In this document: positions 1 to 54,625 of the stretch, piece after piece
How the letters are laid out: each line of letters starts with the position of its first letter
Numbering within the stretch: the first letter of the stretch is position 1
NCBI GenBank assembly: GCA_043755815.1
Contig: JAYUSF010000108.1
Location: 1-54,625 of the forward strand
DNA length: 54,625 nt
Source: Verrucomicrobiota bacterium
GTDB lineage: Bacteria > Verrucomicrobiota > Verrucomicrobiia > Limisphaerales > UBA9464
Direction of reading: 5' to 3'
Notes under the pieces: model-generated
What the model was told of the DNA's origin: nothing
Database searches by the model: none
What the model saw: only the letters and a program-made list of their open reading frames with translations
Translations under genes and position numbers: made by a program

Positions 1-1
1 A

Positions 2-2695
2 TTGGGAAACCGGGAAAATCTACCTCAGCCTCGTCCCCAAAACCCCACTCACCAACTGATGCTCACCGAATTTACAGAAAGAGCATTGCGCGGCCAACCT
101 GGGAACGGATCTTTGGACCGTCCAAATAGTGTCGCGTTAGACGAAGCGGGCAACGTCTATATCGCCGACACCTTCAACAACGCGATCAAGAAATGGACGG
201 CGACCAGCAAAACCGTCACTGAGTTGGTCAACTCGGGATTAAATCAGCCCTATGGCGTGGCCGTGGACGGCGCGGGCAATGTCTATATCGCTGACACTGG
301 CAACAACCAGATCAAGAAATGGACGGCCGCCAACAAGTCCGTCTCCACGCTGGTCTCCTCAAAGTTGAACGGACCCTATGGCGTGGCGGTTGACGGCGCC
401 GGGAATGTCTATTTTTCTGACAACCTTAACAACGCGATCAAGAAATGGACAGCCGCGAGTAAGACCGTCACCACGCTGGTATCTTCGGGGTTGTTCAATC
501 CCGCCGGGGTGGCGGTTGACGGCGCGGGAAATGTCTATATCGCCGACAGCAACTCAAACGCGCTCAAGAAGTGGACGGCGGCCGGAAAGACCGTCTCTAC
601 TCTGATCTCAGGGATAAACTTCCCCCTGGGCGTGGCGTTGGACGGCGCGGGAAATGTCTATATCGCTGAAACCGGCAACAGCCAGATCAAGGAATTGGCG
701 CGGGCGTTTGTCGACCCGACGGCCATCATGGAAGGGCCGGATGCTGGCAGCGATGTCCTGGAGTCCGTGTTGCCCGACTCGCAAAAGCTGCTGCCTCCCT
801 TCGCCCCGACCAGCAGCGAATCGTGGCTGACCCTCACCGGCGTCAGCAATGGCGTCGTGAGTTTTGCCTTCACGGCCAACCCCGGCCCAGAGCGCGCGGC
901 TGAGATCACCCTACTGGGCAGATCAATTCCCATTACTCAGGCTGGGAAGTCCAAAGTCGCGCTAGGCACCAACAATGTCGCGGTAGGAGCCTCGGCTGGA
1001 AGCGGCAGCGTGGCACTTGCCCTCTCCTCGCCGGCCGCTCCATGGGAGGCCAGGGCAAACGATCGGTGGCTCCATTTGAGTGCGAACAATCAAAGCGGCG
1101 TGGGCAGCACCAACTTGGTCTTCACCTATGACGCCAACCTTGGGCCCCCTCGCGTGGGCACACTGACCATCTCGGGTCAGACGCTCAGCGTGTCTCAGGT
1201 GGGTAGCAATTCCCTTGGGACGGCCACGCTCGTGGAAGGCCCCGCCAAAGGGACGGACAGCGTGGTTCTCGCAATGTTCGGATCGGTTTCCACCTGGACG
1301 GCCACAGCGAATGACGCCTGGCTCCATCTGAACCCCGCCAATCAAAGCGGCAAGGGCAGCGCGAATGTGGTCTTCACCTTCGACGCCAACCCGGGACCAA
1401 CGCGGACGGGCACGCTCAGTGTGGCCGGTCTGACCCTTGCCGTTACCCAGGCCGGCTCTGCCTACGTCACTGCGAACCCCCTCAGGAGTCTGGTCTCTGG
1501 TCGGCTGAATTCCCCCCTTGGGGTAGCGGTGGACAGCTCGGGCAATGTGTTTATCGCCGACACTCACAACAGTGCGATTAAGAAGTGGACTGTGGCCAGT
1601 GGCAGGGTCACCACGTTGGTTTCCGCGGGGTTGAATGAGCCGAGCAGCGTAGCAGTGGATCAGGCGGGCGGCGTCTATATTGCTGACACCTTCAACAACG
1701 CGATCAAGAAATGGACGGCGGCCAACCAAACCGTCACCACGTTGGTCGACGGCCTAAACTATCCCTTTGGTGTGGCGGTGGACGGCGCGGGAAATGTCTA
1801 TTTTTTTGACTCGCTCGGCCGCGGAATCAAGAAGTGGACGGCGGTCAGCCAAGCCGTGACCACGCTGGTCTCCCCGGTGAGTGGCGTGGACAAGGGTATG
1901 GCGGTGGACCGCGCGGGAAATGTCTATTTCGTCGGGATTGGGATCCAGAAGTGGACGGCGGCCAGTAAGACCCTCACCACGCTGGTTGCCTCGGAGTTTA
2001 CGTTTCCCAGCGGCGTGGCGGTGGACGGCGCGGGCAACGTGTATATCGCCGAAACCGAGCGGCATGCGATCAAGAGGTGGACGGCGGCCAGTAAGAGTCT
2101 CACCACGCTGGTTGCCTCGGAGTTGACGTATCCCAGCGGCGTGGCGGTGGATGGCGCGGGCAACGTGTATATCGCCGACACCGGGAATCATGCGATCAAG
2201 GTATTACCGCGGGCGTTAATTGACCCGACGCCAATGGCGGTATGGGCGGAGGCCGGCAGCGACGTCCTGCCGTCCGTGTTGCCCGCATCGCAGAACTTGC
2301 CGTCACCATTCGAGCCGAGTAGCAGCCAGTCGTGGCTGAGCATCACCGGCACCGGCAATGGCGTTGTGAGTCTTGCCTTCGCGGCCAATGACACCCGCGT
2401 TCCGCGCACCGCCCAGATCTTCGTGCTCGGCAAGAGCATCACCCTAACACAGTCGGGCGCGGCGAAGCCGGTCTTGGGTCGATCGGTTTGGCTACCGGAC
2501 GGGGCCTTCCAACTCAACTTCACCGGCACCGCCGGACTGTCCTATTCCGTGCTGTCCAGCACGGATCTGGCAATGCCGTTGGGTGCCTGGACCGTGGCTG
2601 GGCCCGCGGCGAACACGACCGGTGGCCAGTTTCAATTCACAACGCCAGTCTTGCCGGGGGCGGCGGCCAGATTCTTCCTCCTCAACGCGCCGTAG
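2..2695 (+). CDS. NHL-repeat (beta-propeller) and BACON-domain surface protein; 5' end probably incomplete
   Basis: About 11 copies of a ~42-aa NHL repeat (PxGVAVDGAGNVYIADTxNxxIKKWT) in two blocks, separated and followed by BACON-like modules (WL...G...V.FT..AN.G..R.GTL.IxG....VTQ). C-terminal FQLNFTG...STDL...W...RFF domain typical of verrucomicrobial secreted proteins. No signal peptide at the ORF start, so the true start is uncertain. Confidence 0.85.
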   Translation: MGNRENLPQPRPQNPTHQLMLTEFTERALRGQPGNGSLDRPNSVALDEAGNVYIADTFNNAIKKWTATSKTVTELVNSGLNQPYGVAVDGAGNVYIADTGNNQIKKWTAANKSVSTLVSSKLNGPYGVAVDGAGNVYFSDNLNNAIKKWTAASKTVTTLVSSGLFNPAGVAVDGAGNVYIADSNSNALKKWTAAGKTVSTLISGINFPLGVALDGAGNVYIAETGNSQIKELARAFVDPTAIMEGPDAGSDVLESVLPDSQKLLPPFAPTSSESWLTLTGVSNGVVSFAFTANPGPERAAEITLLGRSIPITQAGKSKVALGTNNVAVGASAGSGSVALALSSPAAPWEARANDRWLHLSANNQSGVGSTNLVFTYDANLGPPRVGTLTISGQTLSVSQVGSNSLGTATLVEGPAKGTDSVVLAMFGSVSTWTATANDAWLHLNPANQSGKGSANVVFTFDANPGPTRTGTLSVAGLTLAVTQAGSAYVTANPLRSLVSGRLNSPLGVAVDSSGNVFIADTHNSAIKKWTVASGRVTTLVSAGLNEPSSVAVDQAGGVYIADTFNNAIKKWTAANQTVTTLVDGLNYPFGVAVDGAGNVYFFDSLGRGIKKWTAVSQAVTTLVSPVSGVDKGMAVDRAGNVYFVGIGIQKWTAASKTLTTLVASEFTFPSGVAVDGAGNVYIAETERHAIKRWTAASKSLTTLVASELTYPSGVAVDGAGNVYIADTGNHAIKVLPRALIDPTPMAVWAEAGSDVLPSVLPASQNLPSPFEPSSSQSWLSITGTGNGVVSLAFAANDTRVPRTAQIFVLGKSITLTQSGAAKPVLGRSVWLPDGAFQLNFTGTAGLSYSVLSSTDLAMPLGAWTVAGPAANTTGGQFQFTTPVLPGAAARFFLLNAP

Positions 2696-2793
2696 GCCCG
2701 ATTGGGAGTCTGGTCCCAGCGGTGTAACGGATCGGACGGATTTACAGGAAGCCGCCAGCCGCGCCTCCCACGGTGCAGGCCGAACGGCCGCCC

Positions 2794-3055
2794 GAAGCGC
2801 GGCTCTCCGAGCCGCGAGCCAGGTCGCCTTCTCAACTGGAGACCCGCCCAAAGCGACTCAGAGAGTCGCGCTCCAAAGGTCGGCTCCGACAGACTTCGGG
2901 AGGCATTGTTCGCGAAACTCGCGCCGCTCGGAGTCGCGCGCGGCAAATCTCGCCAGCATCTTGGAATGCGTGTGTCTTGCCACCGCTTTTGCCCCGCGCA
3001 TCCCAAATTCGCCGTCAGGTGGTTGTGTTGCCTCGCGTAGCACCCAAAGCGGCAG
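2794..3055. repeat. Two degenerate REP-like inverted pairs in a convergent intergenic region
   Basis: gaagcgcggctctccgagccgcg (2794-2816) with gcgactcagagagtcgcgctcca (2853-2875), each a small hairpin, in inverted orientation; ttggaatgcgtgtgtcttgccaccgcttt (2961-2989) with aaagcggcag (3046-3055). Confidence 0.5.
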
Positions 3056-3136
3056 CTCCGCTGCGCTGCGCGATCGCACCCCAAGACCCTGCCGCATCAC
3101 TTCACCTTTCGATGCGCATCACGACCTTGTTGTGCT

Positions 3137-6100
3137 TCAGTCCACATAGAGGAACTCGTTCGCGCTGAGCAACGCCTGGCAAAGGTCCGTAAGCACCTGC
3201 CGTTCGGGCGTGGGCTTCGGTTCGGCCTTGGCCTTGTCGTCTTTCTTGGCCTTGTCGTCGGCCGGAGGCGGGGGAAGCGACGCGAGGTGGGCGAGTTGGC
3301 GTTGCACGAAGGCCTGCGCCTCGGCCTGTTCGGCGGCGGTGGGCGGACGCTGGAAGGCGAGCTGCCAGGCGCGGCGGACTTGCGCGGCGCGGTCGGGGCC
3401 GGCGTCGGTTTCCAGGCGGGCGGCGAAGCGGGCGGCCTGGTCGAGCAGGAACTGGCTGTTCATCAGCATCAGCGACTGCGTGGCCACGGTGCTGTGCTGG
3501 CGGCGCTCGCAGTTCACCTCCATCACGGGCGCGTCGAACGCGTGCAGCAGCGCCAGCGGCCGGCTGCGGCGCACCTGCACGTAAACCGAGCGGCGGAACT
3601 CCTCGCCGTTCAGCGAACCTTCCACGGGCATCTTGTTGTCGCCGGTCGTCTTGTCCTCGCCCACGACGATCTGCCCGTGGACATCGGGTCGCACGGGCAC
3701 GGGCGGGCCGAACTGTTTCCGATTCAGCGAACCGCTGGTGGCGAGCACCCCGTCGCGGATGACCTCGGCGTCGAGCCGTTGGACCGGCTTGCGCCAGTAA
3801 AGGCGGTTCTCCGGATCGCGCCGTTCCTGCTTCGGGTCGCGGCGCGAGGCTTGCCGGTAAGCCGTCGAAGTGAGGATGAGCTTGTGCAGGCGCTTGAGCT
3901 TCCAGCCGTGCTGCGTGAAGTCGCTGGCCAGCCAGTCGAGCAGTTCAGGATGCGTTGGCTTCTCGCCCATCGCGCCGAAGTCCGCCGGCGTGTTCACGAG
4001 GCCGCGGCCGAAGTGGTGGAGCCAGATGCGGTTCACCAGCACGCGGGCGACGAGCGCATTCGTGCCGCTGGTGAGCCACTGCGCGAAGGCCAGCCGCCGG
4101 CCGCTGGTGGCGAAGTCGGCGCGATTCGTCGGAAACTCGATGGGTTGTCCCGTCGCGCTGAGCACGCTGAGGCCGCCGGGCAGCACCGCGGCCTTGGGTT
4201 GGTGATAATCGCCGCGGTGGAAGACGTGGGTGACGGGCTGGTGATGGGCCGGTTCGGTCAGCACGCTGAGAAAATCCTCGGCCGGCTTCTTCGCACGGAT
4301 TTCGCCGATCTTGGCGTCCATCGCCTTCAGGTCATCGGCGGCCTTCGGGTTGTATTGGTAGAGGACGCCCGGGTTGATGTTCACGCTGGGGTTGTCGGCG
4401 AGCAGCTTCTTCTGCTCGGGTGTGCGCTTGTCGGCGGGCGTGTCGTAGGCGGCCCGCAGCGGTGCGCGCAGGGCCTCGTCGAACTTCTCGAGGTGCTTCG
4501 TCAGCGCGTCGGCAAGGTAGTCCTTCTGCTTGGCTTCCTTTTCGGCCGCGAGCTTCTGCGCCTCGGCTTCAATCGCGGCGGACTGCTTCCGGTCGTCGTC
4601 GGTGTAGAGCGAGACGAGGCGTTCGCCGGGCGTGCGCCACTGCCTGTAGTCGTAGGCGGGCTCGAACACGGCGCGCAGCCGGTAGTAATCGGCGTGCGGG
4701 ATCGGGTCGTAGCGGTGGTCGTGGCATTGCGCGCAGCCGACGCTCAGGCCAAGCAGGGAGGTGGAGACGATCTTCAGCGTGTCGGCCATGACCTGATTGC
4801 GAACGGCGTCCCGGTCGGTCAAGGCGTCCGTGGCCGACCCGTCCACGCCCATGCGAAGGTAGCCCGTGGCCACGAGGAGATCGCGGGACTCGGCGCTGGC
4901 GAGCGCGACGGAAGAAGCAGAGGCCTGCGTCGCTTGGGCGAGTTCATCGCCGGCGAGCTGTTCGGTGACGAAACGGTCGAACGGCTTGTCGTCGTTGAAG
5001 GCGCGGATGACGTAGTCGCGATACTTGTAGGCGTAGGCGCGCGGCGGATCGGCGTCGCTGTAGCCGTCGGAGTCGGCGTAACCCGCGACATCGAGCCAGT
5101 GCCGGCCCCAGCGCTCGCCGTAATGCTTCGACTCGAGCAGGCGGTCGATGAGTCGCTCGTAGGCGGAGGCGGAAGATTGAATCTGGAAGGCAGGAAAGCC
5201 GGAAGGGGAAGAGCTGTTTGAACGGTTTTCTTTCGTTCCTGTTTTCCTGCCTTCCAGATTCCTCTCCGCTTCGCATTCGCGCACGAACGACTCCACTTCC
5301 TCCGGCGTGGGCGGCAGGCCGGTGAGGTCCAGCGTCACGCGTCGGATCAGGGTCACGGGATCCGCGTCGGGTGAGAACTTCACCCCCGCTGGCTTCATTT
5401 CGCTGACTAGGAATGCATCCAGCGGCGTGCGCGCCCGATCGCGGCTTTTCGTCTTCGGCACCGCCGGCTCGCGGATCGGCTGGAACGACCAGAAGGAACG
5501 TTCCTCCTCGGTGATGCCGCTGGTGCCCTTCGGCAATTCAGTGGGTTCGGGTCGCGCGGTTTTCGCGCCGGTCGCGATCCATTGGCGGAGCAGGGCGATC
5601 TCGGCCGGCGTGGGCTTCTTGTCGCGCTTTGGCATCTTGCCGCTTTCGACCAGCTTCAGCAGTTCGCTTTGGTCGGGCTTGCCGGGCACGATGGCCGGGC
5701 CGTCGTCGCCGCCCGCGAGGAGCAAGCGCCGCAAGCGCACGTCGAGGCCGCCCTTGAGCTGCTCGCCCTCGCCGTGACAGTCGAAACAATGCGCCTTGAG
5801 GATCGGCCGGATGTCCTTTTCGAAGGTGGGCGCCGGAGCGGCGAGGGCGGAAGGTCCAAGAAGGAGTCCGAACACAACCAGAGCGGCGGCTTCCAACTTC
5901 CGCAACCGCCGACGTGAAGAGGCTCCAACTGGAGACGCTGAACCGGCCAACGATGAACCAAGGGCTGCGGGGCGGTGTGGTGCAACGACCGCTTCCCCCT
6001 CACCCCAACCCTCTCCCTCGGGGAGAGGGAGTTGCTGGCCGACGCGGAAAGACTCCGCACGCGCTTTGGACAAGGGCCACCTTGTTTTCGCCGGTGTGAC

Positions 6101-7069
6101 CACTGACTGAATCGAAGCACAGCGCGTTTGACAATCCACCGGCACCGTGGCGTTCCCCCTCTCCCCGAGGGAGAGGGCCGGGGTGAGGGGGAACCGGGCG
6201 TGGTTGAAAACCGCCGTTTGACCTGCAAACCAGCTCCGCACCAACCTCTCTGCGTGCCCCCCAAGTGTCTGACCCGCGTCGCACGCGCTCTGCGAAAGAA
6301 TGACACGTGGTCTGAACAGCTCATATGGGGCTGGCTGCGAGGACGACGGTTCGCAAGCTACAAGTTCCGACGCCAGCACCCGTTCGGGGATCATGTCCTG
6401 GATTTCTTCTGTCTCGAAGCATGGCTGAACCTTGAACTGGACGGTTCGGGTCACGGCTTCCCCGACCAGCGCGCCAAGGACGCCCTCCGCGATGCCGAAC
6501 TGGAGCGGAAAGGAATCAAGGTGCTGCGCTTCTGGAATGGTGATCTGCGCCGCAACGCCCGCTTCATTCAGGACATGATCTGGCAGGCATTGCAGGAGCG
6601 GGCTCCGCACCGCGGAACGGCCGGTAAGTCCTAAGCCCATGAAACTGCGGGAGGTTTCTTTCCCCTCACCCCAACCCTCTCCCTCGGGGAGAGGGAGTCG
6701 CCCGCTCACGGCAGACAACTCCGAAAGTAATTCTGACGAAGACCGCCCTGTGTCGCCCCCTACGATCGCGGACTGAATCGCAGCACTACGCGTTGGCCGA
6801 TCCGCTGACGCAGTGACATTCTCCCTCTCCCCAAGGGAGAGGGTCGGGGTGAGGGGGAACCGCGCACCAATGCAAGCCGCCGCGTGGTTCGTCAACGGAG
6901 CGCGGACGATCACGTCCGCGAGAATTGTTGAACGCTTCCGCGCGGTTCCGGCGAACTCGAGCGGCGACTTTCCAGTCGCCGAACCGAGGCGGCTGGAATG
7001 CCGCCCCTCCATCACGGTGTCCCCGCGGACGAGGCCGTCCGCGCTCCGCAAATGTCTCTCCGCCTTCAT
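3137..7069 (-). CDS. DUF1549/DUF1553 (PSD1) protein with N-terminal planctomycete cytochrome c domain; start either ATG 7069 (coupled to upstream gene) or TTG 5905 (signal peptide)
   Basis: FEKDIRPILKAHCFDCHG (CxxCH), WSFQP, LIRRVTLDLTGLPPT, YGERWGRHWLDVAGYADS, CAQCHDH, ARVLVNRIWLHHFGRGLV, QSLMLMN, ANEFLYVD. ATG at 7069 overlaps the TGA of the DUF1501 gene (ATGA) and is in frame; MRKLEAAALVVFGLLLGPSALA from TTG 5905 resembles a signal peptide. Confidence 0.9.
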   Translation of the reverse strand: MKAERHLRSADGLVRGDTVMEGRHSSRLGSATGKSPLEFAGTARKRSTILADVIVRAPLTNHAAACIGARFPLTPTLSLGERENVTASADRPTRSAAIQSAIVGGDTGRSSSELLSELSAVSGRLPLPEGEGWGEGKETSRSFMGLGLTGRSAVRSPLLQCLPDHVLNEAGVAAQITIPEAQHLDSFPLQFGIAEGVLGALVGEAVTRTVQFKVQPCFETEEIQDMIPERVLASELVACEPSSSQPAPYELFRPRVILSQSACDAGQTLGGHAERLVRSWFAGQTAVFNHARFPLTPALSLGERGNATVPVDCQTRCASIQSVVTPAKTRWPLSKARAESFRVGQQLPLPEGEGWGEGEAVVAPHRPAALGSSLAGSASPVGASSRRRLRKLEAAALVVFGLLLGPSALAAPAPTFEKDIRPILKAHCFDCHGEGEQLKGGLDVRLRRLLLAGGDDGPAIVPGKPDQSELLKLVESGKMPKRDKKPTPAEIALLRQWIATGAKTARPEPTELPKGTSGITEEERSFWSFQPIREPAVPKTKSRDRARTPLDAFLVSEMKPAGVKFSPDADPVTLIRRVTLDLTGLPPTPEEVESFVRECEAERNLEGRKTGTKENRSNSSSPSGFPAFQIQSSASAYERLIDRLLESKHYGERWGRHWLDVAGYADSDGYSDADPPRAYAYKYRDYVIRAFNDDKPFDRFVTEQLAGDELAQATQASASSVALASAESRDLLVATGYLRMGVDGSATDALTDRDAVRNQVMADTLKIVSTSLLGLSVGCAQCHDHRYDPIPHADYYRLRAVFEPAYDYRQWRTPGERLVSLYTDDDRKQSAAIEAEAQKLAAEKEAKQKDYLADALTKHLEKFDEALRAPLRAAYDTPADKRTPEQKKLLADNPSVNINPGVLYQYNPKAADDLKAMDAKIGEIRAKKPAEDFLSVLTEPAHHQPVTHVFHRGDYHQPKAAVLPGGLSVLSATGQPIEFPTNRADFATSGRRLAFAQWLTSGTNALVARVLVNRIWLHHFGRGLVNTPADFGAMGEKPTHPELLDWLASDFTQHGWKLKRLHKLILTSTAYRQASRRDPKQERRDPENRLYWRKPVQRLDAEVIRDGVLATSGSLNRKQFGPPVPVRPDVHGQIVVGEDKTTGDNKMPVEGSLNGEEFRRSVYVQVRRSRPLALLHAFDAPVMEVNCERRQHSTVATQSLMLMNSQFLLDQAARFAARLETDAGPDRAAQVRRAWQLAFQRPPTAAEQAEAQAFVQRQLAHLASLPPPPADDKAKKDDKAKAEPKPTPERQVLTDLCQALLSANEFLYVD
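5179..5261. repeat. In-frame palindromic element (GAATCTGGAAGGCAGGAAA arms) inside PSCyt gene 1
   Basis: Perfect 19-bp inverted repeat 5179-5197 / 5243-5261; translated as NLEGRKTGT...SGFPAFQI; absent from the paralog at 14144. Confidence 0.9.
5996..6196. repeat. Composite palindromic unit A: two inverted BoxC-like CCCTCACCCC..CCCTCTCCC...GGGAGAGGG hairpins plus spacer
   Basis: cccctcaccccaaccctctccctcggggagaggga (5996-6030) and inverted copy cccctctccccgagggagagggccggggtgagggg (6156-6190). Confidence 0.9.
6254..6634 (+). CDS. DUF559 / Vsr-like PD-(D/E)XK endonuclease-domain protein
   Basis: ARALRKNDTWSEQLIWGWLR..RF..YKFRRQHP.G..VLDFFC....L.LELDGSGH....DALRDAELE..GIKVLRFWN; likely GTG start at 6254, in frame with ORF 6128-6634. 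Confidence 0.9.
   Translation: MPPKCLTRVARALRKNDTWSEQLIWGWLRGRRFASYKFRRQHPFGDHVLDFFCLEAWLNLELDGSGHGFPDQRAKDALRDAELERKGIKVLRFWNGDLRRNARFIQDMIWQALQERAPHRGTAGKS
6662..6862. repeat. Composite palindromic unit B: direct repeat of unit A, offset 666 bp
   Basis: cccctcaccccaaccctctccctcggggagaggga at 6662 is identical to 5996; the right arm ends gggggaaccg at the same offset; spacers are colinear (gactgaatcg.agcac..cgcgtt.g.c.atcc). Confidence 0.9.
6897..7047. repeat. Nested REP-like pairs
   Basis: Outer pair ggagcgcggacgatcacgtccgcg (~6898-6921) / cgcggacgaggccgtccgcgctcc (~7024-7047); inner pair gcggcgactttccagtcgcc (~6961-6980) / ggcggctggaatgccgcccctcc (~6988-7010). Confidence 0.75.
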
Positions 7070-8541
7070 GCGTCGCGCAGGATTTCCTTCACCACGCGGC
7101 AGGGTTTGCCGTCGGTGAGATGCTGGCTCTGGCCGTTCTGGAAGTAGGCCAGCTCCGCGTGATCCAGGCCGAACAGGTGCAGCAGCGTGGCGTGGTAGTC
7201 GTTCGGGCTGACGGGATTCACGACCGCCTTGTGGCCGAACTCGTCCGTCTCGCCGTAGGTCATGCCGCCCTTGAAGCCGCCGCCCGCCACCCAGCTCGTG
7301 AAGCCCTGGCCGTTGTGGTCGCGCCCCGCCTTCTCCGCGGCGCCGTGATTCTCCGTCACCGGCAGGCGGCCGATTTCGCCGCCCCAATGCACGATCGTCG
7401 AGTCGAGCAGCCCGCGCGCCTTGAGGTCCTTCACCAGCGCGGTGGACGGCTGATCGGTCTTCCGGCAGCACGTCGCGAGGTTGCTTTTGATGCCCTCATG
7501 ATTGTCCCAGATCTGGCCGTTCACGAAGAGCTGCACGAACCGCACGCCGCGTTCCACCAACCGGCGCGCGATCAGGCAGCGCGCGCCGTATTCGCGCGTC
7601 TCGTCGCGGTCGAGGCCGTAGAGCTTCTTCGTGGCCTCGCTTTCGCCGGAGATGTCCAGCGCCTCCTTGGCGGCGGTCTGCATGCGCGCGGCGAGTTCGT
7701 AGCTGGCAATGCGCGCTTCCAGATCCGCTTCGCCCGGGTGCCGCGCGAGGTGCTCCTGATTCAGGCGGGCAAGGAAGGCCAGGTTCTGTTCCTGCAACGT
7801 GCCTTTCAGGTGCGGCGGCGGATCAAGGTTCAGGATACGCGGCTCCGCCGAGCGGACGACCGTGCCCTGGAACAGCGGCGGCATGAAGCCGTTCGACCAA
7901 TTCCGCACGCCGTCCACCGGATGCCCGCCCGGATCGGTGAGCACCACGTAGGCGGGCAGGCTCTGGCTTTCGGAGCCGAGTCCGTAGGTCAGCCATGAGC
8001 CGAGTGCGGGGCGCCCCGGCTGCGCGCGGCCGGTGTTCATGAACCAGATGGACGGCTCGTGCCCGTTGATGTCCGTGTGCATCGAGCGGATCACCGTCAC
8101 GTCATCCACGATGCTGGCGAAGTGCGGCAGCAGCTCCGAAACGGGCGTGCCGCACTGGCCGTGCTGGCGGAATTCCCACGGGCTGCCGAACAGCTTCTTG
8201 CTCGCCCGATCCACGAAGCTGAACGTGATCTCGCCCGCGTAATCCTGCCCGCTGCGTTTGGTGAGCTCCGGCTTCGGGTCGAAGAGGTCGATGTGACTCG
8301 GCCCGCCGTGCATGAAGAGCGAGATCATCGCCCGCGCCCGTGGCGTCCGCGACGGCTGCTTCTGCTTCAGGTCAAAGGACTGCGGGTTGCGCGGCACGTT
8401 GGCCGGCGTGGCGAGCAGGCGTTCCTCCCGCAACATCCACGCGAGGGCCACGCTGCCGACGCCCATCGCATTGCGCGCAAGGAAGCGGCGGCGGGAGAGG
8501 ATTCCCGGCTCAGCGAACGGCAGCGGCGGAAACGGATTCAT
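7066..8541 (-). CDS. DUF1501 family protein (sulfatase-like fold, Tat-like signal)
   Basis: SRRRFL signal, RAMISLFMHGGPSHIDLFDPKP, GSWLTYGLGSESQSLPAYVVL, ARRLVERGVRFVQL, WGGEIGRLP, GRDHN, GETDEFG. Confidence 0.93.
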   Translation of the reverse strand: MNPFPPLPFAEPGILSRRRFLARNAMGVGSVALAWMLREERLLATPANVPRNPQSFDLKQKQPSRTPRARAMISLFMHGGPSHIDLFDPKPELTKRSGQDYAGEITFSFVDRASKKLFGSPWEFRQHGQCGTPVSELLPHFASIVDDVTVIRSMHTDINGHEPSIWFMNTGRAQPGRPALGSWLTYGLGSESQSLPAYVVLTDPGGHPVDGVRNWSNGFMPPLFQGTVVRSAEPRILNLDPPPHLKGTLQEQNLAFLARLNQEHLARHPGEADLEARIASYELAARMQTAAKEALDISGESEATKKLYGLDRDETREYGARCLIARRLVERGVRFVQLFVNGQIWDNHEGIKSNLATCCRKTDQPSTALVKDLKARGLLDSTIVHWGGEIGRLPVTENHGAAEKAGRDHNGQGFTSWVAGGGFKGGMTYGETDEFGHKAVVNPVSPNDYHATLLHLFGLDHAELAYFQNGQSQHLTDGKPCRVVKEILRDA

Positions 8542-8722
8542 GGGACGATACGGGTAGGATGGACGCGCCGGGGCGGAAGGGGAATTCAAGAATCGGCAGA
8601 CTCACTTTAGGGATCGACACCCCCCAGTCGCCAATCCAACAAACCCTACGGGGAGTTTTGTCTGGCCGTGCACAATACCTCAGCTTGCTCGGGACACTCA
8701 CGCCCCATAGCGTCCAACCGCA

Positions 8723-9718
8723 ATGGCCAGTGCCGCACAACTCAAGGCTCTTTTTCAAAGCCACGCCGACGGCGATGACTCACGGTTCTTTGCGGTAGGG
8801 CTGCAACTCGCGGCCGCAGAGGCGCGTAAGGGGCACCCTGAGTTGGCGAAAGACCTCCGCAACATTGTCGAGAAGGGCCGCAAACACGAGGCCCAACACC
8901 CGGCGCATGAGGGTCTCCTACATATCGCACAGCCTCACGGCGAAGTGGCGGATTTACTCCAACTGCGCCAACCGGCGGCGCGACTCTCCGACCTCATTCT
9001 GGACGAAGCTGCCTCCACGCACGTCCGGCGCGTGCTCCACGAACAACGGCACCTAGACAAGTTGAAGTCCCACGGCTTGCGCCCGCGGCAGACATTGCTG
9101 CTCACTGGCCCACCGGGTTGCGGTAAGACACTTACGGCGTCGGCCATCGCCGGGGAACTGGGCCTACCGCTTTTCATCGTCCGGCTGGAAAGCCTGATGA
9201 CACGCTATTTAGGCGAAACCGCCTCAAAACTCCGACTGATATTTGAGGCGGTGGAAAAAACTCGCGCAGTATACCTGTTCGATGAGTTCGACTCCATCGG
9301 CATCGCGCGCGGTTCGGAAAACGATGTGGGCGAGATGCGACGTGTGTTGAACAGTTTCCTTGTTTTCGTTGAGAATCATCGAGGCAACAGCGTAATCGTC
9401 GCTGCCACCAATCACGGCCATTTACTCGACCGCGCGCTCTATCGCCGCTTCGACGACCTCATCGAGCTTGGCTTACCCGGCATCGAGTTGGCCGAGCGCA
9501 CGCTACGTGAGCGCCTAGCGGGACAAAAAACCCAGCGTCTCGACTACCCGAAACTCGCGTTGGCTGCTGAAGGGCTGAGCTTTGCGGAAATCACCCGAGT
9601 TTGTGAGGAGTCCATCAAGGATATGCTACTCCACGACAAGAAAAGTCTTACGACCAACAACGTGTTGCAGGTCATCAGTGAGCGACGGCTGTTCCTCGAC
9701 CGGCGAAATACGCAGTAA
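8723..9718 (+). CDS. ietA: AAA+ ATPase, IetA type
   Basis: MASAAQLKALFQSH N-terminus, Walker A GPPGCGKT, Walker B LFDEFDSI, DVGEMRRVLNSFL, AATNH..LLDRALYRRFD; directly upstream of an S8 peptidase. Confidence 0.88.
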   Translation: MASAAQLKALFQSHADGDDSRFFAVGLQLAAAEARKGHPELAKDLRNIVEKGRKHEAQHPAHEGLLHIAQPHGEVADLLQLRQPAARLSDLILDEAASTHVRRVLHEQRHLDKLKSHGLRPRQTLLLTGPPGCGKTLTASAIAGELGLPLFIVRLESLMTRYLGETASKLRLIFEAVEKTRAVYLFDEFDSIGIARGSENDVGEMRRVLNSFLVFVENHRGNSVIVAATNHGHLLDRALYRRFDDLIELGLPGIELAERTLRERLAGQKTQRLDYPKLALAAEGLSFAEITRVCEESIKDMLLHDKKSLTTNNVLQVISERRLFLDRRNTQ

Positions 9719-9723
9719 CGCAC

Positions 9724-12300
9724 ATGCCCGGTGAAGCACCAGTAGCGCTACGCCATCTCGACTATTCAGGAAGGGCGAAGCAACAGCCCTACAAGGCAAA
9801 GAGCATAGGGCGTGGCGACGATTTCCCGTTGGTTCCTCGGCAGCGCGCTGCCCACGCCGCGAAGTTACGCGGCGACTTGCGAGCAGCGCAGTTGGAATCC
9901 GAAAGATTGAAGGTTTTGCAAGAGCTTGTGCCCTACGCGGAAGATGTTGGCATCAACTTGGAAATTCGCGGCAAGCCGAGCTTTCCGCTTTCCCTTGAGC
10001 CTTTCGACGCCGCGCCAAAGTCCGGCGTAGCTTTGAAGAACGTGCGCCAGGAAACGGTGACGCACAGCGACGGCACCGTGGAGGTGACGACTATCGCCAC
10101 CGTGTTCGTCCGTCACGGCAAGCTCACGTTCCTGGCGAAACGCATTGAGGATTACGTGAACGAGCGCCAGACCATCATCCAGAAGGGCAAGCGCGCCGGT
10201 CAGGTGATGAAATTGGACAACGAACCGCTCATCGCGAACATCGAGTCCATCGGCATCGCCGCCATCGAAGCCTTTTGGACTTCGCGCCATCCGCTACCGG
10301 ACATGGATGTGCAGACGTGGTGGGAAATGTGGGTGCGTGTTGGCTCCGAAGCGGAGCGGGCACGCCACGAAAGCGCGGTGATTGCAGAAGCGCAACGGCT
10401 CGGAATGCAACGCAGGCAAGAGTGGCTCGCGCTGCGGGAGCACACCGTCTTTCTTGTCAGAACCTCGCGCCGGGTGCTCGCGTCTGCGACCGTATTGCTC
10501 AATTTCGTGAGTGAGTTGCGCCATCCGGCGCTCACGGCTCAGTTCTTCATTGAGCAGACGCCGAGGGAGCAGCAGCGATGGGCGGCAGATTTGCTATCGC
10601 GCGTCCAGCTCCCGCAAGCCGATGCCCCTGCGGTGTGCGTGCTTGATACCGGAGTAAATCGCGGCCATCCGCTCCTCGCGAATCTCCTCGCCGAAAGCGA
10701 CCACGACACCGTGCGCGACGAATGGGGCAAGGACGACCATCACCCAACCGGTCACGGCACGCCGATGGCTGGCCTCGCCGCGTATGGAGACCTGACGTCA
10801 GTGCTGGAAAGCACGGACCCAGTGCCGCTTTCCCATCACATCGAGTCGGTGAAAATCCTGCCGCGTGTGGGCGTGAATGAGCCGGAGCACTACGGGCCAA
10901 TCACACTGGCTGCGATGGCGAAGGCTGAGTTTAACGCGCCGCAACGGGAGCGTGTCTTTGCCCTCGCCGCAACCGCGAGCGATGCGAAGGAGTTCACGGA
11001 AAACGGCAGGCCGAGCGCATGGTCTTCGGCGCTCGACAGCCATGCGTCGGGAGCGATGGAAGAGGATGAAAAGAAACGCCTCGTCTGCGTCAGCGCCGGA
11101 AATACGTGGCTCGAAGTCAGTGCGCAGTATCCCGATCTGAACAAGCTCACGGCATTCGGCGATCCGGCCCAATCATGGAACGCCATCACCGTGGGGGCCT
11201 TCACTGATAAGGACGTTGCCACCGACGAAGACGGCGACCTCCTACCCGATGCCGTTTGCATAGCCAAACGCGGCGGACTTTCACCCTACAGCGCAACTAC
11301 CTGCCTGTGGACTTCCGCTGAGTCGCGACAGTGGCCGCTCAAACCCGACGTGGTTTTCGAGGGTGGAAACATGGCTGCCGACGCTGCCGGAAACCTCACC
11401 GAACACGACAGCCTACGTCTGCTCTCAACCAACTCGAATTTTCAAATGCGGCCATATGCGCCGCTCTGGGCCACCAGCGCGGCGACCGCTCTTGCCGCAA
11501 GAATGGCCGCGCAGATCCAAGCGAGCTATCCACACTTCTTGCCTGAGACGGTGCGGGCACTGATGATTCACTCTGCCGACTGGACGGACGAAATGAAGCG
11601 CGGTGCGCAGATGCACATCAAAGGAGACGTGGAGCATGTCATCCATCGATTTGGACATGGAGTTCCGGACCTCGCCCGCGCACTGGCATCCGCCCGCAGC
11701 CGCGCAACGCTTATTTGCCAAGATTCGCTCCAACCATTCGAGAAGACGAAGGACGGAATCAAGACGCGGGACATGATGCTCTATCGGCTTCCGTGGCCGA
11801 AAGATTTGCTCCAATCGCACGGGGCCACCGAGGTCAGGTTGCGCGTGACGCTTTCCTATTTCATCGAGCCCAATCCCGGCGCGCGCATGGTCACATCAAA
11901 GTATCGCTACGCGGGCTGCAACCTTCGCTTCGCGACGCAAACGCCGACCGACAAATCGCTAAAGAACTTCATCGCGCGTGTATCGGACGCAATTTCGATA
12001 GAAGACAAGGAAGCCTACGAGTCCCCTGGCGATGCCAGCGATGGCTGGGTGCTTGGTGACAAGCTACGCCGACGCGGCTCGATTCACTCCGACACTTGGA
12101 GCGGCACGGCGGCGCAACTCGCAGCGATGGAGCATCTCATCGTTTTTCCGGTGAACGGCTGGTGGCGACTCCGGAAGCAACACCAACGATACAACCAACG
12201 CATCCGCTATTCTCTTGTCGTGACGCTGGAGACGTTTGGTTTAGCTCCCGAGATCTACACTCCAATCCGATTGGCGGTGGAACAGCTCCTTAGTGTGTAG
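9724..12300 (+). CDS. ietS: S8 subtilisin-like serine protease, IetS type
   Basis: Catalytic motifs VLDTGVNRGHP (Asp), HGTPMAG (His), WATSAATA (Ser); SAGN oxyanion motif; C-terminal LRVTLSYFIEPNP...RGSIHSDTW...YSLVVTL. Confidence 0.88.
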   Translation: MPGEAPVALRHLDYSGRAKQQPYKAKSIGRGDDFPLVPRQRAAHAAKLRGDLRAAQLESERLKVLQELVPYAEDVGINLEIRGKPSFPLSLEPFDAAPKSGVALKNVRQETVTHSDGTVEVTTIATVFVRHGKLTFLAKRIEDYVNERQTIIQKGKRAGQVMKLDNEPLIANIESIGIAAIEAFWTSRHPLPDMDVQTWWEMWVRVGSEAERARHESAVIAEAQRLGMQRRQEWLALREHTVFLVRTSRRVLASATVLLNFVSELRHPALTAQFFIEQTPREQQRWAADLLSRVQLPQADAPAVCVLDTGVNRGHPLLANLLAESDHDTVRDEWGKDDHHPTGHGTPMAGLAAYGDLTSVLESTDPVPLSHHIESVKILPRVGVNEPEHYGPITLAAMAKAEFNAPQRERVFALAATASDAKEFTENGRPSAWSSALDSHASGAMEEDEKKRLVCVSAGNTWLEVSAQYPDLNKLTAFGDPAQSWNAITVGAFTDKDVATDEDGDLLPDAVCIAKRGGLSPYSATTCLWTSAESRQWPLKPDVVFEGGNMAADAAGNLTEHDSLRLLSTNSNFQMRPYAPLWATSAATALAARMAAQIQASYPHFLPETVRALMIHSADWTDEMKRGAQMHIKGDVEHVIHRFGHGVPDLARALASARSRATLICQDSLQPFEKTKDGIKTRDMMLYRLPWPKDLLQSHGATEVRLRVTLSYFIEPNPGARMVTSKYRYAGCNLRFATQTPTDKSLKNFIARVSDAISIEDKEAYESPGDASDGWVLGDKLRRRGSIHSDTWSGTAAQLAAMEHLIVFPVNGWWRLRKQHQRYNQRIRYSLVVTLETFGLAPEIYTPIRLAVEQLLSV

Positions 12301-12395
12301 CTTTTTTTCCATCTCTCTCGCCGCTTGAGAGTTCTTTCGCTTCAGCGTGCGTCTCAGACTCCTACTTGGAGGGCGAAGAACGTCCAAGCTCCGTT

Positions 12396-13901
12396 TCACG
12401 CCAACATCTGCCGGATCACTTCGCCATGCACGTCGGTGAGGCGGCGGTTCGCGCCGTTGTGGCGGAAGGTCAGGCGTTCGTGATCGAGGCCGAGCAGGTG
12501 CAGCACGGTGGCGTGGAAGTCGTAGTTGGTGGTCACGTCGCGCGCGGCTTTCCAGGACCATTCATCGCTTTCGCCGTAGGCCACGCCGGGCTTCACGCCG
12601 GCACCGGCCATCCAGCCCACGAACGTGCCGCCGTTGTGGTCGCGGCCCTCGCTGCTCTGCGCGAAGGGCATCCGGCCGAACTCGGTGTTCCACAGCACCA
12701 GCGTGTCATCGAGCAGGCCGCGCGCCTTGAGGTCGCGCAGCAAGGCGGCCACAGGCTGGTCGGTGGCGGCGCACATGGGCGGGAGTTCCTTCTGGATGTT
12801 GGCGTGGTTGTCCCAGTTGTTGGTTGGCCCACCCGCACCGCTCCACACCTGCACGAAGCGCACGCCGCGTTCCACCAACCGGCGCGCGAGCAGGCAGCGC
12901 CGACCGAAGTCCTCGGTGGTCTTGTGCTCGAGGCCGTAGAGCCGGCGCGTGGCTTCGGTCTCGCCGTCGAGCGCGAAGACCTCGGGTGCGCTGAGCTGCA
13001 TCCGGGCCGCGAGTTCGTAGGCCTGGATGCGGGCTTCGAGGCGTGAGTCGGCGGGATTCTCGGCGAGGTGCTGGCGGTTCAGCTTCTGCAGCAGCGCGAG
13101 TCCGTCGCGGTCAGCCTCGGGTGTGATGTAGCGGGCAGAAGCGGGTGCGCGGAGGTCGTTAAAGACGAAGCTGGAGGCTTCAACGGGCGAGACGCCAGTT
13201 GCACCGGCGGCAGGCGGGGCGCCTGTCCCACTGCGCGACTGGATGACGGTGCCCTGATGCGTCACCGGCAGGAATCCGGAGCTGAAGTTGCCCTTCTGGT
13301 TGTAGGGCAGACCCTTCGTGTCGGGCAGCACGACGAACGCCGGCAGGTTGTCGCTTTCGCTGCCCAGCGCGTAGCTGACCCACGCGCCGAAGCACGGGAA
13401 GCCGGGCAGCAGGAAGCCCGTGTTCATCAGGTAACTGCCGGGGCCGTGGACGTTCGTGCGCGACTGCATCGCCATGAAGAACGCGAGGTCATCCACGCCG
13501 CCGGCGAGGTGCGGCAGCAGGCTGCTCACCCAGCGCCCGGACTGGCCGTGCTGGCGGAATTCGAAGGGCGGCCTGAGCACCTTGCCCGGTTCGCTGGTGG
13601 GCGCCTCGACGCGGTCGCCGTTGCCCGGATCGAACGACTCGCCGGCGCGCTTGAACAGCGCGGGCTTGTAGTCGAACAGGTCCATCTGGCTCGCCCCGCC
13701 GTTCATGAAGAGCTGGATGACACGCTTGGCGCGGGGAGCGTGATGGGGAAGGAGGATTTGGGATTTCCGATTTCCGATTTCCGATTGGCCGGCAAGCAGG
13801 TGGTCGGCGCCGAGCAACTGGGCCAGCGCTGCCCCGCCGAGTCCGCCGCCGAGGCGGCCGAGGAACTCGCGGCGGGACGCAAATGGGTGCTGGCGATTCA
13901 C
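12396..13901 (-). CDS. DUF1501 family protein
   Basis: GTG start at 13901 (VNRQHPFASRREFL); RAKRVIQLFMNGGASQMDLFDYKP, ARRLVERGVRFVQV, TEFGRMP, GRDHN, LTDVHG; carries two short in-frame repeat insertions. Confidence 0.92.
   Translation of the reverse strand: MNRQHPFASRREFLGRLGGGLGGAALAQLLGADHLLAGQSEIGNRKSQILLPHHAPRAKRVIQLFMNGGASQMDLFDYKPALFKRAGESFDPGNGDRVEAPTSEPGKVLRPPFEFRQHGQSGRWVSSLLPHLAGGVDDLAFFMAMQSRTNVHGPGSYLMNTGFLLPGFPCFGAWVSYALGSESDNLPAFVVLPDTKGLPYNQKGNFSSGFLPVTHQGTVIQSRSGTGAPPAAGATGVSPVEASSFVFNDLRAPASARYITPEADRDGLALLQKLNRQHLAENPADSRLEARIQAYELAARMQLSAPEVFALDGETEATRRLYGLEHKTTEDFGRRCLLARRLVERGVRFVQVWSGAGGPTNNWDNHANIQKELPPMCAATDQPVAALLRDLKARGLLDDTLVLWNTEFGRMPFAQSSEGRDHNGGTFVGWMAGAGVKPGVAYGESDEWSWKAARDVTTNYDFHATVLHLLGLDHERLTFRHNGANRRLTDVHGEVIRQMLA
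13181..13232. repeat. Two tandem REP-like hairpins in frame inside DUF1501 gene
   Basis: caacgggcgagacgccagttgcacc and gcaggcggggcgcctgtcccact; translated SGTGAPPAAGATGVSPVE, absent from the three other DUF1501 paralogs. Confidence 0.75.
13755..13789. repeat. Heptamer tandem repeat (GATTTCC)n in frame
   Basis: gatttgg gatttcc gatttcc gatttcc gattggc; translated QSEIGNRKSQI just after the Tat-like signal. Confidence 0.85.
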
Positions 13902-14143
13902 GGGGAGGGGGGCGGTTCGGCGGCACTCAAACACGCGCGCGGTCGTCACGCCAGCGCGCGTTGCGGATTCGGCGTTTCGTGAAACTGCCGCGCCGTGTCC
14001 GGCTTCCTTTGCCCCACGGCCGCCCATTCTCGGCCTGCGCTCAGCGGCGCTCAATTCCGGCGCGGGCCAAAGACGTGCTTGCCTGCGAAAAACCGGCAGT
14101 GTGACGCTCCGTGACAATGCCCGCCGGAGAAACCGCACCCTTC

Positions 14144-17100
14144 ATGAGATTTCGGAGCGCGACCTTCCTCGCCATCCTGCTGGGTGTCGCGGGAGACCTG
14201 AGTTTGCGGGCGGCGGAACCGTCCGGACCTGACTTCAACCGCGAGGTCCGCCCCATCCTCTCGCAGAACTGTTTCAAATGCCACGGGCCGGATGACGCGG
14301 CGCGGAAGGCCAAACTGCGCCTCGACGTGCGCACCGACGCCGTCGGCCCCGCGAAATCGGGGGCCGTCGCGATTGTGCCCGGCCGCCCTGCAGAGAGTGA
14401 GTTGGTAAAGCGGATCTTCACCGCCGACGCGGATGAGGTGATGCCGCCGCCGAACACGAAGCACGAGCTTTCGGCGGCGCAGAAGGAAACCCTGCGCCAG
14501 TGGATCGCCGCGGGCGCGGAATACAAACCGCATTGGGCCTTCGTGCCGCCGCGAGCGTCCGAGCCGCCGGCGGTGGCCGATGCCGCCTGGCCCCGCAATG
14601 GCATCGACCACTTCGTCCGCGCCCGGCTGGCGCGGGAAGGTCTCGAACCTTCGCCTGCCGCCGACCCCTACACGCTGGTGCGGCGGGTTTACCTCGACCT
14701 GATCGGACTGCCGCCGACGCCCGAAGAGGCGGACGCGTTCGTCCATGACACGGAGGGCAAGGCCTACGAGAAGCTGGTGGATGAACTCCTGGCGTCCCCG
14801 CGCTACGGCGAGCGCTGGGGGCGGCGCTGGATGGACCTGGCCCGTTACGCCGACACGAACGGCTACGAGAAGGACCGCCAGCGCAGCATCTGGCCGTGGC
14901 GCGACTGGGTGATCCGTTCGCTCAATGCCGACCTGCCGTTCGATCAGTTCACGGTGGAGCAGCTCGCCGGCGACCTGCTGCCGAACGCAACGGTGGACCA
15001 GCGGGTGGCCACCGGATTCCACCGCAACACCATGCTGAATGAGGAAGGCGGAATCGATCCGCTGGAATTCCGCTTTCACGCGATGACCGACCGCGTGGGC
15101 ACGACGGGCACGACCTGGCTGGGACTCACGGTCGGCTGTGCCCAGTGCCACACGCACAAATACGATCCGATCACGCACCGGGAGTATTACCAGCTGATGG
15201 CGTTCCTCAACAACGCCGACGAACCCGATCTGGACCTGCCGGCGCCCGATGCGGCGGAGAAACGCCGCGCCGATCTCGCCAAGGCCGACCGGCTCCTGAC
15301 GGAGCTGCCCGGCAAGTTTCCGGTGGCGACGCCTGGCCGTTGGGAATCGCCGAAACCCGTCAGCGTCGAGTCCGCGAGCGGCGAGAAGCCGAAACTGTTG
15401 GACGACGGCTCGGCGCTTTTCGCCGGCCCGAGTCCCGACAAGGACAACTACACCTTCGTGCTGGAAACGGAGCTTGAGGGCGTGGACCGGCTGAGGCTCG
15501 AGGCGTTCACGGACGAGGCGCTGCCCAGCAAGGGCCCGGGACGGGTGAAGCACGGCAACTTCGTGCTGAGCGAAATCGTCGTGACGGCCGCGCCGCGGAA
15601 CGCCCCGGAGCAGACGCAGCCGGTTAAGATCGCCTCCGCGGTCGCGGACGTGGAGCAGTCGGGTCACCCGGTGCGCAACGCCTTTGACGGCAAGTCCGAC
15701 ACCGGCTGGGCCGTGGACGTCGGCCCGTCGGCGCTCAATGCAACGCACACGGCCACCTTCAGCTTCGAGCAGCCGGTTCACTTTGCCGGCGGGACCCGTT
15801 TCGTCATCCGGCTCGAGCAGCAGCAGGTTCCGCAACATCTCCTTGGCCGGCCGCGGCTCAGCCTGGGTGCGCCCGCGCCGGAGAGCCGCCCCCTGGAAGA
15901 GCGGCGGCGTGAACTCGTGGAACGGCGTTTCGCCGAATGGTTGGAAAAGGAACGCGCCCGGGCGGTTCGCTGGACGCCGCTGCGCCCGAAATCGGCCACG
16001 TCGAACTCGCCGTTGCTGACGGTCCAGCCGGATGACTCCGTGTTCGCGAGCGGGGACGTGACGAAGAGCGACACCTACGAGCTGGCGTTTCAGCCGCAGT
16101 CTCGCGGGATCACCGCGGTGCGCCTGGAAGCCCTGCCGGACGACCGCCTGCCGCGACACGGCCCCGGCATGGCCTATTACGAGGGACCCAAGGGCGACTT
16201 CTTCCTTGGCGAGTTTCAGCTCACGGCGGACGGCCAACCCGTGAAGGTCGTGAATCCGACCCAGAGCTTCGGGAAAAACAACTTTGGCGCCGATGCGACC
16301 GCGGCCTTCGCGGTGGACGGCGATCCGCAGACCGGCTGGTCCACTGCGGGGCGCGAAGGCCAGCGGCACGAAGCGGTCTTCTCCTTTGCCGAGCCGCTGA
16401 CGGGCGCCGGTGAACTGCGGCTGAAGATGCTCTTTGGCCGCCACTACGCCTGTTCCCTGGGCCGGTTCCGCATCTCCGTGACCACGCGTCCGGGCGGGGC
16501 CGAGGCTCGGGCGCTCTCGGAAGCGGCGGCGGCCCTGGTCCTGCTTCCCGAGGCGGAGCTGAACGCGGCCCAGCGGCAGATATTGCGCGAAGAGTTCCTG
16601 CTCACCACCCCGGAACTCGCCGAGGCGCGGAAGGAGATCTTCGCGTTGCGCGGACAGCCAAGCCCGCTGACCACCCTGGTGCTGCGTGAACGGCCGCCGG
16701 AAAATCCCCGGCCGACGTTCCTCCATCGCCGCGGCGAGTATCTGCAGCCGGCGGAGCGCGTGGACCCCGGGGTGATCTCGGCGGTGGCGCCGTTTCCGGA
16801 CGACCTGCCCCGCAACCGGCTCGGCCTGGCGCGGTGGCTGGTCTCATCCAACAACCCGCTCACCGCCCGCGTGACGGTGAACCGCCAGTGGCAGGCATTC
16901 TTTGCCCGCGGTCTGGTGCGGACCACGGAGGACTTTGGTTTCCAAGGCGAGGCACCGTCGCATCCGGAACTGCTCGACTGGCTGGCGGTGGAGTTCATGC
17001 GCGGCGGCTGGTCAATGAAGCGGCTGCACAAGCTCATCGTCATGAGCGCCACCTACCGGCAGTCGTCCCGGGTGACTCCGGAGATGCTGGCGCGGGACTC

Positions 17101-17731
17101 CGAGAACCGCCTGCTGGCCCGTGGCCCGCAAGTCCGGCTCGAGGCGGAGATCATCCGTGATGCCTCACTGCGGGCCAGCGGCCTGCTCTCCGCGAAGATG
17201 GGCGGCGCCGGCGTCTATCCGCCGCAGCCGGCGGGCGTCACGGAAGTCGCCTACGGCAGTCCCGCCTGGCCGACCAGCGCGGGCGAAGACCGCCACCGGC
17301 GCAGCGTCTACACCTTCACGAAACGCACCGCCCCGTTCGCGATGTTCAACACGTTCGACGCGCCGACGGGCGAATCCTGTCTGGCGCGGCGCGACGTTTC
17401 GAACACGCCGCTGCAGGCGCTGACCCTCCTGAACGACGTGTTCTTCGTCGAGGTGTCGCAGGCCATGGGCCGTGCGTGGGCCGCCGAAACGGGTTCCGTG
17501 GAAGCACGGATCCGTTCCGCGTTCCGCCGCTGCCTGACCCGTCCGCCCACCGCCGATGAAGTCGCCGCGCTGGCGAAGTTTTTCGAGGCGCAGCGGCAGC
17601 GATTCGCCAGCAGGGACCTCGACCCGGAGCCCGTCGCGGGCGAAGGACCGGGCGACGTGGTGGAACGCGCGGCCTGGACGACACTGGCCCGCGCCCTGTT
17701 GAACTTGGACGAGACGATCACCAAAGGCTAA
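14144..17731 (+). CDS. DUF1549/DUF1553 protein with planctomycete cytochrome c and two internal beta-sandwich (discoidin-like) repeats
   Basis: Signal peptide, [49 protein letters not shown], two LRLEA.(T/P)D..LP..GPG...G.F.L.E units, [13 protein letters not shown]. Confidence 0.93.
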   Translation: [1195 protein letters not shown]

Positions 17732-17734
17732 GCC

Positions 17735-19177
17735 ATGAACCCACTGATCCCACACGGCCTCGACGTCACGCGCCGTCACTTCCTGCGCGACTGCGGCGTC
17801 GGCCTCGGGAAGATCGCGTTGGCCGGCCTGCTCACCGACTCGCTCGCGGGGCGCGTCGCCGCGGCGGCAAACCCGGACGGCCTGCTGGCCCCGCGCAAAC
17901 CGCATTTCGCGGGCAGGGCCAAACGCGTCATCCACCTCTTCATGGCCGGGGCGCCCAGCCAGTTGGAGCTGTTCGACCACAAGCCCGAACTGGCGAAGCT
18001 CGAAGGCAAACCCCTGCCGCCGTCGGTCATCGGCGGCCAGCGCTACGCGTTCATCCGGCCCGACGCCGCGGTGCTCGGGCCGCGCTTCAAGTTCGCCCGG
18101 CACGGCCAGTCGGGCGCCGAGCTGTCGGAAATGCTGCCGCACCTCGCGCAGGTGGTGGACGACATCTGCCTGGTGCGTTCGGTGCACACGGAACAGTTCA
18201 ATCACGCGCCGGCGCAGATTTTCTTCAACACCGGCTTTTCGCAGCCGGGCCGGCCGAGCCTCGGTTCCTGGGCGCTTTACGGACTTGGCGCCGAATCACA
18301 GAACCTGCCGGCCTTCGTGGTGATGAGCACCGGGAGCGGTTTGAGTGGAGGCTCCGCGCTGTGGTCCAGCGGCTTTCTCCCGACCGTTTACACGGGCGTT
18401 CGCCTGCGCAACCAGGGGCCGCCGATCCTGAACGTGAACAGTCCTGCCGGCGTGGATGCCCGGTTGCAGCGCGACACCCTCGACGTCGTCGGCGAACTCA
18501 ACCGGCGCCGCCTCTCGGTGGCGGGGGATCCGGAAGTGGCCACCCGCCTCGCCGCCTACGAGATGGCCTTCCGGCTGCAGACTTCCGCGCCCGAACTCAT
18601 GGACCTGAAGGGGGAAAGCAAGGAGACCCTGGAACTCTACGGCTGCGATCCGGACAAACCGTCCTTCGCCCGCGCCTGTCTTCTGGCGCGCCGGATGATC
18701 GAGCGCGGCGTGCGGTTCGTGAACCTCTACCACGAGGGTTGGGATGCCCACAGCGACGTGGCCGGCAACGTGAAGAGCAACGCCGGCATCACGGACAAGG
18801 CCAGCGCGGCGCTGGTGCTTGACCTCAAGCGGCGCGGTCTGCTGGACGACACGCTGGTCATCTGGGGCGGCGAGTTTGGCCGGACGCCGATGGTCGAATC
18901 CAATCCTGCGCTCGGCCGCAGCCAGGGTCGCGATCACCATCCCCAGGCCTACACCGTCTGGATGGCCGGCGGCGGCATCCGTTCCGGCTTCAGCTATGGC
19001 GCGACCGATGATCTGGGCTTCCACGTGGTCGAAAACCCGGTCCATGTCCACGACCTGCAGGCCACGATCCTGCATTGTCTCGGCTTCGATCACGAACGGC
19101 TGACCTACCACCATGCGGGCCGGGATTTCCGGCTGACGGACGTGCACGGCAAGGTGGTTCAGTCCATCCTCGCCTGA
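17735..19177 (+). CDS. DUF1501 family protein
   Basis: TRRHFL, RAKRVIHLFMAGAPSQLELFD, GGEFGRTP, GRDHH, RLTDVHG; 3 nt downstream of the PSCyt gene. Confidence 0.94.
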   Translation: MNPLIPHGLDVTRRHFLRDCGVGLGKIALAGLLTDSLAGRVAAAANPDGLLAPRKPHFAGRAKRVIHLFMAGAPSQLELFDHKPELAKLEGKPLPPSVIGGQRYAFIRPDAAVLGPRFKFARHGQSGAELSEMLPHLAQVVDDICLVRSVHTEQFNHAPAQIFFNTGFSQPGRPSLGSWALYGLGAESQNLPAFVVMSTGSGLSGGSALWSSGFLPTVYTGVRLRNQGPPILNVNSPAGVDARLQRDTLDVVGELNRRRLSVAGDPEVATRLAAYEMAFRLQTSAPELMDLKGESKETLELYGCDPDKPSFARACLLARRMIERGVRFVNLYHEGWDAHSDVAGNVKSNAGITDKASAALVLDLKRRGLLDDTLVIWGGEFGRTPMVESNPALGRSQGRDHHPQAYTVWMAGGGIRSGFSYGATDDLGFHVVENPVHVHDLQATILHCLGFDHERLTYHHAGRDFRLTDVHGKVVQSILA

Positions 19178-19258
19178 AGTCATGGCCCGGCCCGAAGATT
19201 CCAACCTGAGGCTTCCGGGCGGAGGCGGAATGTGGGAACGTCCCCGCCAAACACCGGA

Positions 19259-22200
19259 ATGAGAAACTGGCTCGTCAGCGCCGTCTTCTTGGTTGGGTCG
19301 TGGCTGCGCGGTGCCGCCGCGGAACCCAAGGCGCCGCACTGGGCCTTCCAGCCCGTCCGGATTCCCGCGCCGCCGAAGGTGACCAACGTCGCGTGGGCCC
19401 GGACCACCCTGGACCGTTTCATCCTCGAACGGCTCGAGGCGAAGGGGCAGCAACCCGCGCCCGCGGCCGATCCGCGCACGCTCATCCGGCGGGCGACCTT
19501 CGACCTCACGGGGCTGCCGCCGACCGCGGAAGAGGTGGATGCGTTCGAGCGGGAAGTCGCCGGAGAGAAGAATCAGGAAGGCAGGAAAACAGGAACTTCT
19601 CCTGCGGGGGCGGATTCGCCCGCTCCTGCTTCCGGCTTTCCTGCCTTCCAGATTTTCCCCTCGGCCTATTCCCGCCTCGTTGACCGTCTGCTCGCCTCGC
19701 CGGCCTACGGCGAGCATTGGGGCCGGCATTGGCTCGACGTCGTGCGTTACGCCGACACGGCGGGCGAGACCGCCGACTATCCGGTGCCCGTCGCGTGGCG
19801 TTACCGCAACTACGTCATCGACGCCTTCAACGCCGACAAACCCTACGACGAGTTCCTCCGCGAACAGATCGCGGGCGACATCCTGGCGAAGGGCGGCCCG
19901 CGCGAACGCTACGCCGAACGCGTGACGGCCACGGGTTTCCTCGCGGTGTCGCGCCGGTTCGGCTTCGACTCGGAGAATTACCATCACCTCACGATCCAGG
20001 ACACGATCGACACGGTCGGCCAGAGCGTGCTCGGACTGACGCTGGGCTGCGCGCGCTGCCACGCCCACAAGTTCGACCCGGTCTCGCTGCCCGATTACTA
20101 CGCGCTCTACGGCATCTTCGACAGCACCCGCTACGCGTTCCCCGGCTCCGAGCAGAAGCAGCGGAGCCGCGCGCTCGTGCCGCTGGTGCCGCCCGGGGAA
20201 TCGCAGCCGAAGTGGCGGGAGTTTGAGCACCGGGTTGCCGGACTCATGCAGCGGATTGAACGGGGCAAACTGTCGGCGCCCTCCGCCGTGCTGCGGTCGC
20301 TCGACGAACTCGACGGCGACCTCGAAATGCAGGCGCCGGCCGCCGGCGGCAGCAAGGGCGTGCTCGTGCCCCCGTGGGTTTACGACGGCCCGATCGCCGT
20401 GACGGCAAACGCGCAGAGCCCGTTCAAGAACCTGTATCCGCTGGGCAAGGTCGGCGCGAGCGTCGCCGCCGGCACCAACGGCTACCGGCTGACGCAGGCG
20501 GTGCCCGCGGGGCCAAGGCGTTCCCCGGGACTCCTGCACGCGAGCCTGGATTTCCGCATCGGCGCGGCCGACTCCGCCACCCACGCACCCCACCGGTTCT
20601 GGCTCGGCGCGGCCGACGGCACGCCGGTCGCCGAAGTGCTGTTGACGGGTGAAGGGGTCACCGTGCGCGGGCGCGATTCGGTCCAACCCCACCGCACGCT
20701 GCGGCCCAACGAATGGTATCAGCTCCAGCTCACGCTGGATCTCGCCGTCGGCACGTTCACCGGCACGGTCGGCCGCCCCGGGGAGGTCACCAAAATAGGA
20801 CCGCGCCCGCTGCGGGGTCCCTGGACCAACGGCGTCGCCGCTTTTGGTTTGGATTCCCTGGCGTCGGCCGGCGGCTCCCGCGCGGCCATCGCCTTTGACA
20901 ACCTCGCCGTGCAGGCCGCGCCCATTCCGCCGGTGTCCACCACGTCACCGGTGGTGCTCGCCGCCGCCGGGACTGATGCCGCGGCCCTCGGCGCCCGGCT
21001 CCGGGAACTCGCCGGCCTCGACGGTGATTTCGAAAACCAGGACGACCACACGCCACCCGCCTCGCCGTGGGGTCCCGGACCGAACAGCGTGGCCCGAATC
21101 AGTGCCGCGGCGCAGAGCCCGTTCCGCAATCTTTACCCGGCCGGCCGGTTGGGCCTCCGCCTGCCCAACCGCGCCGCCTACGACGGCTTCGACCAGCAGC
21201 TCACCAACCGCTGGCAGGCGGACAAGACGCCGCGCCTGTTCGCCGGCTTCGACTTCCGCTGCGCCGACGTGACGGCGGGCGGCGACGGTTCGTGGCGCTT
21301 CTACGCGGGCCACGGCGCCGGACCGGCCCCGGCGGTGGAGCTGTTCTTCAACGGCCGCGACTTCTTCCGCCGCAGCGGCGAGGCGCGCGACGCCGTGTGT
21401 GCGCTGAAGGTGGGCGAGTGGTATCAGGTGCAGCTTGCGCTCGACCTCAAGGCGCGGAGCTACACGGGCGTGCTCGCGTCGACGAACGGGCGGACGGAAT
21501 TCTCCGGCCAGTTCGCCGGCAACTGGGACGGCAGCCTCGATTTCACCTTCATCGACAGCCACGGACACCTGGGCGGGGTGCGGCCCGCCCTGGACGTCGA
21601 CAACTTCGTCTTCCGCGAGACCCCGCTGCCCCCGTTGGACGCCCGCCCCGGCGAGGTCGCCGCGGGCGAACGGGTGGCGCGGCGGAACCAGTTGTCCGAA
21701 CTGCGGGGACAGCTCGCCGAGGCGAAGGCGGATGCCGACCGGGCGCGCCGGGAACTCGAGTCGCTGCTCGCCGAGGGACCGTTCCCGCTCACCTACGGCG
21801 TCACCGAAGGCACCCCGCGCGACGCCCGCATCCAGATCCGGGGCGAGCCGGACCGGCCGGGCGACGTGGTTCCGCGCGGCTTCCTCCATGTGCTGGGCGG
21901 TGGCTCATTGCCCAAAGGCGCGACGGGCAGCGGTCGGCTCGAACTCGCCGAATGGCTCACCAGTCCCACGAACCCGCTGACGGCCCGGGTGATGGTGAAC
22001 CGCATCTGGCAGTATCACTTCGGCCAGGGCCTCGTGAAGACGCCGAACGACTTCGGCACCCGCGGCCTACGCCCGACGCATCCCGAACTGCTGGATCACC
22101 TGGCAACGGAGTTCATCCGCGGCGGCTGGTCCATCAAGGCGCTGCACCGGCTGATCATGAACAGCGCGGTTTACCAGCAGAGGAGCCAGTATTCAGTGAT

Positions 22201-22873
22201 CAGTGATCAGTCGTCAGTGGGCAGTGCGCCCGATGACTGTCCGATCATTCCTGGAACCACCCGCGTTGCCGGACTGAATACTGACCTACTGAACACTGAT
22301 TACTTTTCCCCGTTTTCGCGCCGCCGCCTTGGGGCCGAGGAAACGCGTGACGCCCTCCTTCGGGTCAGCGGCGCGCTGGACCCGACGCCCGGCGAGGGCC
22401 ATCCGTTCCCGGCGCCGACCGGTTGGGGCTACACGCAGCACGGTCCGTTCAGCGCGGTCTACGACCACAGCCGGCGCAGCGTTTACCTGATGACCCAGCG
22501 CCTCAAACGCCACCCGTTCCTCGCGCTGTTCGATGGCGCCGATCCGAATGCCAGCACCGCCGAACGTCGCACGACCACCGTGCCCACGCAGGCGCTGTTC
22601 TTCCTGAACGATCCCTTTGTCCATGCCAGCGCGGAGAAGCTCGCCGCCCGCGTGCGGGCCACCGCGACCGCGGAACCGGAGCGGGTGAAAGCGGCCTACC
22701 GGCTGGCCGTCGGGCGCAATCCGGGTCCGGCAGAAGTGACCGAAGCCGCGGAGTTTCTCGCCGCCTATCGCGCGGAACTGACCGCCGCCGGGAAGGACGC
22801 CGGCGAATCCTCCGTCTGGGCCGCCTTTGCCCGCGTGCTCTTCGGCAGCAATGAATTCCTCACCGTGGATTGA
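19259..22873 (+). CDS. DUF1549/DUF1553 protein without the N-terminal cytochrome domain, with a duplicated central beta-sandwich domain
   Basis: Signal peptide then HWAFQP, YGEHWGRHWLDVVRYADT, CARCHAH, two AQSPF(K/R)NLYP.G...EWYQ.QL.LDL units, GSNEFLTVD end. Confidence 0.92.
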   Translation: MRNWLVSAVFLVGSWLRGAAAEPKAPHWAFQPVRIPAPPKVTNVAWARTTLDRFILERLEAKGQQPAPAADPRTLIRRATFDLTGLPPTAEEVDAFEREVAGEKNQEGRKTGTSPAGADSPAPASGFPAFQIFPSAYSRLVDRLLASPAYGEHWGRHWLDVVRYADTAGETADYPVPVAWRYRNYVIDAFNADKPYDEFLREQIAGDILAKGGPRERYAERVTATGFLAVSRRFGFDSENYHHLTIQDTIDTVGQSVLGLTLGCARCHAHKFDPVSLPDYYALYGIFDSTRYAFPGSEQKQRSRALVPLVPPGESQPKWREFEHRVAGLMQRIERGKLSAPSAVLRSLDELDGDLEMQAPAAGGSKGVLVPPWVYDGPIAVTANAQSPFKNLYPLGKVGASVAAGTNGYRLTQAVPAGPRRSPGLLHASLDFRIGAADSATHAPHRFWLGAADGTPVAEVLLTGEGVTVRGRDSVQPHRTLRPNEWYQLQLTLDLAVGTFTGTVGRPGEVTKIGPRPLRGPWTNGVAAFGLDSLASAGGSRAAIAFDNLAVQAAPIPPVSTTSPVVLAAAGTDAAALGARLRELAGLDGDFENQDDHTPPASPWGPGPNSVARISAAAQSPFRNLYPAGRLGLRLPNRAAYDGFDQQLTNRWQADKTPRLFAGFDFRCADVTAGGDGSWRFYAGHGAGPAPAVELFFNGRDFFRRSGEARDAVCALKVGEWYQVQLALDLKARSYTGVLASTNGRTEFSGQFAGNWDGSLDFTFIDSHGHLGGVRPALDVDNFVFRETPLPPLDARPGEVAAGERVARRNQLSELRGQLAEAKADADRARRELESLLAEGPFPLTYGVTEGTPRDARIQIRGEPDRPGDVVPRGFLHVLGGGSLPKGATGSGRLELAEWLTSPTNPLTARVMVNRIWQYHFGQGLVKTPNDFGTRGLRPTHPELLDHLATEFIRGGWSIKALHRLIMNSAVYQQRSQYSVISDQSSVGSAPDDCPIIPGTTRVAGLNTDLLNTDYFSPFSRRRLGAEETRDALLRVSGALDPTPGEGHPFPAPTGWGYTQHGPFSAVYDHSRRSVYLMTQRLKRHPFLALFDGADPNASTAERRTTTVPTQALFFLNDPFVHASAEKLAARVRATATAEPERVKAAYRLAVGRNPGPAEVTEAAEFLAAYRAELTAAGKDAGESSVWAAFARVLFGSNEFLTVD
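19570..19654. repeat. In-frame palindromic element, same family and same insertion site as 5179-5261
   Basis: gaatcaggaaggcaggaaaacaggaac ... cttccggctttcctgccttccagatt; translated NQEGRKTGT...SGFPAFQI. Confidence 0.9.
22187..22304. repeat. In-frame element with inverted heptamer arrays (CAGTGAT)n ... (ACTGAnn)n
   Basis: cagtatt cagtgat cagtgat cagtcgt cagt (22187-22218) and actgaat actgacct actgaac actgatt act (22273-22304); translated QYSVISDQSSV...LNTDLLNTDY. Confidence 0.85.
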
Positions 22874-22874
22874 A

Positions 22875-23255
22875 ATGGGCATGGAAGCGAAAACATCATC
22901 GGTCGGCGCTCGTCCAGACTGGAGCGGCGGTTGGTTGCGACGCCCGGTTCCCCCTCACCCTGTCCCTCTCCCTCGGGGAGAGGGGATCGACCGCGTGTGT
23001 GATGTGAGTCCACAGACGCCTCAGCCAGGGGCTGCCCATCGCCTCGCTGTATCGGAGTATCACGCGACTGGAGTAGCCTTGCTTCGTGACTTTCTCCCTC
23101 TCCCGCAGGGGGAGGGCCGGGGTGAGGGGGAAGCACGCTCAACGACTCATCGCCACTCAACCTCAATTCCTCCGCAAACGAACACCGACCTGGCATCCCG
23201 TCGGCTGAAAAGCCTCCGCTCCCGGCCGACGCGACCCACGACTGAAGACCCGTGA
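22875..23255 (+). other. REP-derived 126-aa bridge ORF between PSCyt and DUF1501 genes
   Basis: ATG 1 nt after the PSCyt TGA (22871-22873); its TGA (23253-23255) overlaps the DUF1501 GTG (GTGA); no recognisable domain. Confidence 0.45.
22951..23131. repeat. Composite palindromic unit C (same BoxC-like family as units A and B, no nuclease)
   Basis: cccctcaccctgtccctctccctcggggagagggg (22951-22985) and inverted ccctctcccgcagggggagggccggggtgaggggg (~23096-23131). Confidence 0.88.
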
Positions 23256-24667
23256 AACCGACCTGCACTTTCGACCCGAATCGCCGCGGCTTCCTGCGCT
23301 CGCTGGCCGGCGGTTCGCTGCTGTTTCCGGGACTCGTGTCCCAGCTCCTCGCCGAGGACGCCGCCCGCACCGGCTCCGTTGATCCCCTGCTGCCGCACGC
23401 GCCGCACTTCGAGCCGAGGGCCAAGCGCGTCATCTTCCTCTACATGAGCGGCGGCGTGTCGCACGTGGACTCGTGGGACCCCAAACCGAAGCTCTTCGCC
23501 GACGCCGGCAAGACCATCTCCGTGGACGAGTTCCAGGGCCGCAAGGGCGACTTCAAGATGTTCGCCAAGCGGCCCCAGTGGGACTTCGCGCCCCACGGCC
23601 GCTGCGGCACGGAAGTCAGCTCGCTTTTCCCGCACATGGCCGGCTGCGTGGACGACCTGTGCGTGATCCGCTCGCTGAAGTCCGATCACACCAACCACTA
23701 CGAGGCGACCCTCGGCATCCACACCGGCTCGTTCACCTTCGCGCGGCCAAGCCTCGGCTCGTGGGTCAGCTACGGCCTCGGCACCGAGAACCGCAACCTG
23801 CCGTCGTTCGTGGTCATCGCGCCCAAGACGCCCTACGCCGGCGGCCAGGTGTGGGCGAGCGACTTCCTGCCCGGCGCGCACCAAGGCACGCTCGTGGTGC
23901 CGGGCGCGGAACCCGTCGCCAATCTCCGCCGCCGCGTCGCGACCGGCCGCCTGCAGGAACTCGAACTCGCCGCGATGGCGAAGCTGAACCAGCGCCACCT
24001 CGCATCGCGCGCGGACGACCCGCTGCTCAGCGCCCGGATGAAGTCCTTCGAGACCGCCTTCGGCATGCAGATGGAGCTGCCCGACGTCTTCGACCTGTCG
24101 CGCGAGAGCGACGCCACGCTGGCGCTCTACGGACTCGAACGCGGCAGCACGCAGGGCTTCGCCTGGCAATGCCTCGTCGCCCGCCGGCTGGCGGAACGCG
24201 GCGTGCGCTTCGTCGAGCTGATTGATGTCGGCTCGTCGGACAACTGGGACGCCCACGGCGACATGCTCACGCACACGCCGCTGGCAAAAAACGTGGATAA
24301 GCCCATCGCCGGCCTCCTGCGCGACCTGAAGCAGCGCGGGATGCTCGACGACACGCTGGTGGTATGGACCACCGAGTTTGGCCGCACGCCCTTCAACGAA
24401 GCCGCCAATCACAAGGGGCGCGAACATCACCACTGGGTCTTCTCCTCGTGGCTCGCCGGTGCGGGCGTGAAGGCCGGGACCGTCTATGGCGAGTCCGACG
24501 ACTACGGCATCAACGTCGGCCGGAACCCGGTCCACGTGCACGACTTCCACGCCACCATCCTGCACCTGCTCGGCTTCGACCACGAACGCCTCACCTACCG
24601 CCACACCGGGCGCGACTACCGGCTCACGGACGTCGCGGGCGAAGTGGTGCAGGGGATCCTGGCGTGA
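23252..24667 (+). CDS. DUF1501 family protein
   Basis: NRRGFL, RAKRVIFLYMSGGVSHVDSWDPKP, TTEFGRTP, GREHH, RLTDVAG. Confidence 0.93.
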   Translation: MKPTCTFDPNRRGFLRSLAGGSLLFPGLVSQLLAEDAARTGSVDPLLPHAPHFEPRAKRVIFLYMSGGVSHVDSWDPKPKLFADAGKTISVDEFQGRKGDFKMFAKRPQWDFAPHGRCGTEVSSLFPHMAGCVDDLCVIRSLKSDHTNHYEATLGIHTGSFTFARPSLGSWVSYGLGTENRNLPSFVVIAPKTPYAGGQVWASDFLPGAHQGTLVVPGAEPVANLRRRVATGRLQELELAAMAKLNQRHLASRADDPLLSARMKSFETAFGMQMELPDVFDLSRESDATLALYGLERGSTQGFAWQCLVARRLAERGVRFVELIDVGSSDNWDAHGDMLTHTPLAKNVDKPIAGLLRDLKQRGMLDDTLVVWTTEFGRTPFNEAANHKGREHHHWVFSSWLAGAGVKAGTVYGESDDYGINVGRNPVHVHDFHATILHLLGFDHERLTYRHTGRDYRLTDVAGEVVQGILA

Positions 24668-24678
24668 GCGGTTTTCCA

Positions 24679-24703
24679 GGTAGGGCGGTGCTGCCGCGCC
24701 GCC
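24679..24703. repeat. GTAG-type REP-like hairpin downstream of operon
   Basis: ggtagggcggtgctgccgcgccgcc: GTAG tetramer followed by an imperfect GC hairpin. Confidence 0.5.
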
Positions 24704-24799
24704 GAATTGTTTCAGAGGAAGCGGCGTAAAGATCCCAAGTCAGCTCCAACTGTTCCAAGGCACCCGACAGGCGTCGCGCAGAGCGGCCGGCTTGCCGCG

Positions 24800-25186
24800 T
24801 CAGCCCAAGGCCGCACAAAACTGCCGGAACGCCTTCTCCTCCTCGCCCGAGGAAACGCCGGCGACGATGTGGCCGGCCAGGCTGCGGATGACGTGGGCCT
24901 GCATGGGTGCAAGCTCCAATGCCTGGATCACGTCCCGGATGATGCCGGCAAAAGTGTTCCCGTTGTAGAAGCAGAACGGCGCCAACCGATGGCAACGGCG
25001 ACACAATTCCACCGCTTCCTCCAGCGGCATCGCCTTCGTGTGAAGCTCCTCCCAGAGGAGCTTCGTCTGTTCGTGACCGTCGGAGGTCGGTTTGTGCAAG
25101 GCGCCCTTGGCTGCGCAAAGCAAAGCGTTCTGCGCGGTGATGAACGCCCACGGATAAGGCTCCAGCCAGTTGCGGATCCGCGCCAC
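24800..25186 (-). CDS. Small Fic/Doc-like protein with degenerate active-site motif (putative toxin)
   Basis: CHRLAPFCFYNGNTFA aligns to Fic HPFx(D/E)GNGRxxR; 128 aa, Doc-like size. Confidence 0.55.
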   Translation of the reverse strand: MARIRNWLEPYPWAFITAQNALLCAAKGALHKPTSDGHEQTKLLWEELHTKAMPLEEAVELCRRCHRLAPFCFYNGNTFAGIIRDVIQALELAPMQAHVIRSLAGHIVAGVSSGEEEKAFRQFCAALG

Positions 25187-25189
25187 GGT

Positions 25190-25381
25190 TCAGCGTTCCC
25201 GCGATTTCTTTGCCTCTTTGAGCTCCTGCAACGGTTTGACTCCCTCGCTCTTCAGGGAGCCCTTGCCGGTCCGCGCGTAAACGGGTTCGGCGGAGAAACG
25301 GTCCTGGATGGCCAATGAGTCAGCCAGCACGCGTTGGAACACGGGGTTCTCCAGCAGCTTGGGATCAATGTCCGGCTTCAT
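25190..25381 (-). CDS. 63-aa protein, putative antitoxin of the Fic-like protein
   Basis: ATG start; stop 3 nt before the Fic-like GTG; small and charged. Confidence 0.55.
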   Translation of the reverse strand: MKPDIDPKLLENPVFQRVLADSLAIQDRFSAEPVYARTGKGSLKSEGVKPLQELKEAKKSRER

Positions 25382-25571
25382 GGGGACAGGCTACCGGCCC
25401 CGTCCCCGGCGCGCAATCGCCCGTTCCTCTGCCCACGGCCGGACCCGTGATGAAATCGCGGTGCTTCCCAGCTTCTTTGTGCCCTTCGTGCCGTCGTGGT
25501 TCACCCCACAAAACGCTGAATCTTCCGGCCCCGTGTGCTATCCGTTCCCGTGGCGCCACCGGGCGCCGGCC

Positions 25572-25925
25572 ATGAACGAACCCCTGCCGGACGCCAACGG
25601 GAGCACCTGCGATTCCGAGAACCTCGTCCTCGCCGAGGTCCAGCTCGTCCTCGCGGAAAAGCGGACCTCCCTCGCCGCCCTGCGCACCGGCATCGCCATC
25701 TTCGCCTTTCCGCTCTCCGTGCTCAGCGTGCTGATCGCCACCTCGCGCCAATACGAGGCCGCTGCGGTGCTGCACTGGCTGGTGCCGCTGCTCCTGCTCA
25801 ACGGCGGCCTGATCGTCCTCGGCACCTACCTCATCGCGACCGCCATCCGGCGCCTGCGCCACTACAACCGCCTGATCGACGAGTTCAAACGCCGCAACAC
25901 CCGCCTCGCCCGGCTGCTGGACTGA
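25572..25925 (+). CDS. DUF202 (YidH-like) small membrane protein
   Basis: LAEKRTSLAALRTGIA motif followed by two hydrophobic segments. Confidence 0.8.
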   Translation: MNEPLPDANGSTCDSENLVLAEVQLVLAEKRTSLAALRTGIAIFAFPLSVLSVLIATSRQYEAAAVLHWLVPLLLLNGGLIVLGTYLIATAIRRLRHYNRLIDEFKRRNTRLARLLD

Positions 25926-25967
25926 ACGCAAGCGCCGCCACCGTTTCGTGGTGCGCGGCGACGTGGA

Positions 25968-26636
25968 TTAACTCCGACGCACGGTCGGGCAATCGGGCAG
26001 TGTCACCCCGGGAGCGAGCTTGCGGGCCAAAGCCGCAGCGTCCAAATAGGTCCGCCGGTCAGCGATGTGTTCGAGCAATCCAGCTTCGTCCACCCCGTGG
26101 AGCCCAAACTCCGGCGGACCGAACTCTTCGCCGCAGACATCATCCGAAGCGGTGAACGCCTCGACGCCTTCGTCGTTGATCGGGTTGCGGAAAGTTTGGA
26201 TTCGAAACGCGTGAAATCCGGAACCGACGACAGGGTTCTGCGCTGTGACGCAAACTGGCACCGGGAGGCGACCGTCGGCTCGCAGAGGCAACCCGAGCCG
26301 CCACGCCACGCGCAGGCAATCAGCGTCGGTGAAACTTGCCAACGAATCCGCCTCCATCGTGGCGCGACACGCGGCGCCGAAGCGCTCCTCCAGCAGGCAA
26401 GGCCAAACGTCAGTGGATTCCTCAAAAACTACATGGAGGCAGGACCATTCCTCGAAACGGTGTCCGATCCGCATCGCGACCCGCATGAATTCGTCCATGC
26501 CGTTGTAAGCCTCGCTGAGGTTGAATCCGGCTCTTCTGGAAGCGTGCTCGTGGACCGCCTTCCACACGGACAGGGCGGCGGCAAAGACGGCTGCGGGATC
26601 GGCCTCGGAGGTGCCGGACAGAGGTTCGCTGGTCAT
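25968..26636 (-). CDS. Hypothetical protein
   Basis: 222-aa ORF from ATG 26636 with protein-like composition (NLSEAYNGMDEFMR, HIADRRTY); no family recognised. Confidence 0.65.
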   Translation of the reverse strand: MTSEPLSGTSEADPAAVFAAALSVWKAVHEHASRRAGFNLSEAYNGMDEFMRVAMRIGHRFEEWSCLHVVFEESTDVWPCLLEERFGAACRATMEADSLASFTDADCLRVAWRLGLPLRADGRLPVPVCVTAQNPVVGSGFHAFRIQTFRNPINDEGVEAFTASDDVCGEEFGPPEFGLHGVDEAGLLEHIADRRTYLDAAALARKLAPGVTLPDCPTVRRS

Positions 26637-26691
26637 GTCCCGGAGAGACTGCCTGGCCAGGTTTGCCCGCGGCGGCAAGGCGCAAGTTTAA

Positions 26692-26920
26692 GCACGCTGT
26701 AGGCGTGCCAGCCATTAGCCGGGGGTTGAGCGACCCTCGGGAGCGATACCCCCGGCCAGAGTCATTGTGGAGCAGCACCCTGAAGGGGTGCCAGAGGCGG
26801 CGCCAAACGCAGAATGCCGCTGCGACCCCTTCAGGGTCGTGTCTTTGCCGGACGCGGTCCGGGGGTGTCGTCGCGGCGCTCCTCGACCCCCGGCTAATGG
26901 CTGTCAGCCCGTCGGGCTGC
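26692..26920. repeat. Composite REP/REPIN-like element of the RAYT-associated type
   Basis: cagccattagccgggggttgag...atacccccgg ... ccctgaaggggtg / cgaccccttcagggtcg ... ccgggggtgtcg...cgacccccggctaatggctg: nested inverted repeats. Confidence 0.8.
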
Positions 26921-27162
26921 GACGCCCTCACACCGTCACCGTCTCCATGGGTCCGCGGGCGGCAGCCAGCGCCAACCGTCGTTCCACCTCTTCAGCCCTG
27001 TGCGGAAACACCCGGTTGTAAAGGCCGGATCATTGGGGGTCTCCGGGATACAGTTTGTCGTCGGACAACTCGCCGGCTTCGGCCCGCCGCGGTCGGCGGA
27101 CTTATGGCCCTTGGGATAAAGTTGTGGGGTAGGGAAACGCTCACCAAGAAGCGAAGGCCCGC

Positions 27163-27621
27163 TCACTTTCCGGCACCCTTCAACGCCACGGCGGCGGCGC
27201 CAGCCGCGCCCTTGGACCAGTTCGGCCGCTTGCCGTCGGAATTGAACAGTTCCCCGGCGCGATCCCGCCACTTTTGATCCGTCGCACAGCCGAGGGTCTT
27301 CTTGAGACTTTGGGGCGCAACCTTGATGAGCCGGTGGCCGCCCTGAGCCGCCGCGAGCTCGACCATTGCCTCGCCCTTGATCGCTTCCAGACAGGAGCCA
27401 AACCGGCCGGACGAGCATTTCAACAGGGCGATGCGGGCACCTGCGCCTTGCCCCTTGCGGCGAAAAATGGTGCTGAGCGTTTTCCGCAGCTCGATCAAAT
27501 CCTCGCCCGAGCGAACTTGGAACGGAACCGGCCGGATCGACGTGAGCACAAACTTGGCGCCCGCACCCTTGCCCTCCGCGATGACGACTGCGGACTTGGT
27601 CGGGTTCACCCCGAATATCAT
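27163..27621 (-). CDS. DUF3010-like / RNase H (RuvC-like) fold hypothetical protein
   Basis: MIFGVNP start strand and GRFGSCLEAIKGEAMVEL...VAPQSLKK resemble DUF3010 (GKFAG...FKLEA.IQL...P..IK) as recalled. Confidence 0.55.
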   Translation of the reverse strand: MIFGVNPTKSAVVIAEGKGAGAKFVLTSIRPVPFQVRSGEDLIELRKTLSTIFRRKGQGAGARIALLKCSSGRFGSCLEAIKGEAMVELAAAQGGHRLIKVAPQSLKKTLGCATDQKWRDRAGELFNSDGKRPNWSKGAAGAAAVALKGAGK

Positions 27622-28107
27622 GCGGGCAGAAGCTTGAAGGAATTGGCGAGGCGACCGGGTCGCGTGGGCCGACGGGCCGGCCGTTCGACATTCACGGCAG
27701 GCAATTGGCCCGGCTGGTTCAGGAACCGTCCGGGCATCAGCGCCGTCGGCTCCAGAAAAAGCCGCCGCCGCCGAACAGGAGCACCAGCACGAGGATGATT
27801 AAGAGCGTTTGGTTTGACATACGGAAGCACCCTAGACCGGTGCCATGGCCCCGCGAAATGGGGTGTTCACCCCTTAATCGGTCCAATCCCGCGCACAACC
27901 GGGATACCCACCAGCCCTCACGTCAGTGAAACGCCGCCCTGCGGGAGAAGCCGCTTTTTCAACGACGCGGGCGGGCAGGGTTTCACCCCATTGGCGCAGG
28001 GTTGGCTCCGTAAGACGATGAGGCGACCTTCAGACCAAGTCATGCCGGTCCTGATTGATCCGGTTGCGAAAGTTTTATGAAACCGATTCCGGCGTGAAAA
28101 TATTGAT

Positions 28108-28461
28108 ATGAACCATCCAAACTCCGCCCTTCACGGTGTGGCCGGTGCGAACCACGCCACCCCGCCCACCCATGAGCAGATCGCCGCGCTGGCCTTCAGC
28201 CTTCACCTCCAGCACGGACGTCCGCAAGGGCGCGCCCGGGAGGACTGGCTGGAAGCCGAACAGTCGTTGTTGCGATTGCCGGCCCATCCGCCCGCGAGCG
28301 AGCCGGCCCGGCACGAGGGCAGCACGCCCGGGGTCAGCACCCGCTTGATCGAACACCCCCATGCCCGCGACGAACGGCACTCGCCGGACCGCCGGGAAAT
28401 CCGCCAGATGAACACCGGCCATCGCCCTGCGTCCCGCGCATCGCAGCGGCCCGCTGAGTGA
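28108..28461 (+). CDS. DUF2934 domain protein
   Basis: THEQIAALAF.L....GRP.GRA.EDWLEAE motif. Confidence 0.8.
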   Translation: MNHPNSALHGVAGANHATPPTHEQIAALAFSLHLQHGRPQGRAREDWLEAEQSLLRLPAHPPASEPARHEGSTPGVSTRLIEHPHARDERHSPDRREIRQMNTGHRPASRASQRPAE

Positions 28462-28532
28462 ACGGCCGCTTCCCAGCCAGAGGCGGCGCAGGGCGGGCGG
28501 GGTTTGGCTTTCGTTAAAACACCCTTCCACGC

Positions 28533-28780
28533 CTAAACCTCCACCGCCTCCACCGTCTCGTAGAGTGCGGCGATGCTCTTCGACGCAATGCGGAACTGGC
28601 TCCGTCGTTTGACTTTCGCCCGCTCCCCATCTCCGCCTCGATCGGGGAGAGGGCCGGGGTGAGGTGTCGAAGCATTTTTCAGCTTGATGCCGGGGTCGTA
28701 ATCCACCGCGCCGCCCGCCAGCGCCTTGAGCAGACGCAACCCATCCGTCCGCTGCGCCAGCCGGACGCGCGCGCCGTAGA
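28533..28780 (-). pseudogene. C-terminal remnant of an MvaI/BcnI-family restriction endonuclease, with in-frame REP insertion
   Basis: YGARVRLAQRTDGLRLLKALAGGAVDYDPGIKLKNAS...KVKRRSQFRI...LY resembles the YYDPGIK.EN...KRRSQFR C-terminus I recall for this family; in-frame stop just upstream (~28803). Confidence 0.6.
28624..28671 (-). repeat. 48-bp BoxC-like element, left copy
   Basis: Reverse complement matches 39013-39060 at 47 of 48 positions. Confidence 0.9.
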
Positions 28781-28920
28781 CAGTTGGCGATTCAGGGTGG
28801 TGTCACGTTTGGGGCTTGGTCTCCGTGTCGGCGGTGGATTCCGCGACTGAAGGCACCCAATCCGTTCCCAAGTCCGGTCGGGTCGGATTTGACCGGGTTT
28901 AGTCTCCGTCATCGGGTTCT

Positions 28921-30957
28921 TCAGCCTTGTGCCGCGATGGCGAACATCTGGATCAGCTCGCGGATTCGCCTCATCTTCAGGCCTTCCCTTTGGCGCAAAT
29001 CCTCAAAGGTCATCGCGGCGTAATGGGCTACCGTGTGCCGCCTCCGGGACGGCAACCACGTCATTCCCGAAAACGCCTCCATTCCTTCCATCGTGCGGGC
29101 GTCCTGTTGCAATGCGACCCGAACCCGATCCCACTCCACGGCGAGCGTCTGCCCCGCGTTGGTCGGGGTAGCAAACGCCTGCGCCGCCCACTCGTTTTCC
29201 CATCCTGCCGGCAAGGCAATCGCCTGACCCCGGAACGCCTCCCAGCAGTCCTGCTTTTTCGACCACTCCCCGATGTTCCCTTCGGCCGACACGAGATGGG
29301 CGTGAGCCGCAGCGCAGGCTGCCTCCAATGCCTTCAAGGTGCTGGGAGACACACGCTGTTCCATCCAGATTCGATCAAGGTTGATCCGATGTCCGGACCG
29401 TTCAGCCAACCCCGCGACCGCATAGGCAACGGCATTGGCGCGATATCCCTCCAACTCCAGCGCGGAGAACACCTTCTCGGCGGACCGGAACAGGACCGCC
29501 TTCGCGACCAACTGTGTGAAGCAGTTCAAGTCCACGACGGGTTCGCCTTCGTCTTCGTGACGCTCCGCGAGGGCGATAAAGTTTTTCTCCGCACCCCGGC
29601 AGACCAAGTGCGGCAGGCCCAACCACGAGTGCTCGTATTTGGCGAGATCGGTCTTGGTAAACTTCCGTTCGGGCGGATTCTGGGCCGCCCAGTCGCGCAT
29701 CCGGGCTGGGGTTCCCTGTCTCGCCTTGTCATCGAGATACGATCCCCGTGCACGCTCGTAATACCAGTGGGTCCCGCGGTCGAGGCCGCTGGTCGGCGGC
29801 GTCCAGACCGTCCGCGAAAGCTGCTCCAAATGGAGGTGAAACTTCCCGTTCGCGGAGAAGTCGGCGGCGTTCACCTTGTTTTGGCTGTTCGCATACCGCG
29901 AGATCAGCGGCACGATCTCCAGCACCTTCACCGGATCGGTGAGGACCGTGAGCTTCACCTGAACCTGCACCTGCGAGATGTCCGTCTTCTCCTTCCGGAG
30001 GGCGTGAAAGATTGAGGCCGTGGTCTGCCCTCCGTTGACTATCTGAAAGTCCTTTACCCAGAGAAGCTGCGCGTGGCCGTTCTGCCCCTCGTCCAGCCGG
30101 ACTTCCGCCGCCGTGCAGCAGAGGCCGTTGTTGTAGGCGAGGAACCGGTGCGGTTCCTCGCGTAGGGTTTGTTGAAGGCCTTTGTTAACCTTCCCTTTGG
30201 CTTGGAGGAACGCACGCACGTTCCGCTCCAGTAGTCGTTGTCCGTGCTTGCCGTAGATTTCCGCAAGCAACTTGGCGGGCAGGAACGCGAGAAACGTGCT
30301 GTATTCTCCAGTTCCATCCTTAGTGGCGATGCAGGGAACGGCTCCGCCAAAATCCCGGACAAAGTTCAACTCAATGACTTCGCGTTGTCCGACCCGAAGG
30401 CGACTCAGCTTCTCCGCGTCCCAAAGCTCATACCGCAGTTCGAGTCCGGGAACCGTTTCTTCCTCCAACTCAGTCGCCTTAACCACACCATCGGTCAGGA
30501 AGAACAACCGAACTGTGGTTAGCGTGTCTGCCGCCTCGTGAATCCGGCGGGCTGCCTCGAACACGTCGTCCGATTCCTCCAGTTTGGTGTGAAATCCCTC
30601 TCGTGCACGGCGCAAGAATCCGCGGAGGCGCTTGAAATGATCGTTCACCTCGCTGCGGGGCACGTTCTCCAGGCTGCCCTCCCCGTGGTAAAGCGTGACA
30701 AACAGATCGAGCGTAGCCCCGTCGCCCGACAGCGCCCAGCCGTTGAGTTTGGCCGCAGGCATCGCTCCACGTCCCCGGGCGTGGTGAAAACACACCTCCG
30801 CGCCGGTAACGTCGTTGTGCTCGGCGAGGCGTTCCAAGACCGCCTCGGTGAACGCGTCTTCCCGGAGTTGCGGGTTCTCCGTGTCGCCCGCCTTCACGAG
30901 CACCTCCTGGTGGAAGTCCAAGGCAAATTGTGCGAGTGCAGTCAGTGGTTCCGGCAT
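28921..30957 (-). CDS. mzaE: AIPR family protein (MzaE-like)
   Basis: LLERNVRAFLQ..GKVNKG...T...EP.RFLAYNNG, FQIVNGGQTTASI, ISRYANSQNKV, WYYERARGSY, FTKTDLAKY. Confidence 0.92.
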   Translation of the reverse strand: MPEPLTALAQFALDFHQEVLVKAGDTENPQLREDAFTEAVLERLAEHNDVTGAEVCFHHARGRGAMPAAKLNGWALSGDGATLDLFVTLYHGEGSLENVPRSEVNDHFKRLRGFLRRAREGFHTKLEESDDVFEAARRIHEAADTLTTVRLFFLTDGVVKATELEEETVPGLELRYELWDAEKLSRLRVGQREVIELNFVRDFGGAVPCIATKDGTGEYSTFLAFLPAKLLAEIYGKHGQRLLERNVRAFLQAKGKVNKGLQQTLREEPHRFLAYNNGLCCTAAEVRLDEGQNGHAQLLWVKDFQIVNGGQTTASIFHALRKEKTDISQVQVQVKLTVLTDPVKVLEIVPLISRYANSQNKVNAADFSANGKFHLHLEQLSRTVWTPPTSGLDRGTHWYYERARGSYLDDKARQGTPARMRDWAAQNPPERKFTKTDLAKYEHSWLGLPHLVCRGAEKNFIALAERHEDEGEPVVDLNCFTQLVAKAVLFRSAEKVFSALELEGYRANAVAYAVAGLAERSGHRINLDRIWMEQRVSPSTLKALEAACAAAHAHLVSAEGNIGEWSKKQDCWEAFRGQAIALPAGWENEWAAQAFATPTNAGQTLAVEWDRVRVALQQDARTMEGMEAFSGMTWLPSRRRHTVAHYAAMTFEDLRQREGLKMRRIRELIQMFAIAAQG

Positions 30958-30958
30958 C

Positions 30959-31978
30959 TCAGTTCCTGATCTTTGATTTGGGCTTTTGGCCCCCCAAAAT
31001 CACGGAGGCGATCGAAGGCTCGACGGCGAATGTCTCTAGGGCAGCGAGGGAGAGCCCATAGCTCACCTCGCCTAGGCCAGCGGGAAGGTCTTTTTCGACC
31101 AAGCGGGGAAAACTCCGCCGCACCTTAAAGGTCGCCTCGGAGCGGACGAGGTAGCCGCGCTCGGCGTAGCGCCCCGCATGGGCGTCGAGATACCCGTAGG
31201 CCAGCAACCCGTCCTCGAACGTCTCCCGAGCCGCCGCTTCTCCCGCCAGAGCGGAGCGGAGCGAGGCCACCAGGGCGGGCAACGTCTCTCCGCCTCCGTC
31301 CCTTGGTTCCAGGGCGACGACATGGAGGAACAGCGCCCGCCAGCCGGACGAGTCCAATTGCCGCTCGCTGGTGATTCGGACGACCTGCGGCCGCTTGGCC
31401 AGGGTGGTCTTCACTTCCGCCGCTCCGGTTTCAAACTGGAAATCCTGGTGGGCCTTCTCCCCGCCTTTCCAGCCCGCCACCGCATCCGCGCCAAGTCCGG
31501 TCAGGAGATGCGTCCGGAGAAAGTGCAGTTCGCCCCACAGCCCGCGTTGTTCCTCCTCGCCCAGCCCGTCGTGTGAAGCCGAGAGGAACTTCTGCCACCG
31601 GGCCAATTGCCCGAGGAATACCTTGGCCTGCTCGGCGGCACCGGCAGCGGCGGCCACGCGGCGGTCCAAATCCTCGGCCAAGGCGGTGAAGACATCGGAA
31701 AAGCGGGACTCCTTGAGTATCACCCCGAAATGAGTCTCCTGCTCGATCCGCACCGCCACCGCTTCCAACCCGCGACACCGGGGCCAACGCCGCCGGGCCG
31801 GCACCCATTCCGCCGCCAGCCGCAGGAACACGGCCCGACGCCGGGAAGCCGGTTCCAGCCCGACGAAGAGCGGGCAACTTGGCAGCGGACGCGCCAGGCG
31901 CAGCAGCCAGCCAGACAACCCTTGTTCGCCAGCCAGTGCATCCGCCTCCAAAGCCTGCCAGAGCGGCTCAATCCTCAT
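30959..31978 (-). CDS. mzaD: PD-(D/E)XK nuclease, DUF4420 family (MzaD-like)
   Basis: LARWQKFL, GLWGELHFL, W.G......QDF......EVKTT, ITSERQLD, FPRL...LP.G...VSY. Confidence 0.9.
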   Translation of the reverse strand: MRIEPLWQALEADALAGEQGLSGWLLRLARPLPSCPLFVGLEPASRRRAVFLRLAAEWVPARRRWPRCRGLEAVAVRIEQETHFGVILKESRFSDVFTALAEDLDRRVAAAAGAAEQAKVFLGQLARWQKFLSASHDGLGEEEQRGLWGELHFLRTHLLTGLGADAVAGWKGGEKAHQDFQFETGAAEVKTTLAKRPQVVRITSERQLDSSGWRALFLHVVALEPRDGGGETLPALVASLRSALAGEAAARETFEDGLLAYGYLDAHAGRYAERGYLVRSEATFKVRRSFPRLVEKDLPAGLGEVSYGLSLAALETFAVEPSIASVILGGQKPKSKIRN

Positions 31979-34874
31979 CGTGGTCGTCCTCCGGGAATGT
32001 GGCCTGCCAGACCTTGTTCACCTTGTAATCCACCGCTCGTGCCGTGTGGCTCGAGGGAAAGCTGAACGCGAGCCCCATGAAGGGTTGCTCGTCCGGCCAC
32101 TCCACACCTTTCGGCACGAGTGGATAAATCAGCAGCAAACCGTGCGTCTTCGGGCGAAGCTGGCGGGCGACTTCGCCGTTGATGCGGGAACGCTTCTTTT
32201 CGTCTTCGTCCGGCGGGCGGCGCAGCGCGGTAAGGCGCTCGGCGGTGACACCAAGCGTGACCTTCGCCCCGCAGCACTGGCGCAATTCCTCCTCATCGTT
32301 CGGTGTGAACAGTGGCCCTCCATCTTTGACCGCGCGCTTCGCGAGCAGTTCCTCCAGCAATTCGTCCGTTAAAACTATTTCCGGATGCTCAAGGTCCAGC
32401 GCCTGATGTGAAGGGCTTTGAATGTTCGCGTTCGGAGCCACGAACAGCGTCGGTGTCTTGTCGCCCGGCCAGGTGCCATCCTCCGGTTTGCGCTGGGCCA
32501 ATCCGGCGTCGCAGCCGGCGAGCGAAAATATTCCCGCTTCACCCCGCGTGTTCACCAACGCCACCGTCCAGTTGACCAGCTCTCCCGCCGCGGCCTGGCG
32601 GCGGATGAACTCCATCAACTCCGGCTTCTGCAACCGCCAGCTTTCTGACGCGACCGTGAAATTCCGCAACAGCCCTTCCAGCAACTCTTCCGCCTTCACG
32701 TTGCGCCACAGCCATGCGGCCTTGGTCTCGATGGCCGCCGCCTTCCCGCCCCGTGTTATCAGGAACTCCGTCACCGCCTTCACATTGGACCGGACCACGT
32801 TCGGGTCCGTGGCAAAGTGCGCCGTCTGCACGAGCTGCCCAGCATACGAGAGCTTCTGCGTTCGCGCGTGCGCCATCTTGTTCAACGCGGTGATGAGCAG
32901 CCCGCCCGGATGCTCACGCACCCGCAGTCCGTAACGGCGCGGCGTGAGTCCCGCCGCCTTCATGCGGTCGAACTCGCGACGCAATTCCACCTCGGCCAGT
33001 GCGATGTGCCGATACCACCGGCGCAAATCTTCGGTCGTGAAGAGGCGGCAAAGGTCCAGATAGCCCGGCCGGTAACCGAACCAGCGCCCCATCTGCATCA
33101 GCGTGTCATACATTTGCGAGGCGCGAAGGAAGTAGCTGACGGAAAGACCTTCGAGGGTCAGCCCGCGCGAAAGCTTGTCGCCGCCGACGGCGACCACGTT
33201 GAAACCCTGCTTGTGCGCCACGTAATCCAGCGCATCGGTCGCATGGCCGTTGATTTCCTTCACCTCGACGCGTGCCGCCGCTTCGGGTAGTTCCGCTGCA
33301 ACCTGCGCCCACGTCACTCCCGGAAGATTTTCGTCGGGCGACATCGTCCGGACGGTTGCGCTCGTCGGTTCAAATTCCTCCCGCCATAGCTCCTGGAGTT
33401 CCGCCAGCACGGTCTGGCGGCGCTCGCCTTCCCCAATCGCCAAGCGGCGACGGATTGAGTCCACCTGCTGCTGGACAAGCTGGGCCACCAAGTTTTGCAC
33501 GTTCACGAACCGCGTGACGTGAACAAGCATGGAATTGTGAACTTCAGTCTGCCCGCGAGCACGGCGGGCGGCGCATACGAGCACGAAACAGAAAAGTGCG
33601 CGCTTCAAGGTGGCGGGCAGTTCCTGAACGGCGAGATCTTTTTTGTGCTTTGGTGGAAAAGGACTTTCGTGGTCATCCACCAGACGAAAAAGAGGAAGCT
33701 CCTGCCTTGGTTCGATTCCAGAATCTGGATCACCATCCAGACCGAACACACGGGACGGACTGACGTAGTTCGATGGCGGCGAGACGTTGAGGATGAAGCT
33801 ACGAGGGAAGAGATCGTCACCGTGCCTGGGCGTCTCTGCATCCGGGTTGATGAAAATGTTTGCGAAAGGCGTAGCCGTGTATCCGACGTAGGCGCTCTTC
33901 TCGAAGGCGTCGAGGAGTTCCCGGATTCGCCCGTTGATGGCGGTGACTTCCTGCTCTTGTGTAATCTTCTTGCGGCTATCTTTGGTGTTGATGGAAGCGT
34001 TGTCCGCCTCGTCATCTATCAGGAGCAGCGGGACGCCACGAATCACTTTCCTGTTCCCGTCCGGCGATTCCTCCCCTTTGACGCGTTGAACCCACTCCAG
34101 CAAATTGTGCAGCACCCTGCCGTTTTTTTTCACGACAAGGACAACTGGATCTCCTCCAATTGTCACACCAATCGTATCAGCTACGGAAGCTTTGAAGTCC
34201 CCATTGTCCAAGCTGCTTGTTGGGGTATGAATCGGGGGTGCTTCGCCAAACATCCGCCCGACACCGATCAGAGTGCTTCTGCGATCCAGCGCGCCATGTC
34301 GCCGGCTATCGCGCCCGATCACACCCTCATCTACACGATATTGGGTTTGGCTTCTCAGGTTTTTATGCATGCCGGCCAAAACGACGATGAGCTTGTAACC
34401 AGCGTCCACTGCTTTGCAGATAAGGCCGCAGTAATTGGCCGTCTTTCCTGATTGAACACTGCCGACAACCATTCCTCGACAATCCCACTCCGGCTTTCGT
34501 TCTGGCTCCTCCAGCTTCCCAAGAATCTCGTCGGTCAACTTTCCCAAAGCACTGACCACTGGCTCGGGGAGCTTTTTTTCCTGCTCTAGGAATGCCTTGT
34601 ATCGATTCCAGAACTTCCATTCGACGCTGCCACGCTTGGCCGGAAGCCACTCGATGTGGTCGGTCGGATCATCCATGAGTGTCGCATCGGGCACATGGAC
34701 GTTCGCTTCGTGCATGAGTTGCGCAATCAGCGCGTCTGCATCGGATGCCGTGAGGCCAGCGGTAATCGATACGGCTTTGGCGACCTGTGCCCGAATCACC
34801 TCCGGCGTCCGAATCGGTTCACGATTTAACAACGTCACCGCAAGGGCGCGGGCCGTATCGAAAGCGTCGCTCAT
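31968..34874 (-). CDS. mzaC: Z1-domain protein with N-terminal SF2 helicase-like NTPase (MzaC-like)
   Basis: GMVVGSVQSGKT, LLLIDDEADNAS, YVGYTATPFANIFI, SMLVHVTRF, GGDKLSRGLTLEGLSVSYFLR, DTLMQMGRWFGYRPGY. Confidence 0.93.
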   Translation of the reverse strand: MSDAFDTARALAVTLLNREPIRTPEVIRAQVAKAVSITAGLTASDADALIAQLMHEANVHVPDATLMDDPTDHIEWLPAKRGSVEWKFWNRYKAFLEQEKKLPEPVVSALGKLTDEILGKLEEPERKPEWDCRGMVVGSVQSGKTANYCGLICKAVDAGYKLIVVLAGMHKNLRSQTQYRVDEGVIGRDSRRHGALDRRSTLIGVGRMFGEAPPIHTPTSSLDNGDFKASVADTIGVTIGGDPVVLVVKKNGRVLHNLLEWVQRVKGEESPDGNRKVIRGVPLLLIDDEADNASINTKDSRKKITQEQEVTAINGRIRELLDAFEKSAYVGYTATPFANIFINPDAETPRHGDDLFPRSFILNVSPPSNYVSPSRVFGLDGDPDSGIEPRQELPLFRLVDDHESPFPPKHKKDLAVQELPATLKRALFCFVLVCAARRARGQTEVHNSMLVHVTRFVNVQNLVAQLVQQQVDSIRRRLAIGEGERRQTVLAELQELWREEFEPTSATVRTMSPDENLPGVTWAQVAAELPEAAARVEVKEINGHATDALDYVAHKQGFNVVAVGGDKLSRGLTLEGLSVSYFLRASQMYDTLMQMGRWFGYRPGYLDLCRLFTTEDLRRWYRHIALAEVELRREFDRMKAAGLTPRRYGLRVREHPGGLLITALNKMAHARTQKLSYAGQLVQTAHFATDPNVVRSNVKAVTEFLITRGGKAAAIETKAAWLWRNVKAEELLEGLLRNFTVASESWRLQKPELMEFIRRQAAAGELVNWTVALVNTRGEAGIFSLAGCDAGLAQRKPEDGTWPGDKTPTLFVAPNANIQSPSHQALDLEHPEIVLTDELLEELLAKRAVKDGGPLFTPNDEEELRQCCGAKVTLGVTAERLTALRRPPDEDEKKRSRINGEVARQLRPKTHGLLLIYPLVPKGVEWPDEQPFMGLAFSFPSSHTARAVDYKVNKVWQATFPEDDHDED

Positions 34875-36376
34875 GCGTTTTCCTCCTCTGCGATGGTTTG
34901 AAGAAGCTGCGGGAAGCGCTGAAACGGCTCCATGTTCCCCAATCTTGACGCGGCATCTTTCCGGGAGAATCCGGCGGCCTGAAGCGCCGCAAAGACCTGC
35001 CGCATGACCTCCAATGTCTCCCCCTCTTTCGCTGTCTCGAAGTGCCCGACCGTTTGGTCCGGCTGTTCCCGGTCCGTTATGGTGATGAGAGGAACGGGAA
35101 CCGTCTCTTCAATGAGCCGAAACAATGCGCTGAGTTTGGGCACATCAGCGGAAGCGGAGCGGACCTGGTGGAGGAGAGGATGATCGCGGTTGAGCCGGTA
35201 GGAGACCCGGTTGTGTTGCGAGACCTGTTCCCAGAGCAATACCCGATCGCGCCCCTCGGCTGGAATGAGTTTGGCGCCGCGGTAGGAATAGACCTGCTTG
35301 GCCAACTTGCGGGTGCATTCCCCAATACGAACCAACTCTTCGCGGAGCGCTTCAGGTGGCCGCGCACGAGATTTGGTCACATCGATCTCCCACTCGTGGT
35401 CCAGAGCGTTGGGCAGGTCCACGCGGATGCGGGCCAGCTTGTAGTGTTCCTCCTGCCGCCAGCCCTTGAGTCCTAGCCAATCGCCCGCCACGAGCAGGCG
35501 GCGATTTCGGTAGATGTAGAATCCCTGGTGGGCGTTCCAGCCGCGCAGCCCGGCGGCCACTCGGTGGGTGGCGGCATCGACCTTGGACAGATGGGGCAGG
35601 ACGAACGGATGGATGGTAATGCGCTGGTCTTTGAGGAAGAGTTTTTCGACTGGGAGCGGCCGAGTGGCTGGCTCGTCTTTGAGAAAGGGGTCCCACGGTG
35701 CGATGCGGCGGCCGTTGAGGTGGAACTTCACGCCTTTCGCCCCTGCCATCAGCCGATGGAACACCGCGGCGAAATGGTCCCGGACGTGTTCTGCCCGTTG
35801 CAGAAAGGAGTCCTCGGCCGTGTCGTCCTCGGTTCGATTGCCGGCGGTCAGCCGGTCGAGTTTTTCCCAGACGACGACGGTGCCCCGCGACTTGCTGGCC
35901 AGTTCGTCGGCGAGCCGCTGGGCCAAAGGCGAAGGGTCGCGGAGAAGTTGCCACTTGTCCGTGGCGGCGATGTGGTCGAGATCCCAGCAGCGGACGAGGG
36001 CCGGCCCGCGTTTTTGCCGGGTTAGGACGGTGACGCGACGGCATTGGGAGAAGGAAGCGGTCTTGAGTCCGAGACCGAAGCGCCCGAAGTCGTCCTCATG
36101 GCGCTTATCGCGGGGATTGGTGCTGCCCACGCGCATGGCGTTGACCAGCGTGGATTCGTCCATGCCCGCGCCGTCGTCCGCGAGAGCGATGGCGGACTCG
36201 GCACCGGCCCAATGGAAGTGCAGCCGGATGTTCTTGGCCTGGCTGAAGAGGCTGTTGTCGGCCAGGTCGGCCAAGGCGGTGGCGAGGTCGTAGCCAAACG
36301 CTCGAAGGCTCTCCACCAGCGAACGGGCATGGGGTGGAGCCAGATCGGAATCGGCGCTGACCGCGGCCCGGCTCAC
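34871..36376 (-). CDS. mzaB: MutL/MORC-like GHKL ATPase (MzaB-like)
   Basis: SLRAFGY....ALADLADNS, DDGAGM, DFGRFGLGLKTASFSQ, GTVVVWEKLD, QGFYIYRNRRL, WEIDVTKS. Confidence 0.92.
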   Translation of the reverse strand: MSRAAVSADSDLAPPHARSLVESLRAFGYDLATALADLADNSLFSQAKNIRLHFHWAGAESAIALADDGAGMDESTLVNAMRVGSTNPRDKRHEDDFGRFGLGLKTASFSQCRRVTVLTRQKRGPALVRCWDLDHIAATDKWQLLRDPSPLAQRLADELASKSRGTVVVWEKLDRLTAGNRTEDDTAEDSFLQRAEHVRDHFAAVFHRLMAGAKGVKFHLNGRRIAPWDPFLKDEPATRPLPVEKLFLKDQRITIHPFVLPHLSKVDAATHRVAAGLRGWNAHQGFYIYRNRRLLVAGDWLGLKGWRQEEHYKLARIRVDLPNALDHEWEIDVTKSRARPPEALREELVRIGECTRKLAKQVYSYRGAKLIPAEGRDRVLLWEQVSQHNRVSYRLNRDHPLLHQVRSASADVPKLSALFRLIEETVPVPLITITDREQPDQTVGHFETAKEGETLEVMRQVFAALQAAGFSRKDAASRLGNMEPFQRFPQLLQTIAEEENA

Positions 36377-38012
36377 ACAAGCACGCCTTCCGTTGCCGCG
36401 AGGCCGGCCCGCTGGGCTTCGACGCAGTAGAGGTTGTAGTCACTGAGCTGGCCTGCCTCGTAACGTCGCCACGCTTCGCCACCGATGCCTTCCAGCGCCA
36501 CCGGCCAGCCGCTGCGGGTGTGGCGGCGGTCCAGTTCCCGCTCGAAGCCGGGCAGGCCCAGTTGTTCGGTCGGGACTTCCTCAATCGTGTCGCCGTGGTC
36601 GAGGGCGTTGTCGGGATGCAGGCCGGGAAACAGGAACAGCAACGCATGCCAGCCACGGAGGAATTCTTCCTTGGGCAGGGCGCGCAAGGCGCGGCGGTCG
36701 AGCTGGGCTAGGCGCTCCAATTCGCGGGCGGCTTCCGCTCTCGTAGGAGACGACGTGAGGAGGCGCTGACTTCCCTTTACCCGGCTCCCGTGGCGAGGGA
36801 GCAGAGAATGAGTCTCGTCACCTCGACTCCTACCCGCTTGGAGGAACTCCTTCACCTGCAAGCCCACCGCCTCGCCGATGAGGGGCGGGACTGCATTGCC
36901 GATGAGGCGTGGGTGCGGGCCGAGGGGAAGCGAAACCAGTCGGGGAAGCTCTGAATTCGGGCGGCTTCGCGCGGCGTGAGTGAGCGGTTTTGCGTGGGGT
37001 GGATGAACATCAGGCCATCCTTGCTCAGGTGGGCCACGATGGTGCTGCACAGGGAGGCGCGGCTTTGCCGGGTGTAGCGGTCCTTGAAACTGGATTTGTC
37101 GTAGGGGAATTCGAACCGGACATGGCGGTCGCGCATGGCGGTGGCGGAATTCTCGCCTTCGGCCAGCTTGGCGAAATCGCGCAGGTCGCGCTCGCTGTGG
37201 GGCCGCGAAACGTGGTTGGTCAGGCGCTCCGCGAGGTCCACTTCTAGGACTTCGCCGAGGTAGTTCCGGGCCGTGGGATCGTTCCGCACATGGCGGTTGC
37301 GGAGTGCGGAATCGTAATCCTGCTCGTGGTCGCCTTCGCCGGCGGCGAGTGCCGGCAAATCGCCCAGCGCATGGCCCAACCGGGTGCCCACATGGGCTCG
37401 GCTGGCTGGTTTCAGCTCAGGCAGAAAGTATCCGGGCACGTCGCCTCGGGTGCCGATGATGAGCTGGCGCCGCCGCTTTTGGGGGACTCCCAGTTCTTCG
37501 GCGCATTCGACCTGGGCATGGACGCGATAACCTAGGGCGCGGGCCTCCGCCTGCACGCGGGTGAAGTATTCACCGCCAGCCGCACTGCGGAGGCCAAGGA
37601 CGTTTTCCATCACGAATACCCTCGGTTGGAAAAATCCAACGTAACGGAGGAACTCGCGGTAGAGGTGGCGGCGCGGGTCGTCCTTGAGCCGAGCGCCATG
37701 ATTGGCCCCGTCGCGTTGCCGCGCGGTGCTAAAACCTTGGCAGGGCGGACCGCCGACGATGACGTCCACGGATCGGGTGCCGAGGAGTTCGGCGAGTTCG
37801 GCGGGAGCGAACCGGGTGAGGTCGCGGTGCAGGGCATGTTGGACCGGCGGCAAGCCGGCGGGATTGGCCGCGCCCAAGTTTGTCTCAAGCGTCGCGATGG
37901 CCTCGGGATTGAAGTCAACGGCGGCCAATACGCGGTAACCGGCGCGCTGCATCCCAAGGGTGAACCCTCCACAACCGCAGAAAAGATCAAGGCAGGTGAG
38001 CGGGGCACTCAC
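36373..38012 (-). pseudogene. C5-cytosine DNA methyltransferase with C-terminal extension, frameshifted just before motif X
   Basis: Motifs I DLFCGCGG, IV GGPPCQGFS, VI FVMENV, VIII QKRRR and IX RSLTPREAARIQSFP are in frame 36852-38012; motif X LIGNAVPP and the tail continue in frame 36373-37050; switch at ~36908; tail TGA overlaps the ATPase GTG. Confidence 0.85.
36743..36833. repeat. GTAGGAGACGA-type REP pair, in frame in the MTase tail
   Basis: gtaggagacgacgtgaggaggcgctgact ... agtctcgtcacctcgactcctac; related copy at 38463-38538. Confidence 0.85.
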
Positions 38013-38245
38013 GGCACGTCCTCCATGAGCTTGGCGGCGGTGACGCCCAAGGCCTTGGCCAGCTTTGCGACGGTCAGGACTCCGGGATTGCGGGTGCCGG
38101 ACTCGATGCCGCTGAGGAACGAGCGGTCGAGGTTCGCCTTAGCGGCAAGTTTCTCTTGCGACAGCCCCGACTGAGTTCGAAGCCGGAGGACATTGCGACC
38201 GAAGGCGGCAAGGGTTCGGTCAGGCTTTGGCACGGCGGAGAGCAT
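38009..38245 (-). CDS. XRE-family HTH regulator (RM controller C-protein-like)
   Basis: FGRNVLRLR...GLSQEKLA..A.LDRSFLSGIESG.RNP....V.KLA.ALGV; stop overlaps the MTase start. Confidence 0.9.
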   Translation of the reverse strand: MLSAVPKPDRTLAAFGRNVLRLRTQSGLSQEKLAAKANLDRSFLSGIESGTRNPGVLTVAKLAKALGVTAAKLMEDVP

Positions 38246-38270
38246 ATGCCCGCCAGGGTGCCTGCCGTCC

Positions 38271-38287
38271 GTGGGCTATCGCCTACA
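38271..38287 (-). promoter_or_regulatory. Candidate C-box operator
   Basis: TGTAGGC-GATA-GCCCAC imperfect palindrome ~25 nt upstream of the C-like gene, resembling GAC-TATA-GTC C-protein operators; related ATGGAC-TATC-CGTCAT at the start of the older HTH gene (~38882-38898). Confidence 0.45.
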
Positions 38288-38560
38288 AAATGTTTCGGAC
38301 TGGAACACGCATTTCGCGCCTGCCTTCTCGAAGGCGATCCGGAATCCGCCGATGCCGCAGAAGAGGTCGATGAAGCGCAAGGCGGCCACCTCTCCCCGGC
38401 CCTCTCCCCGGAGCGGAGAGGGAGAAGAACCGGCGCGGTAGGGCGGGGCGGCTTCCTGGGCCGTAGGAGACGAGGTGACGAGTCTCTGACGTTTCGGCTG
38501 TCGGGGAGAGGTTTGAGCCTCCTCACGTCGGATCCTATCGGGCTTGGTTTTCCCGCTCAT
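38276..38560 (-). pseudogene. 5' remnant of a second Dcm-like C5 methyltransferase, with two in-frame REP insertions
   Basis: LRFIDLFCGIGGFRIAFEKAGAKCVFQSE (motif I) followed by abrupt loss of homology; ATG 38560 overlaps the TGA of the upstream HTH; REPs at 38389-38423 and 38463-38538. Confidence 0.8.
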
Positions 38561-38884
38561 GCGTCGACTCCCTCGCAGAGTTGGGCGGTGGTGAGGCGGA
38601 GGGCCTTGGCGAGCCGCGCGACGTTCAGGATGCCGGGGTTGCGCAGGCCGCGTTCGATGCCGCCAATACAACCCTCACCCGGCCTGACGGCCACCCTCTC
38701 CCATCCGCTGGGCGAGGGGCATGGGGTCCAGCCCCGCCTTTTCAGCCAACTTTTCCTGGGTTAGGGCGCGTTCCTCGCGCCGGCGGCGGACGTTTTGTCC
38801 GAGGGCGGCGAGGACCGGGCGGCGGCGTGGGCGGACAGGAATGTCCGCGGTCCCGGCGGGATTGGCGGCGGCGCGTTTCGGCAT
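38557..38884 (-). pseudogene. XRE/C-protein HTH gene disrupted by a REP insertion
   Basis: LGQNVRRRREERALTQEKLAEKAGLDP, then the REP at 38672-38719 (stop plus frameshift), then IGGIERGLRNPGILNVARLAKALRLTTAQLCEGVDA* in another frame. Confidence 0.85.
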
Positions 38885-38967
38885 GACGGATAGTCCATGC
38901 CGAAAGCGGGGGAAACTCTATGGACGATCAGCCAGGTTGGGAGGGGGGACGGCACCCCAGCTCCGAG

Positions 38968-39092
38968 GTGGGGCGGCGTTGGTCAGGGCTGCGGAGCACG
39001 CAGCCCCACCGGTTCGACACCTCACCCCGGCCCTCTCCCCGATCGAGGCGGAGAGGGGGAAAAGAATCTGCGTCCGTCTGCGTCATCTACGG
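38968..39092. repeat. Cluster of REP-like elements including the right copy of the 48-bp element (39013-39060)
   Basis: gggctgcggagcacgcagccccacc hairpin; ttcgacacctcaccccggccctctccccgatcgaggcggagaggggga; atctgcgtccgtctgcgtcatctacgg short repeat. Confidence 0.75.
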
Positions 39093-39104
39093 AGGGCAGC
39101 GTTT

Positions 39105-39560
39105 TCAACACCTCACCTTGGCCGGCTCCGCGTTCGAGGCGGAGCCGGGGGCCTTTTTCAGCCAGGCCACCTTGATTTCCTTCTCCAGCGCCTTGAACTC
39201 CGGGTCGCCGGTGACGAGTTCGGCCTTCTTCTCCTTGGCCAGCGCGGCGGCGAAGGCGTCGGCAAGGCTGAGCTTGAAGCGGGCTTTGAACTGGGCCGCC
39301 TGGCGGGCGAGCTTGAGGTCTTCGCCCACGCCCACCACGTCAATCGGCAGGGTGGCAAGGTCGGCCACCGCCTGTTCGGCCACCTGCCGCCCGCCCGCCC
39401 GCTCCATCGAGTAATAGACCTCGGTCCAGTTGACCGCCGAGAGCAGCAACTGCTTCCCGGAGACCGAGGCGGCCTCGATCAGCGTCTCAACCTCGGCACC
39501 CGCCGGTTCGCCCTTGTAGAACGCCAGCACCGCCCAACTGTCCAGAACCTTGGCCGTCAT
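39105..39560 (-). CDS. vapC: VapC-family PIN-domain toxin
   Basis: VLDSWAVLA, SAVNWTEVYY, LSLADAFAAALA, LVTGDPEF. Confidence 0.92.
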   Translation of the reverse strand: MTAKVLDSWAVLAFYKGEPAGAEVETLIEAASVSGKQLLLSAVNWTEVYYSMERAGGRQVAEQAVADLATLPIDVVGVGEDLKLARQAAQFKARFKLSLADAFAAALAKEKKAELVTGDPEFKALEKEIKVAWLKKAPGSASNAEPAKVRC

Positions 39561-39561
39561 G

Positions 39562-39807
39562 TCAGAGTTCCCGTTCGCGTTTGCGGTCCTCGGCGAGCGT
39601 TTCCATCACGGGCAGGTGTTGGTATTTGCCGCGCAGGCTGCGGATGTAGTCGCGGGTGATGGGACGGAGGAGGATGCCGTCGGGCGTGGCGGTGACGGAG
39701 GCCTTGGTGCCGTCCTCGATCTGGAACTCGCGCCGCAGCCATGCGGGGATGACGACCTGACCCTTGGTGGTGAACCAGACGGAGTCGACTTTGGAAGTAG
39801 CGGACAT
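39562..39807 (-). CDS. vapB: AbrB/MazE/SpoVT-family antitoxin
   Basis: TTKGQVVIPAWLRREFQI..G......GILLRP; 1 nt upstream of vapC. Confidence 0.9.
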   Translation of the reverse strand: MSATSKVDSVWFTTKGQVVIPAWLRREFQIEDGTKASVTATPDGILLRPITRDYIRSLRGKYQHLPVMETLAEDRKREREL

Positions 39808-39838
39808 GCCAAAGAGTATTACCGTTTTAAATAGTCCG

Positions 39839-40420
39839 TCAACATCCCAATTTCCTACTTGTTACAAAATTTCCCCCAATCCGACGGCGAACGCCCTGCC
39901 CTTGGGTCGCGGGGACGGAGCGGTGGCGGACCGGAATGTCCGCGCTCCCGGCGGCGGGAAACCAACGGCGAAGGCGGCGCTCCAGCCGCGCTTCCCGCCT
40001 GCGGGCCAGCTCGTGTTCCCAGAGGCGGAGCACCTTCCACCCCGCGCGGCGGAGCGTGCGGGTGACGAGCCGGTCGCGGGCAACATTGGCCGCGAACTTC
40101 TTCCGCCAGAACGCCGCGTTGCCCTGCGGCTTCGTGCCGTGCTCGGGACAGCCGTGCCAGAAGCAGCCGTCCACAAACACCACCAGCCGGCGTTGCGGGA
40201 AGACGAAGTCGGGCCGGACCGAGAAGGCGCGGTTCGCGTTCTGCCGCCCGCGGTCCTGGCGGGCGTTGGGGGTCACCCGGATCCGGACGTGCCGTCGCCA
40301 GCCCGTGATGTGGAGCGACCGGAAGACGCGGACCAGCGCCAGCTCGGTGCGGGCGTTGCCGCGCGAACGGATGCGCGCCATCACGGCGGAACGCTTGGCC
40401 TTGGTGAAGATGTCCGCGAT
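39839..40420 (-). CDS. vsr: Very-short-patch repair endonuclease Vsr; start codon appears to be ATC; REP-extended tail
   Basis: (I)ADIFTKAKRSAVMARIRSRGN..TEL, RPDFVF....VFVDGCFWHGCPEH, N..FW..K...NVARD, GWKVLRLWEHE; REP ggcggaccggaatgtccgcgctccc at 39925-39949. Confidence 0.88.
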   Translation of the reverse strand: MADIFTKAKRSAVMARIRSRGNARTELALVRVFRSLHITGWRRHVRIRVTPNARQDRGRQNANRAFSVRPDFVFPQRRLVVFVDGCFWHGCPEHGTKPQGNAAFWRKKFAANVARDRLVTRTLRRAGWKVLRLWEHELARRREARLERRLRRWFPAAGSADIPVRHRSVPATQGQGVRRRIGGNFVTSRKLGC

Positions 40421-40637
40421 GGGCCGGGTGTAACATCGAAGGACCGGGGAGGAACGCCGATTTTGCCGGCGGACCGGGCCGCAGGTTTGCGTCGAGGTTG
40501 GAGGTTCATCCCGTCAGAACCATCCCGGGTGGCGCGAAGCTCCGGCTGAGCCGCTGGGCCGGAGTCCGGGCGAAACTCGGCTCCTCCGGCGGCCCGGTCC
40601 CGGTTGACCCGAACCGCGCCGCCCAACAGGGTCCGGC

Positions 40638-41903
40638 ATGATCTCAACGCAGTGCGACGCCACCGCCGTCCTCCCGTCCACTTCGCCGAGGAAGGTCCCG
40701 CAACTGCTGCGCACGGCCGGCTTGGCGCTGGTGCTGTTGGGTTCATTCTTCCTTCCGGGTTGCAGTTCCGTGCCCCAGACCCGGAGGGCCGGGCCGTGGA
40801 ATGTGCGGGCGTTGTCCTCGGTGCCCGCGGTCACCTGGGGGGCGACGGACGGGCTGGTGCAGGAGGTCTATTACGCAGGCGAACCGCTGGGCGGGAAGCC
40901 GACCCGGGTCTTCGCGTATCTGGGCCGGCCGACCCATTCGCCGGCCGGCCGCCGGCCCGCGATGGTGCTGGTGCATGGCGGAGGCGGGAAGGCGTTCCGC
41001 GATTGGGCCGACCACTGGGCGCGGCGCGGCTACGTCGCGCTGGCGATGGACCTCGCGGGCAACGGTCCGGCGGGGCGCCTGGCCGACGGCGGGCCGGATC
41101 AGGCCGACCCGGTGAAGTTCCGCAACTTCGCGGAGGCGGAGGCCCGGGAGATGTGGACGTATCACGCCGTGGCGGCGGTGGTGCGGGGCCATTCCCTGCT
41201 GCGTTCGCTGCCGGACGTGGACCCCGGGCGCACGGGCATCACGGGCATCAGTTGGGGCGGTTACCTGACGTGCATCGCGGCGGGGATTGATCCGCGGTTC
41301 AAGGTGGCGGTGCCGGTCTATGGCTGCGGCTTCCTCGGTGACAACAGCGTCTGGAAGGACGGTTCGCTGGCCGCCCTGTCGCCGGAGTCCCGCGAGCGCT
41401 GGCTGCGGCTGTTTGATCCGGGCCAATACGTCGGCGGCGTGCGGTATCCGATCCTGTTCGTGAACGGCACCACGGACTTCGCGTATCCGATGGACAGCTA
41501 CCGGAAGACTTACCGGCTGGTGCCGGACCGATGGCGGCACATCTCGATGGCGGTGAACCGGCCGCACGACCACATCTGGACGTTTCCCGAGGTGGACGCG
41601 TTCGTCGGCAGCGTCCTGCGCCACGAGCCGGCGCTGGTGCGGGTCGGACCGCCGCGGGTGGAAGCGGGCCGGTTGTCGGCCCAACTCGACCTGGTGACGG
41701 GCCTCCAGGAACTGTCGCTTTGCTACACGACGAATTCGGGCCCGTGGCAGCAGCGGACCTGGCAGACGGCCCCGGCCCGCATTGAGCAGGGGCAATTGAC
41801 CGCAGAACTGCCGCCGGTCCGCCCGCTCGTGGCGTTTCTCGCCGTCAAGGATGACGCCGGCCGCCCCGTCAGTTCGGAGCACGTGGAGCTGAGCGGTCCC
41901 TGA
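40638..41903 (+). CDS. Alpha/beta-hydrolase (acetyl xylan esterase / dienelactone hydrolase-like), possibly a lipoprotein
   Basis: AMVLVHGGGG, GITGISWGG nucleophile elbow, VPVYGCG, NGTTDFAY, H; hydrophobic N-terminus ending LPGC; start uncertain. Confidence 0.85.
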   Translation: MISTQCDATAVLPSTSPRKVPQLLRTAGLALVLLGSFFLPGCSSVPQTRRAGPWNVRALSSVPAVTWGATDGLVQEVYYAGEPLGGKPTRVFAYLGRPTHSPAGRRPAMVLVHGGGGKAFRDWADHWARRGYVALAMDLAGNGPAGRLADGGPDQADPVKFRNFAEAEAREMWTYHAVAAVVRGHSLLRSLPDVDPGRTGITGISWGGYLTCIAAGIDPRFKVAVPVYGCGFLGDNSVWKDGSLAALSPESRERWLRLFDPGQYVGGVRYPILFVNGTTDFAYPMDSYRKTYRLVPDRWRHISMAVNRPHDHIWTFPEVDAFVGSVLRHEPALVRVGPPRVEAGRLSAQLDLVTGLQELSLCYTTNSGPWQQRTWQTAPARIEQGQLTAELPPVRPLVAFLAVKDDAGRPVSSEHVELSGP

Positions 41904-41962
41904 GCGGGAGCTGACCGTTGGCGCCCCTCGCCAAACGGAATGCATCCGCCTACGCTCGCCGC

Positions 41963-42709
41963 ATGGTGCGTAAGGAACATCTTCGGCTTGTGGTCGGACT
42001 GCTGCTCGCCGTCCCGGCCGGCTGCGATTCCCGGGAAGCCGCCAAGGCCGCTTCGACCAAGGCGGCTCCCGCCACCACCAGCGTGGCCGCCGCCGTGACC
42101 GAAGGCGCCAGTCCGCTGCCCGCGTTGGACCTCGATGCGACGGGCAGCGAACAGATCGAGAAGGCCGATGCCCTGCTGGCCGCCGGCAAAAACGCCGAGG
42201 CCGAAAAGCTCTACCGGGACTTCATCCGGCAGCACCCCGACAACGAGGAGGCGCACTTCAACCTCGCGTTCCTGCTGGTCAAGGCGGGCCAGACCAACGA
42301 CGCGATCCACCATTACGAGGAGGCGGTCCGCGTCCTGCCGACCTATTCCGAGGCGCACAACAACCTTGGCAACCTCTTTGTCCGGCTGCGCCGGTTCGAG
42401 GACGCCATCCCGCATTTCCAGTCCGCCCTGAAGGCCGAACCGACGAGCAGCAGCACCTACAACAACCTGGGCACCGCCTATGCCGCGGCCGGCAAGCTGG
42501 ACGAGGCGATTCCCAATTACACCCGCGCCGCCCAGTTGAACCCTGACAACGTCGAGGCGTGGTTCAACCTCGGCCGCAGCTACAGCCAGCTCGGCCGCTG
42601 GGAGGACGCCATTCCGCCCCTCCAGATCGCCGTGAAGCTGCGGCCGGACCTGACGGCGGCGAAGAACGCGCTGCAACGCGCGCGGTCACGGCTGCCGGCG
42701 CCGCACTGA
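41963..42709 (+). CDS. Tetratricopeptide-repeat lipoprotein
   Basis: Signal ending PAGC; repeats AHFNLA, AHNNLG, TYNNLG, AWFNLG. Confidence 0.88.
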   Translation: MVRKEHLRLVVGLLLAVPAGCDSREAAKAASTKAAPATTSVAAAVTEGASPLPALDLDATGSEQIEKADALLAAGKNAEAEKLYRDFIRQHPDNEEAHFNLAFLLVKAGQTNDAIHHYEEAVRVLPTYSEAHNNLGNLFVRLRRFEDAIPHFQSALKAEPTSSSTYNNLGTAYAAAGKLDEAIPNYTRAAQLNPDNVEAWFNLGRSYSQLGRWEDAIPPLQIAVKLRPDLTAAKNALQRARSRLPAPH

Positions 42710-42881
42710 AGGGCCTGAGGCCGGCCCGGCACCGTCGAGTCTGGGCGCGGCAGGATCATTGCGGGTTTTCGTCCGGGCTTTGGCGGTGCGCCTTTGGCAG
42801 GGTTTCGGCCCGACGCATCTTCGGCGGGCAGAATATCATTTAGACAAAGGGACGATGCGGCTGCGTCCTTGTCCAAGCCAC

Positions 42882-43391
42882 ATGTCCTCCGCCGAGCTGG
42901 AACGCCTTTACGACACGCATGCCGATGCGCTGTTCGCGTTCCTGCTCAACCTCACCCGTGCCGAGGCTGACACCCGCGATGTCCTGCAGGAACTCTTCTG
43001 CCGGCTGGCGGCGAAGCCGGATCTGCTCCGGGGCGTGCGGGACGAACGCGGTTTCCTGCTGCGGCTCGCCCACAACCAGGCCATCGACCTGATGCGCCGG
43101 CGCGACACCCGGAGCCGGGCGCACGACGCGTTGGCCGCGGAAACGGTGGAACCGTTCGCCCGCACCGAGGATCCGGACGAAACCGCCTTCCGCCGTGAGC
43201 TCGCCGCAGCGCTCGGCGAACTGCCCGCCGAGCAACGCGCCGTCGTCCACCTGAAATTGTGGGAAGGCCTCACCTTCGAGCGCATCGCCGACGTGCTCGA
43301 CGTGCCGCTCAACACCGCCGCCAGCCGGTATCGCTACGGGCTAGACAAATTGCGCGCCCGGCTGCGTCCCCTCTATGACGAAATCCGCTGA
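42882..43391 (+). CDS. ECF RNA polymerase sigma-70 factor
   Basis: LERLYD, DVLQELF, LAHNQAIDLMRR, LPAEQRAVVHLKLWEGLTFERIA..L.VPLNTAASRYRYGL.KLR. Confidence 0.92.
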   Translation: MSSAELERLYDTHADALFAFLLNLTRAEADTRDVLQELFCRLAAKPDLLRGVRDERGFLLRLAHNQAIDLMRRRDTRSRAHDALAAETVEPFARTEDPDETAFRRELAAALGELPAEQRAVVHLKLWEGLTFERIADVLDVPLNTAASRYRYGLDKLRARLRPLYDEIR

Positions 43392-43406
43392 ACGGAGAAT
43401 CCGCCG

Positions 43407-43991
43407 ATGAAATCCGACAAATCCCCAATGACCGGCCACGGCGCGCCCGATGACTTCGAGGACCGGCTGGCTCGCGTTCCTGGCCGGCGGGCTCCGGCCG
43501 AGCTGCGGGCCGAGGTGCTCGCCGCCGCCAAGCGGGTGGAGCCGGCCAAGTTGAAGCGCAGCGATCCGGAAAACATGGGCGCGCGACCGTTGCGGATGAG
43601 CTGGGGCGACTGGCTGCTCGCGCACTTTCCGCTGGCCCCCGGCGGTTTGGCGGCGTGCTGGCTCCTGATCTGGTTGGGCGGTTCCGCGGACCGGCTGGTG
43701 AATGGATCGGATGCGACTAAGCCGGTGGTAATCTCCCGCGAACAGATGGCCGAAGCCCGGGCCCAACGCGCGGAGTTGCGGCAACTCGCCGGCCTCGACG
43801 ATCCCGCCGGGAAAATTCAGAGCCCGGCACCTGAACGAACGCGCCTCGAAGCTCCCGCTCTGCCCGCCCGGCCCCGCAGCGACCGTCGCCGCTCGCGTGA
43901 CGACGGTTTTGGAATCGTGCCGGATTCAAGTCCGGTGCAGGTCGCCGCCACCGGACGACGGTCAACTGAATCAGCGCCGGTTTCCGCCTAG
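43407..43991 (+). CDS. Putative anti-sigma membrane protein
   Basis: DDFEDRL...P.R.APAELRAEVL, then one hydrophobic segment (GLAACWLLIWL); directly downstream of the ECF sigma gene. Confidence 0.6.
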   Translation: MKSDKSPMTGHGAPDDFEDRLARVPGRRAPAELRAEVLAAAKRVEPAKLKRSDPENMGARPLRMSWGDWLLAHFPLAPGGLAACWLLIWLGGSADRLVNGSDATKPVVISREQMAEARAQRAELRQLAGLDDPAGKIQSPAPERTRLEAPALPARPRSDRRRSRDDGFGIVPDSSPVQVAATGRRSTESAPVSA

Positions 43992-44022
43992 CCCTTCCGC
44001 CGCTCCTCACTCCTTTCATTAT

Positions 44023-45960
44023 ATGTCACCCACCGCTTATTACTGCTGGCTCTACGAACGTCCTGTGATGTGGCTCGGCCTGAAACGGCTCAAGCCCCGG
44101 CCTGACCAAAACTTCCCCCTCGCGGTGGCGGTGATGGCGCCGGTGATCTTCACGGCGCTGTGCCTGGGGGTGCCCGCCGGGTTGGTGGCGATCGTGGACG
44201 CGCTGAGTGGCGAAAAAGCCTCGGGCGGTCTCCCCGGCTTCTTCTTCTGGGTGATTGGGATCATCGCGATGACCTGCGCGACGTTTCACACGGTCTTTGC
44301 CTGTCTGGCTTGGAATCAGCGCGCCGCTCGTCAGCGGGCCGCCGGCTGCGTGACTCCGGCCGCCCGTCCGGCGGGATTTGTCCGGTGGTTGCTGGGTCCG
44401 ATCTATCTCCTGCTGATCGGGGTGGTGACCCCGTTCGCGTTGCTGACGGCCGTGGAGAACGTCCGGGGCGCTCTCCGCTGGAAGGAAGTGAAGTCCGGGC
44501 TGCTGGCCCGCGGGGAAAAGCTGACCATGGCCGAACTGCTGGGCCCGCCCGTGCCCGCCGAACAGAACTTCGGCAGCCTGCCGATGTTTTCCGACCTCCT
44601 GGACTATGGGCGGAAGACCAACCTGGTGAACGGCCGTCCCGTCCCGTCGGAGGTGGTCTGGGCCAACACGAACGCGCTGCGCCGGTTCCAGGTGTTTCAT
44701 TTGCCGGACTCGTTCCTGCCCAAGCGGGGCAAGGACGATCACCGGCCGGTCTCGCTCGCGGAGTGGGCGGTGGCGTTCCGGACCGCCGTTTCAAACCAGA
44801 CCGCCCAAGCCAAAGGCGAACAGCGCCGTGGAAGTGGAGACCTGCCCACCTATCCCGGCGCCCCGGCTGGCGCGGATGCCGCGACGGTGGTGCTGGCCGG
44901 ACTCAAACCCGGCGAAGCGGACATGGTCACCATTTGCGAGGCCAGCCTGCGGCCCTATTGCCGGTTTGGGGTGCACTGGGAGGAGGGGTTCAATGCCCTG
45001 CTGCCCACGCTCGCCCAACTGAAGGGGATGCAACGGTTCCTGAGTCTGCGGGTGGAAGCCCGCCTGGCCAGCGGGGATGCCGCCGGTGCCTATGCGGACG
45101 CGCTCTGTGCCTTGCGCGTCGCGGATCTGGCCCGCGACGAGCCGCTCCTGATCTCTCAGTTGGTGCGGATCGCCCAGGCGGCGATCGCCGGACAGGCAGT
45201 CTGGCATGGCATCGCCGCCCATCGGTGGAGCGATGCCCAATTGCAGGAACTTCAGAAAGGCCTGCTCGCACCGGATTACCTCCGGGCCATGGGGTTCGCA
45301 CTGGAAGGCGAACGAAACGGCTGCATTGCCATCATGGACCGCTGGGCGACGAATCCCCGCCAGTTGCAGCAGGAGGCTTCTGGACTTGGATTCGGCGATG
45401 CCAGCGAAGCTCCCCAGGGGATCGCGCTGCAGAATGTCGGGCTGGGGTTGATGCCGCGCGGTTGGGTCCGTCAAAACCAGGCGGCCATGGCCGAGTATCA
45501 TCAACTGATGATCGGCCTGAACCGCCAGTTGGCGACCAATGCCCCCTCGGGGGCGCTGGGTGGGGCCCTGAAACAATTCGCTGACCGCACCGATGAAGCG
45601 CTGATCCGTCAAAAGACCCACACGACGCCTTACAACGTCTTCGCCAACCTATTGGCGCCGGCGCTCGGCAAGGCGATCGCCAAAGCGGGCCGCGCCGGCG
45701 CGACTGCCCGCAGTGCCGCCACCGGCTGCGCCCTCGAGCGCCACCGGATCAAGCACGGCAGCTATCCTGAATCGCTGGCCGCTTTGGTGCCGGAATTTCT
45801 CGCCGAAGTGCCGGTGGATCCGATCGACGGCCAACCGCTGCGCTACCGCCGGAGTGCGGACGGGCTCTTCCGCCTTTGGTCGGTCGGCGATGATGGGGTG
45901 GACAACGGTGGGGAACGTTCGGCAAAGGGGCAGATCGTGGACTGGGTCTGGCCCTACTGA
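44023..45960 (+). CDS. Membrane-anchored hypothetical protein with GspG-like C-terminal motif
   Basis: Three N-terminal hydrophobic segments; EPLLISQLVRIA; ALERHR..HG.YPESL..LVPEFL..VP.DP.DG.PLRY...LWSVG.DG.DNGG. Confidence 0.8.
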   Translation: MSPTAYYCWLYERPVMWLGLKRLKPRPDQNFPLAVAVMAPVIFTALCLGVPAGLVAIVDALSGEKASGGLPGFFFWVIGIIAMTCATFHTVFACLAWNQRAARQRAAGCVTPAARPAGFVRWLLGPIYLLLIGVVTPFALLTAVENVRGALRWKEVKSGLLARGEKLTMAELLGPPVPAEQNFGSLPMFSDLLDYGRKTNLVNGRPVPSEVVWANTNALRRFQVFHLPDSFLPKRGKDDHRPVSLAEWAVAFRTAVSNQTAQAKGEQRRGSGDLPTYPGAPAGADAATVVLAGLKPGEADMVTICEASLRPYCRFGVHWEEGFNALLPTLAQLKGMQRFLSLRVEARLASGDAAGAYADALCALRVADLARDEPLLISQLVRIAQAAIAGQAVWHGIAAHRWSDAQLQELQKGLLAPDYLRAMGFALEGERNGCIAIMDRWATNPRQLQQEASGLGFGDASEAPQGIALQNVGLGLMPRGWVRQNQAAMAEYHQLMIGLNRQLATNAPSGALGGALKQFADRTDEALIRQKTHTTPYNVFANLLAPALGKAIAKAGRAGATARSAATGCALERHRIKHGSYPESLAALVPEFLAEVPVDPIDGQPLRYRRSADGLFRLWSVGDDGVDNGGERSAKGQIVDWVWPY

Positions 45961-45984
45961 GGGCCGTTGACCGGTGCCGGGTGG

Positions 45985-46491
45985 CTACTTCAGCGCCGCG
46001 ATGCGGGGCCAGAGCGCCTTGAGGTCGTCGTCTTGCAGGGCCATCTGCTTGAGCAGCGTGAGCTCGCCGCGGGCAACCGCGGCCTCGAACCAGTGCCACG
46101 CCTCCTCCAGCAGCTCCTGCTGGGCCCGGTAGCAGGCGAGATTGTAGGGGATGACCGCCTGGTTGGGGAAACGCTCGAACGCGGGCCGGAGCAGTTCAAA
46201 CGCTTCCTCGAGGCTGTTGGCGGAACGGCGCCGGGCCGCGTAGGCGCGGTGAATCCAGCCCCCGGAACGTTTCGGATGGAGGGTCACCTCGGTCTGGGCG
46301 ACCGCATAGGCGGCCTCCCACGCGTTGGTCTCGCCGTAGATCGCGAACTGGATGTCGAGCGCGACCGGATGCGTCCGCACCTCGGCCGGCAGTTGGTTCA
46401 GTTCCTTTTGCGCGTCCGCGATCATGCCCAGCCCAATCCAGCCAAGGGCGGCATTGAGCGTGTGACGATGGGACGCGGACAGCGACGGCAT
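45985..46491 (-). CDS. TPR-like hypothetical protein
   Basis: AALGWIGLG...A..EL, GWIHRAYA.RR, IPYNLACY, MALQDDDLKALW; ATG at 46491. Confidence 0.78.
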   Translation of the reverse strand: MPSLSASHRHTLNAALGWIGLGMIADAQKELNQLPAEVRTHPVALDIQFAIYGETNAWEAAYAVAQTEVTLHPKRSGGWIHRAYAARRRSANSLEEAFELLRPAFERFPNQAVIPYNLACYRAQQELLEEAWHWFEAAVARGELTLLKQMALQDDDLKALWPRIAALK

Positions 46492-46647
46492 ATCGGATGG
46501 GCGGGACGCCGCGGGATGTAGCTGGAAAGCGGCCCGACCGCAATTGCCAGGGCATGCCGGACGCCGCTGCGGGCCGACGTCTTTCCACAATTCCCGCCGA
46601 CTCCGGCTCGCACGCCGTGGCGGTGCCCGGTATAACGCGCGCGTTCC

Positions 46648-48495
46648 GTGTCGAAGCCCGTCCACATCCTCGGCCTCGCGGCCTACTACCACGACAGCGC
46701 AGCGTGCCTGTTGCGCGACGGGGTCATTGTCGCGGCGGCGCAGGAAGAGCGCTTCACCCGCCGCAAACACGACGAACGCTTTCCCGAAAACGCGGTCGCG
46801 TATTGCCTGCGCGAAGGCGGGCTCAGCCTGGCCGAGCTGGATCACGTCGCGTTTTACGAAAAACCTTTCCTGAAGTTTGACCGCCTGTTGCACACCTATC
46901 TGGCCGAGGCGCCCCGCGGGCTCGGGTCGTTCCTCAAGGCGATGCCGGTGTGGCTGAAGGAGAAGCTCTGGCTGAAGGCCGAGCTGGCCGAGAAGCTCCA
47001 GTTCGACCGGCCGATCTTCTTCCCGGAACATCACGAATCCCATGCGGGGTCGGCGTTTTTTCCATCGCCCTTCGAGGCGGCGGCGATCCTCACGGTGGAC
47101 GGCGTCGGCGAATGGACGACCACCAGTTTCGGCGCCGGGCACGGCGCGCGGATCGAGCTGTGGGGCGAACAGCATTTCCCGCATTCGCTGGGCTTGCTCT
47201 ATTCGGCCTTCACCTACTACTGCGGCTTCAAGGTCAACTCGGGCGAATACAAGCTCATGGGCCTCGCGCCCTACGGCGAGCCGCGTTTCGCCGACGTGAT
47301 CCGGCGCGAGCTGCTCGACCTGCGCGAAGACGGCTCGTTCCACCTGAACCTGGCCTGCTTTGATTTTCCGGTCGGGCTGCGGATGACGAATGCGCGCTTC
47401 GACGCGCTGTTTGGAGTTCCGGCGCGTTCGCCCGAATCCCGGCTGACGCAGCACTACATGGATGTCGCCCGCAGCATCCAGGAGGTGACGGAAGAGATCC
47501 TGTTCCGCATGGCGCGGCATGTCCGGCGGGAGACCGGGCTGCCCAATCTTTGCCTGGCCGGCGGCGTGGCGCTGAACTGTGTCGCCAATGGCCGGATCCT
47601 GCGCGAAGGCGTCTTCGACCGGATCTGGATTCAGCCGGCCGCGGGCGATGCCGGCGGGGCGCTCGGCTGCGCGCTGGTGGCGTGGCATCATGCCCTGGAA
47701 CAGCCGCGCCGGATCACGCCGGGAAGCGATGCCATGCGGGGCGCTTTTCTCGGTCCGCAGTTTTCGGCCGCGGAGATTCAGGCGGCGCTGGATGAGCTGC
47801 CGGCCGCGGAACGGGATTCATTTACCCGCCATGAATGCACCACGGAGGAGCTCCCCAGCGTGGTGGCCGAACTCCTGGCCGACGGCAACGTGGTGGGCTG
47901 GTTTCAGGGACGGATGGAATTTGGGCCGCGGGCGCTGGGCGCGCGCAGCATCTTGGGCAACGCGCGTTCGCCCGCGATGCAGGAGACGATGAACCTGAAG
48001 ATCAAGTTCCGGGAAAGCTTCCGGCCGTTTGCACCAAGCGTCCTGCGTGAACGCGTCGCCGAGTGGTTCGACCTGGAAGCCGAAAGCCCCTACATGCTGC
48101 TGGTGGCGCCTGTGAATGCGGGACGGCTTCGCCCACTCTCGCCCGACGAACAGGCCCGGACCGGCATGGAAAAACTCCTGACCCCGCGCTCGGAAATTCC
48201 GGCGGTGACGCACGTGGACAACTCGGCACGGGTGCAGACGGTGAGTGCCGAGACCAATCCGCTGTATGACCAGCTGCTCCGGGCCTTCGAGACGCGCACG
48301 GGTTGTCCGGTGCTCATCAACACGAGCTTCAACGTGCGCGGCGAACCCATTGTCGGCACGCCGGCCGACGCGTTGCGCTGTTTTCTCCGCACGAACATGG
48401 ATGCGCTCGCGCTGGGGCCGGTCGTGCTGACCAAGACCCGGCAGCTGCCCCTCGGCAAGGACGCCGCGTGGCTCCGGGAATTCGAACTCGACTGA
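46648..48495 (+). CDS. Carbamoyltransferase (CmcH/NodU family, SxtI-like)
   Basis: YYHDSAACL, AAAQEERFTR.KHD, EHHESHA.SAF, DGVGEW, NSGEYKLMGLAPYG, GRMEFGPRALG.RSIL, KFRESFRPFAP, LINTSFNVRGEPIV. Confidence 0.95.
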   Translation: MSKPVHILGLAAYYHDSAACLLRDGVIVAAAQEERFTRRKHDERFPENAVAYCLREGGLSLAELDHVAFYEKPFLKFDRLLHTYLAEAPRGLGSFLKAMPVWLKEKLWLKAELAEKLQFDRPIFFPEHHESHAGSAFFPSPFEAAAILTVDGVGEWTTTSFGAGHGARIELWGEQHFPHSLGLLYSAFTYYCGFKVNSGEYKLMGLAPYGEPRFADVIRRELLDLREDGSFHLNLACFDFPVGLRMTNARFDALFGVPARSPESRLTQHYMDVARSIQEVTEEILFRMARHVRRETGLPNLCLAGGVALNCVANGRILREGVFDRIWIQPAAGDAGGALGCALVAWHHALEQPRRITPGSDAMRGAFLGPQFSAAEIQAALDELPAAERDSFTRHECTTEELPSVVAELLADGNVVGWFQGRMEFGPRALGARSILGNARSPAMQETMNLKIKFRESFRPFAPSVLRERVAEWFDLEAESPYMLLVAPVNAGRLRPLSPDEQARTGMEKLLTPRSEIPAVTHVDNSARVQTVSAETNPLYDQLLRAFETRTGCPVLINTSFNVRGEPIVGTPADALRCFLRTNMDALALGPVVLTKTRQLPLGKDAAWLREFELD

Positions 48496-48498
48496 ACG

Positions 48499-48918
48499 AT
48501 GATCCGCGCCGAACTCCAGAAACTCGACCAGTCGCCCCGGGCCCTGCGGAACTTCGGCGTGCTGGTGGGCGGAGTGTTGCTGGCATTTGCCGCCGTGGGT
48601 TTTTGGCGGAGCCGCGGGTGGTGGCCGTGGGCCGGCGGGCCGGGCTTCGCACTGACGGCCCTGGGCGTCCTGGCACCGCGCTCATTGCGCCGGCTTCACC
48701 TTGGCTGGATGGCGCTCGCGTTCGTCCTCGGCACCGTGATGGGCAGCGTGCTGCTGACGCTGGTCTATTTCCTCGCGGTGACTCCCATCGGTTGGCTGGC
48801 CCGCTGGCGCGGGAAGGACTTCCTTCGTCGGCGACCCGCGCCGGTCGGGGGCACGTATTGGCTGCCGCGGGACCGTTTGGTCAAGCCCGCCCGCGCTGAC
48901 TACGAGCGGCAGTTTTGA
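48499..48918 (+). CDS. SxtJ-family membrane protein
   Basis: LRNFG, two TM segments, WM..A..LG, VYFL.VTPIG...R..GKD.L, TYW, YERQF. Confidence 0.88.
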   Translation: MIRAELQKLDQSPRALRNFGVLVGGVLLAFAAVGFWRSRGWWPWAGGPGFALTALGVLAPRSLRRLHLGWMALAFVLGTVMGSVLLTLVYFLAVTPIGWLARWRGKDFLRRRPAPVGGTYWLPRDRLVKPARADYERQF

Positions 48919-48948
48919 CTTTGGCCCGGGGCTGCCCAAGCTGGCCGC

Positions 48949-49107
48949 ATGAGCAAGTTCAGCATCCTCCGCGAATTCTGGGAGTTCCTGAGGGTCAGGA
49001 AGAAATGGTGGCTGCTGCCCGTGGCGGTGGTGCTGGTCGCCCTCGGCATCCTGCTGGCCACGTCGGCGCACTCGCCGTTGGCCCCGTTCATTTACAGCTT
49101 GTTCTGA
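48949..49107 (+). CDS. DUF5989 / SxtK-like small membrane protein (52 aa, absent from the ORF track)
   Basis: MSKFSILREFWEFLRVRKKWWLLPVAVVLVALGILLATSAHSPLAPFIYSLF*. Confidence 0.9.
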   Translation: MSKFSILREFWEFLRVRKKWWLLPVAVVLVALGILLATSAHSPLAPFIYSLF

Positions 49108-50696
49108 AGAAACGAGACGGTGCCGCGGGACCGGATCACCGACAGTTCCTCCGGAACCACCGGACCTGCTTCCTCCAGCACCTTGGCGTGATTCGCTTCC
49201 GCTGCGGCCTTGAGGCGTTGGCCAAAGTTATAGTCGCAGAGCAGCAGCATCCCGGCCTGAAGGCCGAACGTGCGCATCGCGAACTCGGAGTCGCCGTGGA
49301 GGAAAACGAACGAAAAGAACTGGCCAATCCAGAGCGCGGACAGCACCGAGGCCATCCGGGAAAACGGATCGTCGGCCCCGTGGCGACGGACATGGCGGAG
49401 AATCCGGATCGCCAGCAACGTCCCGCCCCCTAGGAAGCTGAACATCGCAATCGTTCCCGGGATGCCGGTGTTGACGAGGATTCCGACCGTGCCGTTGTAG
49501 AAGATGCCCAAGTCCATGTGCCACTGCGTCTGGTCGAGCTCGAACGCGGACCGGACGTCCAGCGGCTTGCCAAAACCGCGACCCAGCCAGCGGTAATCCT
49601 TGGCCATTTCAAACCCGGCGGCGCGCATGGCGCGCCGGCCGTTGAGGGTGGCCTGACCGTCTTCGGACGCCTGGCGGTCGACTTCCAGGCCGGGCACGCT
49701 CGACAGCGCCCGTTGAGCCGAGAGCGGCAGATCGCGGACGAACGTCGCGGCGCCCAGATAGCACAGGCCCGCCACCAAGACGATGCCGACCACCCGGATC
49801 GGCGTGAAAAAGCGCTGCGTCCAGGCGGTGATCGGGAGGACGAAGGCGAGCAGCAACAGCAGGTTGCGGTGACCGCCGCCCAAGCCCAGCGCCAGCAGGC
49901 CGAACGCGGCGGGCCACATCCAGAGTCCGGCCCGCGTGAAGAAGTCCGAATACTTCTTCCGGGTCACCAAGAGGCAGATCAGGGCGAGGGAGACGAAGAA
50001 GAACGACTGGAACCGGCGGATGCCGAAGTGCTGCGCCTGGGCCTCGAAGTTCAGGCCGTCGGTCGGGAGCTCCAGGAAGTAAAGCAGGGGCTCCAGGAGT
50101 TTGCCGCCGTAGGTGAACGCGAAGTCGGCGGGCAGGAACGACAGCGCCAGCACACACTGGATGGTGTAGAGCTTGAGCATCCGCTTTTCGTCCATCGGCT
50201 TGAGGATGAACAGGAGCGGAAAGATGGCGCACGCCAGCTGCTGCATGTAGATGCGGCCGCCCATCTGGCTCCCACCGAACACGCGGATGCCGACGCCGCG
50301 AAAATACATCAGCGCGATCAGCACCCCGCAGTAGGCGATTGCTCCAAAGAAAAGCAGCCGGTGACGGCGGAAAAGCGCTCCGGCATCCGGTGAAACCCGC
50401 CGGAGTGCAAGCGCGATGGCCACTCCGGTCCAACCCAGCAGCGCCGCCGCCTCCCAGGCAAGGGGACGACCCGGGAGCCCGGGGACGATGAACCCCGAGG
50501 AAAAGGTCATCATCGCCCCGGTGGTGGCGATTTCAGCGTGATACGGCAGCAGGATCAGCCAGGCGAAACCGACCAGGGCGAGGATCAGCAGGATCGGCGC
50601 GCCGGCCAGCAGCAGGCCCACAAAGATGGCGGCCAGAAAAAACGCGCCCAGCAGCATCAGCTTCTGGAGGTGCAGTTGAACGTCGACCGTGGTCAC
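49092..50696 (-). CDS. O-antigen polymerase/ligase-like polytopic membrane protein
   Basis: About 12 hydrophobic segments, GGHR motif, periplasmic loop ending WLGRGFG...YNGTVGILVNTGIPG; start uncertain. Confidence 0.75.
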   Translation of the reverse strand: MTTVDVQLHLQKLMLLGAFFLAAIFVGLLLAGAPILLILALVGFAWLILLPYHAEIATTGAMMTFSSGFIVPGLPGRPLAWEAAALLGWTGVAIALALRRVSPDAGALFRRHRLLFFGAIAYCGVLIALMYFRGVGIRVFGGSQMGGRIYMQQLACAIFPLLFILKPMDEKRMLKLYTIQCVLALSFLPADFAFTYGGKLLEPLLYFLELPTDGLNFEAQAQHFGIRRFQSFFFVSLALICLLVTRKKYSDFFTRAGLWMWPAAFGLLALGLGGGHRNLLLLLAFVLPITAWTQRFFTPIRVVGIVLVAGLCYLGAATFVRDLPLSAQRALSSVPGLEVDRQASEDGQATLNGRRAMRAAGFEMAKDYRWLGRGFGKPLDVRSAFELDQTQWHMDLGIFYNGTVGILVNTGIPGTIAMFSFLGGGTLLAIRILRHVRRHGADDPFSRMASVLSALWIGQFFSFVFLHGDSEFAMRTFGLQAGMLLLCDYNFGQRLKAAAEANHAKVLEEAGPVVPEELSVIRSRGTVSFLQNKL

Positions 50697-50821
50697 AGGC
50701 GGGCAGCTAAGCCTCTGGCGGACGGCGAGGCAATTCACAAGTCGGTTTCCGGCGATCCCCTTCGCCTTCGCCCGCGAATTTTCTCGACGCCACCCCGGGG
50801 GAAATCCTCCCTCTGGTTCCG

Positions 50822-51994
50822 ATGTTGCGGACGCCGGTGACCCATGTGTTTACCCACTACAGGCAGCTTGGCGGCGTGGAATCGGTGCTGCGCCGGCTCG
50901 CCCGGCGGGATGCCGTCCACGCGCCGGAACGCCGCACGCTGAGCCTGTTCGAAGCCGGCGGCTTCACCCCGGACAATGTCGCGGGGCTCGGCTTGTCTTG
51001 GCGGAACACTCCGGCCGGGGCGAATGCCCGCCTCCGCTCGGCCGTGGCCCGCAATCCCCGGGGCGGCGTCTGGGTGTATCACAATGGCTGGGGCCTGCCC
51101 TTCCTGGCCGGTGCCGACGACGCGGAACGCCGGGTCGTCGTGCTCCATTCCGACTGGCCCGGCCTCGACCGCTGGCTGGCGGAGCAACGGGGCCGGCTGG
51201 ACGGCCTGCTCGCGGTCAGCCGGCCCCTGTTGAGGCAGGCCGAAACCCAGTTAAGCCTCCCGCCCGAACGCCTCGGCTGGCTGCCGTATCCTGTGGACCC
51301 GCCCACCGACACGTTCGTCCTCACCCCCACGCCGCCCGGCCGCCCGCTGGTGCTGGGTTTCTGCGGCCGGGTGATCGTGGAGCAAAAACGCCTCGACCGG
51401 CTGCCCGGACTCGCGCAACGCGTGAACGGTGCGCGCCTCGAAGCCCGCTGGGAAATCCTGGGGGACGGCCCCTACCGGCCGGAACTCGCCGCGCTTCTGC
51501 CGGCCAATACGGTCTTCCACGGCCGCCTGTCCGGGCCGGCCTACTGGCGCGCGCTGGAACGGTGGGACCTCATGGTCTTCACCAGCGACTATGAGGGACT
51601 GCCCATCAGCCTGCTGGAAACCTTTGCCCGCGGAGGCCTGGCGGTGTTTCCGCGGATTGGCAGCGGCGGCGACGACTACGTCGAACGTGTCGCGCCGGAA
51701 CTCCTCTACCGCGCCGGCGATCTGGACGATGCTGCCCGCGCGATCCGCTGGTTTGCGGAGCGAACGCCGGAACAGATCCTCGAACTGCGCCGCCGCGCCC
51801 AGGCCCTGGGCGAAGCCCACACGGGCGACGCGTTTGACCGGACGCTGAACGAACACCTGGAAGGCATCTGGAAGCTGCCGCGGATTTCCGGGATGGGCGC
51901 GGCGGTGGGCCGGGCGCGTTGGCACTGGCGTTTGCCGTTTGCCCTGCTGCGCCGGCTCCCGGTCGCGAGCCGCTGGCGGCGGGATCTGTTCTGA
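50822..51994 (+). CDS. GT4-family (GT-B) glycosyltransferase
   Basis: GGVES, GFCGR....QKR, ILGDGP, FTSDYEGLPISLLE (EX7E). Confidence 0.88.
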   Translation: MLRTPVTHVFTHYRQLGGVESVLRRLARRDAVHAPERRTLSLFEAGGFTPDNVAGLGLSWRNTPAGANARLRSAVARNPRGGVWVYHNGWGLPFLAGADDAERRVVVLHSDWPGLDRWLAEQRGRLDGLLAVSRPLLRQAETQLSLPPERLGWLPYPVDPPTDTFVLTPTPPGRPLVLGFCGRVIVEQKRLDRLPGLAQRVNGARLEARWEILGDGPYRPELAALLPANTVFHGRLSGPAYWRALERWDLMVFTSDYEGLPISLLETFARGGLAVFPRIGSGGDDYVERVAPELLYRAGDLDDAARAIRWFAERTPEQILELRRRAQALGEAHTGDAFDRTLNEHLEGIWKLPRISGMGAAVGRARWHWRLPFALLRRLPVASRWRRDLF

Positions 51995-52062
51995 AGGGGC
52001 GGTGGGTCGCGGGCGGGACGGCAAGTAGGGAAGGCGCACTTTCTTGGCCCTGCGCCCGGACT

Positions 52063-52800
52063 TCAGTTTCGGCGGCGATGGCGCCACAGCAAGGCACTTA
52101 ACCCGACGCCAAACAGCGCCCAGGTTTGCGGTTCCGGCACGGCGGGCAATGGGCTGAAGCGGAGGTCGTCGAGGACGTGCATCTTGGCATTGGGCCAGCC
52201 GTTGACGGGGCCGCCCGGCATGCCGGGGTAGTTGCCGAAGCTGTAGAAGTCGAAGCGGATCTCGGCGGTGGTGCCCGCGAGCGGGCCCACATCCACGGCG
52301 AAGTAGTGCAGGTCGCCGAGCTCCGGATCGCCCGACGGGCGGTCTTCGGCGAAATGCACCAGCCGCTCCGCCCCGCCGACAGACACCTTGAGGCTGTCGC
52401 CGTGGTAGAGGAAGCGCAGCGACTGCGAACCCGCCGGGATGTCACCGGTCTGGCGAAGAACGAAAGGATCCTCGGCGAAGCGGTTACCGGAATATGGCCA
52501 GATGCCGAGCGAGAACTGGCCGACGACCGGCACCTTGGCCGGATTCGCCGGCTGCGTGGTGTTGCGGTAGTTCGTGTCGAGCAGGCTGGAGTAGCCCGCG
52601 AAGCGTTGAGTGTAGTTGTAACCCACCGTGCTGAAGCTTGCGTCAGCCCAACCGGGAACAAACCACTCAGAAGGACCAAACTGAAACGGTGCCGCTGGAA
52701 GTTCAACGGCGGGTTGATCAAAGCCAAAATTCTGAAAAGGGGCGCAAACGGCAGCGCCAGGAAGCACGCAGGCGGCACAGAGGAGAAGAGTGGTTTTCAT
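52063..52800 (-). CDS. PEP-CTERM protein (copy A)
   Basis: Signal peptide; VPEPQTWALFGVGLSALLWRHRRR C-terminus. Confidence 0.9.
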   Translation of the reverse strand: MKTTLLLCAACVLPGAAVCAPFQNFGFDQPAVELPAAPFQFGPSEWFVPGWADASFSTVGYNYTQRFAGYSSLLDTNYRNTTQPANPAKVPVVGQFSLGIWPYSGNRFAEDPFVLRQTGDIPAGSQSLRFLYHGDSLKVSVGGAERLVHFAEDRPSGDPELGDLHYFAVDVGPLAGTTAEIRFDFYSFGNYPGMPGGPVNGWPNAKMHVLDDLRFSPLPAVPEPQTWALFGVGLSALLWRHRRRN

Positions 52801-54236
52801 GGCACTGTAATGAAGATTCCTTGGCTAAGGTTGGTGAAAGACCCCGAACCGGTCACTTGGAGCTTAATCGCTCGGACTTGGTAAAGGAGGTTGGTGGCGC
52901 TGGTGGTGTCGGTGAAACTGAGTCCTGCCACGGGCGTTGAGTTCAACGGCGTGGTAAAGCCATCTAGACCGTTGGTGCTGCGATAGGCGAAGTAGCCACG
53001 GTTCGCGTCGGCCGAGGGATTCCAGGTCAGGGTTACGGTCGAACCGCTTCGGCTGGCCTTGACGCCACTTGGGGGAGTCACCCGATGTAGCCGAAGCGTG
53101 GGGTCGCCGAGGATGCTCTGGAAGCGTGGCACCCCATCTACGCCTTCCCAACCATGGGTCATGGTCATCGCCAAGGGAGCGCCACCGCCAAGCGGAGCGA
53201 AATCCCAAACGGGTCCACCCATCGTGGCCAAGCCGTAGTTGGTCCAGCCCAGTGACGCCCGGAGCCAGTTGTTGGTTCTGGCGAAGACATCAAACTGTCC
53301 AAGCCACGCCCAATCAGAAGCATACGAGAACCACACTTGGCGGAAGTGGACGGGGACCTCCTTGGTGGGATCAGCGAAGTTGGCGGCGTTATACTGGGCG
53401 CTAGAGCCCCAGAGGTTGACGTTGTTGAAGGTGCCGTCGGCGTAGGTCACGGCCAGGTCGGCCGGGGGCTGGTCCAGCAGGCCGGAGGCGTTGAACACCC
53501 GACCTGATTCCACGCCGAAAAGGGCCCCGCTGGCGCTCTGCGAGGCGTTGGCGCCCTGCGTCTCCGCGTAGTTGCCCAGGAGCGACGACACGCGGCCGAA
53601 GGTGGGCAGGCCATTCGTGCGGTAGCGCCCGTTCTTGGCGAGGTAGCGTTTGATGAGGTCCACCTCCGTGAGGCCAGAAAACACCGGCAGCCGGGCGAAG
53701 TCGAGCCGGCCCACGGCCAGGTCCGGCATTCCCGGCAGGTAGTTCTGGTCGAACTTGCCGTCGTTAGCCGGGTTGGCGCAGCAGTCACCACCCGAAACGG
53801 TGGAATTGGTGGCGTCGGTCCAGCCGGCCTTGATCAGGTAGCCGTAGTAGGCGTCCGCGCTCCAAGCGCCGAGATGATCGATGTGGCTGTCCTCAGCCCT
53901 GCTGCCGCTATAGGGAATGGTCACATGGCCCAGAATGAAGACCACGTTGGTGGTGCCGCTGACGGTGTTGCTGGAGATGAGGTTGACCACGTTGGTCAGG
54001 TTCAGGCGGTTGTTGGTCCAGGTCGAGTCGTCGTGGCGCGGCGCCACGGCCTGCTTCACGGTCCAGCCGTCGCCCACGAGATTGGTTCTGAGCACGGCCA
54101 ACTCGTTCGTCAACGAAGGTTCGAGCGTCGAATCCACGAGCAGAATCACATTGCCCCGCCGGTGCTGCGGCGCCATTTCGATCCCGGCGAAGAAGTGGCA
54201 GGGAAACCGGCCCGCTCTCTTGGCTGACTGTTGCAC
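52797..54236 (-). CDS. Secreted-type protein with gingipain/C25-like alpha/beta domain and C-terminal fibronectin-III-like domain, possibly 5'-truncated
   Basis: VILLVD, VFILGHVTIPYSG, ADAYYG, VGRLDF, ILGDPTLR, VTLTWN....GYFAYRS...FTD....YQVRA; no signal peptide. Confidence 0.65.
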   Translation of the reverse strand: MQQSAKRAGRFPCHFFAGIEMAPQHRRGNVILLVDSTLEPSLTNELAVLRTNLVGDGWTVKQAVAPRHDDSTWTNNRLNLTNVVNLISSNTVSGTTNVVFILGHVTIPYSGSRAEDSHIDHLGAWSADAYYGYLIKAGWTDATNSTVSGGDCCANPANDGKFDQNYLPGMPDLAVGRLDFARLPVFSGLTEVDLIKRYLAKNGRYRTNGLPTFGRVSSLLGNYAETQGANASQSASGALFGVESGRVFNASGLLDQPPADLAVTYADGTFNNVNLWGSSAQYNAANFADPTKEVPVHFRQVWFSYASDWAWLGQFDVFARTNNWLRASLGWTNYGLATMGGPVWDFAPLGGGAPLAMTMTHGWEGVDGVPRFQSILGDPTLRLHRVTPPSGVKASRSGSTVTLTWNPSADANRGYFAYRSTNGLDGFTTPLNSTPVAGLSFTDTTSATNLLYQVRAIKLQVTGSGSFTNLSQGIFITVP

Positions 54237-54625
54237 CTACCGCCGCCGGCCGAACCAGAGCACCGCGCCCAAACCCGCGCCGAACAAGGCCCACGTCTGC
54301 GGTTCCGGCACGGCGGGCAGCGGACTGAAACTGAGGTCGTCGAGGACGTGCATCTTGGCATTGGGCCAGCCGGGAACGGGGCCTCCATCCTGGCCCGGGT
54401 AGTTGCCGAAGCTGTAGAAATCGAAGCGGATTTCGGCGGTAGTGCCCGCGAGCAGACCCACGTCCACGGCGAAGTAATGCAGGTCGCCGATTTCCGGGTC
54501 GCCCGACGGGCGGTCTTCGGCGAAATGCACCAGCCGCTCCGCCCCGCCGACATACACCTTGAGGCTGTCGCCGTGGTAGAGGAAGCGCAGCGACTGCGAA
54601 CCCGCCGGGATGTCGCCCGTTTGCT
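54237..54625 (-). CDS. PEP-CTERM protein (copy B), 5' part beyond the window
   Basis: VPEPQTWALFGAGLGAVLWFGRRR; near-identical to copy A over the visible part. Confidence 0.9.
   Translation of the reverse strand, partial: QTGDIPAGSQSLRFLYHGDSLKVYVGGAERLVHFAEDRPSGDPEIGDLHYFAVDVGLLAGTTAEIRFDFYSFGNYPGQDGGPVPGWPNAKMHVLDDLSFSPLPAVPEPQTWALFGAGLGAVLWFGRRR
54290..54625. repeat. Direct repeat of ~52119-52454 (offset 2171 bp)
   Basis: Colinear, roughly 90% identical by eye, with long exact stretches. Confidence 0.9.

Follow-up and report, generated by a model that had tools for sequence, protein, structure and literature searches.

Selfish hairpins that survive in frame within genes offer a route to new protein loops and linkers, a route known chiefly from Rickettsia and, in the case of a single repeat type, from a few additional bacteria. 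Two further kinds of repeats bear on the locus presented here: REPIN-RAYT systems, reportedly described by Bertels and Rainey in 2011 and by Nunvar in 2010, and BoxC or triplex-motif repeats, which have been known for decades and for whose origin we know of no explanation.

The closest described case is that of the Rickettsia palindromic elements (RPEs; Ogata et al. 2000, 2002), which, as summarized in PMC10969869 and PMC3733652, form palindromic families of about 100 to 150 nt that lie in frame in unrelated housekeeping genes, adding peptide segments that orthologues lack and that are presumed to occupy sites compatible with the fold. Di Nocera et al. (2013, BMC Genomics 14:522, PMC3733652) describe intragenic GTAG/CGTC REPs, the dimers of which encode about 20 to 30 residues, as well as the REPtron; in their account, the verrucomicrobium Opitutus terrae has the most intragenic GTAG REPs, with uvrA, a ligase, and RNA helicases among the hosts. 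A description for the phylum therefore exists, contrary to a previous reading of the present DNA from the sequence only; in the literature searched on palindromic in-frame repeats in Verrucomicrobia, PMC3733652 was the relevant paper, and searches on Verrucomicrobiota miniature inverted repeats and on intragenic repeats in Opitutus terrae turned up only unrelated ones. Finally, the intrastrand triplex motif BoxC/PIT/TMECO of E. coli (Holder et al. 2015, NAR 43:10126, PMC4666352) is described there as exclusively intergenic and without a link to mobile elements.

Here, we analyzed a 54,625-nt stretch of DNA ("the window") and the genome it belongs to, a freshwater Limisphaerales/Pedosphaera-like Verrucomicrobiota metagenome-assembled genome (MAG) of 5.7 Mb in 388 contigs (83% complete). 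As in the published outline of RPEs, several palindromic families have in-frame copies in unrelated genes whose orthologues lack the insert. Unlike the reduced intracellular genomes described for RPEs, the host is a free-living, GC-rich, 5.7-Mb verrucomicrobium, and the elements are set apart from RPEs by their description: a GTAG REP dimer, BoxC/triplex units, and octamer- or heptamer-armed hairpins, from about 20 to 245 nt in size. In-frame hairpin insertion is hence a known kind of event, but it involves unusually many repeat families here; with at least six families and about 70 host genes, this is a large-scale case in a free-living bacterium.

Repeat families in the window and in the genome

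All families are multi-copy and dispersed, with 13 to 162 nhmmer loci per family in the 5.7-Mb genome (E1, 66; E2, 118; E2s, 162; E3, 92; E6, 55; E7, 13), and E4 numbers 24 copies and E5 10 strict hairpins, against 0 in shuffled genomes. The inverted arms make the families palindromic. E1 arms occur four times in the window (5179, 5246 on the minus strand, 19570, and 19640 on the minus strand), with 0.03 expected, and the decamer CCCTCACCCC five times (5997, 6663 and, on the minus strand, 6180, 6846, and 23119), with 0.25 expected. At 28624 and 38389 the decamer is inexact; nhmmer places divergent members of this family there (28624-28669 and 38387-38425). GTAGGAGACGA is found at 36743, 36823 (minus strand, one mismatch), 38463 and, with one mismatch, 47979; GCGGAC..GTCCGC hairpins (E4) lie at 38830 and 39925, and heptamer arrays at 13762-13786, 22193-22219, and 22273-22299. 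GGCGAGACGCC alone stays at chance level in the window (5 found, 5.18 expected), but it is part of a genuine dispersed double-hairpin element, E5. The families had been taken as unrelated to each other, yet some are related: the 245-nt doublets have BoxC units for arms, and heptamer arrays turn up next to or inside E3 halves. Low complexity generated by slippage was rejected as the source of the inserts, because the same sequences are present as intergenic copies.

Table 1. Elements and host genes in the window.
Position	Strand	Feature	Location or remark
3137..5905	-	Host gene, PSCyt1-PSCyt2-PSD1	True extent; codon model and Pfam
5174..5266	-	E1 hairpin, GGAAGGCA/GGAAAGCA octamer arms	In frame in PSCyt2 domain of 3137..5905
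5972..6214		E2 doublet, two inverted BoxC/triplex-motif units	Intergenic, upstream of true start of 3137..5905
6254..6634	+	DUF559 (Vsr-like endonuclease) gene	Between two E2 doublets; Pfam DUF559 6.6e-28; PDB 3HRL 1.6e-15
6659..6880		E2 doublet	Intergenic, downstream of DUF559 gene 6254..6634
12396..13949	-	Host gene, DUF1501 protein	Carries E5 and E7
13160..13236	-	E5 double hairpin (GACAGGCG..CGCCTGTC type)	In-frame insertion of ~19 aa in DUF1501 domain of 12396..13949
13754..13787	-	E7 heptamer array (GGAAATC x3.6)	Linker between twin-arginine signal and mature DUF1501 domain of 12396..13949
19259..22873	+	Host gene, PSCyt2-PSD1	Carries E1 and E6
19565..19659	+	E1 hairpin	In frame, equivalent PSCyt2 site of paralogue 19259..22873
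22188..22304	+	E6 hairpin, heptamer-repeat arms (TCAGTGA/ACTGAAC)	In frame in PSD1 domain of 19259..22873
22927..23152		E2 doublet	Spacer between PSD1-family gene (stop 22873) and DUF1501 gene (start 23252)
28624..28669		Single BoxC-like unit	In 89-codon remnant ORF; coding doubtful
36740..36833	-	E3 long hairpin	Between frameshifted Dcm C-terminus and same-frame 115-codon ORF; ambiguous
38387..38425		BoxC-like unit	Non-coding, upstream of truncated Dcm N-terminal fragment
38461..38540		E3 hairpin	Non-coding, region upstream of Dcm fragment
38665..38720	-	BoxC-like unit	Splits HTH (XRE-type) gene; read from translations, not in nhmmer list
38830..38848		E4 short hairpin (GGCGGAC..GTCCGC)	Leader of broken HTH gene
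39015..39147		Two BoxC-like units	Downstream of PIN gene
39925..39943	-	E4 short hairpin	C-terminal tail of Vsr ORF 39839..40384, beyond domain matches

Frame, hosts, and orthologues of the genic copies

A copy was counted as genic if home-made codon-model gene calls extended over 60 codons or more and scored 30 bits or more for coding on each side of it. Genic copies thus defined (E1, 8; E2, 33; E2s, 45; E3, 35; E6, 21; E7, 7) reside in 70 distinct genes, and the genic share of the main families ranges from 8/66 to 35/92 loci (strict counts), which bears out the proposal that this lineage holds several REP/MITE-type families with a large share of copies in frame in real genes. Because HMM-defined element ends are imprecise, length modulo 3 is uninformative. 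An earlier classifier with 150-nt flanks, by which only 44% of random positions counted as "in frame," was replaced by the gene caller and a stricter flank test. This test, which is independent of gene calls, covered 84 loci with open, coding-like 180-nt flanks on one strand: 75 are in frame and stop-free, 2 are in frame with a stop, and 7 change the frame. Frame-keeping loci thus outnumber frame-breaking ones by 75 to 9; about half of the positions first cited are not in proteins. Frame preservation is not uniform, since one BoxC-like unit splits an HTH gene, the N-terminal half of which ends in a stop while the C-terminal half lies in another frame; such a frame-breaking copy is expected if insertion is not frame-aware.

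The copies at 5179, 19570, 22187, and 13181 lie within Pfam domains and correspond to gaps in orthologues or paralogues, and the one at 13755 lies in a linker; the peptides SGFPAFQI and SVISDQ are indeed encoded. Four other positions are doubtful: 28624 falls in a remnant whose MvaI_BcnI match is below threshold (21.2 bits against a 25-bit cutoff), 36743 is ambiguous, and 38830 and 39925 belong to the leader of the broken HTH gene and to the Vsr tail. The repeats might even be extragenic throughout, placed in proteins by the long chance ORFs of GC-rich DNA; the six frames of the window hold 194 ORFs with at least 100 aa. This does apply to 5996 and 6662, which lie before the real start in an ORF that was extended too far, and to 38389 and 38463, which precede a DNA-methylase (Dcm) N-terminal fragment of only 29 residues. 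The ORF in question, 3137..7471 (1444 aa), is a 5' over-extension of gene 3137..5905: Pfam domains begin only at residue 562, the codon model yields the shorter gene, and the DUF559 gene lies on the opposite strand inside the extension. As a general explanation, however, chance ORFs are refuted by the alignments, where orthologues are homologous on both sides and show a gap at the element. Furthermore, among 16 host ORFs scanned with Pfam (families in 14, nothing in 2), the elements split or flank domain matches in 12 (among them HrpA, RapA, UvrC, UvrA, AcrB, a CMAS methyltransferase, and PSD1-family proteins). An artefact of this kind is thus extremely improbable as a general cause and appears confined to the four positions just named. 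The practical lesson is that the repeats inflate and confuse gene calls, as in this 1444-codon ORF, and seed spurious "hypothetical proteins"; the second of the two units downstream of the PIN gene (39106-39147) is the source of the last codons of ORF 39105..39560.

Outside the genus, orthologues lack the inserts. The first HrpA insert is absent from 6/6 other genera and varies in frame among six congeners, the second HrpA site holds two, one, or no units among congeners, and the UvrC match is split in every genus but g1 and g5. At the young end, the E5 insert of 12396..13949 is missing from 3/3 same-genus orthologues (88% identity) and 10/10 other-genus orthologues and is, judging from these alignments, species-specific. 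The E6 insert of 19259..22873 is found throughout the genus orthologues aligned, incomplete or degraded in three other genera, and missing from two more; the E7 array sits in a variable linker in which congeners have a different stretch of equal length. With event ages from genus-old to species-specific, rates and tolerated sites could become measurable across the many MAGs of the group. Assembly chimeras were rejected, since independently assembled congeners have the same inserts at the same sites. Among congeners, identity is 62% and 70% in the inserted peptides, compared to 79% in the rest of the protein. AlphaFold2 gave poor models (mean pLDDT 58 and 42.5; shallow alignments of 16 and 13 sequences), in which the inserts lie in stretches with pLDDT below 50 and E1 lies between predicted helices.

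Long stable mRNA hairpins might hinder ribosomes, and one could suppose that the inserts are removed at the RNA level or bypassed, or that their hosts are pseudogenes. In that case, pressure on frame and stop codons would be unexpected, yet 75 of the 84 testable loci keep an open frame; moreover, single-copy genes for repair and transcription (uvrA, uvrC, hrpA, rapA) are among the hosts, and indels among congeners comprise whole codons. We therefore judge it very unlikely that the inserts go untranslated.

The E3 family further addresses how copies come to lie in frame. Its HMM consensus, GTAG...CTAC with complementary palindromic arms of ~30 nt, resembles the GTAG REPs described in PMC3733652. 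Dimers coding for about 20 to 30 residues are a further common trait, as is an enrichment of repair and helicase genes among the hosts (here uvrA, uvrC, hrpA, and rapA). Unlike the Opitutus terrae case of that description, the present one comes from another, Limisphaerales-like order, and the non-GTAG families E1, E2s, E5, and E6 behave alike. In intergenic E3, two of the six frames are closed (3% open each), as GTAG puts TAG in them, and 30 genic copies spread over the other four (11, 9, 6, and 4), a result that is partly circular because lying "inside" requires an open frame. Since E3 uses all four stop-free frames, "filtered" fits better than "frame-targeted," the two options originally offered, with E1 at one PSCyt2 site as the exception. 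Compared with the REPtron as described in PMC3733652, no E3-flanked RAYT gene was found in the assembly (83% complete): among 15 Y1_Tnp matches (4 full-length), none has E3 within 1.5 kb, and the transposase genes are flanked by sequences of their own in one to three copies. The Y1 transposase genes in the assembly were accordingly rejected as RAYT partners of E3.

We consider it likely that, as a whole, the pattern results from several proliferating hairpin families that land at random and are purged where harmful, leaving in-frame survivors that are read through and later drift. The families concerned would be the GTAG-tagged REP dimer E3, the BoxC/triplex units (E2s) and the 245-nt doublets that they build (E2), and three further hairpins, E1, E5, and E6, together with short elements related to these. 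Such repeats would insert anywhere, genes included. Purging would remove any copy that causes a frameshift, introduces a stop codon, or falls in a structured core, and a copy whose length is a multiple of three, whose sequence has no stop in the host frame, and whose site is a permissive loop or linker would survive and be read through as 10 to 80 extra residues. Fixed inserts may then drift faster than the host protein, with units gained, lost, and duplicated in three-base steps. By analogy with RPEs and with the intragenic GTAG REPs of Opitutus terrae, as these are described, the pattern fits random insertion plus selection; we infer that the peptides are translated and that selection rather than targeting is the filter, and any moving enzyme named here is putative.

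Recurrence of E1 at one PSCyt2 position

Four of the eight genic E1 copies occupy one PSCyt2 position, between 'GLPP..F' and 'AY..L(V/I)DRLL', in 4/43 paralogues. Such a recurrence is not easily accounted for by random insertion and filtering alone. A possible reading, though one we lean against, is site-directed spread, in which E1 at least targets conserved DNA or is passed on by patch-wise gene conversion between PSCyt2 paralogues. The four E1-bearing paralogues do not appear to form one clade, judging from the topology of a FastTree tree of 50 proteins. For two of them, the element is confined to the genus: E1 of 3137..5905 is present in 3/3 same-genus orthologues and faces a clean 36-aa gap in 6/6 other-genus orthologues, and that of 19259..22873 is present in 4/4 and faces a 32-aa gap in 6/6. 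Because these other-genus orthologues lack E1, its gains postdate the paralogue split. In addition, a stretch resembling 'R-E/D-C-x-A/E-E' just before the element is common to all four paralogues and missing from the insert-free ones compared, and the E1 loops differ wholly between paralogues. On the other hand, intergenic E1 copies show neither an evident target-site duplication nor an evident flanking consensus, the remaining four genic copies have unrelated hosts (UvrC, a sodium:solute symporter, and two more), and the other families are spread over many sites and every stop-free frame.

Alternatively, the hairpins might have been domesticated for a function in DNA or mRNA, such as translation pausing, mRNA stability, or recombination signaling, with the peptide as a by-product. 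In five congeners, the E1 insert of 19259..22873 retains a hairpin of -45 to -61 kcal/mol with near-invariant arms, while loop and peptide diverge, and in HrpA of congener G005 four residues are missing symmetrically from each of the two doublet arms (seen at the protein level only). However, copying between the many genomic copies could equally give conserved arms, the stem shows decay in congener L038 (an internal loop), other-genus orthologues do without the inserts with no visible consequence, and the host genes are functionally unrelated, all of which makes domestication unlikely compared with the filtering of random insertions. As a separate observation, the near-perfect E1 arms in five species may reflect selection on the hairpin or copying between copies.

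BoxC-like units and DUF559 nuclease genes

With slightly relaxed spacers (2-6/2-8 and 2-4 allowed), the published consensus CCCTCNCCC-N3-6-GGGNGAGGG-N3-GGGNGAGGG describes the E2s units: it is matched 6 times in the window, where 0 are expected, and 66 times genome-wide, compared to 0 in the shuffle. As reported for BoxC/TMECO, the units occur singly or as inverted pairs, and they would be candidates for triplex formation. Unlike the E. coli motif as PMC4666352 presents it, 23/66 consensus matches lie inside coding calls, e.g., HrpA and RapA, and units bracket DUF559 genes. The inverted pairs form the E2 doublets, which have 59-nt arms (83% complementary) lying 127 nt apart and a non-coding core, of about 122 nt in 5972..6214; 61 E2 loci genome-wide measure at least 150 nt.

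This BoxC/triplex-motif family brackets DUF559 nuclease genes and is co-distributed with them. BoxC units adjoin 3/3 DUF559 genes in the analyzed genome, and in 14 genomes (our own plus 13 relatives) units lie within about 450 nt of 23/24 full-length DUF559 genes, compared to 0/5 partial matches; where units are found on both sides, they are inverted in 17/17 loci. Among 20 relatives, which as related genomes are not independent, the 11 with full-length DUF559 are the same 11 that have E2 matches (2 to 83 each), and the 9 without it are the 9 without any E2. The main text of PMC4666352 contains neither "DUF559" nor "in-frame," and no paper linking DUF559 with repeats was found in the DUF559 literature, judged by title.

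The arrangement is reminiscent of REPIN-RAYT/REPtron systems (for REPtrons, see PMC3733652): a single- or low-copy nuclease or transposase gene bracketed by inverted hairpin repeats, with tens of repeat copies elsewhere in the genome and a shared distribution of gene and repeat among genomes. The difference is that the bracketed gene encodes a predicted DUF559 PD-(D/E)xK-type (Vsr-like) endonuclease rather than an IS200/Y1 tyrosine transposase. It is tempting to speculate, though we hold this somewhat short of probable, that BoxC/triplex repeats are the non-autonomous offspring of a selfish DUF559 cassette, a REPtron analogue built on a PD-(D/E)xK nuclease, and that both bare hairpins and cassette survive in essential genes by in-frame readthrough. 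If true, the link would offer a testable account of where a repeat family of unexplained spread comes from, as well as a first function for DUF559. Under this reading, the recurrence of E1 at one PSCyt2 site hints at homology- or structure-directed repair copying, rather than classical transposition, for some hairpin families.

A derivation in which the E2 doublet is a MITE formed by internal deletion of a DUF559 element was rejected, as the DUF559 unit between the inner BoxC units resembles none of the cores of three copies in the window (best local scores, 15 to 22). The DUF559 cassette itself lies in frame inside hsdR and hsdM in some relatives. The repeats also fragment assemblies, and the contigs of one congener stop at an element.

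Repeat families and their copies in the window

The sequence-only reading had taken the short palindromic elements of the window for repeats, and this was borne out both by motif excess in the window and by multicopy, dispersed families across the genome. Within the window, the arm motif of the octamer-armed hairpin E1 occurs four times (0.03 expected), the BoxC-like decamer five times (0.25 expected), and the motif of the long GTAG...CTAC hairpin E3 four times (0.54 expected), and TRF places heptamer arrays at 13762, 22193, and 22273. Although GGCGAGACGCC, another motif named in that reading, is by itself at chance level (5 versus 5.18 expected), it lies within a real element. A whole-genome search combining BLAST with three nhmmer rounds, in which matches on both strands were merged into loci, yielded 66 dispersed loci for E1, 118 for E2 (a 245-nt doublet of inverted BoxC/triplex-motif units), 162 for the single unit E2s, 92 for E3, 55 for the heptamer-armed hairpin E6, and 13 for the heptamer array E7. 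Motif scans of the genome found 24 copies of the short GCGGAC..GTCCGC hairpin E4 and 10 strict E5 double hairpins, with none of either in shuffled genomes. All of these counts come from a fragmented MAG (5.74 Mb in 388 contigs, 64.8% G+C, estimated to be ~83% complete), a type of assembly in which repeats are under-assembled. The families had been described as unrelated, which is only partly the case, since the arms of E2 are E2s units and E7-type heptamer arrays adjoin E3 halves. The label “BoxC-like” proved correct, as E2s matches the published BoxC/TMECO triplex-motif consensus.

The proposal that the copies noticed in the window lie inside coding frames held for those at 5179, 19570, 22187, 13181, and 13755, which fall in domain envelopes or a linker, but not for four others: those at 5996 and 6662 belong to an overextended ORF, and those at 38389 and 38463 lie ahead of a methylase fragment. 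The copies at 28624, 36743, 38830, and 39925 are doubtful, being placed in a remnant, an ambiguous junction, a leader, and a tail, respectively. The overextended ORF (3137..7471, 1444 codons) has Pfam matches only from residue 562 on; a signal-peptide-like start is found near 5905-5911, the codon model confines the gene to 3137..5905, and within the “extension” a DUF559 gene runs in the opposite direction. Translations of the host genes confirmed that the peptides SGFPAFQI and SVISDQ are encoded by the E1 and E6 inserts. Another BoxC-like unit, overlooked in the earlier reading, splits an XRE-type HTH gene, whose N-terminal half meets a stop inside the unit and whose C-terminal half is resumed in a different frame. 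Preservation of the frame is therefore not an intrinsic property of the elements.

Elements and neighboring features in the window and in related genomes
Feature	Position	Placement or description
E1	5174-5266	PSCyt2 domain envelope of one paralogue (Pfam); encodes ..EGRKTG..SGFPAFQI..
E1	19565-19659	PSCyt2 domain envelope of the other paralogue (Pfam); encodes ..EGRKTG..SGFPAFQI..
E6	22188-22304	PSD1 envelope of the second paralogue; encodes ..SVISDQ..LNTD..
E5	around 13181	~19 extra residues in DUF1501 domain; gap there in three window paralogues
E7 (GGAAATC array)	13754-13787	Linker following twin-arginine signal
BoxC-like copies	5996 and 6662	Outside any protein; within false extension of ORF 3137..7471
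Third E2 doublet	22927-23152	Spacer between genes
BoxC-like copy	28624	Inside 89-codon remnant; restriction-enzyme match below threshold
E3	36743	Between frameshifted Dcm C terminus and 115-codon ORF, same frame; one product or two ambiguous
Two copies	38389 and 38463	Upstream of DNA-methylase fragment matching first 29 profile positions only
Element copy	38830	In a leader
Element copy	39925	In a C-terminal tail
BoxC-like unit	~38665-38720	Within split XRE-type HTH gene, 38560-38884 (-)
Intact paralogue of split HTH gene	38009-38245	
Dcm cytosine methylase	36852-38012, 36373-37050 (-)	Frameshifted just ahead of conserved C-terminal IGNAVPP motif
PIN (VapC) ORF	39105-39560 (-)	Last ~14 codons from BoxC-like unit 39106-39147, past the PIN domain match
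First gene	113-2695 (+)	Tandem repeats of ~126 nt (42 residues), at least 10 copies, 64-89% identity
Direct repeat, 300 nt	52084-52383 and 54255-54554	87% identity, 2.2 kb apart, right end of window
DUF559 cassettes in type I restriction genes	L133:697-2706, L134:1-2100, L137:1-2514 (loci from relatives)	HsdR twice, HsdM once

As to their setting, four PSCyt1/PSCyt2/PSD1 plus DUF1501 gene pairs occupy the left half of the window, and a patch at ~34.9-40.4 kb combines genes for a GHKL ATPase and Vsr with a VapBC pair, a Dcm methylase disrupted by a frameshift, and HTH genes and fragments. The second Dcm frame continues through the E3 hairpin into another 115 coding-like codons, and these overlap with the beginning of the GHKL ATPase gene.

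Genic copies across the genome and their reading frames

Genes were called with a simple home-made caller based on a codon log-odds model trained on long ORFs; the 4296 genes that it returned make up 85.6% of the genome. A copy was considered genic if it was flanked on each side by at least 60 codons and at least 30 bits of coding score in one uninterrupted frame. Under these strict criteria, the HMM-based count found genic copies in all six nhmmer families (8 of 66 loci for E1, 33 of 118 for E2, 45 of 162 for E2s, 35 of 92 for E3, 21 of 55 for E6, and 7 of 13 for E7), spread over 70 distinct genes genome-wide. A Pfam scan of 16 host ORFs identified families in 14, with matches around or flanking the elements in 12. 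The hosts include HrpA (four E2 loci), RapA (four BoxC units), UvrC (E1 within the RNase H-like domain, which spans 238 residues against a 158-position profile), UvrA and AcrB (both with E6), a CMAS-type methyltransferase (E3), and several PSD1-family, WD40, and cytochrome proteins. Predicted structure models of host proteins were too low in quality to assign the inserts to surface positions.

Since a copy can count as “inside” only if the frame is open, we added a flank test free of that requirement, in which both 180-nt flanks of E1, E2, E3, and E6 loci had to be open and to look coding on one and the same strand. Among 84 such loci, 75 kept the same frame without a stop, 2 kept it with a stop, and 7 changed frame, against an expected frame change in about two thirds for unfiltered genic insertion. 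Overall, the original observation is partly confirmed, and its interpretation is partly supported within the window and well supported genome-wide.

The elements had been proposed to be either filtered or targeted. For E3, frame use points to filtering: in intergenic copies, two of the six frames are nearly always closed (3% open), and the 30 long genic copies are distributed across the other four frames, in both orientations. E1 behaves differently, since half of its genic copies (4/8) sit at an identical position, which is occupied in 4 of the 43 PSCyt2 proteins that the genome encodes.

Insertions seen against orthologues and recurrence at one site

Comparison with orthologues identifies the genic elements as insertions. 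In gene 19259..22873, E1 is present in 4/4 same-genus orthologues and is matched by a clean 32-residue gap in 6/6 from other genera; in gene 3137..5905, it is present in 3/3 congeners, with a 36-residue gap in 6/6 other genera. In a fourth congener (G005), the orthologue of the latter gene is broken over two contigs at E1 (L208 and L215), one match starting near a contig end right after the element and the other stopping right before it, an example of the way in which such repeats break up MAG assemblies. In the DUF1501 gene, the E5 insert is species specific, as it has no counterpart in 13/13 aligned orthologues, including three congeners that are ~88% identical. HrpA site 1 is empty in 6/6 other genera; in the six congeners it is occupied by a doublet that is complete, shortened, or reduced by small in-frame deletions. 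Site 2 holds two tandem units here and a single unit in one congener, and it is vacant in others. In the protein alignment, HrpA from G005 (L164) lacks, relative to L162, four residues at mirror positions in both arms of the BoxC doublet, a symmetric change suggesting that the evolution of one arm is not independent of the other. Uninterrupted UvrC matches are confined to genera g1 and g5, those in all other genera being split at about residues 350 to 430; close relatives of this UvrC come from MAGs that carry the labels Verrucomicrobiota, Limisphaerales, or Pedosphaera and are mostly of freshwater origin. The E6 site is older, being recognizable or decayed in three other genera and absent in two. 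Inserted peptides are 62% and 70% identical among congeners, compared with 79% for the remaining protein.

By the branching order of a FastTree phylogeny of 50 family members, the four E1-bearing PSCyt2 proteins do not form a clade, and insert-free orthologues from other genera fall between them. Together with the orthologue gaps, this implies at least two gains of E1 at the same site after the genus arose, and probably more. Directly upstream of the hairpin, all four share a short stretch missing from insert-free paralogues; their loops are unrelated. Such a recurrence would fit patch-wise conversion between paralogues, but it would fit sequence-directed insertion just as well. The E1 hairpin is well kept, with folding energies between -45 and -61 kcal/mol across the five congeners, which may mean that the hairpin is under selection or that it is renewed from other copies.

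Relation to known elements and to DUF559 genes

At its core, the phenomenon matches what is known of Rickettsia palindromic elements, and its closest counterparts are the intragenic GTAG/CGTC REPs reported by Di Nocera et al. (2013; abstract and passages of PMC3733652). There, the verrucomicrobium Opitutus terrae is described as having the most intragenic GTAG REPs, with uvrA, ligase, and RNA-helicase genes among the hosts, and disruptive REP copies are argued to be removed by selection. The belief that such elements had not been described in this group is therefore only partly right, and the present case is a rich, fresh example of an event type already known. Relative to those parts of PMC3733652, what is additional here is that several unrelated non-GTAG families behave alike in one genome, that BoxC/triplex-motif units and 200-nt doublets lie in frame in housekeeping genes, and that E1 recurs at one site and BoxC units partner with DUF559. 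By its consensus, E3 is classed as a GTAG-tagged REP in dimer form. None of the 15 Y1-transposase matches in this incomplete assembly (four of them full length) has E3 beside it, and their flanks are low copy, so that no REPtron was recognized in it. Partial Y1 (IS200-like) matches, covering profile positions ~40-121, lie within very long open frames of 700 to 1400 codons (contigs C283:21206-24061, C255:5358-9497, C334:1-2145, and C145:2-2485).

The association of BoxC units with DUF559 genes is a side lead whose interest could extend more widely. E2s units adjoin all three DUF559 genes of the genome; at 5972-6880 in the window, a DUF559 (Vsr-like) endonuclease gene (6254..6634) stands between two doublets. 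When this genome and 13 relatives are taken together (14 genomes), units lie within ~450 nt of 23 of 24 full-length DUF559 matches, mostly 25 to 130 nt away and on both sides, compared with 0 of 5 partial matches, and wherever units flank both sides they are inverted (17/17 loci). Both gene and repeat were looked for in 20 relatives: E2 matches (2 to 83 each) occur in exactly the 11 that have a full-length DUF559 and in none of the other 9, although these genomes are related and hence not independent. None of the papers found to mention DUF559 has a title that concerns repeats. Holder et al. (2015, PMC4666352) describe the triplex motif as always intergenic in E. coli, and neither “DUF559” nor “in-frame” appears in their main text. 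In two relatives, the HSDR_N and ATPase domains of HsdR are separated by an in-frame DUF559 domain with its flanking units, and in another this domain and its units follow, again in frame, the methylase domain of HsdM.

Follow-up and report, generated by a model that had tools for sequence, protein, structure and literature searches.

A hairpin-forming repeat occupies the same codon position in several non-sister paralogs of the DUF1549 gene family, and the corresponding sites of outgroup genes are empty. Two of these repeats lie in the window, by which we mean the whole 54,625-nt stretch of Verrucomicrobiota DNA that was analysed, and both are copies of a genome-wide family of hairpin-forming repeats. 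From comparison of the sequences, we consider it probable (roughly 0.6) that the repeat was copied as a cassette between DUF1549 paralogs by ectopic gene conversion and that the copies then evolved as mosaics. We infer gene conversion as the mechanism, and likewise the direction of transfer and the reason for arm retention. The features of the window are as follows, with the two genes carrying the element named g1 and g2.

3137-5929, minus strand: gene g1, encoding a PSCyt1-PSCyt2(DUF1549)-PSD1(DUF1553) protein (translation, Pfam and frame check)
5159-5284, minus strand: g1 cassette, 126 nt, read as VRECEAER-NLEGRKTGT-KENRSNSSSP-SGFPAFQI-QSSASAY
5235-5261, minus strand: g1 left arm, 27 nt, in coding sense
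5206-5234, minus strand: g1 spacer, 29 nt
5180-5205, minus strand: g1 right arm, 26 nt, in coding sense
14738-14767, plus strand: empty site of the third paralog, F-V-H-D-T-E-G-K-A-Y, in gene 14111-17731
19232-22873, plus strand: gene g2, encoding a PSCyt2(DUF1549)-PSD1(DUF1553) protein without the PSCyt1 domain (translation and Pfam)
19547-19669, plus strand: g2 cassette, 123 nt, read as EREVAGEK-NQEGRKTGT-SPAGADSPAPA-SGFPAFQI-FPSAY
19570-19596, plus strand: g2 left arm, 27 nt
19597-19628, plus strand: g2 spacer, 32 nt, self-complementary (inner fold -19.0 kcal/mol, z -3.3 against shuffles)
19629-19654, plus strand: g2 right arm, 26 nt

The original prediction held that two elements share their arms and differ in their spacers, and this was borne out. 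On the coding strands, 5179-5261 (minus) and 19570-19654 (plus) agree at 26/27 nucleotides of the left arm and 26/26 of the right arm, and no similarity was detected between their 29-nt and 32-nt spacers (global alignment z -1.2). The left arm of both reads GAATC[T/A]GGAAGGCAGGAAAACAGGAAC and the right arm CTTCCGGCTTTCCTGCCTTCCAGATT. Allowing 1 mismatch at most, a 13-mer arm core is found at 4 places in the window, exactly at the four arms; in shuffled windows the mean was 0.16, and 4 occurrences were reached in 0/100. Both elements sit in frame between ...GLPPT.EEV..F and AY.RL.DRLL of the PSCyt2/DUF1549 domain, and the third paralog has an empty site (FVHDTEGKAYEKL), also as predicted. The tract shared by g1 and g2 exceeds the arms, taking in about 7 codons upstream and 2-5 codons downstream of them. 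As sense RNA, the g1 cassette is predicted to fold at -53.1 kcal/mol (-55.2 for 87 nt of the plus strand), and the g2 cassette at -60.6 kcal/mol. The start of g1 is approximate; its listed ORF, 3137-7471, extends upstream through repeats. The insert breaks the Pfam PSCyt2 match into two stretches in g1 and in C133, a filled paralog on another contig, and PSD1 was also matched in g1. An AlphaFold2 model, poor overall (mean pLDDT 55.7, 16-row alignment), places the insert as coil with pLDDT below 50 between helices 64-80 and 110-120.

Arms of the repeat family are about 26-40 nt long and consist of 8-nt units of the type CAGGAAnn, ending (T)GAATCTGG...CCAGATTC(A) around a variable centre. The source genome (G000, a 5.7-Mb draft) contains 31 palindromic copies by pattern, with predicted folds of -18.9 to -113.6 kcal/mol. 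Searching with a 25-mer (up to 3 mismatches) gave 68 arm matches in this genome and 24-52 in four other genomes of the genus, with 0 for reversed-pattern controls; a second genus gave 19-56. The copies have terminal inverted repeats and are mostly intergenic in the source genus. Interior lengths differ widely between copies (about 10-150 nt), and spacers are not conserved family-wide. Among three intergenic copies compared, C212 is collinear across the genus and filled in every genome, with a conserved right arm, and the other two are located at synteny breaks. In-frame copies in the source genome, called from spanning ORFs and GC3 only, were seen in two gene families: the DUF1549 paralogs and one SSF symporter on contig C32, which has an open frame and a Pfam SSF match in three stretches. 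Four of the five in-frame copies seen are at this DUF1549 site, a strong enrichment. A 43-residue cassette peptide compared with 5.8 billion proteins gave 2 matches among 8 candidates, both to PSCyt1/PSCyt2/PSD1 proteins. No published description of the hairpin family was found in open-access PMC and bioRxiv, either for intergenic palindromic repeats of Verrucomicrobia or for DUF1549/DUF1553.

In the source genome, 4/43 DUF1549 loci carry an insert at this site. At least 3 changes are needed to place the filled loci on a maximum-likelihood tree made with the insert columns left out, and they formed one clade in 0/200 bootstrap trees. Related genomes added at least 3 filled lineages, which turned up elsewhere in the genus and, in one case, in G014 of another genus; lineages outside the source genome were assigned from flanking sequence and not from a tree. 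The assemblies are fragmented (240-690 contigs each), except for G003 (50). The junction pattern of flank and arm was found at 20 places in 6 genomes, with 0 in controls. All readable orthologs from the same genus are filled (g2, 6/6; g1, 4/4; C133, 4/4). Orthologs from other genera are empty, reading F-x-x-D-x-x-P-x-A-Y, in 24/25 cases for g2, 23/24 for g1 and 21/25 for C133, with the remainder unparsed. Pooled over the three lineages, this is 68/74 canonical empty loci, 0 filled and 6 unparsed. One further lineage is filled in G003:C2, G002:C164 and G004:C308, and the nearest gene of the source genome, with 48/59 residues identical after the site, is empty. Remnants of deleted cassettes were also identified, FEREHHQVGSVAY in C141 of the source genome and FVRECAAEPAGSETTGSPADAAY in G001. 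The 'WARH' lineage is a candidate donor by its native F-E-R-D, present in 6 of the first 9 outgroup orthologs, and its G014 member is filled, but its best match in the source genome is empty.

The codons beside the arms indicate what was transferred. Filled sites read F-x-R-E-C-x-E-E-x followed by the hairpin, in place of 4-6 native codons. The R-E-C flank upstream of the arm (CGCGAATGYGCGGAGGAG; CGC GAA TGY) was absent from 110 arm flanks in the genome. Since the filled copies share R-E-C-x-E-E, which replaces native codons and is missing from the intergenic copies, the unit appears to be a cassette copied between paralogs rather than the product of repeated transposition.

The arms and their surroundings change at different rates. 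Had the flanking codons been as similar as the arms, a simple recent gene conversion would have sufficed. Instead, flanking synonymous sites are saturated: among filled paralogs, third-position identity in same-residue codons is 0.44-0.67 over 56 flanking codons, compared to 0.57-0.71 elsewhere in the domain. Between orthologs, 42-52 of 53 arm nucleotides (79-98%) are identical, compared to 0.49-0.80 at 4-fold sites, and this conservation exceeds the neutral level (binomial P, 1e-4 to 6e-8 for three pairs; 0.066 for a fourth). The g1 left arm is identical in the G002 ortholog and matches at 26/27 in the G003 ortholog, as it does in g2. Spacers of orthologs are at or below the neutral identity level; the g1 spacer matches those of G002 and G003 at 13/29, compared to 0.77-0.80 at 4-fold sites. 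A cassette with conserved arms and an exchanged loop had been proposed, and the part that stands is retention of the arms around an interior that is replaced over time. The cassette may also form a structure conserved in mRNA or DNA.

The cassettes of the source genome are mosaics of one another. The g2 arms match the g1 arms at 52/53 positions and their own orthologs at 47/53 at most. The g2 left flank matches those of five orthologs at only 11-12/23 positions, and its spacer is 32 nt long where theirs are 26 nt. For the g1 spacer, gapped alignment ranks C133-lineage spacers as the nearest (z 5.3, 4.1 and 3.5), a score reached in 0/500 shuffles. Also, TGCGAAGCGGAG (C-E-A-E) is common to g1 and the C23 paralog, and g1 orthologs have C-A-E-E instead. 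The source of the spacers was sought by blastn-short of three spacers against the genome, and among the 40 matches listed, all for g1, there were only chance matches of up to 16 nt.

In the reading that we prefer, a single family copy would have been fixed, in frame, within a short and variable loop of PSCyt2/DUF1549, between the LPPT.EEV..F helix and the AY.RL.DRLL helix, where its translation would add about 27-35 low-complexity residues (N-L-E-G-R-K-x-G ... S-G-F-P-A-F-Q-I). The cassette, together with the R-E-C-x-E-E codons before the repeat, would then have spread to other paralogs, at the equivalent position, through ectopic (non-allelic) gene conversion, using as homology the strongly conserved blocks on both sides of the loop. 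Such transfers may have started before the split of the sampled species of the genus and continued afterwards. Later, short conversion tracts between cassettes, perhaps also with other family copies, would have kept the arms alike and produced the mosaics, leaving the interior open to substitutions and to indels whose length is a multiple of three.

No conversion tract was demonstrable outside the cassette. One candidate signal in C133, compared with its sister C234 and g1, comprised 32 donor-like and 2 sister-like sites near the insert, against 288 and 461 elsewhere. It was rejected as evidence of conversion since outgroup orthologs of C133 natively carry the same residues, and it reflects conservation. 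The stretches of homology on either side of the loop are imperfect and short, at about 25-35 nt, so conversion should be rare; yet about seven lineages have been reached, which suggests bias or selection. One could speculate that the cassette is a self-propagating in-frame module, homing to the PSCyt2 loop by biased conversion (for example, from breaks at the palindrome). A nucleic-acid-level function shared with the intergenic copies would maintain the arms, such as one bound factor or mRNA structure tying together a subset of the about 43 paralogs. We regard this extension as doubtful.

Another possible explanation is that a mobilising enzyme recognises a DUF1549 sequence and that each paralog received a separate insertion, as the original prediction had offered. 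The unrelated g1 and g2 spacers would fit this, as would the other in-frame or orthologously fixed copies of the family, such as that in the SSF symporter. Purine-rich GCGGAGG-like units flank some intergenic arms, and part of the shared flank could therefore belong to the element. However, separate insertions do not account for an R-E-C flank common to filled paralogs and without counterpart at the intergenic copies, for the replacement of native codons in numbers that vary by lineage, or for the homology of the g1 and C133 spacers. No consistent target-site duplication was visible in the flanks of 25 pairs or of 110 arms, inspected by eye and by position counts. None of 15 Y1 transposase (Y1_Tnp) matches in the draft assembly, which is 83% complete, adjoins an arm; the shortest distances, about 1.5-2 kb, belong to two weak matches on C255 and C334. 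A search covering Y1_Tnp genes identified no parent IS that shares the family ends, and the ends differ in the multi-copy IS that lies at contig ends. Repeated site-specific insertion is thus not supported, and we consider it improbable. A single ancient insertion in the ancestor of the paralogs, lost from the genes now empty, would explain the flank, frame and orientation common to all cassettes, and the deletion remnants in C141 and G001 show that cassettes can be lost. It is nevertheless largely refuted, given the outgroup sites of three filled lineages without a single filled locus, the number of changes forced by the tree and a paralog split that predates the genera (orthologs are 77-90% identical, paralogs 47-64%).

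The hairpin could also be functional as mRNA or DNA, bound by a trans-acting factor (in pausing, processing or co-regulation of a subset of PSCyt genes) and selected whatever the copying mechanism. The arms are conserved above neutral and the spacer of that peptide loop is not, as such a function would leave them, and the same arms are conserved in non-coding copies. A hairpin persists in 14/14 folded ortholog cassettes (-39.6 to -79.6 kcal/mol), including one with a changed arm sequence, and arm decay is greatest where the family is sparse or was not found (24 arm matches in G001, 0 in G014). Against this, Rfam gave no match at the gathering score, only chance matches resembling microRNA precursors far below it, and a terminator and promoter scan at the g2 site found nothing. 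Arms can also stay alike without function, through concerted evolution driven by conversion among about 50 copies, and cassettes have decayed or been deleted in some lineages. From the sequences, we view a selected hairpin as unlikely. An intragenic inverton, or a switch exchanging the loop with the arms as recombination sites, is very unlikely. Its anatomy, inverted repeats bracketing a short intragenic segment, is present here with repeats of 26-27 nt (as described in bioRxiv 10.1101/2023.03.11.532203), and the g2 element stays open in frame when flipped, but the flipped g1 element contains a stop codon and would truncate the protein. The spacer aligned better as its reverse complement in 0/19 ortholog pairs, and the g2 and C133 spacers follow species lines; the suggested intragenic diversification device is therefore without support. 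Parts of the stretch are present as contigs in 20 public sequencing runs, and four were compared at 85% likeness, an approach in which minority orientations are invisible. One public contig is identical to the window, and another, derived from a related strain that differs at 24 positions over 489 nt, carries an element of unchanged length. One short contig fuses both arms without a spacer, with 26 nt on the shorter side, and may derive from any copy of the family. Most of the other public pieces are paralogs from other organisms.

Copying of a cassette between paralogs by gene conversion, if correct, offers a natural system for studying how short DNA, selfish or structural, passes from paralog to paralog when no transposase is involved. 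Palindromic repeats read in frame are a known curiosity of Rickettsia and a few other groups; here, one repeat occupies the same loop in at least 7 members of a large paralog family and its copies evolve in concert. The system could also show the extent of ectopic conversion within the PSCyt families of Verrucomicrobiota and Planctomycetes, which number dozens of genes, and whether conversion suffices to maintain hairpin arms or function is needed. In addition, it points to a loop in the uncharacterised PSCyt2 domain where 30-45 additional residues are tolerated.

The closest known systems are the Rickettsia palindromic elements (RPEs) and REPINs. RPEs are multi-copy palindromes found in frame in genes and translated as an extra peptide, which the host proteins are considered to tolerate (review PMC10969869). 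The comparison is one of description, since sequence homology is not expected with another phylum and 65% G+C here. Unlike RPEs, the present copies are mostly intergenic, and those within genes cluster at a single site in one paralog family. Coding copies at one site with shared flank codons point to copying between paralogs, not to many independent insertions in unrelated genes. REPINs, which are inverted pairs of REP sequences moved by RAYT transposases, resemble the family in having two inverted arms and a spacer, a hairpin, tens of copies per genome and vertical persistence genus-wide (PMC3337134 and related papers). In contrast, no RAYT-like gene adjoins the arms in this assembly, the spacers here are not conserved across the family, and the arms are purine-rich octamer arrays, not short palindromes with a GTAG or CGTC tag (PMC3733652). 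MITEs (ERIC, BOX and Nezha-type) share terminal inverted repeats, small size, a lack of coding capacity by themselves and occasional in-frame host fusions (PMC10969869); the present family differs in having no visible target-site duplication, no identified parent IS and a highly variable interior. Intragenic invertons likewise have inverted repeats within coding sequence around a short segment, as the bioRxiv report above describes them, but ortholog contigs here show no sign of inversion, and a g1 flip would truncate the protein.

Both hairpin elements of the window lie in frame within PSCyt2/DUF1549 domains, between ...GLPPT.EEV..F and AY.RL.DRLL. They belong to g1, the PSCyt1-PSCyt2(DUF1549)-PSD1 gene, and g2, a PSCyt2(DUF1549)-PSD1 gene.

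5179-5261, minus strand: g1 element, arms and 29-nt spacer on the coding strand
19570-19654, plus strand: g2 element, arms and 32-nt spacer on the coding strand
14738-14767: plain, empty loop of the third window paralog, reading FVHDTEGKAY

The original prediction that the same hairpin sits at the same place in two PSCyt paralogs, with the third empty, was confirmed. The left arm (27 nt, GAATC[T/A]GGAAGGCAGGAAAACAGGAAC) is identical in g1 and g2 at 26/27 positions and the right arm (26 nt, CTTCCGGCTTTCCTGCCTTCCAGATT) at 26/26, and in both genes the arms are inverted complements of one another. Four matches to the 13-mer arm core are present in the window, exactly at the four arms, compared to 0.16 in shuffles. 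Folding of the window copies gave -55.2 and -51.4 kcal/mol, with extra pairing from the spacers (z -2.8 and -3.3).

The elements belong to a repeat family of the draft genome, G000 (5.74 Mb, 388 contigs, 64.8% G+C), in which the window is contig C108. A paired-arm pattern search found 31 palindromic copies, and 68 arms matched a 25-mer consensus when up to 3 mismatches were allowed (reversed control, 0). Family arms consist of 8-nt units (CAGGAAnn) in arrays with the terminus (T)GAATYTGG, the centres, between about 10 and 150 nt long, are mostly unlike one another, and the G000 copies have fold energies of -18.9 to -113.6 kcal/mol. A convincing spanning frame is found in four copies, namely both window copies, a third within a DUF1549 gene on contig C133 and a fourth within an SSF symporter gene on contig C32; most copies have none. 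The family is present in each of the five other genus genomes: four have 24-52 arm matches by the 25-mer search, and G005 was included by the flank-arm junction pattern. It is also abundant in a second genus belonging to the same family of organisms (G013, G020, G043 and G047; 19-56 arm matches), while the other eight genera searched for arms gave 0-1 matches. At an intergenic copy on contig C212, the orthologous site is filled in the 4 other species aligned, with the right arm kept and the left and inner parts variable among species.

Several other observations concern these repeats. The symporter copy (L091:1999-2081, G000:C32:6998-7080) lies in a sodium:solute symporter gene in a different reading frame (GIWKAGKQEDAKTGG...) and occupies the same position in at least three further species (G001, G002, G005). 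Next to or within hairpin elements there is often a second repeat unit, GAACAGCGAAGGCGCGAAGGCGCGAAG (G000 contigs C14, C19, C88, C146, C190, C211, C221, C246 and C315), and it takes the place of the left arm at one orthologous intergenic site in G003 and G004. The window itself begins inside a multi-copy element (1-2700; ORF 2..2695, plus strand). Since 25 contig ends carry the same ~90 bases (GGATTGGGAAACCGGGAAAATCTACC...), this is probably an IS at which the assembly breaks. Upstream of g1, at ~5930-7470 on the minus strand, are two copies of another read-through repeat, ARFPLTP(T/A)LSLGER.N...LPLPEGEGWGEG, which lengthen the ORF listed as 3137-7471.

An insert at this site is carried by 4 of the 43 DUF1549 loci in G000: g1, g2, C133:17284-18081 and C23:17906-18694, the last with decayed arms. 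In a maximum-likelihood tree built on the domain without the insert columns, these four filled paralogs are not one clade. g2 has C23 as its sister (support 100/96) and C133 has an empty paralog (98/97), with g1 placed apart from the other filled paralogs; the starred branches require at least 3 changes between filled and empty. The flank-arm junction pattern was found at 20 places across the six genus genomes and nowhere in the control. Beyond G000, where lineages were assigned by the sequence after the site, a lineage marked by ...YGERWARH is filled in G003, G004 and G014 (another genus), with a remnant in G001. The lineage of contig C141 is degenerate in G004 and G001, and only FEREHHQVGSVAY is left in G000. 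A third is filled in G003:C2 and G002:C164 and has lost its right arm in G004:C308. Contig C340 of G000 has four DUF1549 paralogs (3800, 8368, 14048 and 22182), all empty at the site; two are the closest relatives within G000 of genes filled in G003.

Same-genus orthologs are filled in 6/6 cases for g2, 4/4 for g1 (the G005 contig ends within the g1 element) and 4/4 for C133. The corresponding outgroup loci are empty in 24/25, 23/24 and 21/25 cases, with the loop F-x-x-D-x-x-P-x-A-Y; none of these loci is filled, and the remainder are unparsable. Because the three paralogs diverged earlier than the genera and the outgroups are empty, the cassette (arms, spacer and flanking codons) entered each lineage separately, on the genus stem. 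In the second genus with the arm family, the best-matching loci are empty for g2 in all four genomes and for C133 in G013, the one parsed for C133; the G013 locus for g1 was unparsable. Cassette gains seem to have carried on within the genus, since the G000 gene nearest to the filled G003:C2 lineage, C340:3800, is empty (48/59 identical after the site).

How the cassette reached each paralog was judged from its flanks. Filled sites read F-x-R-E-C-x-E-E-x, N-L-E-G-R-K..., ...S-G-F-P-A-F-Q-I, 2-5 residues and A-Y, whereas only seven residues separate F from A-Y in the native loop; thus, 4-6 native codons were replaced, the number varying by lineage. Transposition of the element into each paralog would preserve the native codons, and the same foreign flank codons would not be expected with each insertion. 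The CGC GAA TGY codons of the filled sites precede none of 110 arms in the whole G000 genome; the purine-rich GCGGAGG part of the flank resembles the outer units of the hairpin family. If one filled loop had been copied into other paralogs through ectopic gene conversion, the same site, frame, orientation and common flank would be accounted for jointly. Outgroup orthologs of the ...WARH lineage carry F-E-R-D natively in 6 of the first 9 cases, which is suggestive of this lineage as a candidate first host.

A simple recent gene conversion, with flanks as alike as the arms, would have counted against the original prediction and does not fit. At third positions of same-residue codons, filled paralogs share 0.44-0.67 identity across the 56 codons flanking the insert, which does not exceed the 0.57-0.71 seen elsewhere in the domain. 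An apparent conversion tract between C133 and g1 (32 sites vs 2) was set aside as conservation because outgroup C133 orthologs carry the same residues.

Among orthologs, arms are 42-52/53 identical, compared to 0.49-0.80 at 4-fold sites of the flanking gene. Three ortholog pairs exceed the neutral level (52/53 vs 0.80, 51/53 vs 0.67 and 50/53 vs 0.62; P 1e-4 to 6e-8) and a fourth is not significant (43/53 vs 0.71, P 0.066). Spacers in the same loop are at or below the neutral level, with 21-36/41 identical among C133 orthologs and 13/29 for g1 between G000 and G002 (P 3e-5). Since the same arms are also kept in non-coding copies, the constraint or homogenisation works at the level of nucleic acid rather than peptide. 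Folding persists in all 14 ortholog cassettes (-39.6 to -79.6 kcal/mol), including the G001 g1 ortholog with altered arm sequence. No known RNA family or terminator was supported. In a structure model that is poor overall, the insert is predicted, at low confidence, as coil with a helix on either side.

Within G000, the g2 arms match those of g1 at 52/53 positions, compared to at most 47/53 for its own orthologs, and g2 stands out from these orthologs in flank and spacer as well. The g1 spacer is nearest to C133-lineage spacers rather than its own orthologs (z 5.3, 4.1 and 3.5; 0/500 shuffles match the score). TGCGAAGCGGAG (C-E-A-E) is common to g1 and C23, where g1 orthologs have C-A-E-E. These likenesses suggest that short conversion tracts have passed repeatedly between cassettes of one genome. 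The suggestion of conserved arms with an exchanged loop would in effect hold through these mosaics, which involve a handful of paralog copies and no spacer library. Neither an intragenic diversification device nor inversion was supported by the genomes and the assembled contigs of public runs covered here, and in 0/19 ortholog pairs is one spacer the reverse complement of the other. The flipped g1 element contains a stop; the flipped g2 element (19571-19654, minus strand) is open in frame (NLEGRKAGSRSGRIRPRRRSSCFPAFLI).

The spread of a single in-frame hairpin cassette to one shared loop position in many paralogs, with concerted evolution afterwards, seems to be new, and we found nothing on such spread in open-access PMC and bioRxiv. 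By their abstracts, REPINs (inverted REP doublets) resemble the hairpin family in anatomy and persistence, but the family here has no link to RAYT, the REPIN Y1 transposase: none of 15 Y1_Tnp matches adjoins an arm. As far as can be told, the family is homologous to neither REPINs nor Rickettsia palindromic elements (RPEs). In the portion of PMC10969869 that treats them, RPEs are in-frame, translated palindromic repeats, and the hairpin cassette is like them in this respect.

Follow-up and report, generated by a model that had tools for sequence, protein, structure and literature searches.

The window analysed here is a 54,625-nucleotide stretch of DNA from a Verrucomicrobiota draft genome of 388 contigs and 65% GC (G000). 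On its minus strand a DUF1501 gene is followed by a gene for a PSCyt1-PSCyt2-PSD1 protein, and a 1.16 kb insert of repeats and a whole antisense gene occupies the region between their stop/start overlap and the signal peptide of the second protein. The features of the locus are listed below, with repeat elements given without strand.

7066–8589, minus strand: DUF1501 gene, the upstream gene of the operon (Pfam PF07394, E = 4.1e-141), with 3' end ...GCA TGA
7066–7069, minus strand: ATGA stop/start overlap, with the PSCyt ATG at 7069–7067 as the conserved, ancestral start (sequence, and phase in relatives)
5906–7069, minus strand: 388-codon stop-free leader made up of inserted repeats and the antisense of DUF559 (frame analysis)
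6896–7048: REP-type hairpin pair with nested palindromes, a second repeat family, with arms at 6896–6920 and 7024–7048 (repeat search)
6658–6882: unit B, an inverted BoxC/TMECO pair at 6663–6695 and 6823–6855 with a spacer of about 125 nt (motif matching TMECO in Table 1 of PMC4666352)
6254–6634, plus strand: DUF559 (Vsr-like nuclease) gene of 126 aa starting at GTG 6254 (Pfam PF04480, E = 6.6e-28)
5971–6216: unit A, a BoxC/TMECO pair at 5997–6029 and 6157–6189 with inverted arms extended to 59 nt, the orthologue of the one unit in the related genome G004
5840–5905, minus strand: predicted Sec-type signal peptide, RKLEAAALVVFGLLLGPSALA followed by APAP
3137–5905, minus strand: PSCyt1-PSCyt2-PSD1 protein gene, mature part (Pfam PF07635, PF07583, PF07587)

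The edge of the insert lies about 20 nt or less from the ATGA overlap, at the stop/start junction of the two operon genes. Partial copies of the REP-type pair are present on other contigs, and units A and B (5992–6216 and 6658–6882) are 74% identical at an offset of 666 nt (3 × 222). The DUF559 gene is antisense to the operon and, from its coordinates, codon-aligned with the host frame. Candidate internal starts for PSCyt are TTG 5905, TTG 5896, which is used by the public annotation, and TTG 5950. No sigma-70-like promoter was found in 5700–7300, a scan that weighs nothing if the host uses other promoter types. In Rfam, the only matches were a sub-threshold one between unit A and a plant miRNA hairpin family (40 bits versus 137) and a weak one to sbcD RNA. 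Among the public runs listed for the locus, none is of RNA.

BoxC/TMECO repeats have been known for decades and we know of no function assigned to them. The motif found here consists of a C-rich 9-mer, a 3–6 nt loop, a G-rich 9-mer, a 3 nt loop and a second G-rich 9-mer. Comparison with the Table 1 sequences and consensus of PMC4666352, where the BoxC/PIT/TMECO intrastrand triplex motif is given as CCCTCTCCC, 3–6 nt, GGGAGAGGG, 3 nt and GGGTGAGGG (Holder et al. 2015), identifies the repeats of the insert, by motif, as BoxC/TMECO triplex-motif pairs. Four motifs lie in the insert, six in the window and 128 genome-wide (at most 4 substitutions). As described in that paper, the pairs are inverted and their loci vary between relatives. 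Its main text, from which the terms 'endonuclease' and 'open reading frame' are absent, reports TMECO from 262 proteobacterial genomes with no assigned function, whereas here the motif turns up in Verrucomicrobiota, both on the flanks of DUF559 genes and, in frame, within coding sequences. Within G000, BoxC-pair units are in frame inside HrpA, NuoL, a PSCyt2/PSD1 paralogue and dehydrogenase, HEAT and cytochrome c proteins, with Pfam domains on both sides. One host gene has kept two units in three species that are missing from more distant homologues. The repeat thus lies inside an ORF whose frame and flanking protein are conserved, and some orthologues lack the element. This is reminiscent of the Rickettsia RPEs, palindromic repeats of about 150–200 nt in frame within protein-coding genes (Ogata et al. 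2000, as cited in PMC10969869), which share with the present units the predicted carriage of the repeat as extra peptide and the existence of orthologues without it. The sequence family is unrelated, however, and the phylum different, and the insert at the PSCyt gene sits in a leader ahead of a signal peptide rather than in a folded domain and includes a whole antisense gene.

The product of that gene matches PF04480 at 97.2 bits (cut-off 20.6) over profile positions 3–108 of 109, with a weak match to MTES_1575 as its only other Pfam assignment, and the exact 126-aa sequence is present in a public collection. Residues D42, E53 and D55 (first-sequence numbering) are invariant across 17 relatives and represent putative active-site residues. 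Similar cassettes occur in many genomes. Of 101 DUF559 loci, 88 have the triplex motif at a distance of 350 nt or less, 58 of them on both flanks, and all three DUF559 copies in G000 are flanked by it. In REPIN/RAYT systems a low-copy HUH tyrosine transposase gene is bracketed by a genome-dispersed repeat. The DUF559 cassette is similar in that a dispersed repeat encloses a low-copy gene of nuclease type, but DUF559 is a Vsr-like family of PD-(D/E)xK type and not a HUH/Y1 (IS200-like) transposase. A literature search found no paper joining DUF559 with 'repetitive extragenic palindromic', and among the matches listed for DUF559 no title or abstract opening was on repeats.

The ATG at 7069–7067 shares bases with the DUF1501 stop TGA at 7068–7066 and opens a frame of 388 codons without a stop, from 7069 to 5906, that continues through TTG 5905 and the signal peptide into PSCyt1. 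The initial annotation had described this frame as passing through the REPs, unit B, the antisense of DUF559 and unit A, and the coordinates and the stops counted by frame over 5905–7069 confirm it (0, 11 and 6 on the minus strand; 11, 9 and 7 on the plus strand). The whole uninterrupted minus-strand frame spans 7471 to 3137, or 1444 codons. The accompanying estimate of around ten stops at random was too high. Dinucleotide shuffles of the insert put the expectation at 5.6 stops (P(0) = 0.003), and the antisense part, being codon-aligned with DUF559, seldom carries stops; one would require a sense TTA, CTA or TCA, which jointly make up 0.35% of codons. GC-rich genes often have long antisense open frames, which is a trivial explanation for the lack of stops in the 127 codons opposite DUF559. 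This effect nevertheless covers just one third of the 388-codon frame and leaves the phase with the ATGA start unexplained. By-position GC in the leader (0.63/0.60/0.72 and 0.67/0.63/0.65, versus 0.69/0.46/0.86 in the PSCyt gene body) gave no coding-type GC3 or codon-usage signature. Twenty-six substitutions of one variant contig, which has more than 150 differences in all, 128 of them not included, change the stop count of no frame. A genome-wide test of intergenic bridging was discarded, as GC3-based detection of coding starts was poor and most of the 1100 'gaps' were plainly coding.

Comparison with orthologous loci, which the initial annotation had proposed as a check, bears out an in-phase ATGA and a leader that is free of stops with or without repeats. 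In four congeners the DUF1501 orthologues are 95–97% identical and the PSCyt gene orthologues 90–93%. By this comparison the insert is lineage-specific: it is absent from G002 and G003, and G004 has unit A alone, in an open leader of 146 codons. In all eight genomes with DUF1501 upstream, representing four genera and leaders of 35–415 codons, the frame opened by the ATGA start reads in phase into PSCyt without meeting a stop. Metagenomes provided a further 34 loci with the PSCyt motif downstream, 26 of them with ATGA, which is in phase in 24 (binomial p = 5e-10). No stop interrupts 22 of these 24, corresponding to 20 distinct leaders of 29–132 codons. In the pre-signal parts of 17 distinct metagenome leaders, frame 0 has 7 stops, all within two leaders, versus 28 in each control frame (with the built-in TGA removed from frame +1); the 15 open leaders have 0 stops in 785 pre-signal codons, where about 13 would be expected from the other frames. 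Alternative starts are often lacking. Seven of 15 metagenome leaders of at least 46 codons contain no ATG, GTG or TTG 20–45 codons ahead of the mature protein, two leaders (L172 and L175) have no alternative start at all, and genomes G005 and G013 have no usable one. DUF1501 ends in GCA in 8/8 genomes, although GCA is 4.3% of Ala codons, and the ATGA start codon itself looks to be under selection. These comparisons support the ATGA frame as the PSCyt gene's own. An open frame is not obligatory at the DUF1501-PSCyt junction. In four metagenome lineages the spacer is 774–1552 nt long with 6–18 stops, and PSCyt has its own ATG; these closed spacers contain other ORFs, not repeats.

Our results are consistent with a model, to which we give about an even chance, in which a DUF1501-coupled start is followed by a disposable in-frame leader that holds the repeats, with ribosomes crossing the whole insert. 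Ribosomes finishing DUF1501 would restart on the overlapping ATG of the PSCyt1-PSCyt2-PSD1 gene. Between this ATG and the Sec signal peptide, the leader would be free in length and sequence provided that its frame stays open, and with this as the only constraint it would therefore be a safe landing place for repeats. In G000 it would have swollen to 388 codons by taking up the REP pair, unit B, the BoxC-flanked antisense DUF559 gene and unit A. Only in-frame, stop-free arrangements would keep the gene translatable from its native start, and local composition may make such arrangements reachable, since stops are rare in G/C-rich repeats and in the codon-aligned antisense frame of a GC-rich gene. 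In an arrangement of this kind ribosomes would therefore translate the insert from end to end. The extension, which at 388 residues ahead of the signal peptide far exceeds the 146 codons found elsewhere, is predicted to stay on the cytoplasmic side and to be cut off together with the signal peptide. The open frame probably reflects real translation and not luck alone, because relatives also keep the throw-away leader readable.

Alternatively, the insert may have uncoupled PSCyt from the ATGA, with translation now starting at TTG 5905 or 5896 and the open frame a harmless accident of chance and composition. We regard this as a serious competitor, though clearly less probable than the coupled leader. 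Codon-aligned antisense frames are open in 62–66% of gene windows of 145–169 codons in G000 and over 15/23 of the relatives' DUF559 genes, and any given frame of a BoxC-pair unit is open about 40% of the time. The frame also continues 134 codons upstream into DUF1501, and frames therefore stay open easily here. Arithmetic combining the shuffle, antisense-window and repeat-unit rates nevertheless yields a structured null of only about 0.3–0.8% for an open insert, a chance that is not negligible per insert when this one was chosen for study because it is open. The public start at 5896 and the tolerance of large closed spacers also favour an accident. The two TTG codons at 5905 and 5896 are specific to G000, where G004 has TCG and CTG; they were considered as proof of a new start and downgraded to a hint, because TTG accounts for 10% of Leu codons. 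Against an accident, relatives show a strong depletion of stops in the leader frame, and G000 retains an intact ATGA context, identical to that of relatives in which it is the sole usable start, so ribosomes should still start there. A further expectation of the initial annotation, that other DUF559-repeat inserts would also be open in the host frame, failed. For 29 cassettes lying antisense upstream of a gene, the three phases relative to the downstream gene occur at random (11:8:10) and 4/29 are fully open, about the chance level and the outcome named beforehand as counting against the idea; an early impression from 3/4 antisense cassettes in frame was gone at n = 29. The proposal of a translationally transparent insertion thus keeps its footing in the conserved in-phase ATGA, the stop-free leaders of relatives and the units in frame elsewhere, while it loses the overstated statistic and the appeal to other cassettes, and large spacers can be closed.

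A third possibility, which we consider improbable, is that the insert acts only as a relay. Ribosomes from the ATGA would cross it, melt hairpins and prevent Rho-type polarity, while the exported protein is made from TTG 5905 and the fusion is degraded. The conserved ATGA start and open frame fit this equally, and TTG 5905 would be the exact first codon of a well-formed predicted signal peptide (n-region RK). The same logic has been proposed for MIRU repeats (mycobacterial interspersed repetitive units) in the text of PMC12548453, where an operon gene can bear such a repeat at its start codon since the frame through the repeat keeps translation coupled to the upstream gene. The present insert likewise lies at a stop/start junction of operon genes. 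However, MIRU, as described there, carries its own mini-ORF ending on the start of the next gene (-4 spacing) and measures tens of bases, whereas here the insert is 1.16 kb and its frame is fused to the downstream protein, no stop being found ahead of the PSCyt body. In general, a start inside a frame under elongation is inefficient. No internal start is present in the long leaders of relatives, where the fused form therefore works. That the assembler joined unrelated pieces at repeated BoxC motifs is very unlikely: although the genome is a 388-contig draft and the motifs interrupt the unitigs of public runs, Logan contigs from independent runs tile the locus, one from another study is identical over 5816–6242, from the start of PSCyt through unit A into the 5' end of DUF559, others span 6171–6691 and 6824–7273, unit A occupies the same position in G004, and similar cassettes recur in many genomes.

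The coupled leader also allows a bolder extension, which we offer tentatively and think rather doubtful. Two genes would share the same DNA on opposite strands, a live BoxC-framed DUF559 cassette lying codon-for-codon inside a translated leader, and pre-signal leaders in Verrucomicrobiota would be selected safe harbours for repeats and nuclease without polarity. The present data link BoxC/TMECO repeats both with DUF559 nuclease genes and with insertions in frame within essential genes. Public gene models of PSCyt proteins start inside the signal peptide. If the coupled leader is correct, this secreted cytochrome-like family would really start at the ATGA overlap, gene callers placing the start tens to hundreds of codons too far downstream, and the disposable pre-signal leader would represent a new niche in which repeats accumulate under the sole constraint of staying in frame.

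The ATG that overlaps the DUF1501 stop (ATGA) opens 388 stop-free codons down to a TTG at 5905, and the frame continues through a signal-peptide-like segment into the PSCyt1, PSCyt2 and PSD1 domains identified by Pfam. This part of the initial annotation is borne out by the sequence and by six-frame stop counts, as 5905-7069 contains no stop in the host frame, that of the PSCyt gene, and 6-11 in each of the other five. The frame as a whole is open from 7471 to 3137 (1444 codons). In operon order the features are:

8589 to 7066, minus strand: DUF1501 gene (Pfam E=4.1e-141), ending ...GCA TGA
7069-7067, minus strand: ATG overlapping the DUF1501 stop, from the sequence
7048-7024 and 6920-6896: arms of a REP-type hairpin pair, first in the insert
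6882-6658: unit B, second
GTG 6254 to 6634, plus strand: DUF559 gene, antisense to the operon, 126 aa (public model), third
6216-5971: unit A, fourth

Units A and B are direct repeats with 74% identity and a spacing of 666 nt, each an inverted pair of a ~33-nt motif (CCCTCTCCC, 3-6 nt, GGGAGAGGG, 3 nt, GGGTGAGGG). By comparison with Table 1 and the consensus passage of PMC4666352, the motif is identified as the BoxC/PIT/TMECO intrastrand triplex motif. A further inverted pair lies elsewhere in the window at 22952-22984 and 23096-23128. Unit A (5988-6199, minus strand) also matches the plant MIR1858 hairpin family of Rfam, full-length but below threshold (40 bits against a gathering score of 137), which probably reflects only a common long G/C-rich hairpin shape. 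Tiling of the locus by Logan contigs of several studies argues against misassembly, and among the sequencing runs searched none from RNA contains the stretch.

The genome of the window, G000, holds 128 motif matches at up to four substitutions, and the motif flanks all three of its DUF559 genes. The comparison extends to 101 distinct DUF559 loci (L026-L135; 103 rows minus 2 duplicates) from relatives and public genomes, in Verrucomicrobiota and some further phyla. The motif is no more than 350 nt from the gene at 88 of these loci, and 58 have it on either side of the gene. Because of this proximity, DUF559 is a candidate enzyme acting on the BoxC/TMECO repeat. A literature search found no paper in which DUF559 and 'repetitive extragenic palindromic' appear together.

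The open frame is less surprising than the roughly ten stops first expected by chance would imply, since the mean stop count after dinucleotide shuffling of the 1165 nt is 5.6 (P(0)=0.003). Coordinate arithmetic places host codons in exact alignment with DUF559 codons, so that a host-frame stop there requires a sense TTA, CTA or TCA; these three together amount to 0.35% of all codons across 1346 confident ORF pieces. The codon-aligned antisense frame is stop-free in 62-66% of 145-169-codon windows of real genes, against 1-4% for the other antisense frames, and is open along the entire gene in 15 of 23 DUF559 genes of relatives. For the 36 repeat units of G000, the chance that any one frame of a unit carries no stop is 36-41%. 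Combined arithmetically with a 1/3 chance of an ATG phase match, these parts give a ~0.3-0.8% chance of an open insert, which is small but applies to a finding selected for being open.

The check first proposed, whether other DUF559-repeat inserts are also open in the host frame, went against transparency. A convincing gene (at least 200 codons, GC3-GC1 at least 0.03, GC3-GC2 at least 0.15) lies downstream of an antisense DUF559 in 29 of the 101 loci. Phase between cassette and gene is 11:8:10 (chi-square p=0.79), or 10:6:10 once two obvious orthologous sets are collapsed, and only four of the 29 cassettes are open throughout (the focal locus, L052 with its ortholog L057, and L037). Chance would give roughly this many, so that cassettes as a class are neither built nor selected for transparency. 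Two species (L052/L056, G004:C223; L057) have an open, in-frame antisense DUF559 cassette at a further operon junction, one that separates a vWA-type gene from the gene of a secreted protein. The same junction in G000 (C349:5470-5930) has only ~230 nt of other REPs, likewise open from an ATG just past the upstream stop.

DUF1501 is the immediate upstream neighbour of the PSCyt ortholog in four relatives of the same genus (G002-G005) and three of other genera (G007, G013, G014). In all eight genomes DUF1501 ends GCA TGA, with the ATG in phase and stop-free into PSCyt. GCA accounts for 4.3% of Ala codons here. The distance from ATG to the FEKDIRP motif is 67 codons in G002 and G003, which are without the insert, 82 in G005 with other REPs, 146 in G004 with a single ortholog of unit A and no DUF559, and 415 in G000. 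A plain signal peptide immediately follows the ATG in G014, and in G005 and G013 the remaining in-frame start codons all fall within the hydrophobic core. In one congener, G001, DUF1501 has been lost from the upstream position and another gene stands there, the PSCyt ortholog possessing an ATG of its own and a normal signal peptide (L015, G001:C223).

A metagenome query with the C-terminal 150 residues of DUF1501 retained 80 loci. The PSCyt N-terminal motif follows downstream in 34, and the ATGA is present in 26 of those 34. Among the 26, 24 have the ATG in phase (binomial p=5e-10 against 1/3); relatives are not independent, but the leaders comprise 20 different ones, 29-132 codons long. No stop interrupts 22 of the 24. 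Counted over the pre-signal portions of 17 distinct leaders, stops number 7 in frame 0, confined to two leaders, against 28 in each of frames +1 and +2 (built-in TGA removed), and the 15 open leaders have no stop in 785 codons where ~13 are predicted from the other frames. Seven of 15 leaders of at least 46 codons have no canonical start 20-45 codons ahead of the mature protein, and two have none at all. Read from these comparisons, the ATG of the ATGA is predicted to be the native start of the PSCyt gene family. Several leaders contain peptides typical of other REP families. Peptides such as GARLCRRPAAA or VAQISNL..RRLAVG (L147, L154, L162, L172, L175, L181 and L188, and also L150, L155, L171, L192 and L017 of G005) look like in-frame copies of such families.

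Units also occur in frame inside other genes of G000, with ~11 of 36 in long ORFs where GC periodicity of the coding type is seen to either side, and six flanked by Pfam domains on both sides. Those located (within L136-L142) and the genes that bear units are:

C367:9505-9683, C97:20536-20670, C211:12200-12440 and C212:14797-14932: in-frame BoxC-pair units of 135-241 nt (Pfam)
C279:1713-1908 and 2448-2643: two units in a dehydrogenase/HEAT/cytochrome c protein, Pfam on both sides
HrpA-type helicase: Pfam domains on both sides
NuoL-type antiporter subunit: unit splits the Proton_antipo_M domain
PSCyt2/PSD1 paralog: Pfam domains on both sides
DUF7133/GSDH protein: Pfam domains on both sides

Both units of the C279 protein are retained in frame in G000, G003 and G001, half or wholly gone in G005 and lacking in homologs further removed, with the flanking protein sequence conserved. 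This is the same situation as the in-frame palindromic RPEs already known from Rickettsia, as described in PMC10969869.

The translational transparency first proposed for the insert finds support in a conserved, in-phase ATGA start and in relatives' leaders kept open, and none in cassettes elsewhere. We give an even chance to the insert being read through, its openness reflecting survivorship under the constraint that keeps all other leaders open, with composition making openness achievable. Appreciably less probable is that G000 has already moved to its TTG start, the open frame being a leftover or luck. The TTG codons of G000 at 5905 and 5896 correspond to TCG and CTG in G004, a start at 5905 would yield a textbook signal peptide, and the public annotation begins at 5896. 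Gene callers are clearly unreliable for N-termini of this family, since public models of G004-like contigs (P0006-P0015) begin at a TTG inside the hydrophobic core. The focal leader also lacks a codon-usage signature, and four metagenome lineages have spacers of 774-1552 nt at the same junction in which 6-18 stops interrupt the PSCyt frame; the ATG has been lost in three, and PSCyt carries an ATG of its own. These closed spacers carry other ORFs without BoxC or DUF559 and are thus not like-for-like with the focal insert. Against a shifted start, G000 shares an identical ATGA context with relatives in which it is the sole usable start, so ribosomes should still initiate there, and would then meet no stop for 388 codons. 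A relay combining read-through with the TTG start is unlikely.

MIRUs are a known case of repeats at start codons that keep translation coupled (PMC12548453), and ATGA termination-reinitiation is likewise known (PMC6728339). New here are the extreme size of the focal leader and, as predicted from sequence, an intact antisense nuclease gene within it and a hypervariable, translated pre-signal leader as a landing site for repeats. In the PSCyt family this pre-signal stretch would be translated and free to vary in sequence, and in-frame repeats would have colonised it repeatedly.

What the first reader, a model, noticed from the sequence alone, without database searches (positions are those of the whole stretch)
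5996..6862. DUF559 nuclease bracketed by two composite palindromic units: candidate REP-mobilising element without a RAYT transposase
Seen: unit A - DUF559 gene - unit B, with the units directly repeated exactly 666 bp apart. Nuclease-free members of the same repeat family occur at 22951-23131, 28624, 38389, 38672 and 39013. Known: RAYT (HUH) genes flanked by their REPs form REPtrons; DUF559 is a Vsr-like PD-(D/E)XK fold; the repeat resembles enterobacterial BoxC as I recall it. Inference: an analogous autonomous/non-autonomous system in which a Vsr-like nuclease cuts or spreads these hairpins. Recombination between A and B would excise a 666-bp, frame-neutral circle carrying the gene.
Basis: partly seen in the sequence, partly recalled or inferred. 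Interest (0 to 1): 0.82.

Follow-up and report, generated by a model that had tools for sequence, protein, structure and literature searches.

The report
DUF559 nuclease partnered with BoxC repeats
A small Vsr-like nuclease gene sits between two copies of a hairpin repeat long known in E. coli as BoxC, and the same pairing recurs in many bacterial phyla, which points to the so far unknown enzyme behind these widespread repeats.

Summary
Two ~225-nt palindromic units lie 666 bp apart as direct repeats and bracket an intact DUF559 gene. The repeat matches the published consensus of the E. coli BoxC / PIT / TM_ECO "intrastrand triplex" motif.

The pairing is general:
- All 3 DUF559 genes of this genome have the motif beside them.
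- So do 19 of 21 short DUF559 genes in same-order genomes.
- So do 72 of 80 Verrucomicrobiota-type loci and 69 of 80 loci found with E. coli YcjD in other phyla.
- E. coli K-12 ycjD itself has the motif.
- Controls were 0 of 10 Y1-transposase loci and 0 of 10 long fused DUF559 loci.

Repeat abundance tracks the gene: 12 of 13 genomes with the gene have at least 10 hairpins, against 1 of 28 without it. Same-genus genomes show empty, solo-unit and filled alleles of this site.

Best reading, at 0.6: a REPtron-like partnership in which a PD-(D/E)XK nuclease replaces the HUH transposase. No cleavage, circle or transposition was shown. I found no paper that links DUF559 or YcjD to these repeats.

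The parts
5971..6215 (.). Unit A: a REPIN/MITE-like composite made of a left motif, ~125 nt of interior and an inverted right motif
   Evidence: Inverted arms 5971-6029 and 6157-6215, 59 nt, 83% complementary. As single-stranded DNA it folds into one long hairpin, -80 kcal/mol, z -7.5. An orthologous solo copy is present in G004 and absent in G002 and G003.
5997..6029 (-). Left BoxC/TM motif of unit A: box CCCTCACCCC, 2 nt, then a 9-bp hairpin. The purine (triplex-type) reading is on the minus strand.
   Evidence: Consensus from Holder et al. 2015.
6157..6190 (+). Right BoxC/TM motif of unit A, ~65 nt upstream of the DUF559 start. It is an exact fit to TM_ECO type B.
   Evidence: An alternative 16-bp hairpin with one T.T mismatch, -17.5 kcal/mol (I8, 70).
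6254..6634 (+). DUF559 (YcjD-like, Vsr-fold PD-(D/E)XK) nuclease gene, 126 aa, start GTG inferred
   Evidence: PF04480 E 6.6e-28. 43% identical to E. coli YcjD. Columns invariant in all 34 aligned homologues, the window protein included: E21, F38, R40, D50, E61, D63, G64, H67, R92. AF2 model pLDDT 86.4. Foldseek: 3HRL, then homing endonuclease I-Bth0305I, with Vsr weaker.
6658..6882 (.). Unit B: second composite unit, a direct repeat of unit A
   Evidence: D1 copy, 74% identical, 666 bp from A. Arms 6659-6697 and 6821-6859, 92% complementary.
6663..6695 (-). Left BoxC/TM motif of unit B, 25-30 nt after the DUF559 stop. It is the inverted partner of 6157-6193.
   Evidence: I4: 6157-6193 and 6659-6695, 37 nt, 92% complementary.
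6823..6856 (+). Right BoxC/TM motif of unit B
22927..23135 (.). Solo composite unit without a gene
   Evidence: Motifs at 22953 and 23108. Present in G003 and G004. G005 has a clean empty site, which sets the limits of the insertion.
28620..28666 (+). Single right-type motif with a degenerate stem
38389..38425 (+). Single left-type variant motif
39019..39060 (+). Single left-type motif with a longer loop

Best explanation
The locus is one member of a gene-repeat partnership that spans phyla. A short DUF559 nuclease (YcjD-like, Vsr / I-Bth0305I-type PD-(D/E)XK fold) is always encoded between a right-hand and a left-hand copy of the BoxC / PIT / TM 'intrastrand triplex' hairpin motif. The same motif, mostly as inverted doublets of ~200 nt (L-interior-R units), is scattered through the genome.

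Shown here:
- The physical linkage and its constant geometry (R motif, gene, L motif).
- The tracking of repeat number with gene presence.
- Insertion/deletion polymorphism of both the unit and the gene cassette.
- Cassette-limited sequence identity between unrelated genomic contexts.
- Some co-variation of the hairpin variant with the gene copy.

Inferred:
- The protein recognises the motif, probably when it is extruded as a hairpin or triplex on single-stranded DNA.
- It nicks at or beside the motif.
- Repair or recombination primed at such nicks copies whatever lies between two motifs, either the gene or the 125-nt interior, into other motif-bearing or new sites.

Functionally this would be a REPtron/REPIN-like or homing-like system in which a PD-(D/E)XK nuclease takes the place of the HUH (RAYT) transposase.
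For: (1) Own genome. All 3 DUF559 genes lie between an R-type motif upstream and an L-type motif downstream. The genome has ~95 oriented motifs in 5.74 Mb. In an unbiased clustering of ORFs next to hairpins, DUF559 was the only cluster I found with all its members (3 of 3) adjacent.

(2) Same order. 19 of 21 short DUF559 loci have a hairpin within 200 bp, against 0 of 10 Y1_Tnp loci and 0 of 10 long fused DUF559 loci.

(3) 80 best Verrucomicrobiota-type loci. 72 of 80 have a hairpin within 200 bp. Density is 2.42 per kb at 0-199 bp and 0.00-0.15 per kb in bins beyond 600 bp. The order is always [L] R - gene - L [R].

(4) 80 best loci found with E. coli YcjD, from Entero-, Xantho-, Alpha- and Betaproteobacteria, Melainabacteria, Elusimicrobiota, Marinimicrobia and Methylomirabilota. 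69 of 80 have such a hairpin within 300 bp, at 2.04 per kb against 0-0.23 per kb further out. In Enterobacteriaceae the stop codon lies in the hairpin loop.

(5) E. coli K-12. ycjD runs into a degenerate hairpin, and published TM_ECO no. 9 lies ~170 bp downstream.

(6) Co-occurrence. At least 10 hairpins in 12 of 13 genomes with a short DUF559, against 1 of 28 without. In the phylum of a Melainabacteria MAG, at least 1 hairpin in 53 of 79 against 16 of 72 genomes, odds ratio 7.1. Related genomes are not independent, so the p-values overstate.

(7) Y1_Tnp is a poor predictor: 12 of 13 against 17 of 28.

(8) Polymorphism. The site is empty in G002 and G003, holds a solo unit in G004, and holds unit-gene-unit here. 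The solo unit at 22927-23135 is absent in G005.

(9) In the six locus pairs examined (four within one genome, two between genomes), 80-95% DNA identity is confined to 430-760 bp covering R, gene and L. Flanks are unrelated even by tblastx.

(10) The two hairpins flanking a gene are exact reverse complements, loop included, in 16 of 57 and 7 of 27 loci. With shuffled partners the means were 3.3 and 0.4 and the maxima 8 and 3.

(11) Paralogues in one genome carry different hairpin variants. One variant class forms a single clade on the protein tree across three genomes (support 94/89; 1 of 500 shuffles as low). In Luteimonas all 8 CCCTCCCC hairpins have the loop of the gene's own flanks.

(12) The fold is nearest to a DUF559 crystal structure and to a homing endonuclease.
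Against: - No binding, cleavage, excision product or new insertion was observed. Metagenome contigs gave no usable joint.
- The gene lies outside the abundant L-interior-R units, and the two arrangements are inside-out relative to each other (box innermost beside the gene, box outermost in the units). The gene cassette is therefore not the classical autonomous parent of those units.
- The only near-identical duplicate pair found (L101/L102, 517 bp with one mismatch) carries the same premature in-frame TAG in both copies. That copying event did not need its own product.
- Co-occurrence is imperfect. 26 of 79 DUF559-positive genomes in the second phylum have no canonical hairpin, and 7 of 72 negative ones have 5 or more. 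G017 has 12 hairpins and no short DUF559.
- The PF04480 genome search did not ring in the control E. coli although K-12 ycjD is annotated DUF559, so 'gene absent' calls are soft.
- In E. coli most TM_ECO copies sit at the same loci in 56 strains (Holder et al., Discussion), so there is little recent movement there.
- A DUF559-domain protein in Caulobacter (VsrA) is tied to cytosine methylation and an SOS response, not to repeats.
Confidence: 0.6

Rival explanations
1. Hitch-hiker or cargo. The repeat units are moved by some other enzyme or by host recombination. The DUF559 gene is a small selfish or neutral passenger that became trapped between two units and travels with them like the cargo of a composite element. 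Its nuclease activity is unrelated to the hairpins.
For: The gene lies between units, not inside one. A copy with a premature stop was duplicated. Gene-less R-(~60 nt)-L 'mini-cassettes' alternate with unit interiors in arrays. There is a 79-bp duplication of flanking host DNA at C175.
Against: In G000, DUF559 was the only ORF cluster found with all its members adjacent to hairpins. The same family occupies the slot from E. coli to Verrucomicrobiota and Melainabacteria. ORF ends overlap the motif at fixed distances. Hairpin variants differ between paralogues in one genome. No other candidate enzyme tracks the repeats, and Y1_Tnp does not.
Confidence: 0.15
2. Guardian or repair nuclease. BoxC/TM motifs stall replication and destabilise DNA. 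A Vsr-like nicking enzyme that processes such structures is selected wherever the repeats are abundant. Linkage arises because repeats pile up next to existing repeats.
For: TM_ECO loci are more variable than control intergenic regions, and the motif blocks polymerases in vitro (Holder et al., abstract and passages). The Vsr family is a repair family. Caulobacter VsrA, which has a DUF559 domain, triggers SOS. Gene and repeats co-occur.
Against: It does not explain why the gene is flanked on both sides, in a fixed inverted geometry, with matching loops. It does not explain why the cassette with its hairpins is found at 80-100% identity in unrelated contexts.
Confidence: 0.15
3. Cis-regulatory hairpins. 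The motifs are 5' and 3' structural elements of the DUF559 transcript (stability, termination, autoregulation). The dispersed copies are unrelated by-products.
For: The upstream motif lies 25-110 nt before the start, and the downstream motif overlaps or follows the stop.
Against: Earlier work cited by Holder et al. found no promoter or terminator activity for PIT elements. No T-run terminator and no sigma-70-like promoter was found here. It does not explain tens to >100 gene-less copies per genome that appear only where the gene is present.
Confidence: 0.05
4. Chance juxtaposition of an abundant intergenic repeat with a small orphan gene.
For: None beyond the fact that both are intergenic-type features.
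Against: The motif is 6 to 10 times in the window against 0.12 expected. Linkage holds in 19 of 21, 72 of 80 and 69 of 80 independent loci, with 0 of 20 in controls.
Confidence: 0.01

Closest known systems
BoxC / PIT element / TM_ECO intrastrand triplex motif (Bachellier et al. 1999 and Hoyne et al. 2000, as cited in Holder et al. 2015, NAR, PMC4666352; I read the abstract, sections 15, 18 and 20, Table 1 and passages)
   Same: The sequence fits the published consensus position for position. It is intergenic, occurs singly or as inverted pairs, is found in many phyla, and its loci are variable.
   Different: That paper reports no associated mobility function ('never found ... transposases or integrases') and no common flanking gene. 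The words ycjD, endonuclease and Vsr have 0 occurrences in its main text. Here a specific gene family is linked to the motif, including next to the paper's own TM_ECO no. 9. Its Supplementary Table S2 (flanking genes) could not be seen.
REPtron: RAYT (HUH Y1 transposase) gene flanked by its REP/REPIN sequences (recalled: Nunvar 2010, Bertels & Rainey 2011, Ton-Hoang 2012; not read here)
   Same: One or a few gene copies are flanked by inverted copies of a short palindromic repeat. The repeat is far more abundant elsewhere, mostly as inverted doublets that fold into long hairpins. Repeat abundance tracks gene presence, and different gene copies carry different repeat variants.
   Different: The enzyme fold is PD-(D/E)XK (Vsr-like), not HUH. 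The Y1_Tnp genes of this genome are not next to the motif. The gene cassette itself appears to move. The motif carries a third 'box' that allows a triplex.
Free-standing or intron-borne homing endonucleases of the Vsr-like class, I-Bth0305I (PDB 3R3P)
   Same: It is the second-best structural match after the DUF559 crystal structure (Foldseek probability 1.0, TM 0.60-0.63 by query and 0.76-0.80 by target). It is a small nuclease gene that spreads as a selfish cassette.
   Different: There is no intron or intein context. The putative target is a dispersed repeat rather than a unique conserved gene site. No cleavage data exist.
Vsr very-short-patch repair endonuclease (PDB 1VSR, 1CW0)
   Same: Same superfamily. 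A YcjD profile detects Vsr (Feder & Bujnicki 2005, passage). The structural match is weak but present (TM 0.47-0.53).
   Different: No partner cytosine methyltransferase was seen next to the gene. The gene is embedded in repeats, and a mismatch-repair role was not tested.
MITEs and their autonomous IS parents
   Same: The ~200-245-nt units have terminal inverted repeats and presence/absence polymorphism. Gene-less R-(~60 nt)-L derivatives of the gene cassette exist.
   Different: No known IS family uses a lone PD-(D/E)XK nuclease (recalled, not checked against ISfinder). No clear target-site duplication was seen. The gene is not inside the abundant unit.

Membership tests
Pfam DUF559 (PF04480), YcjD-like | HMM score above the gathering cut-off over the whole domain | tested here: met
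   97.2 bits against 20.6, profile positions 3-108 of 109. NCBIfam PRK09767 gave 87.6 bits, below its equivalog cut-off of 218, so the protein is a family member but not an equivalog of E. coli YcjD.
Pfam DUF559 (PF04480), YcjD-like | Conserved acidic/histidine motif (D ... E-x-D-G ... H) and a Vsr-like alpha/beta fold | tested here: met
   D50, E61, D63, G64 and H67 are invariant in 34 sequences. The model has pLDDT 86.4. Best structural hit is 3HRL, E 2e-5.
BoxC / PIT / TM_ECO motif | Consensus CCCTCNCCC-N3-6-GGGNGAGGG-N3-GGGNGAGGG | tested here: met
   6157-6190 and 6823-6856 fit on the plus strand. 5997-6029 and 6663-6695 fit on the minus strand.
BoxC / PIT / TM_ECO motif | Intergenic, many copies, often as inverted pairs | tested here: met
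   ~95 oriented motifs, about 25 of them as L-R pairs by my reading of the list. The site lies between a PSD1-type gene and a DUF1501 gene.
BoxC / PIT / TM_ECO motif | Forms an intrastrand triplex | not testable with these tools
   Only hairpin folding could be computed. Triplex formation was shown in vitro for E. coli oligonucleotides by Holder et al..
REPtron (RAYT + REP) | The flanked gene encodes an HUH Y1 transposase | tested here: not met
   The gene is DUF559, and no PF01797 hit was listed for its ORF at E <= 0.01. 0 of 10 Y1_Tnp loci of this genome carry the hairpin.
REPtron (RAYT + REP) | The gene is flanked by inverted copies of the repeat that is dispersed in the genome, and repeat number tracks the gene | tested here: met
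REPIN | Two inverted repeats that fold into one long hairpin as a single strand | tested here: met
   Unit A folds at -80 kcal/mol, z -7.5, with the arms paired.
MITE | Terminal inverted repeats, small size, no ORF, insertion polymorphism | tested here: met
MITE | Target-site duplication of fixed length | tested here: inconclusive
   One filled/empty comparison at 83% identity allows at most a 2-3-nt ambiguity. A 79-bp flanking duplication at C175 is of another kind.
Homing endonuclease gene | The nuclease cuts the empty allele and is copied in by repair | not testable with these tools
   Only fold likeness to I-Bth0305I and empty, solo and filled alleles are available.
Known anti-phage defence systems (PADLOC) | Match to a defence-system protein model | tested here: not met
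   Only a partial 28-bit match to the nuclease part of DpdF.

The most novel reading that the evidence does not exclude
Short DUF559/YcjD proteins are the long-missing partner enzyme of the BoxC / PIT / TM 'intrastrand triplex' repeats, which are found in hundreds of bacterial genomes including E. coli K-12. Together they form a new class of mobile or semi-domesticated element. It would be driven by a lone Vsr-like PD-(D/E)XK nuclease that recognises a hairpin/triplex structure, with each nuclease lineage co-evolving with its own hairpin variant.
Probability: 0.5. Interest if true: 0.9.

Novelty: new variant of a known kind. Interest (0 to 1): 0.82.

Why it matters
BoxC/PIT/TM repeats have been catalogued since the 1990s. 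They have been shown to form triplexes in vitro and to mark unstable loci, but no enzyme or origin has been assigned to them. The 2015 survey states that no mobility function was found near them. DUF559 is a very widespread orphan family, and the function of its E. coli member YcjD is unknown.

A specific, cross-phylum physical and phyletic link between the two gives each a testable function in a model organism. It would add a PD-(D/E)XK nuclease to the HUH enzymes as a driver of REP-like repeats. It would also explain a source of intergenic instability and of assembly breaks in many genomes.

Tried and rejected
- Sequencing runs: no RNA holder was listed. Laying four metagenome runs, held as contigs only, gave joints with short sides that come from other repeat copies. 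There was no 666-bp deletion or circle junction that could be trusted.
- The Rfam scan of 5800-7000 gave only two chance-level hits, E 0.79 and 0.95.
- The promoter/terminator scan found no sigma-70-like site and one terminator-like site inside the gene, no more than shuffles give.
- My first pattern, with a 4-nt loop, found nothing because the loop is 3 nt.
- My first test of reverse-complement flanks failed because of a trimming error in my script and was redone.
- The co-phylogeny tree used only 15 of 24 loci, because my ORF extraction failed for 9. It is weak support only.
- An integron-like reading (units as attC-like sites, gene as cassette) was considered and set aside. In G000 no other recurrent gene family was seen between an R and an L motif, and solo units are dispersed. 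No integrase search was made.
- Supplementary tables of Holder et al., which list the genes flanking each TM_ECO, could not be opened. They may list ycjD without comment.
- Literature searches that returned nothing relevant by title or listing: 'DUF559' + 'repetitive extragenic palindromic' (0 papers); 'DUF559' (25 papers); 'ycjD' (21); 'intrastrand triplex' + bacteria + repeat (20); BoxC + triplex + endonuclease (1).
Full report
WHAT IS THERE. The window is contig C108 of a 5.74-Mb, 65% GC assembly of 388 contigs. Record titles of the nearest DUF559 loci, and the PSCyt/PSD1 and DUF1501 genes, place it in Verrucomicrobiota, close to Limisphaerales or 'subdivision 3' MAGs.

Between the start of a PSCyt1/PSCyt2/PSD1 gene (3140-5917, minus) and the stop of a DUF1501 gene (7066-8589, minus) lie two ~225-nt units. 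They are direct repeats, 5992-6216 and 6658-6882, 74% identical and exactly 666 bp apart.

Each unit has three parts:
- a left motif: box CCCTCACCCC, 2 nt, then a 9-bp hairpin with a 3-nt loop;
- ~125 nt of interior that is also conserved between units;
- the inverted right motif.

Unit A's inverted arms extend to 59 nt (5971-6029 and 6157-6215). As a single strand the unit folds into one long hairpin (-80 kcal/mol, z -7.5).

Between the units lies an intact 126-codon DUF559 gene (6254-6634, GTG start inferred; PF04480 E 6.6e-28).

THE REPEAT HAS A NAME. The right motifs fit the consensus CCCTCNCCC-N3-6-GGGNGAGGG-N3-GGGNGAGGG position for position. This is the consensus of the E. coli BoxC / PIT / 'TM_ECO' intrastrand triplex motif of Holder et al. 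2015 (PMC4666352; Table 1 and methods passage).

That paper reports the following (abstract, sections 15, 18 and 20 and passages):
- the G/C-rich motif occurs in more than 260 genomes;
- MG1655 has 23 copies, five of the loci as inverted pairs;
- triplex formation in vitro;
- higher variability at these loci;
- explicitly, no transposase, integrase or common flanking gene.

The words ycjD, endonuclease and Vsr do not occur in its main text.

THE LINKAGE IS GENERAL. The genome has three DUF559 genes. Each has an R-type motif upstream and an L-type motif downstream. At C86 the upstream copy is degenerate and the contig ends 190 bp upstream of the gene.

| Set of loci | Hairpin beside the gene | Density near / far |
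|---|---|---|
| Short DUF559 loci, 41 same-order genomes | 19 of 21 within 200 bp (misses: L018, L020) | - |
| Control: Y1-transposase loci | 0 of 10 | - |
| Control: ~1000-aa proteins with a C-terminal DUF559 domain | 0 of 10 | - |
| 80 best of 583 relatives in the species-genome collection | 72 of 80 within 200 bp | 2.42 per kb at 0-199 bp; 0.00-0.15 per kb beyond 600 bp |
| 80 best of 461 relatives found with E. coli YcjD | 69 of 80 within 300 bp (perfect polypyrimidine/polypurine hairpin) | 2.04 per kb next to the gene; 0-0.23 per kb further out |

In the third set the order is always [L] R - gene - L [R]. The YcjD set comes from Enterobacteriaceae, Xanthomonadales, Alpha- and Betaproteobacteria, Melainabacteria of 36-42% GC, Elusimicrobiota, Marinimicrobia and Methylomirabilota. 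Its 11 misses include six Escherichia/Shigella loci whose hairpin is degenerate.

In Enterobacteriaceae the TGA stop lies in the hairpin loop. In Stenotrophomonas the whole unit-gene-unit architecture of the window recurs, with the start ~25 nt after R and the stop inside the L box.

In E. coli K-12, ycjD ends in a degenerate hairpin. It is followed by a duplicated fragment of its own 3' end, and then by a BoxC copy that is TM_ECO no. 9 of the published table.

ABUNDANCE TRACKS THE GENE. Among the 41 same-order genomes, 13 have a full-length short DUF559.
- All 13 have at least 3 core hairpins, and 12 have at least 10 (range 3-145).
- Of the 28 others, 21 have none and only G017 has at least 10.
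- The pattern is patchy over 17 families.

In 151 genomes sampled from the phylum of a Melainabacteria MAG, at least one canonical hairpin occurs in 53 of 79 DUF559-positive and 16 of 72 negative genomes, an odds ratio of 7.1.

Three cautions apply. Related genomes are not independent. One fixed pattern misses variant hairpins. The family search failed to ring in the control E. coli, so absences are soft.

They occur in 12 of 13 hairpin-rich and 17 of 28 other genomes, which makes them a poor predictor.

BOTH PARTS COME AND GO. At this very site, sister genomes differ:
- G002 and G003 have ~165 bp of unrelated spacer, with no unit and no gene.
- G004 has one solo unit with the same left flank.
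- G005 has another, unrelated spacer.

G004's right flank follows unit A's flank to about 6235 and then joins the DUF1501 stop region, so it is not the simple A x B recombinant.

The solo unit at 22927-23135 is present in G003 and G004 and cleanly absent in G005.

The gene cassette also moves. In the six locus pairs examined (four within one genome, two between genomes), 80-95% DNA identity is limited to 430-760 bp covering R, gene and L. The flanks are unrelated even at protein level.

In one MAG two contigs share 517 bp with one mismatch. The shared stretch starts exactly between the R hairpin and its box, and runs through the gene and the L motif. Both copies carry the same premature TAG.

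Gene-less R-(~60 nt)-L remnants exist. By eye they keep the ends of the C175 cassette's untranslated regions, and they alternate with unit interiors in short arrays.

SPECIFICITY.
- The two hairpins flanking a gene are exact reverse complements, loop included, in 16 of 57 and 7 of 27 loci. With shuffled partners the means were 3.3 and 0.4.
- In four small low-GC genomes with 4 to 6 fetched DUF559 paralogues each, 13 of 20 genes have flanking hairpins. Paralogues in one genome carry different stem/loop variants.
- On a protein tree of the 15 loci I could extract, one variant class is a single clade spanning three genomes (support 94/89; 1 of 500 shuffles as low). All classes together need 6 changes, against a shuffled mean of 8.4.
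- Genome-wide variants match the gene's flanks in Luteimonas and in two Melainabacteria.

THE PROTEIN. It is 43% identical to E. coli YcjD. E21, F38, R40, D50, E61, D63, G64, H67 and R92 are invariant in 34 homologues. The AlphaFold model (pLDDT 86.4) is closest to the DUF559 crystal structure 3HRL, then to the catalytic domain of homing endonuclease I-Bth0305I. Vsr matches more weakly. It belongs to no known defence system model.

HOW IT MOST LIKELY WORKS. The linkage, geometry, co-occurrence, polymorphism and cassette-limited identity are shown. The mechanism is inferred: the nuclease recognises its cognate motif, probably extruded on single-stranded DNA, and nicks next to it. Repair or recombination primed there copies what lies between two motifs.

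This resembles the RAYT/REPIN partnership in logic and homing endonucleases in enzymology, but it is a member of neither. I put 0.6 on a functional nuclease-repeat partnership, and about half of that on the homing-like route.

The main counter-evidence is:
- the lack of any biochemical or read-level event;
- the inside-out topology of the gene cassette against the abundant unit;
- the duplicated dead copy;
- imperfect co-occurrence in the second phylum;
- positional stability of the E. coli copies.

NOVELTY. Searches of the paper library for DUF559, ycjD, BoxC and intrastrand triplex, alone or combined with repeat terms, returned nothing that links the gene family to the repeats by title or listing. 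The key repeat paper denies any associated mobility gene. The library lacks most subscription journals, and supplementary tables were closed, so prior notice elsewhere cannot be excluded.

Noticed in passing
G000 contig C175:12813-13790 (locus L001): A 79-bp stretch that holds the start codon and first ~26 codons of the neighbouring minus-strand gene is duplicated at 95% identity. The two copies lie on either side of [unit - DUF559 - half unit], with a period of ~899 bp. The arrangement is conserved in G004 and G005.
   Followed up: partly
L042 (E. coli K-12 NC_000913 1351040-1351406, between fabI and ycjD): Downstream of ycjD there is a second, truncated copy of the ycjD 3' end with a degenerate hairpin. 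It looks like the remnant of a tandem second cassette. Then comes published TM_ECO no. 9.
   Followed up: partly
window 5955-6209 and 6618-6872: In sediment and freshwater metagenome contigs the summed word depth over the hairpin bins reaches 9608, against ~6-17 over the unique flanks. The motif is therefore extremely abundant across those communities.
   Followed up: no
window 38540-38900 (minus strand) with motifs at 38389, 38683 and 39020: Three single or degenerate motifs surround a small minus-strand ORF, and one overlaps its 3' end. By eye the ORF looks like an XRE-type helix-turn-helix regulator. No family search was run on it.
   Followed up: no
window 5842-7053: The insertion splits a DUF1501 / PSCyt-PSD1 gene pair that is only ~165 bp apart in G002 and G003. 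It lies on the opposite strand to that pair. About 195 bp (6863-7057) of extra sequence after unit B has no counterpart in G004.
   Followed up: partly
L183:3411-3510 (Stenotrophomonas MAG): Downstream of the DUF559 gene the left motif plus interior is amplified in tandem, at least three times, next to an N-masked stretch. The sister records L179 and L194 have a single copy.
   Followed up: no
The genome search control panel: The PF04480 whole-genome search never rang in the control E. coli although K-12 ycjD is annotated as DUF559. The tool's first look can miss short DUF559 genes, so the 'absent' cells in my co-occurrence tables may include false negatives.
   Followed up: no
G000 contigs C86, C5, C19, C244, C277: A sub-family of the motif has a longer, self-paired loop of 12-14 nt and ~7 copies. 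One of them is the motif directly downstream of the C86 DUF559 gene, whereas the other two DUF559 genes carry the short-loop form.
   Followed up: partly
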